Notes: generated by a model from the sequence alone, not told the origin. Shown: positions 1 to 64,000, counted from the first letter of the stretch. The stretch: 64,000 nt of DNA from a virus (IMGVR_UViG_3300035520_000607:32001-96000), one strand, 5' to 3'. Numbers and translations: made by a program.

Positions 1-261
1 ACTTATGGGTATGGAAAGAAAACTAAAGTTGAAGAATTACCAGTACAAGGTAAAAATGGAAAAGGGTTAGCTATCTATAAGATTACTCCAAGTACAGGAG
101 ATATAATAGGTGCGGAAATAATTACTGATGAAGATGATTTATTGTTAGTTGGTAAAAAATCTATATGTATTGCCGCAACTGATATTCCCTTAGTAGGAAG
201 AACTGCTGTTGGAAATATTATGATAAAAGATGGACAAATTAGTTCAATAGTTAAAATATAG
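1..261 (+). CDS. DNA gyrase/topoisomerase IV subunit A, C-terminal beta-pinwheel (partial, 5' end outside window)
   Basis: Frame 1 reads TYGYGKKTKVEELPVQGKNGKG...DIPLVGRTAVGNIMIK...IVKI*, typical GyrA CTD blade repeats; stop TAG 259-261. Confidence 0.8.
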   Translation, partial: TYGYGKKTKVEELPVQGKNGKGLAIYKITPSTGDIIGAEIITDEDDLLLVGKKSICIAATDIPLVGRTAVGNIMIKDGQISSIVKI

Positions 262-270
262 GAGAATAAT

Positions 271-555
271 ATGAATTCAGAAAATCAAGATTATTATATT
301 TTAGGAGATGATATATTTATAAAAAGAGATAAATTATCTGATGTAAGAAATATAACTATTCCTTTTGACGAATATAAAGAATTATTAGAGATAAAAGGTA
401 GATATGAAGAATTAAAATCCATTAAACAAGTTCCTTATGAGGATATTAATTCATTTAAACCACCTTATAAAATAACTTGTTGTACTGATTTAGATACTTT
501 TAATTGCTGCCATAATAGTATAAATACAGAAAATGTTTATAAAGAATACAAGTAA
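271..555 (+). CDS. hypothetical protein
   Basis: ORF with GGAG RBS, 94 aa. Confidence 0.6.
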   Translation: MNSENQDYYILGDDIFIKRDKLSDVRNITIPFDEYKELLEIKGRYEELKSIKQVPYEDINSFKPPYKITCCTDLDTFNCCHNSINTENVYKEYK

Positions 556-615
556 TGCGGGAACCCGTTAACCGATCTTATGTCAAGGACTAAGATCGGA
601 AGGCGACAGCCGCAC
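556..615 (+). repeat. structured intergenic element, copy 1
   Basis: GCGG/CCGC outer stem and CCGATCTTA/TAAGATCGG inner stem; similar to 44351-44400 and 47314-47375; followed by a T-tract. Confidence 0.7.
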
Positions 616-623
616 TTTTTTAT

Positions 624-652
624 TTGACTTTTAAAAATTTTTGTGATATACT
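624..652 (+). promoter_or_regulatory. sigma70-type promoter
   Basis: TTGACT-17-TATACT with TG extended -10. Confidence 0.75.
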
Positions 653-675
653 AAAGACAGAAAGAAGGTATTAGA

Positions 676-972
676 ATGATGAATTATGTTTATTTAATAA
701 TTGGAATTATCCTATTATTAGCCGCAATCTATTGTTTATTACAAATTAAATCAATAAGAGACAAAGCACAAGCACTATTCTTAGAAGCTGAAAAGAATAT
801 AACTGAAGATAAACTACAATATGTATCAGAAAATCTTTATGACAGTTTACCTGCTATAGTTAGATTATTCTTAAATTACGAAGGCTTTGATGAAATAGTT
901 CAAAAAATATATGATAAAACAAGAAGATTAGCTGAAGATATTTTATCTGATGGCAAATTCAACGGAAAGTAG
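676..972 (+). CDS. putative holin (single N-terminal TM helix)
   Basis: Hydrophobic N-terminus YVYLIIGIILLLAAIYCLL, directly upstream of endolysin. Confidence 0.6.
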   Translation: MMNYVYLIIGIILLLAAIYCLLQIKSIRDKAQALFLEAEKNITEDKLQYVSENLYDSLPAIVRLFLNYEGFDEIVQKIYDKTRRLAEDILSDGKFNGK

Positions 973-981
973 GAAAATAAA

Positions 982-1716
982 GTGAAAGTAAAATTTATTG
1001 AAAGAACAAAAGCACCAACTAGTGATATTAACTGGTATGGAAAAGACAATGTAGCATTTAAAACTGCTTATAATATGTTTGAAAAACATGATGGCAAGTA
1101 TGGCAACTGTACTCATTATGCTATTGGTCGTTATCAAGAATTGCAAAATGCTGTTTCTAAATTTAAAGAAGAAAATGCTGATAAATTTTTAGATACTGCA
1201 AAAAAAGTTGGTTATCCAACTGGAAGTGAACCTAAATTAGGAGCGGTAATAGTTTGGAAACATACTACTAAAACTAATGGTCATGTTGGAGTTATTGAAA
1301 AAATATATGATAATGGAGACATTTTAGTAAGTATGAGTGGTTGGAAATCATTCTTATGGAAAACTAGAAAAGTTACAAAAAAGAGTGGATATGTTTACTC
1401 AGACTATAAGCTATTAGGTTTCATTTATTATAATGATATAGAATTCTATGAGGCTCTTACATACACTGGAGAATTCCCAGCATTACCAGGAACTTTAACA
1501 AAAAATTATATATCTAATGAAAAAAGTACTAAATCTGAAATTAAGAAATTACAACAATTCTTAAATTGGGCTAATGATGCTAGTTTAACTGTTGATGGTA
1601 TTATAGGAAATAAAACAACTCAACAAGTTAAAGATTTCCAAAACAAGGTTAATATAACTGCTGATGGTAAATTTGGGAAGAAATCCCTTGCAAAAGCAAA
1701 AGAATATGAAAAATAG
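982..1716 (+). CDS. endolysin, CHAP domain plus C-terminal peptidoglycan-binding domain
   Basis: GNCTHYA (Cys), PKLGAVIVW, GHVGVIE (His); C-terminal LQQFLN..LTVDGIIG..T..FQ..ADGKFG. Confidence 0.85.
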   Translation: MKVKFIERTKAPTSDINWYGKDNVAFKTAYNMFEKHDGKYGNCTHYAIGRYQELQNAVSKFKEENADKFLDTAKKVGYPTGSEPKLGAVIVWKHTTKTNGHVGVIEKIYDNGDILVSMSGWKSFLWKTRKVTKKSGYVYSDYKLLGFIYYNDIEFYEALTYTGEFPALPGTLTKNYISNEKSTKSEIKKLQQFLNWANDASLTVDGIIGNKTTQQVKDFQNKVNITADGKFGKKSLAKAKEYEK

Positions 1717-1740
1717 ACATATAAATGTCTATTTTTATTT
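1712..1740 (+). terminator. intrinsic terminator
   Basis: ATAGACAT/ATGTCTAT hairpin followed by T-tract. Confidence 0.6.
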
Positions 1741-1751
1741 TGATTATTGAG

Positions 1752-1780
1752 TTGACTTTTTGTTTTATTTATGTTATAAT
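1752..1780 (+). promoter_or_regulatory. sigma70-type promoter
   Basis: TTGACT-17-TATAAT, TG extension. Confidence 0.75.
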
Positions 1781-1803
1781 TATATTAATAAAGAGGTGTA
1801 AAA

Positions 1804-2955
1804 ATGATAGGAAATAAAAAATATTTTATTGACCAAATAAATTCATCTAAAGCATATAAAATGACTTGTTTATATCATTATTCAGGAGTCGGGTTTAAAA
1901 AAGCAATTTTAAATTTAGGAATTTTTAGAAGGTCAGATAATTTAATGGTAGGAGTTCTTCAATGGGGATGCTCCGCACAATCAAAAATAAAGTTAGATAG
2001 ATATGTAAAAGAGCCAATTAAGACAGAAGAATACTTAGAATTAAATCGTTTTTGTATGGCAGATTCAGAAGGCGCAAATGCGGAAAGTCAAGCTATATCA
2101 TTAGGAATAAAATGGATAAAGAAATACCGCCCTGATATTAGATTATTAGTATCATATGCAGGTCGTAAAGAAGGTAACTATGGTTATATTTATCAAGCAA
2201 CAAACTGGGAATATTTAGGTTATTTTATATCGCCAGGATTTTGGTCTGTTGATGGACATGAAAAACATTTAATTACTTTATGGTGTAATTATGATAGACA
2301 TAAAGAAGGAGAAGAAGGTTTTAATGAACATTTAATGAGAGTTTATCAAGATGTTAGACAAACTTGGACAAAACAATTTATTTATATTCAACGATTAGAT
2401 AATACTTTAACGCCAGCATCTGATATTCTTCCATACCCGAAACCCGCAAATGAGTATCCTATAAAAATAAAAGAAAAAATATTAAAACAAAATGATGAAA
2501 TATACAGCAATCCTTTACCTATTGAAAGAAAATATGTAGAATATTATTATGAAAAAGATAAATATTTATTTTCAAAAGCAACATTAAAAAGAAGAGGAGA
2601 AATAAAAACTCCATTAAAAATAGTTATGTATAATTGCTTTGGAGAATTAGAAAAAGAATATAATAATATTAAGGAAATAGATAGTAATGAATATAAAAAA
2701 GAGGGAATTAATAAAGCATTAAAAAATAATATAATATACAAAAATAAATATTTTAAATACTATTATGAGAATGAAGAGATAGATCAAGAGATTGAAGTCC
2801 CTTTTGTATGTCTAGTTGATGATATGCCATTTCCTACTTATGTACAGGCGGCAGCTTATCTTGGTGTAAGTAAACAAGCAGTACATCAAGCAGGTCAAAG
2901 AAAAGCAAAAAAAGTTGCAGGAAAAGAAGTTACTTGACCTGAAGAAGATAACTAA
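1804..2955 (+). CDS. Mom-like (GNAT-fold) DNA modification protein with C-terminal NUMOD/HTH-like region
   Basis: ELNRFCM...LLVSYAG...GYIYQATNWEYLG motifs; code 4 extends through TGA 2935 to TAA 2955 (VTWPEEDN*). Confidence 0.7.
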
Positions 2956-2956
2956 T

Positions 2957-2985
2957 TTGATTTATTATATAAAATATTATATAAT
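2957..2985 (+). promoter_or_regulatory. sigma70-type promoter
   Basis: TTGATT-17-TATAAT. Confidence 0.65.
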
Positions 2986-3015
2986 ATTTATATAAAAGAG
3001 AAAGAAGAATGAAAA

Positions 3016-3411
3016 GTGAAAGTAATAACAGTATATAAATTATTAGGCTTAATAAAAGATAATAATGCTCCTAAAATAGTAAAAACACCTACATATATTT
3101 GGACATACGAGCCTACTATGCAAGACTATCTTTGTGAAACAAAAGGAGAATATCTAGTTGCTTATTTTAGAGACAATTATTATAACTGGTTGACTTGTCC
3201 TGTAGAGATAATAGACGATGCACCTGAAACTGAATTTGAAGATATTGAAGAAATAACCATAAATGAAAGTAATACAATCGGTTTTCCAAATGGAAAGTGG
3301 ACTGCGAGAAATATGGATAAAGCAATTTCATTACAAATAAATCAACTAATAAGAAATCAAAAGAAGATAATAGAAAAAATAAAGGAGTTAGAGAATGGCA
3401 CAAATTGTTAA
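3016..3411 (+). CDS. hypothetical phage protein
   Basis: 131 aa ORF after promoter. Confidence 0.65.
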   Translation: MKVITVYKLLGLIKDNNAPKIVKTPTYIWTYEPTMQDYLCETKGEYLVAYFRDNYYNWLTCPVEIIDDAPETEFEDIEEITINESNTIGFPNGKWTARNMDKAISLQINQLIRNQKKIIEKIKELENGTNC

Positions 3412-3778
3412 AGAAATAACCAATGATTATGATAGACAAAACAATAGAAGACAATTTCTATTTATGAGTCGTGGTCAAGGTAAAACAAATGCAATTATAG
3501 AAAAATTAATTAAAGAAAATAGAGAACTAAAATCTAAATTAGAAATGTATGAAAATGGAGCAATTTATTCTAGTAATGTAGATGAACTACAAGAAGAAAC
3601 ATCTAAATTAACCAAGCAATGGTTAAAATCTAAAGAAGAAAAAAGGGAATTACAAGATAGAATTGATAAGGTTATCAACTATATAGAAGATGGTTTTTTA
3701 GAAAATTGTACTGTTCCAATATATGATGTAAAACATGGTTTAGAAAATATATTACAAATATTGAAAGAAAATAAATAA
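3395..3778 (+). CDS. hypothetical coiled-coil protein
   Basis: AAGGAG RBS, 127 aa. Confidence 0.6.
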   Translation: MAQIVKEITNDYDRQNNRRQFLFMSRGQGKTNAIIEKLIKENRELKSKLEMYENGAIYSSNVDELQEETSKLTKQWLKSKEEKRELQDRIDKVINYIEDGFLENCTVPIYDVKHGLENILQILKENK

Positions 3779-3807
3779 ATATGGATTTATGGAATAGGAG
3801 GGATAAA

Positions 3808-4023
3808 ATGCAAGCAATTAATGATAGTGAGCTAAGAGATCTAATTGAGAAAACAAACTACTATACTAGAGCCTATGATGAAGGTAACCCTGAGATTTCA
3901 GACCAAGAGTGGGATGATTTATACTTTAAATTAGTTCAATTAGAAAAAGATACTAATACATATTATGAAGATAGTCCTACTCAAAGAATTAATAAATTAA
4001 ATGGAGGAATATGACAAAGGTAA
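3808..4023 (+). pseudogene. orphan N-terminal fragment (domain Ia) of NAD-dependent DNA ligase
   Basis: AGGAGG RBS; AYDEGNPEISDQEWDDLY..L..LE..DSPTQRI aligns with the start of the full ligase at 4892; stops at TAA 4023. Confidence 0.75.
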
Positions 4024-4908
4024 TCGATTTAACAGGACAAAAATTTGGAAAATGAACTGTTATAAAAAAAGACTTAGATAGAACAAGTAGCAAAACTTAT
4101 TGGCTATGCAATTGTGATTGCGGAACTAAAAATGCTAGTGTTGAAAGTTGAAAATTAAGAAGCGGTAACTCTAAATCCTGTGGATGTTTAATGAGGACTC
4201 CAGATTTAAGAACTGGAGAAAAATTTGGATTATTGACAGTTATAAAAAAAAATTGATACTAAAAATTATTTATGCAAGTGTGAGTGCGGCAAAATAAAAA
4301 CTGTTACTAAAAGCCATTTGAAAAATGGACATACAAAGTCTTGTGGATGTTTGACTCGTAAAAAAAGTGAAGAAAAGATGCTTAACAAAAGATTTGGTAA
4401 ATTGACTGTTGTAAAAGATAGTGGAGAAAGGGATTATAAACAAAATATTTTATGAGAATGTCAATGCGATTGTGGAAATAAAGTTTTAGCAAATACTGAT
4501 ATTTTAAATAAAGGAGAAAAAATTTCTTGTGGATGCTTAAAGCAGTCTAAAGGAGAATATTTCATTGAAAGGATCTTAAAAGAAAATAATATAAAATATG
4601 AAAAAGAAAAATCTTTAATAAAAAACTACCCTTTATTAAGGTTTGATTTTTATATTAATAAGCAATACATTATTGAATTCGACGGGAAACAACACTTTCT
4701 TTGTAGTAATAATGGATGAAACAATAAAGAGCATTTTGAAAAAACTAGAAAAAATGATATTATAAAAAATAAATGATGCAAAGATAATAACATTCCACTT
4801 ATCAGGATACCATATACTCATTTAGAAGAGGTGTGTATAGAAGACTTATTATTAGAAACAAGTAAATTTATTTATAAAGGAGAAGAGTACTATGAAAGAA
4901 TTAATTAG
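4011..4908 (+). mobile_element. free-standing homing endonuclease (three CxCxCG zinc modules plus Vsr/DUF559-like PD-(D/E)xK domain), +1 frameshift in A9 tract 4244-4252
   Basis: Code 4 reading: DLTGQKFGKW(TGA)TV, YWLCNCDCG, LCKCECG, LW(TGA)ECQCDCG, SKGE, RFDFY, IEFDGKQHF, KNKW(TGA)CKDNNIPLIRIPY; absent from ORF track. Confidence 0.8.
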
Positions 4909-6832
4909 TAAATTAAATCATTATAGGGATTTGTATTATAATAAAGGTATATCTGAAATTTCAGATAAAGAATATGATACTTTATATAATGAACTTGAAA
5001 AGATGGAAAAAGAAACTGGAATTATTATGTCTAATTCTCCGACTCAAACAGTTGGTTATACAATATCAAAGGGGCTTAAAAAAGTTGTTCATTCGCATAA
5101 GATGCTATCACTAGAAAAAACAAAAAGTATTTCTGATTTAAAAAATTTTATTAATAAAGAAGATTGTATAGGAGATTGTATTATGTCTTTAAAGATGGAT
5201 GGACTAACAATCTTATTAACTTATGAAAATGGAAAATTAGTCAGAGGTGAAACAAGAGGAGACTCTATAGAGGGACAACTTGTTACAGAAGCAATAAAAC
5301 ATTTTGATAATGTTCCATTATCCATTCCTTTTAATGATTATTTTGAAATTGAAGGAGAAGCCATTATTACTTATGAAGATTTTAATCAAATTAATACAAA
5401 TGGGAATTATCAGAATCCAAGAAACTTAGCTAGTGGTACTTTAGCTCTTTTAGATACTAAAGAAATAGCAAAAAGACATTTGAAATTTATAGCCTGGAAA
5501 GTGCCTACAAATATTGCTTCTACTTACACAGAAAGATTTAAAATAGCAAAAAATTTTGGCTTTACTGTAGTTCCATATCTTATTGTAAACAATAATATTG
5601 AAGAAATAATAAGAACATTAAAAAAAGATGCAGAAAAATTATTTTATCCAATAGATGGTCTTGTTATTTCATATAATAATATCGAATATGGTTTATCTTT
5701 AGGAGAAACGACTCATGCTCCTCGACATTCTTTAGCCTATAAATTCTACGACGAGGAATATGGGACTACTTTATTAGACATTGATTATGATATAAGTAGG
5801 AATGGCATTTTAACTCCTGTTGCTGTATTTGAACCTGTTGAGATAGATGGTACAGAGGTTTCAAGAGCTTCATTATATAATATTTCAGTCATGAAAGATA
5901 CTTTTCACGGCCAAGGTTGGAAAGGTCAAAAAATAAAGGTTGTTAAAAGAAATCAAATAATACCTAAAATTGAATGGGCAGAAGTAGATGTTGAAACTGA
6001 AAAAGAATATCTTAATATCCCATCTACCTGTCCTATATGTGGCGGAGATACAATAATAAATGATAATGATGGTGTATTAGTACTTAAATGCGGGAATCCG
6101 CAATGTAGTGGTCTATTGGTAAACAGAATTGAACATATGTTTGGAAGGGGAGGTTTAGATGCAAAAGGAATATCAAAAGCAACTATTGGAAAACTTATTG
6201 ACTGGGGATGGGTCTCATCAATCAGCGATATGTTCACCTTATCAAGGTACAAGAGAGCGTGGGCAAACAAGGAAGGTTTTGGTGAGAAGTCTGTTGACAA
6301 TATTATCAGGTCAATCGAATCAAGTTCTAATTGCAACCTCGAATCCATCATCAGTGGAGCAGGTATACCACTTATTGGTAGAACAGTTGCAAGAGATATT
6401 GCCGCAAGATATGATACTTATGCTTCGTTTAAGAAAGACATCACAGGGGATTTTGATTTTTCGAGCATAAATGGATTTGGCTATGAAATGAATAAGGCTC
6501 TAAAAAACTTTGATTATACTGAATTAGATTATATTGTTGAAAATTATTTAACAATTAAAGAAAAAGAAAAAATAGTAGACAATAGTAATAAATTAGAAAA
6601 TTTAACATTTGTAATTACTGGAAAATTAAATAAAGAAGGTCAATTTAAAAATAGAGATACTTTAAAAGCCTTTATTGAAAAAAATGGCGGAAAGGTCGCT
6701 AGCGCAGTAAGTAAAAACACTAATTATTTGATTGCCAATCAAGAAGAAAATACAACTAAATATAATAATGCAAAAGCTCTAGGGATTAGCCTTATAACTG
6801 AAGAAGAATTCAAAAATATTTTTGACTTATAA
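4892..6832 (+). CDS. ligA: NAD-dependent DNA ligase
   Basis: KMDG adenylation motif, TRGD, NPRN, CPICG zinc finger, HhH repeats, BRCT (FVITG...GGKV). Confidence 0.95.
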   Translation: MKELISKLNHYRDLYYNKGISEISDKEYDTLYNELEKMEKETGIIMSNSPTQTVGYTISKGLKKVVHSHKMLSLEKTKSISDLKNFINKEDCIGDCIMSLKMDGLTILLTYENGKLVRGETRGDSIEGQLVTEAIKHFDNVPLSIPFNDYFEIEGEAIITYEDFNQINTNGNYQNPRNLASGTLALLDTKEIAKRHLKFIAWKVPTNIASTYTERFKIAKNFGFTVVPYLIVNNNIEEIIRTLKKDAEKLFYPIDGLVISYNNIEYGLSLGETTHAPRHSLAYKFYDEEYGTTLLDIDYDISRNGILTPVAVFEPVEIDGTEVSRASLYNISVMKDTFHGQGWKGQKIKVVKRNQIIPKIEWAEVDVETEKEYLNIPSTCPICGGDTIINDNDGVLVLKCGNPQCSGLLVNRIEHMFGRGGLDAKGISKATIGKLIDWGWVSSISDMFTLSRYKRAWANKEGFGEKSVDNIIRSIESSSNCNLESIISGAGIPLIGRTVARDIAARYDTYASFKKDITGDFDFSSINGFGYEMNKALKNFDYTELDYIVENYLTIKEKEKIVDNSNKLENLTFVITGKLNKEGQFKNRDTLKAFIEKNGGKVASAVSKNTNYLIANQEENTTKYNNAKALGISLITEEEFKNIFDL

Positions 6833-6850
6833 AAAAATTTTTGATATAAT
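6822..6850 (+). promoter_or_regulatory. sigma70-type promoter
   Basis: TTGACT-17-TATAAT, TG extension. Confidence 0.7.
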
Positions 6851-6966
6851 ATATATGAAAGATGAAAGAAAAAGAAAGAATTAAAAAGTTGGCAACTAAT
6901 AGCCCATTTATTTAAGTCAACTTAATATAACTTTTCTTAAATCATCTAAAAGAAAAGCATATATAA

Positions 6967-6995
6967 TTGACAAAATAAAAAATTTTTGATAAAAT
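6967..6995 (+). promoter_or_regulatory. sigma70-type promoter
   Basis: TTGACA-17-TAAAAT, TG extension. Confidence 0.7.
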
Positions 6996-7044
6996 ATATA
7001 TGTAATAAAATATTATAAGAAATTAAAAGGAGAGAAAGAAAATT

Positions 7045-7347
7045 ATGATGAAACCAAATAGTATTTTAGTTTATAACTATGTAAAAGAAAACGGAAGTAA
7101 AAACATTACAGCTGCTGATATAGCTGAAGGAACTGGATTAAATGTAAGAACAGTTAACGGTATCGTTACTGCTGCATTCCAAAGACATACTATCGTTGTA
7201 GATGGAGAAAAAGTTGCTCAACCATTAATGGTTAGAGAACCAGCTGAAATTGAATTAGCAGATAATACCCACCAAATGGTAAAATTTATTAAGTTAACAG
7301 AGGCTGGGGAGTCATTCAACCCTGAAGCATCTGATGACGCTGAATAA
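7045..7347 (+). CDS. winged-HTH DNA-binding protein
   Basis: ITAADIAEGTGLNVRTVNGIV helix-turn-helix; AAGGAG RBS. Confidence 0.65.
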   Translation: MMKPNSILVYNYVKENGSKNITAADIAEGTGLNVRTVNGIVTAAFQRHTIVVDGEKVAQPLMVREPAEIELADNTHQMVKFIKLTEAGESFNPEASDDAE

Positions 7348-7361
7348 TAAAATAATTAAAA

Positions 7362-7398
7362 AATAAATAGAGTGATTAATATTCACTCTATTTATTTT
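7362..7398 (+). terminator. intrinsic terminator
   Basis: AAATAAATAGAGTGA/TCACTCTATTTATTT inverted repeat. Confidence 0.65.
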
Positions 7399-7420
7399 AG
7401 AAAGGATAAATTTAACAGAT

Positions 7421-9612
7421 ATGTGAATATTTTTTATAATTATTTTGTTCATTTTAAGCTTAGTTATTTTTTATAAAACTTATAAATTATCACAAAGTAT
7501 AAAAATTATTGAAAATAATAACAATGCAATTAAAATTGAAAGAAAAAAATTAGAGTCAGAGAACAAAAATATACAAAAAGAAATAGATGTAAAAAAATCT
7601 TCATTAGATGCTATTCAAGCCTCATTAGAAAAATTAAAAGAAACATCATGCAAATCATTTGAAGAATATACAAATTTACTTCAATATCAATATCAACAAG
7701 AAGAAAAAGAGTATGACAATGCAATAGACGCTTTAAGACATAGCTATCAACAGTTACAAGATAAATTAAGTGCGGAAATGGGTGAAGCGCGCGAAGATCT
7801 AGAAAAAGTTCGTTCAACGAGAGCCGCCGCAATTCAAGCACAATTAAAAGAACAAGAAATAAAAGATCAACAATCTTTCTATTGCCCTCAAGTGCCTGAA
7901 GACGAGCTTAATGATGCTAGGGCTCTCCGCGCAATAGAATATAAACTTAATAACCCAAGAGTATTAAGAATGCTGATATGGCAAACTTACTATCAAAAGC
8001 CAATTAATCAAGTATGCGCAAATATTTTAGGAGGCGCAACCGCAGTTAAATGTGGAATTTATAAAATAACAAATCAAATTGATGGAATGGTGTATATAGG
8101 TCAAACGGTCAATTAATCGGCCGATGAAAAACTTTACTTACTAGCTGGTAGGGGTTATCTTTTAAGATAGCTAACGAGGAAGGAAAATTTAAAAAATTTT
8201 ATAATCTCGTGGGAAAATTTGGTTAATCCATCCTTTATAAAAATAACATACAATGAAGGGATAAAAATATTTTATAAAGGAGTTAGATATTATGAAAAAA
8301 ATTAATATTAATGATACTACAGTAATAACAGGTATATATTTAATTAAATATCCAAATAGCAAAGTCTATATTGGGCAAGCACAAAATATTCATTTACGAA
8401 TATTAGAACACAATAGTAGAGCTAAAAATAATAGACGCGGAGATGGCAAAAAACCTCAACTATGTGATAGTAAAATACGAAAATATTTTCCTGATGGAGT
8501 AAAAGAATATTATATTTTAGAAGAATGTTTAATAGATAAACTTGATGAGAGAGAAAAGTATTGAATTAATTTATATGATGCACTAAATAAAGAGAAAGGG
8601 TATAATTTTTTAGACAAAGGAGATGTATCTGGACGCAGGGGCGTTGATAATGCCAATGCTTCTTTGACAAAAGAGCAATTAGGGAAAATTATAGATTTAT
8701 TATTAAATCATTATGAGCTTTCTTATAGAGATATTGCTCAACAAGTTGGGACGTCTTTAAGAGTAGTACAAAATATTTCTTGGGGAAAAAGTTATATTAA
8801 TGATAATTTATCTTATCCATTAAGGAACAATATACATAATTTTGCAAAGAAAGATAAAGTAACAGATTATTTTAATTCTGAAGTGTTTTTAATTAATTTA
8901 AAAGAAGATTTAAAATATAGCTGGTGGCTTGCTATAGAAACAGATTTAGTCAATAAATATAAGATACCTCTAAATATTTTAAGAGAAATAAACCATGGAG
9001 AAAAATTCAGTGAAATAGGAGATTATACTTATCCCATAAGAAATAAAAATATAAGAAACAGATATAATTTATCCAAAGAGGATATTATAAATCTATTAAA
9101 TGATTTAAAGAATACTGACATTTCTATGACTGAATTAGGAAAAAAATATGGCTTTGGAAGAGCTGCAATTTCAAACATTAACAAAGGTTTAGCTTATCCA
9201 ATAAAAGGATATAACTATCCTGCTAGATTAACCAAATAACCTGTATCGACTATTCCCTAAGCCTTCTGGGCAGGGAAGTAGGGCTACTATTAGCACGTAG
9301 CAGCATTTTAGGAAACGAAGTGCTTTAAATGCCGAAATGGTTTCCTTTAATTATATAATTAAAGTAAGAAATAGTCAAAGCGATATCGCAACCCGCTGAA
9401 AAAATCATGCTAAGTGCGGATTGGGGATAGATACTCCCGCAGGAAATAAGCTTTATAAAGCTATGCAAGAAGTTGGTCTAGAGAACTTCTCTTTTGAATT
9501 ATTAGAAGAATGTTCAAAAGATGAATTAAATGAGAAAGAAAAATATTATATTGAATTATATCAATCTTATGAATTCGGATATAACTCAAACGCTGGAATA
9601 AAAAAGAATTAG
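7421..9612 (+). CDS. membrane-anchored coiled-coil protein with C-terminal GIY-YIG nuclease domain; spliced join(7421..8109,9381..9612), about 306 aa
   Basis: MW(TGA)IFFIIILFILSLVIFY TM helix; CGIYKITN..VYIGQTV joins in frame to DIATRW(TGA)KNH...LYKAM...FELLEEC...EKYYI...GYN. Confidence 0.8.
8110..9380 (+). ncRNA. group I self-splicing intron
   Basis: 5' exon ends in U, intron ends in G; IGS ATCGGCCG pairs with exon 1 CGGT (U.G at splice site) and exon 2 CGAT (P10); P7 GACTA 9248/TAGTC 9372 with AAGAAATAGTC; removal restores the frame. Confidence 0.85.
8292..9239 (+). CDS. intron-encoded GIY-YIG homing endonuclease with C-terminal HTH repeats (315 aa, code 4)
   Basis: GIYLIKY..VYIGQA..R..EH; EREKYW(TGA 8562)INLY..GYN joins the 8292 and 8664 ORFs in frame. 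Confidence 0.88.
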
Positions 9613-9641
9613 TTGATTATAAATGAAAAAAATAATATAAT
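9613..9641 (+). promoter_or_regulatory. sigma70-type promoter
   Basis: TTGATT-17-TATAAT. Confidence 0.6.
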
Positions 9642-9662
9642 ATAATTATAGAAAGGAACTTT

Positions 9663-19973: not shown

Positions 19974-22900
19974 ATGACTGGAAGAGTTGACTTACATAAT
20001 CATACAAGGTATTCTAATTTAAGACTTAGAGATGCTTTAGCAACGCCAGAGCAGTTAATTGATAGAGCTATTGAATTAGGGCTATCTGGAATTGCTATCA
20101 CAGACCACGAGACTGTTGCAGGACATATTAAAGCAAATCAATATGCTCAAAAGATTGCAGAGACATCTCCTGATTTTAAAGTTATATTAGGAAATGAAAT
20201 TTATTTAGTAGATGAACGACCTTCAGAGAAACATTGGCATTTTATATTAATAGCAAAAGATGCTGAAGGGCATCATCAGCTAAGAGAGCTATCTTCTTTA
20301 GCATGGTTGAACAGTTATTCTTCAAAAGGAATGACAAGAGTAGATACTTTAAAAGAAGAGCTAAAAGAAATAGTAGAGAAGAATCCTGGACATTTGATCG
20401 CGAGTAGTGCGTGCATAGGCTCAGAGGTTGGACAGAATATTCTAGACCTAGTAGCCGCTGAAGCAACAGGGGATAAGATATTAGAACAGAATGCTCATAA
20501 TAATATAGTTAATTATATTTTATGGTGTAAAGATGTTTTTAAAGATGACTTTTATATTGAAGTTCAGCCAGGAACTAGTAGAGAGCAAATCATAGTGAAT
20601 AAAAGGCTAGCCTCAGTAGCAAAATGTTTTGGAGTTAAGATGATCCCGACTTCTGATACTCACTATTTGAAAAAAGAAGATAGATATGTTCATAAAGCAT
20701 TTTTAAATAGTGAAAATAAAGAAAGAGAAGTAGATGCCTTTTATCAAGATACTTACCTACATTCAAATGAAGAGATGATAGAGAAGTTTAAAGAATCAGA
20801 TTATTCAGAAGATTTTGTCAATGAAATGTTTGAAAATACTTTAGAAATATATAATAAAGTAGAAAATTATTCTTTAGCTCATGCTCAACAAGTTCCAAAA
20901 GTAGATGTTGATTATTATCCTAAGAAGAATCCTCCAGAAGGTTTAGAAAAATATAATACTCTTTCTGAGATGTACCAATCAGAAGATGAAATTAATAGAT
21001 ATTGGATTAATAAATGTATAGATCGATTAAAAGAAATAAATAAATTTAATGAAGTGTATCTAGACGAATTAGAGGAAGAAGCAGAAGTTAAAAAAATTAT
21101 CGGAGAAAAATTAGATACAAATATGTATGCTTATCCAGTATGCTTAGCTCATTATATTAATTTAATGTGGAATTGCGGAAGCTCGATTGGAGTAGGAAGA
21201 GGGTCTGCTTGTTCAGCTTTAAATCATTATCTTTTAGGCATTACTCAATTAGATAGCATTGAGTGGAATTTTCCTTTCTTTCGATATATGAATAGGGACA
21301 CAGATGGACTAGGAGATATAGATATAGATGTTTGCCCTAGTAAAGTTCAAAAAATTATTTCCGCAATAAGAGAAGAAAGAGGACAAAAATTTAAAAAAGA
21401 AATAGAGAATCCTATTTTTAGAGAAAATCTTGGAGCTGTCTATGTTTGTACTTTTGGAACAGAGTCTACAAAGAGCGCAATTCTTACTGCGGCAAGGGGA
21501 TATCGATCAGAAGAATATCCAGAAGGGATAGATATTGATACTGCTCAATATCTTAGCTCTTTGGTCCCAAGCGAAAGAGGATTTGTCTGGAGTATTCATG
21601 ATGTAGTTTATGGAAATGAAGAAAAAGATAGAAAACCTGTAAAAATATTTGTAAATGAAATAAAACAGTACCCTGGATTGTTAGAAATAATAGAGGGTAT
21701 CGAAGGATGCATATCTCGAAGAGGAAGACACGCCTCAGGAGTATTATTTATGGGAGAAGACCCTTTTGAATTTAATGCTTTTATGAAAACTCCTAGTGGA
21801 GAAATCGTAACTCAATATGATTTACATGATGCAGAATGGGCTGGTAGTGTAAAGATGGATATTCTTGTAACAGAAGTTCAAGATAAAATAGTTCAAACTT
21901 TAAAATTTCTTCAAAGAGATGGCTTACTAGATCAAAATCTAAATTTAAGAGAGCTATATAATAAATATCTTCATCCAGATGTTTTACCTCTTGATAAAAA
22001 AGAGATCTGGAAAGTTATTCAAGAAGCTTCTACATTAGACTTATTTCAATTAGATTCTGATATTGGAAGACAAGGAGCAAAAAAAGTAAAACCTTCAAAT
22101 ATAAATGAATTATCTTCAGTAAATGGTCTTATTAGATTAATGACAACAGAAAAAGGTGCAGAATCTTGGCTAGATAAATATACGAGATTTAAAAATGATA
22201 GAAAAGAAATAGTTAAAGAAATGGATAGATATGGACTTACTTTAAAAGAAAAGATAGCTTTAAATAGATATTTAGAAATTACTTATGGAATTGGTATTTC
22301 ACAAGAACAATTAATGAAAGTTTTAATGGATGAAGATATTTGTAATTTCTCTCTTAAAGAAGCTAATAAAGCTAGAAAAGTAGTTTCAAAGAAGAAGATG
22401 AGCGAAATTCCTAATTTAAAACAAAAGGTAAAGGAAACCGCAAAGAGTGAAAATTTATTTAATTATGTATGGGATTATGTTGTAGGCCCTGGACTAGGAT
22501 ACTCTTTTTCAGATATTCATAGTTTATCTTATTCTTTTATAGGTTTCCAAACTGCTTATTTAGCAACTAATTGGAATCCTATTTATTGGAACACCTCTTG
22601 TTTAATTGTAAATAGTGGAAGTCTTGAAGAAGAATCTGATTTTGAAGAAGATGAAGATGGAGAGATTATAAAGAAAAAAGAAAAAAGTAGTGATTATGGA
22701 AAAATTGCTAAAGCTATTGGAGATACTCGATCAAGAGGAATTAGAGTTTCATTAATAGATATAAATAAATCTAGTTATAGTTTTGAGCCAGATATAGAAA
22801 ATAATGAAATCTTATTTGGAATGAAAGCCTTAAGTAATGTTGGAGGTCCAGTTATAGAACAAATAATTAGCGGCCGCCCTTACTATGGAATTGCAGATTT

Positions 22901-23924
22901 TATGAATAGATGTCCATTAAATAAAAGTGCAATGTTCTCTTTAATTAAAGGTGGAGCTTTTGATAAATTAGAAATTGAATGGGCAAAAGAACTTAACATA
23001 GAACCAAGAAAATTAATCATGATTTATTATATATCAAAAGTATGTGAAGCTAAAAAGAGAATTACATTACAAAATTTTAATGGCTTAATTCAACATAATT
23101 TAATACCTGCGGAATTAGATTTACAAAAGAAAGTTTATAACTTTACAAAGTATTTAAAAGCAAATAAAAAAGTAGGAAAATATTATGTATTTGATAATAT
23201 TTGTGAAGATTTTTACAACAAATATTTTGATGAAGATCAACTTGAAATTATAAATGGTTTAACTTGTATTCAACAAATTAAATGGGATAAAATTTATCAA
23301 GATACAATGGATAAAGTTAGAGATTGGATAAGAGATAATCAAGAACAAATCTTAAATGACTATAACAATATTTTATTTAAAGAGTGCTGGGATAAATATG
23401 CAATAGGTAATATAAGTTCGTGTGAAATGGAAGCATTATGTTTTTATTATCATAAACATGAATTAGCAGATGTAAAAGTAGACAAATATGGAATTGTAGA
23501 TTTTAATACTTTATCTCCTGAATCTGAAGTTGATTATTTGTTTAAGCGCGGCGGTCATGACATTCCTATTTATAAGATAAATAAAATTATTGGAACAGTA
23601 ATAGGGAAAAATGATACTCGTTCATCAATTACGCTATTAACAACAACAGGTGTAGTAACAGTAAAATTTACAAAAGAATATTTTGCAATGTATAACCGTC
23701 AAATGTCTGAGAAACAAGAAGATGGAACTAAAAAAATTGTTGAAAAAGGTTGGTTTACAAGAGGAACTAAGCTATTGGTTGCTGGGTATAGAAGAGATGA
23801 CTCATTCGTAGCAAAAACATATAAAAGCAATGGTTTCCACCAATTATATAAAATAGTAAAAATATTAGATAACGGAGAAATAGAATTAGTTCATGATAGA
23901 GCTGGTTCAAGTGAAGAAGAGTAG
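19974..23924 (+). CDS. dnaE: DNA polymerase III alpha subunit
   Basis: PHP LHNHTRYS/ITDH, GRGSA, DIDID, HASG, KMDIL, YSFS..H. Confidence 0.95.
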   Translation: MTGRVDLHNHTRYSNLRLRDALATPEQLIDRAIELGLSGIAITDHETVAGHIKANQYAQKIAETSPDFKVILGNEIYLVDERPSEKHWHFILIAKDAEGHHQLRELSSLAWLNSYSSKGMTRVDTLKEELKEIVEKNPGHLIASSACIGSEVGQNILDLVAAEATGDKILEQNAHNNIVNYILWCKDVFKDDFYIEVQPGTSREQIIVNKRLASVAKCFGVKMIPTSDTHYLKKEDRYVHKAFLNSENKEREVDAFYQDTYLHSNEEMIEKFKESDYSEDFVNEMFENTLEIYNKVENYSLAHAQQVPKVDVDYYPKKNPPEGLEKYNTLSEMYQSEDEINRYWINKCIDRLKEINKFNEVYLDELEEEAEVKKIIGEKLDTNMYAYPVCLAHYINLMWNCGSSIGVGRGSACSALNHYLLGITQLDSIEWNFPFFRYMNRDTDGLGDIDIDVCPSKVQKIISAIREERGQKFKKEIENPIFRENLGAVYVCTFGTESTKSAILTAARGYRSEEYPEGIDIDTAQYLSSLVPSERGFVWSIHDVVYGNEEKDRKPVKIFVNEIKQYPGLLEIIEGIEGCISRRGRHASGVLFMGEDPFEFNAFMKTPSGEIVTQYDLHDAEWAGSVKMDILVTEVQDKIVQTLKFLQRDGLLDQNLNLRELYNKYLHPDVLPLDKKEIWKVIQEASTLDLFQLDSDIGRQGAKKVKPSNINELSSVNGLIRLMTTEKGAESWLDKYTRFKNDRKEIVKEMDRYGLTLKEKIALNRYLEITYGIGISQEQLMKVLMDEDICNFSLKEANKARKVVSKKKMSEIPNLKQKVKETAKSENLFNYVWDYVVGPGLGYSFSDIHSLSYSFIGFQTAYLATNWNPIYWNTSCLIVNSGSLEEESDFEEDEDGEIIKKKEKSSDYGKIAKAIGDTRSRGIRVSLIDINKSSYSFEPDIENNEILFGMKALSNVGGPVIEQIISGRPYYGIADFMNRCPLNKSAMFSLIKGGAFDKLEIEWAKELNIEPRKLIMIYYISKVCEAKKRITLQNFNGLIQHNLIPAELDLQKKVYNFTKYLKANKKVGKYYVFDNICEDFYNKYFDEDQLEIINGLTCIQQIKWDKIYQDTMDKVRDWIRDNQEQILNDYNNILFKECWDKYAIGNISSCEMEALCFYYHKHELADVKVDKYGIVDFNTLSPESEVDYLFKRGGHDIPIYKINKIIGTVIGKNDTRSSITLLTTTGVVTVKFTKEYFAMYNRQMSEKQEDGTKKIVEKGWFTRGTKLLVAGYRRDDSFVAKTYKSNGFHQLYKIVKILDNGEIELVHDRAGSSEEE

Positions 23925-24046
23925 GAATAGCCTTCTCTTTCTTCTTCTCTGGTCAATATTGGACAATCTATTTAAAAGTTTTTTGATACATAATATCGGG
24001 TAAATATTTATAAACCCCTTAAAAATAATTAAATAATTGAGGAGGA

Positions 24047-26275
24047 ATGAAAATGTTACAAGTTCAAAAACGCGATGGTAGAATCGTAGAGTTTAATGAA
24101 CAAAAAATTATGAATGCGATACTTGCCGCATTTAAAGAAGTGGATGGAGAGATTAATGAATATGCTCAAACAAAAGCTGAAAACATTGCAAGTTATATTA
24201 GAGGTTACTATGAAGATGTAGAAGAAATTCCTAATATAGAAGAAATTCAAGACCTCGTTGAAAAAGGTTTAATGTCAACGAAGAGGAAGGATGTAGCGAA
24301 AGCTTATATTCTTTATAGAGAAAACAGAACGAAAGCAAGAGGGAATATAATAGACAAAGAAGTTCTAGAATTTTTAGATGGCGCAAGTGAATATTGGAAT
24401 ACTGAGAACTCTAATAAAAATGCCCAAATTGTTACAACCCAAAGAGATTATTTAGCTGGAATTTTATCTACTGATATTGCAAGAAGAGTTATTTTACCAA
24501 AAGAAGTTGTAGAAGCTCATGACGCAGGAATTATACATGAACATGATATGGATTATTTATCTCAAAATGCATTAACTAACTGTTGTTTAATTAATTTAAA
24601 TGATATGTTACAAAATGGAACTGTAATTAATGGTATTATGATAGAAAAACCTCATAAATTACTTACTGCTACAACTATTGCTACTCAAATAATTTTAGGA
24701 GTATCTTCAAGTCAATATGGTGGATGTAGTGTTTCTTTAGCACATTTAGCACCTTTTGTTAGAGATAGTTACAATTATTATTATAATAAATATATGAGAA
24801 GAACTAATAATGAACCACTATCTGAGACATTTGCAATGGAAGATTTAAAGAAAGAAATTGAAGCAGGAGTTCAAACTTTTAATTATCAAGTCAATTCAAT
24901 GACGAATACCAACGGTCAGTCCCCTTTTCTCACGGTATTCATGTACCTAGGCGAGACAGAAGAATTCAAAGATGAATTAGCTATGTTGATAGAAGAATTT
25001 TTAAAACAAAGAATTGAAGGAATGAAAAATGAAGTTGGCGCTTATATTACCGTTGCTTTCCCTAAATTAATTTATGTCCTTGAAGAAGATAATATTAATG
25101 AAGATAGTAAATATTGGGAATTAACTAAATTGGCAGCTAAATGCACTGCAAAAAGACTTGTTCCTGATTATATTTCTGAGAAAATGATGAAAAAAATTAA
25201 AATTAATAAATATGGAAAAGGAGATTGCTTTGCTGTAATGGGTTGTCGTTCCGCATTATCTCCATGGAGTGTTGAAGGAAATCCTTCAAAAGCAAAAGAC
25301 TATGTTGAAGGAGAAGGAAAATATTATGGAAGATTTAATTGCGGAGTTACTACAATAAATCTACCAGATGTGGCATTTTCATCAAAAGGAAATTATGATA
25401 AGTTTTGGGAATTAATGGAAGAAAGAACAGAATTATGTCATAAAGGCCTTCAAGCAAGAATAAAAAGGCTATTAAATGTAACAAGTGATATAGCGCCTAT
25501 CTTATGGCAACATGGAGCTTATGCTAGACTAGAAAAAGGAGAAAAACTAACAAATTTAATTTATGGAGGTTATTCCACTGCTAGTTTAGGATATGCAGGA
25601 TTATATGAATGCACAAAATATATGACTGGAAAATCACATACGGATGGAGCAGAAGGAGAAAAATTCGCGCTAGAAGTAATGCAATTTTTAAATAAAAAAT
25701 GTAACCAATGGAAAGAAGCTGAAAATATAGGTTATTCTATTTATGGTTCACCTATTGAATCAACAACTTATAAATTTGCTAAATGTTTGAAAAAAAGATT
25801 TGGAGAAGATATTTTTATAAAATTAGATGGAAAAGATAGAAATTACATAACAAATAGTTTCCACGTTCCAGTATTCGAAGCTATTGATCCTTTTACTAAA
25901 TTATCTATTGAGGCTAAATTCCAAGAACTAAGCTCTGGAGGTATGATTTCTTATGTAGAGAGTGCCGATATGAGCAGAAATACAGAAGCACTTCTTGAAG
26001 TAATGAAGTTTATTTATAATAATATCATGTATGCGGAAATCAATACTAAATCAGATTATTGTCAAGTCTGCGGTTATGATGGTGAAGTCAAAATCGTAGA
26101 CATAGATGGTAAACTTGATTGGGAATGCCCTCAATGTGGTAATATGGATCATAACAAAATGAATGTAGCTAGAAGGGTATGTGGATATATATCAACAAAC
26201 TTCTTTAATCAAGGAAGAACAGATGAAATAAACAATAGATATGTTCATTTAGATAATCATCAATTAGGAGAGTAA
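24047..26275 (+). CDS. nrdD: anaerobic ribonucleoside-triphosphate reductase
   Basis: ATP cone (VQKRDG), NCCL, MGCRS, YITNSFH, CQVCG/CPQCG, RRVCGY glycyl-radical site. Confidence 0.95.
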   Translation: MKMLQVQKRDGRIVEFNEQKIMNAILAAFKEVDGEINEYAQTKAENIASYIRGYYEDVEEIPNIEEIQDLVEKGLMSTKRKDVAKAYILYRENRTKARGNIIDKEVLEFLDGASEYWNTENSNKNAQIVTTQRDYLAGILSTDIARRVILPKEVVEAHDAGIIHEHDMDYLSQNALTNCCLINLNDMLQNGTVINGIMIEKPHKLLTATTIATQIILGVSSSQYGGCSVSLAHLAPFVRDSYNYYYNKYMRRTNNEPLSETFAMEDLKKEIEAGVQTFNYQVNSMTNTNGQSPFLTVFMYLGETEEFKDELAMLIEEFLKQRIEGMKNEVGAYITVAFPKLIYVLEEDNINEDSKYWELTKLAAKCTAKRLVPDYISEKMMKKIKINKYGKGDCFAVMGCRSALSPWSVEGNPSKAKDYVEGEGKYYGRFNCGVTTINLPDVAFSSKGNYDKFWELMEERTELCHKGLQARIKRLLNVTSDIAPILWQHGAYARLEKGEKLTNLIYGGYSTASLGYAGLYECTKYMTGKSHTDGAEGEKFALEVMQFLNKKCNQWKEAENIGYSIYGSPIESTTYKFAKCLKKRFGEDIFIKLDGKDRNYITNSFHVPVFEAIDPFTKLSIEAKFQELSSGGMISYVESADMSRNTEALLEVMKFIYNNIMYAEINTKSDYCQVCGYDGEVKIVDIDGKLDWECPQCGNMDHNKMNVARRVCGYISTNFFNQGRTDEINNRYVHLDNHQLGE

Positions 26276-26276
26276 T

Positions 26277-26762
26277 ATGAGATATGCTCAAATAAGAAAA
26301 ATGGATATAAGTAACGGATGCGGAATTGGGGTATCATTGTTTACTCAAGGTTGCCGCATCCATTGTAAAAATTGTTTTAATAAAGAAATATGGAATTATG
26401 ATGGCGGAAATAAATGAACTGATGAAGTATGCAATAACTTTATAAAACTAATTGAACCTGATTACATTACAAGAGTAAGCATACTTGGAGGAGAACCTCT
26501 AAGTGAAGAAAATTTAAAAGATTTAAAAAATTTATTTTCATTAATTAAAGAGAAATACCCAAATAAAAAGATATGGTTATATACTGGCTATATTTATGAG
26601 AATTTAAAGCAAGAGCAAAAAGAGATTGCGGAAATGGCTGACTATTTAGTAGATGGTCCTTATAGAGATGAGGAGCGCGATTTAACATTGCATTATCGCG
26701 GTTCCCGCAATCAAAGAATTATAGACATGAGGAAGGCACTAGAAGAAAAAGGAATTAATTAA
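26277..26762 (+). CDS. nrdG: anaerobic RNR activase (radical SAM), code 4
   Basis: DISNG.GIGVSLFTQGCRIHCKNCFN, GGNKW(TGA 26415)T, ILGGEP, WLYTG, LVDG, RGSRNQR; missing from ORF track. Confidence 0.92.
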
Positions 26763-26796
26763 TCTTAATTCCTTTTATTCTCTTGAAAAAGCAACG

Positions 26797-27219
26797 ATGA
26801 GAGAAATTACGCGAGAGATGATAAAAGAATATCGTATTAATAAAATTAAATATGATTTTATGGGCTACACTTTTAATAGATATGAAGAATTGAGTTTTCA
26901 TCATTTGATTGTACCTAGGAGAGAATGTAAAGCTCAAGGCCTTGGTGATGGATACTATTTTTGAAATGGAGCTATTTTAAATCAAGAAACTTCACATGAT
27001 TATCTTCATATTATAGAAAGAATTGATAGACAAGCTTTCTTACAAATAACAGATATAATGATATGGGAAAATCAACAAAAAGAAATAGATTTAAAAAGCT
27101 TAAAAGATATTAGACAAATATTACTATTATTTGAAGATACCTATAAAAATGAAAAAAATAAATCTGGACAAAAGATTCTAAAAAGACAATTTATAAACAA
27201 TAGGATAGATTTATCATAA
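26797..27219 (+). CDS. HNH-like protein, code 4
   Basis: 140 aa ORF with LSFHHLIVP...YFW(TGA)NGAIL...SHDYLH (HH..N..H pattern). Confidence 0.6.
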
Positions 27220-27258
27220 AAAGAATAAAAAGAGGAGAAAATAAAATCTTCTTTTTTT

Positions 27259-27287
27259 TTGACTTTAAAACAAAAAAATGTTATAAT
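27259..27287 (+). promoter_or_regulatory. sigma70-type promoter
   Basis: TTGACT-17-TATAAT with TG. Confidence 0.7.
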
Positions 27288-27308
27288 AAATATATAAGAA
27301 AATGAAAG

Positions 27309-27767
27309 GTGTTTTATATGATAAAAAAAATACTAACCTATCCTAAAGATAGAGATACTCTATCTCAAATTAGTGAGGAAGTCAAATCAATAGAAGATTA
27401 TAAAGATCTTATTCAAGATTTAAAAGATACGCTAAAAGATAATGGAGATACTGGAGTAGCTATTTCCGCAATTCAAATAGGAGAGCCAAAAAGAATTTGT
27501 TATATTAATTATGATAACAGAGAAATAGTTATGATTAATCCTATTATCACGTGGAAAAGATCTGGGGCTTCTGGAATGAAAGAATTTCTTGAAGGTTGTC
27601 TAAGCGCCCCTGGTAAATATAAGAAAGTATCTAGACCTCAAAAGGTAATTTGTCAATACACTGATGAGAATGGCGAATTAAAAGAAATTGCAGAAGGCGG
27701 ATGGATGAGCGCAATAATTCAACATGAACTAGATCATTTTGAAGGAATATGCAAAGTATCAGAATAG
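27309..27767 (+). CDS. def: peptide deformylase
   Basis: GVAISAIQIG, EGCLS, QHELDH; start may be ATG 27318. Confidence 0.92.
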   Translation: MFYMIKKILTYPKDRDTLSQISEEVKSIEDYKDLIQDLKDTLKDNGDTGVAISAIQIGEPKRICYINYDNREIVMINPIITWKRSGASGMKEFLEGCLSAPGKYKKVSRPQKVICQYTDENGELKEIAEGGWMSAIIQHELDHFEGICKVSE

Positions 27768-27777
27768 GAGTATCTAA

Positions 27778-28077
27778 ATGGCAGAATTTAAAGTTCATAG
27801 TTTAAAAATAAAAACTGATGAAAATAATTTAAAAATAGAAGATTCTTATGTTATAAAAACAAAAGAAAAAATGACTTTAATATTAAATGATGCATTTAAA
27901 AAATTAGATTTATGGGACTTTAAAACGAAAAGAGATATGAATTCTTTAATAAGGCAATGGAGAACTTACAATAAGTTATATAAAATGCATTTATTTAGAA
28001 AGAAAACAAGAAGTTGTAATTTCAAAATAAAAAATAATAAAATTATAGAAATTATTTATATGATATTAGGATTTTAA
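27778..28077 (+). CDS. hypothetical protein
   Basis: GGAG RBS, 99 aa. Confidence 0.6.
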   Translation: MAEFKVHSLKIKTDENNLKIEDSYVIKTKEKMTLILNDAFKKLDLWDFKTKRDMNSLIRQWRTYNKLYKMHLFRKKTRSCNFKIKNNKIIEIIYMILGF

Positions 28078-28091
28078 AAGGAGGCACCTAA

Positions 28092-28469
28092 ATGAGCGAA
28101 GTAACAATGGGAACGCTATATGATTTAAATAAACAAGTTGTTCAAGCAGAGATATCTCTAACAGGAGAATATTTAGAAAAGAAAAAAGATATAATTAAAG
28201 ATTTTTTAAAAAATACTGATGGTATGTATTATATGCTATTATGTAATGAGAGAAAAGATTATACAGTATTTAGAAATGAATATAGACATGCGGGAGATCT
28301 AGATGCATTTGCTAATGTTTTAGTAGATGAATGTCTTCTTAACCGCGGATTAGTCAAAGGAATAGACAAAACAAAAGGTGAAACTGCTATCGAGATATGG
28401 CTATCAATAGATGGAGAAGCTTATGTATACTATTTCTTTAAATATGATGATGCAATTATAGAAATATAA
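28092..28469 (+). CDS. hypothetical phage protein
   Basis: AGGAGG RBS, 125 aa. Confidence 0.65.
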   Translation: MSEVTMGTLYDLNKQVVQAEISLTGEYLEKKKDIIKDFLKNTDGMYYMLLCNERKDYTVFRNEYRHAGDLDAFANVLVDECLLNRGLVKGIDKTKGETAIEIWLSIDGEAYVYYFFKYDDAIIEI

Positions 28470-28481
28470 GGAGGAAATACT

Positions 28482-28751
28482 ATGGGAAAAAGTATATTAG
28501 TAGATTGTAAAATGTTTACTAAACAACAAAAAGTTTTTGCCTTAGATGAAGAACATGGAATAACTGGAATTATAGATACTGAGATAGATAAAATCCCTGA
28601 AACTGTTATGTCTTTATCAAGAGATATTGAATGTAATGTAGTTAATATAAAAGGTTTAAAAGCTTATACAAAAGGGATAGAGAAAAATATAAAAGAATAT
28701 GAATTAAGTAAATATAACGAAAATAAACTAGTTATTAACTTAATTAAATAA
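28482..28751 (+). CDS. hypothetical protein
   Basis: AGGAGG RBS, 89 aa. Confidence 0.6.
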   Translation: MGKSILVDCKMFTKQQKVFALDEEHGITGIIDTEIDKIPETVMSLSRDIECNVVNIKGLKAYTKGIEKNIKEYELSKYNENKLVINLIK

Positions 28752-28758
28752 AAGGAGA

Positions 28759-29022
28759 ATGAATATGAAATATTTAATTAGTACAACAGAAATATATAGA
28801 GCGGATTCAGAAGCTGAGGCTATAAAAATAATTGAAGATGCTAAAGCAGATACTCACTATGTTCTTTCAAAATATTCAAGTCAATATAAAGAAAGAAAAC
28901 AAAAAGGTGAAGTAGTAGATTCTTGGTATAAAGTTTCTTTAACTAAGTCATTTACTGATGAGAAAGAGCCTCAATTTGAAACAAGAGTAGAATATACAAA
29001 TAGTATGGAAAGTGCTTTTTAG
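28759..29022 (+). CDS. hypothetical protein
   Basis: AAGGAG RBS, 87 aa. Confidence 0.6.
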   Translation: MNMKYLISTTEIYRADSEAEAIKIIEDAKADTHYVLSKYSSQYKERKQKGEVVDSWYKVSLTKSFTDEKEPQFETRVEYTNSMESAF

Positions 29023-29034
29023 AAAGAGGTTTAA

Positions 29035-29520
29035 ATGGAAAATACAGATATTATTATAAATGATGATGATAATTATATTAATACTATGATTAAATATAAA
29101 AAATTAAATGAATTAGCAAAAGAACCTAAACATGGAAGTGCGGATGCTGCCGGTTACGATCTTTATGCGGCAACCGCAGAAGATATATCTATTCCCGCAC
29201 ATACAACTGTTAAAATAGATACTGGTTTAGCTTTTGCTTTACCTAAATATACATTTGGAGCTATCTTTGCTAGAAGTGGTTTAGCTACTAAGCAAGGCCT
29301 TAGACCAAGTAACTGTGTCGGTGTCGTAGACGCGGATTACCGAGGTCCAGTCATTGTGGCACTTCATAATGATACAGATCAAGAGCAAATAGTTTCCGCA
29401 GGTGACAGAATTGCACAACTAGTATTATTGCCATATTTACCAATGTCTTTTATTGAATCTGATAATTTAGATGAAACTGAACGTGGAGATGGTGGTTTCG
29501 GTTCTACAGGGCTTAATTAA
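29035..29520 (+). CDS. dut: trimeric dUTPase
   Basis: AGYDL, RSG, GVVDADYRG, GDRIAQL, RGDGGFGSTG. Confidence 0.95.
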   Translation: MENTDIIINDDDNYINTMIKYKKLNELAKEPKHGSADAAGYDLYAATAEDISIPAHTTVKIDTGLAFALPKYTFGAIFARSGLATKQGLRPSNCVGVVDADYRGPVIVALHNDTDQEQIVSAGDRIAQLVLLPYLPMSFIESDNLDETERGDGGFGSTGLN

Positions 29521-29567
29521 TAATTAGATGAAGTATTTATCTTCATCTTTTTTTATGTAAAAATTTC

Positions 29568-29597
29568 TTGACAAGGCTAGATAAAATATGATATAAT
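29568..29597 (+). promoter_or_regulatory. sigma70-type promoter
   Basis: TTGACA-18-TATAAT with TG. Confidence 0.7.
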
Positions 29598-29627
29598 AAA
29601 CTTGGAAATAAATAAGGAGGTGTCCAT

Positions 29628-30134
29628 ATGAGTATATTGAGTCTCGATTTATCCACAAAGAGTTCGGGGTGAGCAATCTTTGAAGGTGATGAATTAAAAA
29701 ATCATGGATGCATAACATCTTCATCAACAGATTTAATTAAGCGTATTCATATAATGATAGATGCTATTGATGAGATATTAAAAAATAATGATATAAAAGA
29801 AATCATAGTAGAGGAAGTCCGCCCTGAAGGAGGATATGGAGTTGGGAATATAAAAACAATGAAAGCCCTTATGTATCTTCAAGCGGGATTAGAATTTCTC
29901 ATTCATGATAATTATAAAAATAAAGTAGAAATTAATTATATATATCCTAGTTCTTGGAGAGCTTCTTGCGGTATTAAAAACGGAAGAGGAATAAAAAGAA
30001 CCTCATTAAAAGAGGCAGACATTGCTTTTGTTCAAGAGAAATATGGTATTACTGTAAATGATGATGAGGCGGATGCTATTTGCATTGGCTATGCTCAAAA
30101 TCATATTGAAAGTAACGAAATAAATTGGGGATAA
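29628..30134 (+). CDS. RuvC-like Holliday junction resolvase, code 4
   Basis: AGGAGG RBS; ILSLDLSTKSSGW(TGA 29670)AIF, IIVEE, PSSWR, DDEADAICIG. Confidence 0.85.
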
Positions 30135-30164
30135 AAAAAAGAAACTACCATCTAAGGTAGTTTT
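30132..30164. terminator. bidirectional terminator between the convergent arms
   Basis: A-tract, AAACTACC/GGTAGTTT hairpin, T-tract. Confidence 0.7.
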
Positions 30165-30191
30165 AATTTATGCATCTGTGCGTAAGATTAT

Positions 30192-30389
30192 TTAATCTTC
30201 ATCTTGTTTTTTCATTTCGTTATGTTCTATTATATCAGATTTATGATGATAATAAATAGCTTCTTCAAGATCTTTTATCATATCAATAACTTCTCCTAAT
30301 TCTGCAGTATTTATTTTTTGTAGTCCATTTGACATATATTCTTCAACAGAACAAATAAGAGTGTGTTCTATTTTATTTAATTTTTCCAT
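30192..30389 (-). CDS. hypothetical protein (cassette gene 5)
   Basis: INTAELGEVIDMIKDL; overlaps stop of upstream gene. Confidence 0.65.
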   Translation of the reverse strand: MEKLNKIEHTLICSVEEYMSNGLQKINTAELGEVIDMIKDLEEAIYYHHKSDIIEHNEMKKQDED

Positions 30390-30829
30390 TAAGCAGTCCT
30401 TTCTACAATTAAAACTACATTTTGAGTATTAATTGTTTGAGTAGTTGTATTTCTTATACTTATTTGGGCGCAACATCCGCATGGAATATCTATAAAGATT
30501 GTCTTATCAACAGCATTATAAGGGCCTGCAGTTGCGGAAGTAGTTATTACTGTTGAACTAAGAATAGGTTCTCCATTTAGAGTAATTGCTAAAGATATTG
30601 GGCCTGCGGTTCCAGTCGTAGGAAGTGCGACGTTTCCACCAAAAGTTATCTTAAATCTAACGCGGCTTTGATTAGTAGCGCCTTTTAAAGTTATTATACC
30701 ACTGCCATCGTCGTGGAATATGGAACTGCTCTTGTTGTGAGAAGAAGTTGTAAATAGAACATTTTGATTTGAGTCTATTGATTGAATAGCATTAGCTGTA
30801 AATTCCATGTTTGTTACCTCCATTAGCAT
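30389..30829 (-). CDS. beta-sandwich protein, BclA C-terminal-like (cassette gene 4)
   Basis: All-beta pattern, GPISLAITLNGE, CGCC; true start possibly 30808 or 30823. Confidence 0.55.
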   Translation of the reverse strand: MLMEVTNMEFTANAIQSIDSNQNVLFTTSSHNKSSSIFHDDGSGIITLKGATNQSRVRFKITFGGNVALPTTGTAGPISLAITLNGEPILSSTVITTSATAGPYNAVDKTIFIDIPCGCCAQISIRNTTTQTINTQNVVLIVERTA

Positions 30830-31671
30830 CCGCAGCTATTTCCATAAGGATATAAAGAAGAGGCTGGGAATGCAGGAACTGGTGTTGGTTTTAATGCGGA
30901 AATAAGATAATTATTTTGTCTCTCTTGAGAAGCTGATAATCTTAATTGAGCATTTTCAGTTTCTAATGATGAAATCTTATCATTTACTAAGAAATCTAAA
31001 ATACTTCTTGTGTTACAATTTTGGTTATCAATGATGTCTCTAGTAGTATTTTGAATAGTGTTTACAATGCCGCAAGTGTCTGTTGACATATTATATTTAA
31101 GGTCAGCAATTGCCGCCTTATTATCGCAACAACAGCTTGCTATTTGAGATTGTAAAGCATTTGTATTTTGTAAGTTACCAACAGCTATACCATCAATACT
31201 TCTTTGAATTGCATTAGCATTTTGCATATTTTCAACATTCATTCCATTAATAGATTGTTGTAATGCAAATGTATTTTGCATATTATTAGTATTTACACTA
31301 TTAATTCCTTCTTGAGTATTATAACCTAGAGTACAGACTGCATTGTCGATTCCGCGGAATTCGCTAGTTAAATTATTTTGAAGTCCTGAGAAACCATTTA
31401 GCATTCCAGTATTCATAGCATAGAATCCATCACATAATCCAGATTGAATTCCTCTTGTACTATTCTCTAATGATTGGAAATTCATATCTTGTGCTAATTC
31501 TCCACGAGTTAATGCACCATTATTGCCTCCCCAACCATTTCCTCCCCATCCCATAAACATGAATAGGAATAATATGATGATCCACCAAGCGCCATTTCCG
31601 CTTCCGAATCCATCTTGACCTGTTGCCGCAGCTACATCGGCTAAGCTGTAACCATTACCTGAGCTAAACAT
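30823..31671 (-). CDS. membrane protein with Gly-rich TM region and long Asn/Gln coiled coil (cassette gene 3)
   Basis: GFGSGNGAWWIIILFLFMFMGWGG, QIASCCCDNK, C-terminal GNSCGC. Confidence 0.75.
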   Translation of the reverse strand: MFSSGNGYSLADVAAATGQDGFGSGNGAWWIIILFLFMFMGWGGNGWGGNNGALTRGELAQDMNFQSLENSTRGIQSGLCDGFYAMNTGMLNGFSGLQNNLTSEFRGIDNAVCTLGYNTQEGINSVNTNNMQNTFALQQSINGMNVENMQNANAIQRSIDGIAVGNLQNTNALQSQIASCCCDNKAAIADLKYNMSTDTCGIVNTIQNTTRDIIDNQNCNTRSILDFLVNDKISSLETENAQLRLSASQERQNNYLISALKPTPVPAFPASSLYPYGNSCGC

Positions 31672-31705
31672 ATATTTGCTCCTTTCTATTTATTTTTTTT
31701 GAATT

Positions 31706-31948
31706 TTACTTAATTCCAAACATTTGTTTAAAACTAGCAAATTCTTTATCAAAATCAATTCCTTTTTCTTTAGCTACATTACGAACAAATGTTTCTACCC
31801 CTTGGGTGTCCCCTTTTTGAACCATAGATAACAAGTTTTGTGCAGCGGGATTCTGACCAGCTTGTTGACTAAGCATATTCATAACAAAAGCCTGAGGATT
31901 GGAATTGCTTTTAACCATATTAATAAATTGCATCATATTAGAAGGCAT
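31706..31948 (-). CDS. small helical Met/Gln-rich protein (cassette gene 2)
   Basis: NPQAFVMNML...NVAKEKGID. Confidence 0.7.
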   Translation of the reverse strand: MPSNMMQFINMVKSNSNPQAFVMNMLSQQAGQNPAAQNLLSMVQKGDTQGVETFVRNVAKEKGIDFDKEFASFKQMFGIK

Positions 31949-32357
31949 TATTTATTTTCGCTCCTTCCTTTGCGGCGGGAGTGCTTTTTTTAGTATCTAC
32001 TAAACTATTTAATGTTGTTTCTATATTATTTATTTTTTCTAATAGCAATGCTTGAGTATCTACAACATTTTCTTTTGTATTAGTAGGTTTAAATGTTATG
32101 ATTTGAGTTGTCCCATTGTTATTCCAACTCTTCATATAAATTTCACTAAGATCTGCTTTAGGGAAAATACCATATCCTCCAAAAGGCACTTCAGTTGCTT
32201 TTACAACTTCCTCTCCGTCTACTACTTTACCATTAATACCTGCGGAAACCGAGGTAGTTGGCATCATGGGTTGCGATTGTCCTTGCATATAAGCAGGCAT
32301 TGCCGCATTTGATTGTTGTGTATTATAATTATTGTAATATGGATAATAATTCATCAT
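31938..32357 (-). CDS. hypothetical protein (cassette gene 1)
   Basis: Y/Q/P-rich N-terminus, GKVVDGEEVVKA...IYMKSWNNNG; AGGAG RBS. Confidence 0.7.
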   Translation of the reverse strand: MMNYYPYYNNYNTQQSNAAMPAYMQGQSQPMMPTTSVSAGINGKVVDGEEVVKATEVPFGGYGIFPKADLSEIYMKSWNNNGTTQIITFKPTNTKENVVDTQALLLEKINNIETTLNSLVDTKKSTPAAKEGAKINNAF

Positions 32358-32567
32358 AATTTTAATACTCCTTCCTAAAAGTTTACTTTTCTTTTCCCTT
32401 TCAATTTTAATAAAAATTTATCTAAATTCAATTTCAATGTTTTGAGAAAGTTTTTATTAAAATTTATAAATTTAACAGGTAGTTAAAAATTTTTTAAAAT
32501 TACAATGACTTAATCGTTTTTTAAAATAAATAGATTTTAAAATAGAAAATAAACTAAAATTTTAAGC

Positions 32568-32607
32568 AAAAAAAAAAGAAACACTCATTAAAAAATGAGT
32601 GTTTTTT
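32568..32607. terminator. intrinsic terminator (bidirectional)
   Basis: AAACACTCATT/AATGAGTGTTT hairpin flanked by A and T tracts. Confidence 0.7.
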
Positions 32608-32610
32608 AAA

Positions 32611-34629
32611 TTATATTTTAACAGCAGTTTTACTTGCTGATATTGACATATTGCCATTCACAGTTAAGGGAATTGAAATTGAATCTATTAAATAATCTCC
32701 AGAGATTCCGCTTTCTACATCATTTACTGTTACTCTAGTGTTAGGTTCTAAATGATAAATAGGCAATGTAGTAAGTTGAATAGATTCATTATAACCAGTT
32801 TCCGTGTATAAAAGATTCTTAACTTCATTGAAACAACTATTATAATTAGTTCCAACAGCAAGAGATTCATAAATATTAGGATCTACTTGAATGTATGCTT
32901 GACCGCGAGCTTCGCATTCCGCACGTCTTTCCGCAGTATCTTCTTGACCAGTTTCAATAATTACAAAATCAGGTATTTCAGATTCAAACACACAGTTATA
33001 ATCATCATTGTTTTCAACTTCAGATCTACGTCCTATATTAGATATTGAAAATTGAGATACAGACGCATCTGAATCTATAAAATCTAAGAAATAATCAATA
33101 GATTGAGGATCTTTGATAACATCTTCATAGAATTCGCCAGTGTAATAAGTACCTTCCGCATCAGTATTTTCTTTAGCTTTAAAGTTATATATTTTTGGTC
33201 ATTCGCTCTCTAATTCAGTATAATAATAATTAGTTTCTAATCCTAATGGCTCTGCGGCAACCCCTTGAAAGTATAACTCAGATCTTCAATCATTTGCCAT
33301 TACTCTATCAAAAGTAACATCAATTTGAGTGTAAGAGCCTTCAGACCAAATATAAACATTACCAGTACTTTCATCTAAATAGTATACCCCTTGCGCGCCA
33401 TCAGTCTTGACCATTTCCGCATAACTACTATAACCAACTGGTATTTTTGCTTTTGTGATTCCATCATCTGAATCTTCATAGAAAAATACTTTATAAATAT
33501 TTCCAGTTTTAGGTTTAGTATCAATAGCTAAATGATATCTGATAGGTAAAGATACCCCCTCTGCGGATTCTCTTATTCCCCATACTACATAATCATTTTT
33601 TACATTTAAGTATTGAGGAGAATTAGAACAAGATATTACTATTTTATTATCTTTAAAATTATAAACAGATTTTCCTTTACTCATATCTACTACATAATTT
33701 TCATTCTTTAAATTTTCTAATTCTACTTTTGCTTGCGATGTATTTAAATAGTTTTTTATCTCTTGAAAAATAAAATTACCATAAACATCATAAAAGTATT
33801 CATAGTTTCCGCCTAAGTAAGAAACTATTTTGTCTAAAATATCAGTAACATCGCTTCCTGCATCACCAATTAAATCATCACTATAAACAAAGTCAGAGTA
33901 GATATAACCAATATTATCTCCATATGAGAACATTTGATATGAATATTGAGAAGCTTTTGAATAATCAGTAGTAATAGAATAGCTACCATTATCATTAATT
34001 AGATAAATAGGTACATTACCTATCCATTTCATAACAGTTTTTATTCTTTTATTTATATCACTAATAATTATTTTACTTAATTGCTCCCCACCAAAATGAT
34101 TAACCGCTTCTCTTATTATTTGATCTATTGTAGGTTGAGAAATGATTATCTCCCCATTTTCATCAATAGTTTCATAAGAATCGAATTGTGTTGATGCGGG
34201 AATAGTACCGCCGCATGATCCATCTAATAAGCTCATTTTATCTTTTATTTGTAAAGATACTGTTGTTCCAGACGTAGAATGACTTAATGAGACAGAAGCA
34301 ATAGTATAAACACCTTGCGGAAACCAGATAATTGGATAGTCTTCATATTTTTTAGTTTTATTAGTGTATCCTATTTCTAAGTATAGTTTTCTATTAATTG
34401 TAAATATATTTGTATTATCTTTTAATAATGCAGTTATATTACATGTTCTTCTCATTGAAGAACTACCACTAACATTTATATTTCCGCCAGTAACTAGTCC
34501 TTCAACTTCTTGAACAGGATTTTCATTTCAGTCTAATAAAGTAAATTTAACATATTGTTCAGTATAATGCATTGTGTCAACAGTATATAAAAAGTCTGAA
34601 TCATTTGAATAAGGATAAGATTTTTTCAT
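32611..34629 (-). CDS. putative baseplate hub/tail protein (672 aa, code 4)
   Basis: Three TGA (LLDW, NDWRSELY, EWPKIY) join ORFs 33286 and 32611 in one frame; YFYDVYGNFIFQE, IYHLEPNTRV. Confidence 0.7.
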
Positions 34630-34634
34630 AGCTC

Positions 34635-36269
34635 TTAACTCCTTTCTTCAATTATATTGTATAATTCATAGTTATCAATAGTATCTTCATCTATTTCATA
34701 AGCTGTTGCAGAAAAGCTCCAGATCATTCTTCCTAAGCTATTCTCAGGGGTGAAAGATACATCCATTAATTTAACTAGGAAATTACCTTCAGTTGCAGAT
34801 CTGAATAATTTAGCTTCTCCGTCATATAAGAAATCACTAACCGCATCTCTAAATAATTTTTCATAAGTATAATCATTATAAGTAGTTATCTTATTAGTTT
34901 CATTATACTTTTCATATTTCTTTTTATTATTGCCATAGATTTCATCTTTTGATATAAAAGTTTCATCTTCATCAATAAGATAAGAGATTAAACCGCTGAT
35001 AGGAAGTTGTATGTAATTAACCGCACCATTCCTACGAATGAATGGATATGCGGAACCTATAGTCTCGGTTTTTATTTCACTAATAGTTCTTTTTAATGAT
35101 GAAACACTAGGATTGAATTTAATTTTTAATTGTCTGTTTTTTGTTGTTAAAAACATATCATCTAATATAATCATCATTGGTTTCTTATTTATTTTAGCTA
35201 GTCCTCTGTTTTTCTTAGCGTCAATACCTTGAATATAATAATTATACCATACTCCGCTTTTTATAGTATTATCGTACCAAGTTTCTTTTACATTAGTAAC
35301 TTTATTAAAATCAATAGTATGAATATCTTCCCAGATAGTGAAATTACTTTCACTAGAAGTTCTTCTAATAATAATTTTTCCAGTATATTCAGTTTCACTT
35401 GTACGTTTTAAACTAATTTGGAATCTACCATTTTCCGCATCCTCTTTTATTGTAAATGAGAAATCTAATTCTTCATTAGAGTCTTGAGCAACAGTAAAAG
35501 TTATTTTATTACTTCCTTCATATAAATTTTGAGTTTGGTAATCAACAGTAAAATAATAAGAATTATCTACTTCAAAATTATATTTAAAAGTATAAATAAA
35601 TGAATTAGGATTATTATAATTATTTGAGTATAATATTCCGCTATCTGTTAGTAAAGTCCCATCTGCGGAATATAATCTTACTTGATATTGTCTTAATGTT
35701 TCAGTTTCATCTTCGTCAGCAAAAGTAAGATTTCCTATTAAGTTACTATTAGCTAATGACCAAGATACTTTTCCATCTATTATTTCAAATCCTGATATTG
35801 ACAATGCGGGAGTGCTTATACCGCGGATTAAGCATACTGTAGACCATTCAGAAAAGTTATTTAAATTTGCGGCAAGCCAGCTATCTAGAGCCTGAGGTGT
35901 CGATAAAGATATATCAGCGGCATCCGCGCCAGTAAATCTAATTTGAACTTTATAATATGTATCAATTTCAAATTTTTCATTTTTTAAATCAGTATTTTTA
36001 ATCTCAATATAATATTTATCATCAGATGTTTTAGTGTCATCAATTTTAATTTCTTTTAATGCAATTTCACTAGGATATTTAGTTGAATCTAAAACTGTCA
36101 AATTAGTATTTTGATTTAAAACAGTTATTTGTGCATTTTTTATATCTCCTATTGAATTATAATCAGATATTGAAAAATACACTTTACATAAGCTATCATC
36201 TGCATCCGCAATAAAAGCTGGCATATAAGTTGATAAAACAGGTGGATAAAAATTATTTATAATTGCCAT
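34635..36269 (-). CDS. putative tail/baseplate structural protein with Ig/FN3-like region
   Basis: 544 aa, DNTIKSGVWYNYYIQ, KLFRSATEGN; tail-module context. Confidence 0.6.
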   Translation of the reverse strand: MAIINNFYPPVLSTYMPAFIADADDSLCKVYFSISDYNSIGDIKNAQITVLNQNTNLTVLDSTKYPSEIALKEIKIDDTKTSDDKYYIEIKNTDLKNEKFEIDTYYKVQIRFTGADAADISLSTPQALDSWLAANLNNFSEWSTVCLIRGISTPALSISGFEIIDGKVSWSLANSNLIGNLTFADEDETETLRQYQVRLYSADGTLLTDSGILYSNNYNNPNSFIYTFKYNFEVDNSYYFTVDYQTQNLYEGSNKITFTVAQDSNEELDFSFTIKEDAENGRFQISLKRTSETEYTGKIIIRRTSSESNFTIWEDIHTIDFNKVTNVKETWYDNTIKSGVWYNYYIQGIDAKKNRGLAKINKKPMMIILDDMFLTTKNRQLKIKFNPSVSSLKRTISEIKTETIGSAYPFIRRNGAVNYIQLPISGLISYLIDEDETFISKDEIYGNNKKKYEKYNETNKITTYNDYTYEKLFRDAVSDFLYDGEAKLFRSATEGNFLVKLMDVSFTPENSLGRMIWSFSATAYEIDEDTIDNYELYNIIEERS

Positions 36270-36366
36270 TCCACATCTCTCCTTTTTTCTCTCTTTCTTG
36301 TGTTTTAAAAATATTTAAAATAGTTTAAATAATTAAGACCAAAAAAAAGATAGCTTAGTAAGATAT

Positions 36367-39126
36367 CTAAGCTGTTCTTTTTCACATATAAACTACTAAA
36401 TAAGGTGGCATATTGTTGTGAGCTCCGCTCCCACCAGTGTATTGAGTATAATTTCCATAAGAGGCTGTTACGATAGCTCTATTATAGAATCCAGTATTTC
36501 CTTTATATAAAGAATATCCTGTAGCTTCACTAGCAGAATCATACATATATAATCTATGATTGTGAGATGGCATCTCTGATTCTGATAAGGTATGTGTTGC
36601 ACTACCGCCAGTAGATCCATTTGAATATGAACTACCAGCACCTAATAAGAACCTATTTTGTAATTGTTCTCATGTACCACCAAATAATGATGCAGGACTT
36701 GTACTATTAACAGACATATATATACTTCCTACTGGATAAACTTGATTAAGTGTTATTATCTTATTTGATACTTCATCTATTTTGGCATCAAGAGTATTAT
36801 CTCCTTCTTGTGCTATTGTTCTGTTCTCAGCAATCAACTCTCTAAGAGTATTATCTTCTTCTTCTAATTGATCTTGGAAGACTAATCTTTGAGTTAATGA
36901 TGAATCAGCTAAATAATTAATTGTATAAGTTCCTAAATAATTTTCTTCATAAATCGTTAGAGAACTGGTTTTATTTGATAGAACTATTGAATCATGTTCT
37001 AAATCATATGTTTTTCAATTACTCGAGGTATAATAAATAACTACTGGATTACCACTTTCATATTTTTCTTTTAAGAAAGTTGAAAAATCTTCTTTATTAG
37101 TTATAGTATCTGTATAAAATTGAATATATTTGCTGCCGTTTGAATTTATTATTGTGAATTGGTTATTTTCTGATACATTTTTTTCAGAGAATGTAAAATA
37201 GTTACATATTCCACTTACAGTATACTCCATAGGATCAAAATCATCAGGATAGATTGTATAAATAGAATCATCATCAGCTTTTTCAATAGTCTCTTCTCCA
37301 GTTAAAATTACTTTACCTATTTTCTTAGTTAAAGTGCCATTAATATAAGTGTCATATACATTTCCTATTTTTGCTAATTCAAAATAATCTTGTAAAGGAA
37401 TCGAACTTCCATCATATATTTCAAAATCTTCAGAATTAATATCTGACGTATCCAATGTATCGTCTTCATTTAAACAAGTTAGATACAAATAGCCATCTTG
37501 ACTAGCTGTAATTGTTTTTAAATTTAAATCATCTTCATTATATAAATATTCTTTATCAGTTGCAGTTCCTGTTTGTGCCACATTAGTACTATATATACCA
37601 ACTTCAACTTTTAAACTAAGACTCGTAACTGGATCATATTTAATTGTAAAAGTATCTCCTTCTTTAACTTCTTTCACAAAAGTTGAGACATAATGATTAT
37701 CTAATGTATTATCATCATCAAAATAACTATCAACATATCCATTAAAGAATGTGCTATTCCCAAAATATTGAGGCACTGACATATTAATTTTATTTGAATT
37801 AAGAAATAAAAATCATTTTGAGCGAGGAATCCAAAGTTGATAAGAACTTTTAACTATTTGAAGAGTATATCCTTGTAAAATAGTATCAACACTCGCTCAA
37901 TAAGAAACTCTTATATATTTAGTATTTTCAGTCGTTGTAAAAGTATACTTATAAGTTGATGTCTTTTTAGATAATTCAATAAAAGTTTTATCTTTGTCAT
38001 ATTCACATACTCTAATTTCATTTAACATAGCATAGGTATTGCTCTTGTCGGGAACTGGATAAGTTATAGTGTAGGTCGTCTCTGGTTCTATTTTAATATA
38101 TTCTTTTACTAAACAATATTGAGTATTACTAATAGACGTTATTGTTCCATTATCTGCATAATAATATCCTCTTGTTATTATATTTTTAGGATTATAATAT
38201 TGTTTAAAACCAGTTACAGTTGTTATTGAAGCTGGAGAATCTATTGTTGGAGTTTTTGATGACGTTTTCATATTTCCATCAATCTCTATATCTAAAATCT
38301 CACTACTTAAAGGGCTATCAAGCCTTAATCTATAATTAGAAGAACTGTCACCTTGACAAATTGTCTTTGCTGTATTTATTAAACTAGTTTCAGACCAGGT
38401 GCCATCTTCTTTTAAAAACTTATTTCTATTATGAGTATATTGCAATGCTTCGTCTTTAGGAATGGTAGCAATCATAAAAAAATAATCATCATAAAAAAAG
38501 TCTTCTTCTGAAGAATCTTCCAATTTAGATCCAAACATACTAAATAATATGCTTTTCCCTATCTCATTATTTTTCTCTAAAGTATAGATTATTTGAAATT
38601 GCTCTGAACAAATTGAAGTTGATCGATATCCTGCCGCAGCTTTTATTTTAAGATCAAAATCAAGACCAAGCTCAGCAAGATTAGTCTCATCAGATAATCA
38701 ATAATTATTAAAAATTATATCTTTAAGAGAATCAGATTCATATTGCTCTGGATTTGAAAAATGAACATTTAAAATTTTAGAATTTTCTATTGAATCTCTT
38801 AAGGTTATAAAAGTCTCTGGATTAAGAACATTGCCTGGACATAAAAGAAGAGAACAAGAATCTGTTTTATAAGTTTTTGAAGAATCAATAGAAAAATCTA
38901 TTCTTCCATCTGCATTATTCATTTCATCTAATTTAATCTTATCTTCCGCACTCATTAATCCATCAGAAGTTGTAGTAGCATTAGATATTTTATTAACTTC
39001 AATTCTTTTTTTATCAGCGTCAAAATAAAGTTTTCCATCATCAGTTGTGATTATGAATTGCCCATTTTTTATAGGTAAATTATCCAATTTATCACTAGAA
39101 CCGCTGTATGGTTTAAATATTGCCAT
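36367..39126 (-). CDS. tail fibre/baseplate protein (919 aa, code 4) with shared N-terminal anchor and YPVGSIY...WKRTA C-terminal domain
   Basis: Six TGA join four ORF fragments in one frame with no TAA/TAG; ends PPYLVVYMW(TGA)KRTA*. Confidence 0.8.
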
Positions 39127-39140
39127 TTTTTATTCCTCCT

Positions 39141-39608
39141 TTATTTTTCGTTATCATTAGATAATGTAGATACTTTAGGTAATCTGCGGATATCCTCCAT
39201 TAAATCTTCTGCAAAGCTATTACCTTCTTCTTCTTTATAATATTTAAAACGTCTCTCTAGGACATCTAAACTATAGTCATCTATATAACCTTTTTGATAA
39301 CAAAAATAATGATGCTTTTCTGTTATAAAAGCTTTTATATCTTCTTTATCAGAACCCTTTAATATTTCTATTGTTGAAGACATATCTTGTAATTGTTTAG
39401 TCATTTCTTCTTGATTTGTTAAAATTTGACTAATTTGTTGTTCTATTGAAACCCTTCCCTTTTCTTCTTTAGATTTCTTTTTATAATTTTGAGAAATTTT
39501 ATCTTTAACTCAATCTAAATATGTTACAACGCCTTTTGCGGCAATAGCCAATATTACTATAAAAATAAGGATTTCTGATAAATCATATCTTGTTAGTAAT
39601 TCTTCCAT
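39141..39608 (-). CDS. holin-like membrane protein (155 aa, code 4)
   Basis: GGAGG RBS; ILIFIVILAIAAKGVVTYLDW(TGA); coiled coil; YYKEEEGNSF. Confidence 0.6.
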
Positions 39609-39699
39609 ATTATATTACCTCCTTCTTCTCTGTTTATATAAAAAATCTTTTAAATAATTTAAATAGGTAAGCCCAAAATAAAAGATAATTTAATAAAAA

Positions 39700-41124
39700 T
39701 TATCTTTTATAAAATACTCTTTTTCCATTAAAATAAACTTCTGTTAATTCATTATTGTTGAAATATACATTTCCTAATTTAGTATTGTTAAAATATATTA
39801 TTGGATATCTTGAAAAGTATCCTGTTATTGGATTAGCAAACATGATATTTTGTCCAGTATAATAAGTATGTTCAATTACCCCTTTTAGTGAGTTACAATT
39901 ATAGAATAATAGTATATTATTATAGTCTATAGGAACATGTTTTAATGATCAATTATCTTCACAAAATATATATTCTAATTTACTACAACCGTTAAACATC
40001 ATATAAAAATTAGTTACATTAGAAACATCAAAACTATTTAAATCTAATTCAGTTAAAGAGGAGCAACCACTGAACATCTTTTTCATATTTGTAATATTTG
40101 AAGTATCAAAGTCACTTAAATCTAAAGAAGTTAGACTAGAGCAAGAAGCAAATAAGCTATCCGCACTTCCATATCCCAATCCAGATAACACACTAGTAGT
40201 TAAAGTACTTTTATTTTCACTAATTCAACTTGCTAATGAAGAACAATTATCTTCACCTGAAAAACTGACTGTTCCAGAAGTATCATCACTTAAAGTATAA
40301 TCAAAAGTTATAGTTGGTGAAGTAAAGTAACCAGCTGAGGGATTAGCATAGCTAATATCAGTTTTAGATTCATCATACTCAATTGCACCTTTTAAGGAAG
40401 AACAGTAACCGAACATCTTATCACTATCTATAGTTTGTTCAGATGAAGATCAATCTTTGTTACAATATATTGTTTTTAGATTTTTATTATTTGCAAACAT
40501 CCTATCCATATCTGTTACATTAGAGGTATCAAAATTACTTAAATCTAAAGAGGCTAACTCGCTACACCAACTAAACATATAGCTTATATTAGTAACATTT
40601 GATGTATCAAAATTACTTAAATCTAGAGAAGCCAAAGATCTACAACTACCAAACATATTATCCATATTGGTAACATTAGAAGTATTAAAACTCCTTAAAT
40701 CTAGAGAAGATAATTTACGACAAGTCATAAACATAGAATTCATATTAATTACGTTAGAAGTATCGAAATTGCCTAAATCTAAAGAAGTTAACTTACTACA
40801 ACCCTCAAACATAAATGACATGTCTGTTACTCCCCTTGTATCAAAATTACTTAAATCTAATTCAGTAAGTGATGAACAACCAGAGAACATATAACTCATA
40901 TCTGTAATTTCTTCTGTTGGAATATAAGGACTTCATTTTATGGTAGTTAAACTACTACAACCATAAAACATTCTTTTTGTACTTATTAAAGTACCCATTC
41001 GTTCAGTTGTTGCTACCCCTGTACTTGAAACATTAGGATTCTTACTATCTGCAGCCGGTGATGATGATGAAACATCCTTAAATCTTTGAATATTAAGATC
41101 AATATATAATTTTACTGTTGTCAT
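39700..41124 (-). CDS. DUF285/BspA-type leucine-rich surface-repeat protein (474 aa, code 4)
   Basis: Tandem 26-aa repeats LDLSNFDTSNVTNMxxMFxxCxxL; four TGA join four fragments. Confidence 0.85.
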
Positions 41125-41453
41125 TAAATATTTCTCCCATCTCCTATAATTAAATCGCTTAAATCTACTTCAGTTAAAGAAGTGCATCCTTCGAACAAAG
41201 ATTCTGCATTTTCTCATGTTGATCATAGTGTCCCACTTATTTTTGCAGTTAATAAGTTTTTTACTCCAATAGTATCTGTAATAAATTCTCTTAAATCGTC
41301 AAAAGAATTGTTAAAAGAGTCTTCAGAACTTTGTGAAGTACCAAATTTTTCATTCCCTGATTCATAGCCTTCCTTTTTTGAAGTATATATAAATTCATAA
41401 GATGTAGAATACTTAAATCTTTGAATATTAAGATCGACGTATAATTTTATCAC
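41124..41453 (-). CDS. truncated paralog of the DUF285 protein (109 aa, code 4)
   Basis: Same KLYxDLNIQRFK leader; ends after one partial repeat LFEGCTSLTEVDLSD. Confidence 0.6.
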
Positions 41454-41761
41454 TATGCGTCACTCCCATCATTAGTTATATATAAAGTAGTCCCAGCCAA
41501 TCTAACTTTTAAACCTCCCACTGTAGAAGTATCTGCATTAGGTGTTGAAGTAAGAGCATTTTCTAATTTAATTTTATCTTCTGAGCTCATTAATCCATCA
41601 GAGGTCTCAGTAGCATTAGTTAATTTGTTTATTTCAATTCTATCTTGATTATCATCAAAATAAATTTTCCCATTATCAGTTGTAATTATAAATTGTCCAT
41701 CTTTGATAGGTAAATTATCCAATTTATCACTAGAACCGCTGTATGGTTTAAATATTGCCAT
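41453..41761 (-). CDS. short fibre/adaptor protein with shared N-terminal anchor
   Basis: MAIFKPYSGSSDKLDNLPIKDGQFIITTD...ATETSDGLMSSEDKIKL. Confidence 0.7.
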   Translation of the reverse strand: MAIFKPYSGSSDKLDNLPIKDGQFIITTDNGKIYFDDNQDRIEINKLTNATETSDGLMSSEDKIKLENALTSTPNADTSTVGGLKVRLAGTTLYITNDGSDA

Positions 41762-41787
41762 TTAATATCTCTCCTTTATTTTAAATA

Positions 41788-41814
41788 AAAAGAGGGCGTA
41801 TTTCTACGCCCTTT
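41788..41814 (-). terminator. intrinsic terminator
   Basis: AGGGCGTA/TACGCCCT hairpin with T-tract on the minus strand. Confidence 0.65.
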
Positions 41815-41825
41815 CATTTTTATTA

Positions 41826-43196
41826 TTATTCTATTGTTCCCCAAGTTAATGCGCTATCAGTGTATGCTTTTGCACTAGTTAATGCATCATCAGCAGCACC
41901 GCTAGCATCATAATTACTTGCTAAACCATCTGCATATTCTTTTGCATTAGTCTCAGCTGTGCTTGCACTACCAGCAGCATCAAAATCGCCAGCTGTAGCA
42001 TAAGCCGCACTACCTAATCCTTTAACTGCTACATCAGTACCATCAACAGAAATAGTTCCATTAGTAGAACCAGTTTCAACAGATTGAACAGCTGTATCTG
42101 CTAAAGCTCCTTGCTCTGCAGTTGCATAGTTATTTGCTAAACTATTAGCATAAGCTTTTGCGCTTTCAGCAACGTTATCTGCATATTTCTTAGCACCAGC
42201 TATAGTTGCGCTATCTTTAGTATCAGTAGTAGAACCTTCTAATGCAGTTTTAACTTCACTAGCTGCTCCAGCTTTATCATAAGCTGTACTATCAGTATAA
42301 GCGGCAGATCCTAGACCATTAACTTCAACATCTGAACCAGATACTGAGATTGTACCCTTTTCAGAACCAGTTTTAATATCACTAGATTGTAAAGCACTAT
42401 CAGCTTTATTTAAACTAGTTTTAATAGCATCTGCTAATTGATCTTTACCGATTGAACCATTTATAACATTTGCAGTTACTTTATGATCTGCATCAATAGC
42501 AACATGGACAGTTGAAGTATCTTCTCCTGCAGTTACATATTCAATTAAATCAGATACATTAATATAAACTTTATCATTTGTTGCATTAGCTAAAGTTAAT
42601 ACTAAGTAAGTTCCTGTATGATTACTATCTGGGTTAGTTTTTACTTCACCGCTTGATACTACCATATCTTTAGGAATATTAATAGTTGTGCTTAATCCAG
42701 TTGCTTGTTGAGCGATAGTGTATGCTTTTGCATATCCTTCTGGAGTACTTTCAGTTACTGTTACAGTATAGTCAGTTCCAGCAGGTACATTAACATATAA
42801 TCCATCTTCTTTTAATTCTAAATTGTTATTAGCTTCTTTAGAAATATTAGCTTTGATAGTTTTTGCAGTAGTAGTTCCACTTACGTCGATTGATTTATCT
42901 CCTGCGGCAATACTATTTACAACTTCTTTTTTAGCAGTTTCGATAGCTGAATCTATCATATTTGAGATTGAGTTATCTCCAGATCCAACTAATGTTTGTA
43001 ATTGAGTATATAATGCTTCGTTACCTTTAGTTGAATCATTAACTAAATTAACGGCTGAAACAACTTCATCTTCAGTAGTTAATTCTTTTGAACCTAAATA
43101 TAATTTCTTTCCATCAATATAATAGAAAGTATCTTCATTAGGTGTCATTGCTGCATATTGACTTGCAGACCCTTTAATAAATTTTACATTCGCCAT
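41826..43196 (-). CDS. Ala-rich fibre protein (head or tail fibre)
   Basis: Repeats GTISVxGxDVxVxGLGSAAY and AKxYAD; ends ALTWGTIE. Confidence 0.7.
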   Translation of the reverse strand: MANVKFIKGSASQYAAMTPNEDTFYYIDGKKLYLGSKELTTEDEVVSAVNLVNDSTKGNEALYTQLQTLVGSGDNSISNMIDSAIETAKKEVVNSIAAGDKSIDVSGTTTAKTIKANISKEANNNLELKEDGLYVNVPAGTDYTVTVTESTPEGYAKAYTIAQQATGLSTTINIPKDMVVSSGEVKTNPDSNHTGTYLVLTLANATNDKVYINVSDLIEYVTAGEDTSTVHVAIDADHKVTANVINGSIGKDQLADAIKTSLNKADSALQSSDIKTGSEKGTISVSGSDVEVNGLGSAAYTDSTAYDKAGAASEVKTALEGSTTDTKDSATIAGAKKYADNVAESAKAYANSLANNYATAEQGALADTAVQSVETGSTNGTISVDGTDVAVKGLGSAAYATAGDFDAAGSASTAETNAKEYADGLASNYDASGAADDALTSAKAYTDSALTWGTIE

Positions 43197-43232
43197 ATTG
43201 TGTCTTTTTTCCTTTCTTACGAATCTTTGTTG

Positions 43233-43676
43233 TTATTCTTCTATATTTTCCCAATGAAGATCTGCACTTCCGTCATTCATTAGTAAATAAGAAGATGTTT
43301 TTGTATCATAACGATACATATCAGTTCCATCTACATATAATGCAAATGGGTTCCCTATTTCAGGGAAATCTTGTTTGTCTAAGAAAATTAAATTTGACTC
43401 AGACCCTACCTGTAGTTGAGTTCATCTACCATCGAAGTAACTCCATATTATTGCAGTCTCTTTGACATAATAGAAACCTTCAACTGGAGATTTTAAATTT
43501 CTTCTTGTTTCTTCATCTACTACAACTATAATAGATACGTATGGAGTTCTTTTATCTGTATCTAAATAAATGACTCTTTCATCTTGAGAGAAAATTAGTT
43601 GTCCAGATACTATTTCAATATCAGATAATTTATCTTTTGTAGTTGCAATAAATTTTATTTTACTTTTATCTGCCAT
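43233..43676 (-). CDS. fibre adaptor protein (147 aa, code 4)
   Basis: GQLIFSQDERVIYLD anchor-like N-terminus; YFDGRW(TGA)TQL; ends LHWENIEE. Confidence 0.65.
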
Positions 43677-43692
43677 TTTTAAAATCCCCTTT

Positions 43693-44043
43693 CTAAATAA
43701 TTTCTAATGTGTATGAATCTTCAACATTTTCAATAACAGATTGGATAATTTCTTCTTTATCTCCATCTGTAAAATAGTCTATTCCTTTTTTAGGAATATA
43801 TGAAGGAACAATACCAGCATCAATAACCTCTCCATTAGACATAGTGCAAATTAAATGTTGGTTTTCATCAATTATTACTTGTTCAATAGAAATTCCATCT
43901 TCTGGAGTTGGAAAATTCATTGAAATTATTTGTCCATCATTGGTTTTGATTTTTAGAGTTGTATTTTCGACTTCTAGACTAGAAATTCCAGATACGGCTG
44001 CTTCAGCAATTTTTTTACAAAGACTATAAGTTATAACATCCAT
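43693..44043 (-). CDS. hypothetical virion protein
   Basis: DGISI..HLICTMSNG..IDAG..PKKGIDYFT, fibre-associated pattern. Confidence 0.6.
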   Translation of the reverse strand: MDVITYSLCKKIAEAAVSGISSLEVENTTLKIKTNDGQIISMNFPTPEDGISIEQVIIDENQHLICTMSNGEVIDAGIVPSYIPKKGIDYFTDGDKEEIIQSVIENVEDSYTLEII

Positions 44044-44078
44044 ATTATTATATCCTTCCTATTGTATTTAAATTACTT

Positions 44079-44261
44079 TTATTGAGCAATCCACTTATAT
44101 TGAGAATTTAGGATATAGACTGTACCTGTAGCAATTACATATGCCACACTACCTGGACATAGTGTTTTCGTGTCAATAGTAGATAATTCATCTTCAGTAT
44201 CAAGATAAATTTCTTTGTAATTATAATCTACTCTGCTGCCTTGTTTTACTGTATAAGTCAT
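44079..44261 (-). CDS. small virion protein
   Basis: GGAGG RBS; PGSVAYVIATGTVYILNSQYKW. Confidence 0.6.
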   Translation of the reverse strand: MTYTVKQGSRVDYNYKEIYLDTEDELSTIDTKTLCPGSVAYVIATGTVYILNSQYKWIAQ

Positions 44262-44350
44262 ATATAAACTCCTCCTTCTAAAACTATATCAAAAATTGCG
44301 GCAGATACTTTATATATCTCTATCCAATTTTTAATAAAGATTTTTAATTA

Positions 44351-44400
44351 TAACTGTGCGGCGTTCGCTATCCGATCTTTAACCGACAACCGCGCAGTTA
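44351..44400 (+). repeat. structured intergenic element, copy 2 (internally shortened)
   Basis: TAACTGTGCGG...TATCCGATCTTT...CGACAACCGCGCAGTTA; abuts stop codon at 44401. Confidence 0.6.
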
Positions 44401-46965
44401 TTAAGCTATCTTCTTTACTTGAAGATATGTATACATTTCTCCACCTCGAATACTACATCAAGTACTATCTGGGCAAAGAACTGCTAATTTTATGACATCA
44501 TCCTTTGAAACTTTGATTATTTTTGGAGGACATGCTACTGCTATCATATCTCCTGCACAAACTGTATAAAAAGCAGAAACAGCTTCATCATTGCGCATTA
44601 TATATGCGAAGAATGATTCTCCTTGATTAAAACCAATTCCCTGTAAAAGACCAGAGCATTCAATAGTACTAACATCACTTCCAATTACTATTCCTGAATT
44701 CGATAATTTAAAATCGTCACCATTTTTTAAAACTTCAGTATCCATAGGAATAATGTCTGCTGAATCTGTCGATTGAGGACTAATACCGCTACTAGAAGTA
44801 GCTATCATATAGCTTGGGTCATTACTACCAGTTAAGTCTGAACTAGTAATATACCCACTATCATTTGTTAATTCACTTGTTTTAGTTGGAACTGTGATAT
44901 TAGCAGTAACACTACCAGATCCATTGAATGTTTTAACATTCGTTCCATTTTTTTGAATAGTTAGAGTACCTGCCGTTTCAGATGCTTTTATTGCTGTTCC
45001 TTCAAGGTCTCCCGTTAATTTACCATCAGTTCTAAAATAATAATTTGTTCCATTGTAATAAACAAAATATGTACCAGCTGGTAGCGTATAATTGGAACTT
45101 GATGAAGCTGATCCATTTATATAAATAGGCTTTGCACCTTTTCCATTAATATTTAAAGTTAATGCACTTGCTGAAGTATTAGCCGTAGTTAATAACACTT
45201 GTAGATGAGATTTAGACAATAAAGAATAATTTGTACACATACCTATTTTTGCGGCAGTTGCTGCAGCTGTATTACAATATACAGAAGGTATAATGTTAGT
45301 ATCTCTATCATATCCATCAGATATTCATACCCAATAAGTACCATCATATACGTATATAGAAGTCCTATCTGCTAATCCGCAATATTGACTACCATTTCCT
45401 GTATAAACACTTGTATTTGCATAAATACTCTTAGCGCCAGTATTCCCTACATTTAGAGTACACGATGATGCTGTATTTGAGACCGTGAATCTTATAATAG
45501 CTATTGCACCTTTTTGAAGTGTAAAATTACTATTCCCATCAATAGTTGCTACTTTCGCCGATGTTCCTGCCGCTGTGCTACATGTGCAATATGCTATATT
45601 AGTATAATCTAATTTTGATTTATCAGTTGAAGCCATAAAACCGGCTGTTGATTCAGTTGCACTAGAATGTGAATGAGTTGAAGCAGCTTTTTCTGTGTTT
45701 AGTGTGTTATAAGCGTTATAAAGAGCATTTTGAGATGCTCCTAGACCATTAGCTGCAGCTCCGCTTGATACTGAAGAAGTATATGTGTCACTTAATTTAA
45801 TATGACCATAATTACTAGCAGTACCAATACCATAAGTTGTAGCAGATGAAGCATGGGAAATTGGTGCATAACTATGAGTGTGCGAAGTCGCAGCCGCTCC
45901 TATTTCATCTAATGTCCAAGAGACATTCTCAGAACCATCAAAAGTTTTTCCTGTACTACCTATTGTAACAGTTCTCGCTGTTGCTAATTTAGTTGCAGTA
46001 GCTGATTTTCCGCTAGAGGTAATGTATCCGCTATCATTAGTAAATGAAGATAGCTCAGTTGGAGTCCCACTTAAATCTGAATATTTTCCAGTCTTAGCAA
46101 CAGTAGCTAAATCTCCATTTTTAACATAGTCAGATAAATCAACTTTAGTTGTCCCAATTAATTCTCATTTTCCAGAAACATAGATATATTCATCATAAAT
46201 ATTATTTGTTTCTTCCGTTTCTTTAGGTAATAAATAAAAAGTTGATGCACTAATATCTGATGTAGGTAAATTATCAACTACTTGAATATCCAATGAGGAA
46301 ATTCCATTTACCATATTATTAATTTCGCTTTTTGTATACACATTTGTTTTTGTGTAATAATTAGTTAAGTTATCAACAGTAGAAGTTATGAAACTACTAT
46401 CGTTACTTAATTCAGATACCTTTGTAGGTACTGTGACATTTGCGGTGATATCTTCTGAACCATTAAATGTTTTAATATTTGAACCATTCTTTTGAATAGT
46501 TAACGTTCCAGAAGTCTTTTTAGCGGTTGCCGCAGTTCCGCTTGTTGTGATGTATCCGCTATCATTATTGAAGCTAGATACGTTTGTAGGTTTTCCAGAT
46601 AAATCGTCATATTTACCAGTTTTTGCTACAGTAGCTAAATCCGCATCATTCGCTTTATTTGCAATAGTATCAGCATAATTATCATATGTAGATACTTTAG
46701 TTGCGGTAATGCCACTATTTGTTGCAGCTATTTGGTTAGTTGATAAAGCACTCTGTTTATTATTCCAGTTAGTAATATCATTTTCTGAAATAGCTTTTAC
46801 ATGTGATGGTACAGTGGGATCAGTCTCTATACCGGTCTTAACTCTTGTATTTCCGTTGTCAAAATAAATCTGGGCAGAATCAGTTGTAATAATAAATTGG
46901 CCATCTTTTATAGGTAAATCATTTAGTTTGTTACTAGAAACCCTATAAGGTTTAAACATTGCCAT
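44401..46965 (-). CDS. long tail fibre protein (854 aa, code 4)
   Basis: Shared anchor N-terminus; repeats LATVAKTGKYxDL, NDSGYIT, TLTIQKNG; YDEYIYVSGKW(TGA)ELIGTTKVDLSDY. Confidence 0.8.
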
Positions 46966-47056
46966 TTTATATTCTTCCTTTCTCTAAATCTATATCAAAT
47001 CAGGTTCAGATGTCTTTTCTAGACTTGCCCAAAAAAAAGAATGCGGGAATCCGCAT

Positions 47057-47296
47057 TTATCTTTTCTTAACTAACTCTTTACGATATTCGTTGCCAATTT
47101 CAACATCAATATCATCGCATAGCTCTTGTAAATCGTCTCTAAGTTGTTTTAACATTTGTATCTTATCTTCTATCAAATAAACTTCATCAATATTCACTTG
47201 ATAAGACTTATAAACTTCTGGTGTTACTTCTTGAGTTATACCATCTTCTTTTATTTCTGTTTTTTGATACATGCTGTCTTTTATAATTGCTTGCAT
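47057..47296 (-). CDS. hypothetical protein
   Basis: 79 aa ORF followed by AATGCGG/CCGCATT terminator. Confidence 0.55.
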   Translation of the reverse strand: MQAIIKDSMYQKTEIKEDGITQEVTPEVYKSYQVNIDEVYLIEDKIQMLKQLRDDLQELCDDIDVEIGNEYRKELVKKR

Positions 47297-47313
47297 TCTA
47301 ATTACCCTTTTCT

Positions 47314-47375
47314 ATCGCGGGAAGCCGGTATCCGATCTTTTCCCAAGATCTAAGATCTCTAATCGGCAGCCGCGC
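47314..47375 (+). repeat. structured intergenic element, copy 3
   Basis: CGCGGGAAGCCGGTATCCGATCTT...TAAGATC...ATCGGCAGCCGCG; abuts stop codon at 47376. Confidence 0.7.
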
Positions 47376-47789
47376 CTAAGCTTCTCCTCATTCCATTAAT
47401 TCTTTAACTTCTTCAGCAGTATAATAATCTTTAGCGTCTTCTAAATCACTAACTTTGCTAGGTATTTCCGCCTTAGTGCAGTATTCTTCCGCATCATCTA
47501 AATCAGTAACCTTACTAGGAATAGTAGGAGTATTTATTAATTCATTATAATCTGTAGTTCCAGCAGGACCTTTAATATTTTTAGTTTCTGGATTTGGTCT
47601 ATCTTGATCATTAGTCCAACTAATATTACCTTCATCATCTACATTAGGAATAAAAGTTGCGCCATCTGCGCCAAGGTTTTGAACCATTGCCCCACCATTA
47701 ATTGCGATAGTTGGTGCTATTTCCGCATTTGTAGAATTATTAGGGGATAATGAACCAGATAAATTATTTTTTGTATTAAGAGATGCCAT
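47376..47789 (-). CDS. short fibre/collar protein (code 4)
   Basis: GATFIPNVDDEGNISWTN, KGPAG, IPSKVxDL repeats; ends LMEW(TGA)GEA*. Confidence 0.65.
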
Positions 47790-47791
47790 TA

Positions 47792-48142
47792 TTAATCAAT
47801 ACCTCCTGGATATAGATAAAATATTTTAGCTCCTGTTAATTCATCATAACAGAAAGGAGTTTGGTCTCCATTTAATTTTATTTCATACCAATAAGTTATT
47901 ACTTCATTTGAAGGATCTCCTAATGTAGTATCCGCAGAAAGTAATTCAATTGAGACTGAATCTGAAGCTTCTTTTACATTAAATTCTTTTTTTAATACAG
48001 GTGAATTATCTAATCCTTCTTCTTCATATATTTTAAATTCAATAGTATCTCCTGCTTTAAAAGTATAATCATCTAATGTTAAATCAAAGCTACCTCTATC
48101 TCCGCGAGTAACATAAAAAGTGCTATTTTTTAATTTAAACAT
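47792..48142 (-). CDS. BppU-like baseplate/fibre attachment protein
   Basis: TRGDRGSF...L..ADT..YWYEIKL pattern. Confidence 0.55.
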   Translation of the reverse strand: MFKLKNSTFYVTRGDRGSFDLTLDDYTFKAGDTIEFKIYEEEGLDNSPVLKKEFNVKEASDSVSIELLSADTTLGDPSNEVITYWYEIKLNGDQTPFCYDELTGAKIFYLYPGGID

Positions 48143-48205
48143 ATCACATTTCCTCCAATCTATTTATTATTAAAAAGTTGGGCAGACTTATTAATATTAT
48201 CTGCC

Positions 48206-48736
48206 CTACTCTATTTCTTCAGTAGATTTTTCTTCTGTTTCTCCACGAAGTATTCTAATTTGAACTCTATAACTCTCTCTTAAATTTTTCCAAGATTCAT
48301 ATTCTTCGTCTGTATAATATCCTTCAATATATTTTAAAGTATGATAATCAGATTCTGCTAATAAATTTTGATAGTATTTAATTTGTTCTTGTTTTTCTTC
48401 TTCTTGTTTTTGCTTTTCTATTTCCGCAAGTTCTTCTGCAGAATATTCATACAATCCTAATTCTTTAAGTTCATCATCAGTATAAGGGACATAAATATTA
48501 ACTGTTTCAGTTTCTTCATGTGCAGGAGAATATTCAACTTTAGGGGTATCTATTACCCATTCAACATCTTTTCCGCCATTTTGATATTCCGCAATAACTT
48601 CATAATGTCCTACTTCTTCTACTGCTTGAACTTCTTCTTTAAAAATCGTTTTTTGTGTTTCAACTAAATGACCTTTATTTAAATCTAACTCTTCCTCTTT
48701 TAATTCTTGAGTAAGATCTTCGTTATATATTTTCAT
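48206..48736 (-). CDS. putative tail fibre assembly chaperone
   Basis: LAESDY..LKYIEG...R...R..I; directly follows a fibre gene. Confidence 0.55.
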   Translation of the reverse strand: MKIYNEDLTQELKEEELDLNKGHLVETQKTIFKEEVQAVEEVGHYEVIAEYQNGGKDVEWVIDTPKVEYSPAHEETETVNIYVPYTDDELKELGLYEYSAEELAEIEKQKQEEEKQEQIKYYQNLLAESDYHTLKYIEGYYTDEEYESWKNLRESYRVQIRILRGETEEKSTEEIE

Positions 48737-48750
48737 ATTTTATTCCTCCT

Positions 48751-51351
48751 TTATGCTGTTCTTTTCCAAACATACATTGTGTAATATGGTGGCTCAATGC
48801 TGTGCGTATGACTTCCTAATCCATGTCTATGACCTTCTGAAGCATTCTTAGCTTCATTATTACTAATCGAAACACCAACAGATCCTTCAATACTAACTTT
48901 ATCTGGCTTATGAGAATAACTTGAAGTTGAGAAACCATTTCCCCAAGTGTCTGAATATGCGTTTTGTGTAACACTAGTATTAGTTCCTGCTGCCACACTT
49001 TGGGTATTTGATGTAGTGCCATGTCTAATATAGAAATTCGCCTCAAAAGACCCTGATGCGCCATGGTTATGCGCAGGTAAGCCAGATTGAGCGGCTGACA
49101 ATGTTGTATAGTCAGTATTTCCTGATGCGGCTCCAGATGTTGAACTACCACCAGTTGTGCCACCAGATGTTCCAGCATATAAATAATATCCGCTAATTTG
49201 AGTTCAAGATCCTCCAAACATACTAGCTGGGCTAGTACTCTCTACGGACATATATATACTTCCAACTGGATATGCCATTAACGCTCCCCCATCAGTAGAT
49301 GTAACAGTTGCAGTAGGTTCTGTCGTTTCAGGTATATTATTATTATCAAAATATGTAATTGGATAATAATTATTAGTAAATCCACCATCTATATCTGTAT
49401 GATATAATTCATAAAAAGACAATCTTCCTCATTGTCTTTGACTTCTTTTAACATACATTGTTCAAGTCATTCCGGTAATTGAAATTCTTATCATATCTCT
49501 AGTTATATAAGTACAATCGCGTCTTGCTAATCATGAACAAGACCAACAACTAACGGTCGTATTGTGACATCTCATAACTATTTCAAGAATGCCAGTACCG
49601 CCAATACCAGATGGGTGATTTTCTTTAACTAGATAAACTAAAGATATATTGCCATATCCCCCCATAGTAGACTCAGCCACTTTATATCATCCCGCAGTAT
49701 CAGCTGTATCTGAACCTACATTAGCAACATTTTGATAATGAAATTGTCCACCTGGAACATATAATCCTTTACCTGTAGGATAGCTATTAATACCTACACC
49801 TTCAGTTGAGGTATCAAGGAAAACAATAGGTTGTCCAATTGATACTGTAGCAGAAACAGCTTTACTTTCATTACCAATAGCATCTACAACTTTTAAGTAA
49901 TAAGTTTGAGATTTATCTATATCAAGAGTAGTTTCAACAGTACGAGTGCTACTATCAAGCTCAGTTCATTCTCCATCAGATCCAACTTTCCAATAATATG
50001 CGGAAATACTATTATAATTATCTAAAGAAGTATAACTTGCATTGCCAGTAATCTTAACTTCCTCTCCATAGCCATCAGTACGTACAGCACTAATTATAGC
50101 CGTAGGACTCGAATAACCTATACAAGAAATAGTAACTGTTGCAGTTGCAGTAAAACCACGACTATCTTTTACGGTTATTGTTCCCGCAGTTGATGTTGTA
50201 TAACTAAAAGTCATATCACTTTGGAAAGATGTCTCTGTTGATGTGACACTTTGACTTTTACCTCCAAAAGTAAAAGTTGTACTTGAAATTGTAGCTCCTT
50301 GAGAAGGGGTTCCAATATCTCCGCTACTATAAATTTTTAAATAGCTATAACCTTGAACTAATTTTTTTAATCCGCTTAATATATCTTTATTATGATAGAT
50401 ATTGTATTTAAAATTAGAAGATGTTATTTTTGGACCTGCATAAGATGAACTACCATAAACTGTTGCGGTTCCTGAAGCATTTAATCCTGTTGCGGTTGCT
50501 GTATACGTGATGCTTTTGCTAGATGCTGTAGTCATTTGAGCATAACCGCTTGAGCTACTAAAGCTTAAAGTTGCACTTGTTCCTGTCGTAGTTCCGCTAG
50601 CAGAGTAATTCCCAAAAGTAAATTTGTAAGTGATAGATCTGCTTAATGGGTTATAAAATTTAAAAGTTAATGTTTTAGTCGCGGCATCCATGGTAAAGTT
50701 ACCTGGCCACGAATTTACATATGGATATGAATAAGTAGTACAGCTCGAAGTGCTCGAATCTGTAGTTAATTGACTTGCTGTACTTCTTACTCTTATTTTA
50801 CAATTATAACTGGTTCCCGCACTTAGTCCAGAGGATATTGTATACACTCCTGATGTAGTATTATTAACAGACCCTCTTGCTGTCCATGAGGCTCCATTGT
50901 CTAATGAATACCATAAATAATCAATAGGACCAGAAACTTCCCAGTTAATTGTTATACCAAGTTCTCCATTTGCAGTTGTTGTAAAACTATTAATAGTGAC
51001 ATAACTAGCGACTGTAACTGTTGCACTTCCGCTTGAAGTTTTTCCTGACAATGTGGTATTACTAGGTCCAGTAATACTACCTGAGACAGTGACATTGCTA
51101 GTACAAGTAGCGGAAGCTGAAGCCATTAAGACCCAGTCTTGCGCTACATATATCTGAGTAGATGAATTAATATTAACTTGAGTACTTCCTATTTTAACAT
51201 ACCCGCTCCATTTACCACTTGTTGTACCAGTTGTTGTACTTTTTTTCTTAGCATATAATTTTGCGGTTACCGTAGTTCCGCTAACTGTTCAATCAATTTT
51301 TCCTTCCAAATTACCACTTGTTGAAAGTGTTATCGTTCCACTTGTTGCCAT
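48751..51351 (-). CDS. tail fibre/receptor-binding protein (866 aa, code 4) with FN3-like domain and YPVGSIY...WKRTA C-terminus
   Basis: Seven TGA join fragments in one frame from ATG 51351; Ser/Thr-rich beta domains, GLSAGTSYNCKIRVR. Confidence 0.8.
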
Positions 51352-51367
51352 TTAATCCTTTTTCCTC

Positions 51368-54300
51368 CTAACCTTTATGAACAAAAGCAATACCATTATG
51401 AGATCCTGATACTGCTTTAATTTCAACATTACCAATTACAAAAGAAGTAGATGCTGAACCTTTATCCATTGCAAATGTATCATCTTGAACTTCATAAATC
51501 GTTTTTTCGTTTCCTTCTACATCTCTTCTATAACCTTTGATTCCTTCTTCTCTTGTTATTTCTGTATGACAGAAGCCTTGTTCATTATAGAATTTTGTTC
51601 CTATTGGAACTGTTATCGTTTCTTTAAAAATTCTTTCTCCAGTTTTTTCATCATACGCATAGACATCTACGTCCGTATCCTCTGGAGCTATAGATACCAT
51701 TATAATATCATTTCTATCTCTTAATATAAAAGTACCTGTATTTTGAGTATCTTCATAGTTTGCACCTATTACAATGCTATTGTTTGTTAATAAATCTGTT
51801 TGTAAATGTTGTGCAGTAATGTATTGTCCTGCGATAGTCCCTCCAATACTCCATGCTGTAGTATCTTTACCATTAACTCTAAATGAAATACCATTGGCAT
51901 TAATAACCATTTGTTGAGTATTATCATTATTTTTAACAACTATCTCGCCACCATTCATTGTGACAGTACCTTCTCCGCTTGTGAATCCACTTACTAAGTC
52001 ACTTATATCATTTAATGCTGTATTTAAATCAGTAGTGGCTCCTCAATTAGTGTCTATATAAGGAGTACTATATACGGTATCTGTAACTCCTTCATAAATA
52101 GTTGCAGTTCTTACTCATAATGTATACTCAATAGTAGATTTTGAATCCCATTCAGGTTGTTTATTAGCCCATCTAGAGTCATTTTCCGCAGGCTCCTCTT
52201 TACTAGTAGTTTTTAAAAATTGATTATATACTATTTTAACCTTTGGAATTCCTATCCAAGCTGGAGTTACATAAGATGTATCTGCGCCAGATATAACTTT
52301 AGTAGTTTGCCATAAAAAGCCTGAAGATTGAATATTAGTAGATTCTTGCCAATTTACTGTTATATTTCCTACATCACTGTTGCTATTGTCAGGTAATAAA
52401 GGAATAGAAAATAGCGAATCAGTATAACAATATAAATTTTGAATTGTTGTTTTTAAATCGTCACTAGCTGGACTCCAGTCAGTAGTCATATTTCCTCTTT
52501 CAACTTTTATATTGTATATCTTAGCTTTCCAATAAGAAGCTTCTTCTTCACAATTTGGTTGAATAAATAAGTTTAATTCATCTTCATTTATGCTTGATTT
52601 TCTGTTTTCAGTATCATGATAAGTAAATATAAATATAACATTATGAATATCTATTCCGTCATTTAATTCTACAGGAGTGTTGTAATCAAAATACTCTTCT
52701 CCATCTACTGAATATTTAATCAATTCATAAAAATCTTCTGAAGCTTGTCCTCCTATTGTGATAATATTACCATCTAAAACTTCAAGTTTATAAGATAAAG
52801 AATATTGAGAGCCATCTTCAAATATATCATTATTTATTTCTAACCCTTCATTTTTTTCTGCTCCCCAAGAAGTCTCTGTAAAAATGAAATTTTCAAGTCT
52901 ATGAGTACCTTTTTGATATGTTATTGAGCAGTTGATATCTGAACCTTCTTTATCAAAAGAAATATTATTAAATCCTTCGTATGGAATAGTAGTTCCCGCA
53001 GTTAATTGAATCTTTTGTTCTTCATCTAATATATAATATAATACAATAGGATTCCCTAATGCATACTTTTCCATTACAAGTTGTTTAAATTTATCTACAT
53101 CTTCTGAACCATTATTATAATTAATACATAAAGAAGTATCATCAAATTTAATATCTTGATCAGTAAAATAATTACATATTATTTTAGTTCCTGATTTTTC
53201 TTCTATTTCTAATTCTTTCTTTGTTACTTTATATTCGTCAGAATCAAGAGTTCAATTCTCAAATCCATATAAAATAGTTTTACCTATTCTTTGAGTTAAT
53301 ATACCAGAAGTAACATCATATTCATCATAAACATCATCTATTTTACATAATTCATAACTATCTATCAAATAATCATTATCTTTAGTTAAATCAATAGAGA
53401 AATCTTTTCTTTCTCCTTGTTTATTAGTAAAAATTTGGAATAAAGATGTTTTTGTTGCGGAAATGCTTGAATGCTCTTCAACTCCCTTTATTAAATATAA
53501 ACCTGTAAAAGAAATAGTTGTTTCCGCAGTCGTACACTTAAAACCTAAAGTTGTAGTATTAGTTGAATCTCCTCTTACTTGTGTAGACAAAGTATAAACT
53601 TGATTCGCGGAAATAGTAAATACTAAATTTGTTTCACCATCTGCACCGCTAGTAATTTCTATTGTAGTATCTTTATCTGAAATTACATTAAAACCTAAAG
53701 TATAAGTATCTGTTTGATTTATTAAAGAAGGTTTCCAATCAAAGGTTGCCCCTCCCATAGTTTCACTATCTGTTTTAAATTTTAAAGAATCATCAGATAG
53801 ATAAAGAGAATTTTCTACAATATTCTTTTTTTCTGTTTCCGCAGCTTCTGATAGACTAATTAAATTTGTAATACCTTTTACATTTTTAACTTCTTGCGGA
53901 GTGTCAAATGTGATTCCACTCTCTTGCTCTGTATTTCCATAAAGCACATTTTGAATAAGAGCTACACTATCCATATCTTGAACTTCTGTTGTTTCTTTCA
54001 AATTAATATTTTTTTCACTATCTAATGAACTATCTATTTCACTAACTGATAATAAATTTATCCCGCCAATAGAAATATCTCCGCTACTAACTAAAATAGG
54101 AATAGATTGAAAATCTAGTGCTTTTTCTGGGTTAACCTCTTGTCCTGTTAATCCTAAATAAGCTCTTATAATTTTCATTTTTGCGGTAGGCGTTACTTCA
54201 CAATAACTTTCATTAATTTTGCTTTCATATAGAACTTTCCATTCTTCGCCATCTTCGGTATATTCTACTAACCATCTACCTAGATACTCTTCTCCATTGC

Positions 54301-64000: not shown

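Follow-up and report, generated by a model that had tools for sequence, protein, structure and literature searches.

The window, i.e., the whole stretch of DNA analysed (64,000 nucleotides; IMGVR_UViG_3300035520_000607:32001-96000), belongs to an IMG/VR record of a 123.6-kb AT-rich tailed phage that is ~83% complete. Open reading frames (ORFs) were called with TAA and TAG as the sole stops, and all TGA/TGG counts given here rest on these ORFs; without readthrough of TGA, the long ORFs vanished. The plus arm of the window contains a CHAP/PG-binding lysin-like gene (982-1716; 0 TGA/5 TGG) and a complete NAD-dependent DNA ligase (4892-6832, plus strand; Pfam DNA_ligase_aden (E = 2e-50), OB, and BRCT; 0 TGA/6 TGG), in keeping with an earlier note made from the sequence alone, in which ligase and endolysin were described as TGG-only. 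Upstream of the ligase, an 80-amino-acid remnant of a ligase N-terminal (Ia) domain (3781-4023, plus strand) duplicates the N-terminus of the full downstream gene, with the Ia motif occurring twice in the translations (Pfam Nlig-Ia match weak, E = 0.008, under the cut-off); it carries TGA at codon 78, two codons ahead of TAA. An 83-amino-acid ORF (4011-4262, plus strand; TGA at codons 15, 47, and 82, one TGG) shares homology with the homing endonuclease next to it over the N-terminal domain only (phrog_374 HNH endonuclease, positions 191-252, E = 4e-16), and its codon 15 aligned mostly to Leu in relatives. That neighbour is a free-standing homing endonuclease of 196 amino acids (4318-4908, plus strand; phrog_559, E = 5e-26, and phrog_9084, E = 3e-23, both homing endonuclease), whose 3' end overlaps the ligase start and whose Trp codons are all TGA (46, 134, and 153) with no TGG.

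Further downstream, a membrane-anchored GIY-YIG gene is split by an intron-like insert of ~1.27 kb (8114-9381, plus strand) into a 5' part (7421-8113, within ORF 7421-8116) and a 3' part (9382-9612, within ORF 9337-9612; phrog_5123, phrog_7168), both on the plus strand. Residues 182-231 of the 5' part aligned to residues 1-50 or 155-260 in uninterrupted relatives, and the flanks of the insert aligned contiguously to single proteins of L027, L035, L015, and L020. Inside the insert, on the same strand, lies a GIY-YIG + HTH homing endonuclease ORF (8292-9239; Pfam GIY-YIG, phrog_7168) with TGA at codon 91. A group I ribozyme core in the insert gave no Rfam match at the gathering score or at E-values up to 5. 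As the flanks are contiguous with intact genes but no Rfam match was obtained, the insert may be either an intron or a disrupting insertion. Codon 21 of ORF 9337-9612 is TGA and corresponds to W in HSPs of relatives, encoded by TGG in 10 and by TGA in 3; the codon-2 TGA (ATG TGA) of ORF 7421-8116 stands only if the predicted start codon is correct. The homing-endonuclease ORFs of the plus arm together carry 8 TGA and 5 TGG. The earlier note had counted five endonucleases in this arm, all TGA-bearing and often with the codon placed early. The presence of TGA was borne out, with the reservations that 4011-4262 is a domain copy only and that 7421-8116 and 9337-9612 are halves of one gene. A generally early placement was not borne out: in late genes, TGA had a mean relative position of 0.51 and TGG one of 0.52 (p = 0.96).

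Between these ORFs and the end of the arm, Pfam matches and the codon table delimited a TGA-free block (9663-26275, plus strand) encoding ClpP-like, p311, AAA_24, p171, DnaB, Toprim primase, RecJ, a UvrD-type helicase, DUF5131, p81, DnaE (Pol III alpha), and NrdD. About 65 Trp codons, all TGG, had been claimed for it, and 66 TGG and 0 TGA were counted. NrdG, the anaerobic RNR activase (26277-26762, plus strand; Pfam Fer4_12, E = 4e-42), starts one base past the NrdD stop, and the two genes are therefore most likely on one mRNA; its single TGA is codon 47 (26415-26417). It is followed by p140, a 140-amino-acid protein of weak HIT-like similarity (26797-27219, plus strand), with one TGA at codon 56; its PDB profile match to HINT2 reached only E = 0.03, and the AlphaFold model was of low confidence. 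Further downstream lies the gene of a RuvC-like Holliday-junction resolvase (29628-30134, plus strand; phrog_827, E = 2e-19 over residues 2-161; Pfam RuvC over residues 4-64), which has an AAGGAGG ribosome-binding site and a single TGA at codon 15 (29670-29672), directly past the first catalytic Asp. Directly upstream on the plus strand are a terminator hairpin (29526-29548) and a sigma-70-type promoter match (29568-29597; 12/12 with TG). A perfect extended -10 match of the same type (10297-10325, plus strand; 12/12 with TG) lies ahead of the replisome genes, and plus-arm matches of 11-12/12 precede p311, PDF, and RuvC, all of these promoters being consensus matches whose total number was no higher than in shuffled controls. 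A scan of 20 kb from the late arm found no extended -10 match of 11-12/12 at an intergenic position.

Across 36 plus-arm genes, i.e., leaving out endonuclease ORFs, NrdG, p140, RuvC, and the ligase fragment, 0 internal TGA stood against 115 TGG. The minus-strand late arm (tail and structural genes, 30192-64000; tail PHROG matches) contains 42 in-frame TGA in the window, close to the roughly 40 of the earlier note, and 52 TGA/116 TGG over its entire length. When TGA was compared with TGG by gene class in Fisher tests, as that note had proposed, the endonuclease ORFs differed from the other plus-arm genes (p = 9e-10), and the late arm (52/116) differed from the plus arm (p = 4e-14). Early and replication genes are thus free of the recoded codon. 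Over the whole genome, 33 of 133 ORFs of at least 60 amino acids (25%) contain an internal TGA, and TGA has been abandoned as a terminator: at most 6 ORFs have TGA within the last 5 codons, each with TAA or TAG close behind.

The phage belongs to a large family of gut and rumen phages in which TGA has in part changed from a stop to a Trp codon; its relatives have genomes of 100-146 kb and come from ruminant and other guts. TGA in relatives aligned chiefly to Trp of the phage and next to Phe or Tyr, and the phage's own TGA codons faced Trp codons of relatives, written as TGG or TGA. These alignments support TGA being a sense codon at conserved Trp positions, e.g., homing endonuclease codon 46 (4318-4908; W encoded by TGA in 17 HSPs of relatives, by TGG in 4), p140 codon 56 (TGA in 6 of 7 relatives), RuvC codon 15 (W(TGA) in 5, W(TGG) in 3), and NrdG codon 47. 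A candidate decoder was located outside the window (genome positions 14765-14859, minus strand), where a 95-nt tRNA(UCA) with a UCA anticodon arm was recovered. It departs from the canonical tRNA structure by an extra arm bearing a CCA loop; two recoded relatives also had the long form, in which each of the two arms showed base changes on either side, and a standard-code relative yielded only an ordinary tRNA-Trp(CCA). A promoter match of 10/12 (consensus match only) lies 33 nt upstream. A search of the record for RF-1 and TrpRS families gave no match. The comparison supports a phage-encoded, putative suppressor tRNA decoding TGA.

The partition was compared in 11 non-redundant recoded relatives (figures as TGA/TGG), whose loci share ancestry, so that the counts are non-independent events. 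The counts were 14/3 for endonucleases, 10/1 for RuvC, 7/2 for p140, 14/10 for NrdG, 20/34 for RecJ, 5/29 for NrdD, 9/192 for DnaE, and 19/178 for other replisome genes; endonucleases at 14/3 thus stand against a replisome total of 28/370. The difference between NrdG, with one TGA, and NrdD, with none, had been pointed out in the earlier note; the count is correct, but the difference reaches significance only when relatives are included (p = 7e-4; p = 0.3 for this genome by itself). The nuclease and NrdG contrast with the replisome is thus conserved in orthologues, but not as a strict rule: L014 and L016 have TGA in DnaE (6/13), DnaB, primase, and helicase, and in the lightly recoded L008 and L015 NrdG or RuvC is TGA-free. 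Some close relatives have no in-frame TGA whatever. The replisome TGA of L014 and L016 implies that suppression is available before replication in some lineages, which weakens a simple early/late switch.

Codon usage provided a neutral reference. A-ending Lys, Glu, Gln, and Leu codons made up 80-97% in each gene class, and synonymous A/G pairs of the 36 early-arm genes were 80-93% A-ending; the TGA share of endonucleases and RuvC (82-91%) equals the neutral A-over-G bias (80-95%). Expression level was compared in 13 non-redundant recoded relatives (TGA/TGG), where late proteins poor in TGA were capsid-like (1/48), p162 (0/15), p316 (0/11), and p199 (0/10), and proteins carrying TGA were TerL (36/34), p402 (56/32), and a sigma-like protein (29/26; pooled contrast p = 1e-20). 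As high-copy late proteins also avoid TGA, expression level counts beside timing. Regarding the host, bins of relatives' metagenome-assembled genomes (MAGs) were mostly Bacillota, and because they also span Prevotella, Treponema, and a methanogen, binning is weak host evidence. Shine-Dalgarno sites are strong in the phage, and its SPbeta-like DnaE (37% identity) points to a probable Bacillota host. The 115 TGG and 0 TGA of the 36 early genes under A-bias are hard to reconcile with a host natively reading TGA.

We consider it probable that the recoding is partial, with early genes intolerant of TGA, high-flux genes avoiding it, and the rest drifting to the neutral limit. The host would most likely terminate at TGA, so that genes translated before, or without, efficient suppression would not tolerate it; this would apply to the genes of the replisome and of nucleotide metabolism, which lie behind consensus host-type promoters. 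Genes of very high translational flux (in relatives, the capsid-like, decoration, and tube-like proteins) would likewise avoid TGA, and in all remaining genes the strong A-over-G mutational bias would turn TGG into TGA. Where no early or abundant product is needed, as may hold for the selfish homing endonucleases, the RuvC resolvase, and p140, the neutral limit would be reached; NrdG, a catalytic activase co-transcribed with NrdD, would be an intermediate case.

The TGA pattern is real and conserved in relatives, and relaxed selection fits it as well as a deliberate lock does. The earlier note had argued for such a lock, with nucleases, RNR activation, and virion genes released together by a code switch in mid-infection. 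Taken as an adaptive safety measure, with TGA positively selected in DNA-cleaving enzymes and NrdG, this is a reading we regard as doubtful. It would account for TGA in every Trp-containing DNA endonuclease ORF of the arm, for the HNH-type endonuclease family being 28 TGA/0 TGG in recoded relatives, for RuvC having TGA at codon 15 even though its promoter is a perfect early-type match and its ribosome-binding site strong, for NrdG being unlike NrdD when the genes abut and probably have a common mRNA, and for TGA at homing endonuclease codon 46, p140 codon 56, and RuvC codon 15 being common to several relatives. Such common positions may, however, reflect shared ancestry, and positive selection is unneeded because the endonuclease and RuvC shares only reach the neutral codon-bias expectation. 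Nucleases do not follow the rule throughout either, RNase H (0/4) and RecJ (0/5) of the phage being TGA-free, nor do NrdG and RuvC in L008 and L015; p140 and p125 are TGA-rich yet not recognisable nucleases, and late-gene TGA has no early-position bias. A PD-(D/E)XK endonuclease encoded in another part of the genome lacks Trp codons altogether. Of the code-switch proposal, the contrast of nucleases and NrdG with the replisome therefore stood, while the implied selection for TGA did not, given the neutral shares, and neither did timing as the sole axis, given the high-copy late proteins.

That TGA is purely a dosage throttle, with suppression always inefficient, TGA marking few-copy genes, and timing irrelevant, is unlikely. 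Within the late class, high-copy proteins do avoid TGA, and TerL, tail, fibre, and tape-measure-sized proteins carry it; NrdG, RuvC, and homing endonucleases moreover act catalytically. DnaE, DnaB, and primase are low-copy, yet they lack TGA in this phage (0/115) and have very little of it in most relatives, and because of these enzymes a constraint of timing or availability is needed as well.

It is improbable that the endonuclease TGAs were imported from code-4 organisms or result from pseudogene decay, unrelated to phage translation. Homing endonucleases are mobile, this family occupies differing loci among relatives (it adjoins the ligase in the present phage, whereas in L007 it lies between DnaE and NrdD), and 4011-4262 and 3781-4023 are fragments. 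Against this, the same Trp positions of the family are TGG in standard-code and TGA in recoded relatives (for the orthologues of 4318-4908, 0/9 in the former), and the codon state therefore follows the resident genome. Moreover, the ORFs are free of TAA and TAG over 196-315 codons despite 29% GC DNA, and the vertically conserved NrdG, RuvC, and p140 follow the same trend.

In genetic code 4 (Mycoplasmatales, Entomoplasmatales), a tRNA-Trp(UCA) reads UGA as Trp and TGA is favoured by AT pressure; that reassignment belongs to the cell itself and extends over its whole genome, whereas here TGA is carried by a quarter of the ORFs of at least 60 amino acids and the tRNA is phage-borne. A host that itself uses code 4 (or 25), the TGA-free block having some other cause, can hardly be entertained: some relatives' MAG bins are labelled Mollicutes, Tenericutes, or Bacilli, but 36 genes lack TGA under an A-bias of 80-93%, the tRNA(UCA) is phage-encoded, close relatives have no in-frame TGA, TGA aligns to Trp and not Gly, and, according to Borges et al. 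(bioRxiv 2021.08.26.457843), phages whose host has the same code have ~90% of their genes recoded, vs 25% of ORFs of at least 60 amino acids here.

Much of the pattern has been described for Agate phages, which have AT-rich genomes of ~127 kb, occur in animal guts, and read TGA as Trp with a suppressor tRNA; their replication genes are standard-code and their structural genes recoded, and close relatives use the standard code (Borges et al., bioRxiv 10.1101/2021.08.26.457843). According to the same authors, an endonuclease encoded by a group I intron within an early Agate gene prefers TGA, which they read as delayed production (bioRxiv 10.1101/2021.08.26.457843); systematic gating of nucleases is thus not as little described as the earlier note had supposed, the late-release explanation being the same. 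Likened by descriptive features alone, the present phage shares the genome size (123.6 kb), the gene partition, and an intron-like GIY-YIG endonuclease with Agate. The Agate study reportedly appeared later in Nature Microbiology (2022). Borges et al. stress recoded lysis genes, whereas the only recognisable lysin-like gene here (CHAP, 982-1716) is in the TGA-free arm. Their text has zero mentions of "ribonucleotide reductase", both of its mentions of "endonuclease" concern the intron endonuclease, and NrdG vs NrdD, RuvC, p140, RecJ, TGA avoidance by high-copy virion proteins, and a comparison with the neutral limit are not mentioned. The pattern is therefore mostly published already, with NrdG vs NrdD and RuvC behind an early-type promoter as modest extensions.

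The late genes of crAss-like and Lak phages are reported to reassign TAG or TGA (Yutin et al. 2021, PMC7886860; Devoto et al. 2019, PMC6784885), with proteomic validation by Peters et al. 2022 (PMC9523058). Like the present phage, they keep the standard code in early genes, recode late ones, and encode suppressor tRNAs of their own. They belong to other lineages and have other hosts (Bacteroidota), whereas the present phage has strong Shine-Dalgarno sites and an SPbeta-like DnaE that points to Bacillota. A functional parallel is offered by T4, where an endonuclease ORF likewise lies in or beside early genes and a translational device keeps the protein low or late. Translation of the T4 homing endonucleases (intron-encoded and free-standing, e.g., I-TevI) is delayed because the ribosome-binding site is sequestered when the transcript is an early one. 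The means in T4 are mRNA structure and late promoters, whereas here it would be an in-frame UGA needing a suppressor tRNA.

Under the reading favoured here, TGA-bearing proteins would be made only after the suppressor tRNA has accumulated, and at lower yield, a mechanism that has been proposed generally for stop-codon-recoded phages and by Borges et al. for the Agate intron endonuclease. This delay would hold despite early mRNA for RuvC, which has an early-type promoter, and for NrdG, which is probably translated from the NrdD mRNA.

The window covers bases 32001–96000 of a single IMG/VR virus record, which is linear, 123,603 bp long and about 83% complete according to CheckV, with a GC content of 27–35% and a sign flip in GC skew near window position 30,100, where the plus- and minus-strand arms meet. 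Plus-arm genes were annotated with Pfam and PHROGs and comprise, in gene order, RNA ligase, a kinase and phosphatase pair, RNase H, and GyrB/GyrA upstream of the window, followed inside it by CHAP lysin-like, Mom-like, NAD ligase, ClpP-like, AAA_24, DnaB, primase, RecJ, UvrD-type helicase, DUF5131, DnaE, NrdD, NrdG, peptide deformylase, dUTPase, and RuvC genes. The minus arm carries tail and other virion genes and, beyond the window, those of the capsid-like protein, portal, TerL, and a sigma-like protein; it is fragmented if TGA is a stop and yields ORFs of 500–2,700 codons if TGA is sense. No close relative was found in the INPHARED phage collection, the best DnaE matches, at 37% identity, being from SPbeta-like and Enterococcus phages. 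At least 358 IMG/VR stretches encode a relative of the capsid-like protein, i.e., relatives number in the hundreds.

ORFs were called with TAA and TAG as sole stops, and TGA and TGG were counted per ORF (pairs below are TGA/TGG). The replisome block at 9663–26275, in which the earlier note had seen about 65 Trp codons, all TGG, contained 66 TGG and no TGA, and 36 plus-arm genes (leaving out endonuclease ORFs, NrdG, the 140-aa protein p140, RuvC, and a ligase fragment) had 0 internal TGA versus 115 TGG. Five endonuclease-related ORFs carried 8 TGA versus 5 TGG (Fisher test against the other plus-arm genes, p = 9e-10), and NrdG, p140, and RuvC had one TGA apiece. The entire late arm held 52 TGA versus 116 TGG (Fisher test against the plus arm, p = 4e-14), with 42 TGAs inside the window, in line with the roughly 40 estimated before for the tail arm. 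An early placement of TGA within genes, also proposed, was not borne out by a position test on late genes. The homing endonuclease (HE) ORFs carry TGA, but the nucleases RNase H (0/4) and RecJ (0/5) are TGA-free, and a PD-(D/E)XK endonuclease encoded at another site of the genome contains zero Trp codons.

Of the five endonuclease-related ORFs, one is an N-terminal copy and two are halves of one gene. ORF 4011–4262 duplicates only the N-terminal domain of the adjoining 196-aa endonuclease. ORFs 7421–8116 and 9337–9612 align contiguously to intact orthologues of a membrane GIY-YIG gene, which is interrupted by an insert of about 1.27 kb (8114–9381) carrying a GIY-YIG endonuclease (8292–9239); the codon-2 TGA of ORF 7421–8116 depends on a putative ATG start. 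Rfam searches matched neither a group I intron nor any other relevant family (window at gathering score; 3600–9800 at E-values up to 5). The region 3781–4908 holds a duplicated ligase N-terminal fragment (3781–4023), the endonuclease fragment, and the full homing endonuclease, followed by the complete ligase, an arrangement that looks as if an older ligase allele had been replaced in an endonuclease-associated event. The 646-aa ligase includes an Ia domain, which rules out a ligase gene split by an intron.

Other irregular stop codons were also observed. The Mom-family gene (1804–2955, plus strand) has a TGA five codons ahead of its TAA, and five further ORFs have a TGA among the final five codons; such TGAs may be relics of opal termination, each backed up by a second stop nearby. 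The UvrD-type helicase (17602–18788) is a single ORF interrupted within Walker A by six extra nucleotides, TAGGTA (ISGYA*VGTGKST, versus ISGYAGTGKST or ISGYAGSGKST in nine relatives), with an in-frame TAG at 17695–17697, so that the TGA-free replisome includes a gene with an amber codon in its P-loop. In L007, the closest small relative, NrdG likewise has two extra codons (L007:7618–7632, plus strand), one of them TAA (7624–7626), within the radical-SAM CxxxCxxC motif (QGCP*PFHCQGC), giving two cases of a 6-nt stop-bearing insertion in a catalytic motif.

Decoding of TGA as Trp was assessed in 42 related loci retrieved via NrdG and DnaE. In-frame TGAs of the relatives lie mainly opposite Trp of this phage's proteins and otherwise mostly opposite Phe or Tyr, and TGAs of this phage lie opposite Trp encoded by TGG or TGA: 17 TGA and 4 TGG at HE codon 46, 6 and 1 at p140 codon 56, 5 and 3 at RuvC codon 15, and 2 and 4, plus aromatic residues, at NrdG codon 47. 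Among eight tRNA genes in the genome, one is an ordinary tRNA-Trp(CCA) and a single one has a UCA anticodon. This 95-nt tRNA(UCA) lies outside the window (genome 14765–14859, minus strand) with a 10/12 sigma-70-type match 33 nt upstream, and carries two anticodon-like arms in succession. Their loops read CUUCAAA (UCA) and CUCCAAA (CCA), and the second arm is the long 'variable arm', which itself forms a stem. A 96–97-nt form occurs in two recoded relatives (L169:1371–1467, minus strand; L170:1496–1591, plus strand), where both arms are retained despite base changes on both stem sides; a standard-code relative yielded the normal tRNA-Trp(CCA) only. Speculatively, the UCA arm might do the decoding and the CCA arm preserve recognition by TrpRS. 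Neither a release factor (PF00472) nor TrpRS (PF00579) was found in the record, which is about 83% complete. ARAGORN made a tmRNA-like call, possibly false, inside the tRNA cluster of one recoded relative (L169:714–1153, minus strand; 127-kb record).

A host using the standard code is suggested by the 0/115 of the plus arm under strong A-bias (A-ending share of 80–97% for the Lys, Glu, Gln, and Leu(TTR) pairs in every gene class of this genome), by the phage-borne tRNA(UCA), and by the presence of TGA in 25% of ORFs of at least 60 aa, versus the roughly 90% of genes that Borges et al. (bioRxiv 10.1101/2021.08.26.457843) report as recoded when phage and host have a code in common. As a general reading, a switch of code on a host that probably has the standard one is well supported. 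Strong Shine–Dalgarno sites and the SPbeta-like DnaE would fit a Bacillota host. Contigs with the capsid-like protein, in MAGs of ruminant and other animal origin, fell mostly into bins of Bacillota (Lachnospiraceae, Erysipelotrichaceae, 'Bacilli', Clostridia), with further bins of Prevotella, Treponema, and Methanobrevibacter, a mix too broad to decide the host.

The relatives span zero recoding (seven loci: L002, L003, L018, L019, L024, L037, L040) to heavy recoding. After collapsing loci with at least 90% DnaE identity and requiring at least two aligned TGAs, 11 recoded loci remained, in which counts within aligned regions were 14/3 for endonucleases, 10/1 for RuvC, 7/2 for p140, 14/10 for NrdG, 10/13 for p125, 20/34 for RecJ, 5/29 for NrdD, 19/178 for other replisome genes, and 9/192 for DnaE; NrdG differed from NrdD at p = 7e-4. 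The partition is therefore real, statistically strong, and conserved in orthologues, as a gradient, and the opposite pattern, TGA in replication genes and TGA-free nucleases, was not encountered. It holds overall but not strictly, since loci L014 and L016 have TGA in DnaE (6/13), DnaB, primase, and helicase. In the lightly recoded L008 and L015, NrdG or RuvC is TGA-free. In L007, three Trp positions of NrdG are TGA, and this genome shares one of these. Genes take up TGA in a consistent order, with homing endonucleases, p140, and RuvC leading, NrdG, RecJ, and TerL next, NrdD after these, and DnaE and the capsid-like protein last. Import of the nucleases from code-4 organisms is argued against by the HNH-type endonuclease family, whose codon state tracks the resident genome (28/0 across all recoded loci, 0/9 in standard-code loci).

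The earlier note had read TGA as a lock on the nucleases and on the RNR activase NrdG. Under the A-ending bias of this genome, the 82–91% TGA in the relatives' endonucleases and RuvC matches the level expected from drift without constraint. Late genes, with about 32% TGA, lie below this neutral level, and the near-0% TGA of the replisome reflects strong selection against TGA. The capsid module was compared in 80 fetched loci with the capsid-like protein (of at least 358), 13 of which were non-redundant recoded relatives. Here, the capsid-like p341 (1/48), p162 (0/15), the virion protein p316 (0/11), and p199 (0/10) were TGA-poor, and TerL (36/34), p402 (56/32), sigma-like p356 (29/26), and p321 (31/56) were not (p = 1e-20 for the two pooled groups). 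Abundant late proteins hence avoid TGA too, which a purely temporal lock does not predict and which suggests that suppression stays costly or incomplete. As replisome enzymes are low-copy yet TGA-free, a constraint of early availability is required as well. The most economical model would combine a constraint of early need with one of high flux, and genes under neither would drift to TGA. At the head of the late arm, p356 and the adjoining p402 (genome 112305–114601, minus strand) are TGA-free in this genome (0/5 each); in recoded relatives they have 52–64% TGA.

A lock on nucleases and an activase is reasonable as a functional consequence and need not be a selected design. Some features do favour a real regulatory effect. 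Upstream of RuvC are a terminator hairpin, a 12/12 sigma-70-type promoter match with an extended −10, and the ribosome-binding sequence AAGGAGG; a promoter match of the same class lies ahead of the replisome genes (10297–10325), and no intergenic one was found in 20 kb of late arm scanned. NrdG starts one base past the NrdD stop. Judging from these consensus matches, RuvC and NrdG mRNA is plausibly available early, and UGA would delay or reduce both proteins. A stronger version, in which TGA density is a conserved, graded expression programme, nucleases and the RNR activase are actively held all-TGA, and DNA cleavage and RNR activation have to wait until the two-armed tRNA(UCA) has accumulated, even behind early host-type promoters (RuvC) or after a TGA-free partner (NrdD/NrdG), appears unlikely to us; if true, relaxed selection alone would be insufficient. 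p140 (26797–27219, plus strand) is conserved and bears TGA in 7/7 related loci having it. Its motifs are HIT-like (FHHLIVPKR, GLGDGY...SHDYLH), a PDB profile search gave only a weak match to HINT2 (E = 0.03), Pfam and PHROGs returned nothing usable, and an AlphaFold model from 6 sequences had a mean pLDDT of 64 with a disordered N-terminal half; a by-eye reading as HNH was unsupported and dropped.

In size, habitat, code, and architecture, this phage resembles the TGA-recoded Agate phages as described by Borges et al. (bioRxiv 10.1101/2021.08.26.457843). These form a well-sampled lineage of about 127 kb from cattle, pig, and tortoise guts with very close standard-code relatives, and three of their gene families prefer TGA over TGG, one being a group I intron endonuclease in an early gene. 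That report stresses recoded lysis genes, whereas the only recognisable lysin-like gene here (CHAP + PG_binding_1; 982–1716, plus strand; 0/5) sits in the TGA-free plus arm, outside the recoded late arm. The code-switch interpretation, gating of homing endonucleases included, is already published, and the extensions here are incremental. The supposition that gating of nucleases and an activase is less described is not supported as it stands. Borges et al. do not mention ribonucleotide reductase and mention endonucleases only as the intron endonuclease, and neither their text nor the results listed in the literature searches contained the NrdG versus NrdD contrast, the TGA pattern of RuvC, p140, and RecJ, TGA avoidance in high-copy virion genes, or a comparison with the neutral limit.

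These results are of use for annotating such phages, whose genes get split by TGA, and supply concrete test genes for experiments, namely RuvC, which follows an early-type promoter match, and NrdD with its neighbour NrdG. Stop-codon recoding is among the few means proposed for a virus to schedule its proteins via the genetic code itself, and the window, taken together with about 120 related loci, shows cleanly and in numbers which genes tolerate the recoded codon, along two axes, early need and high abundance.
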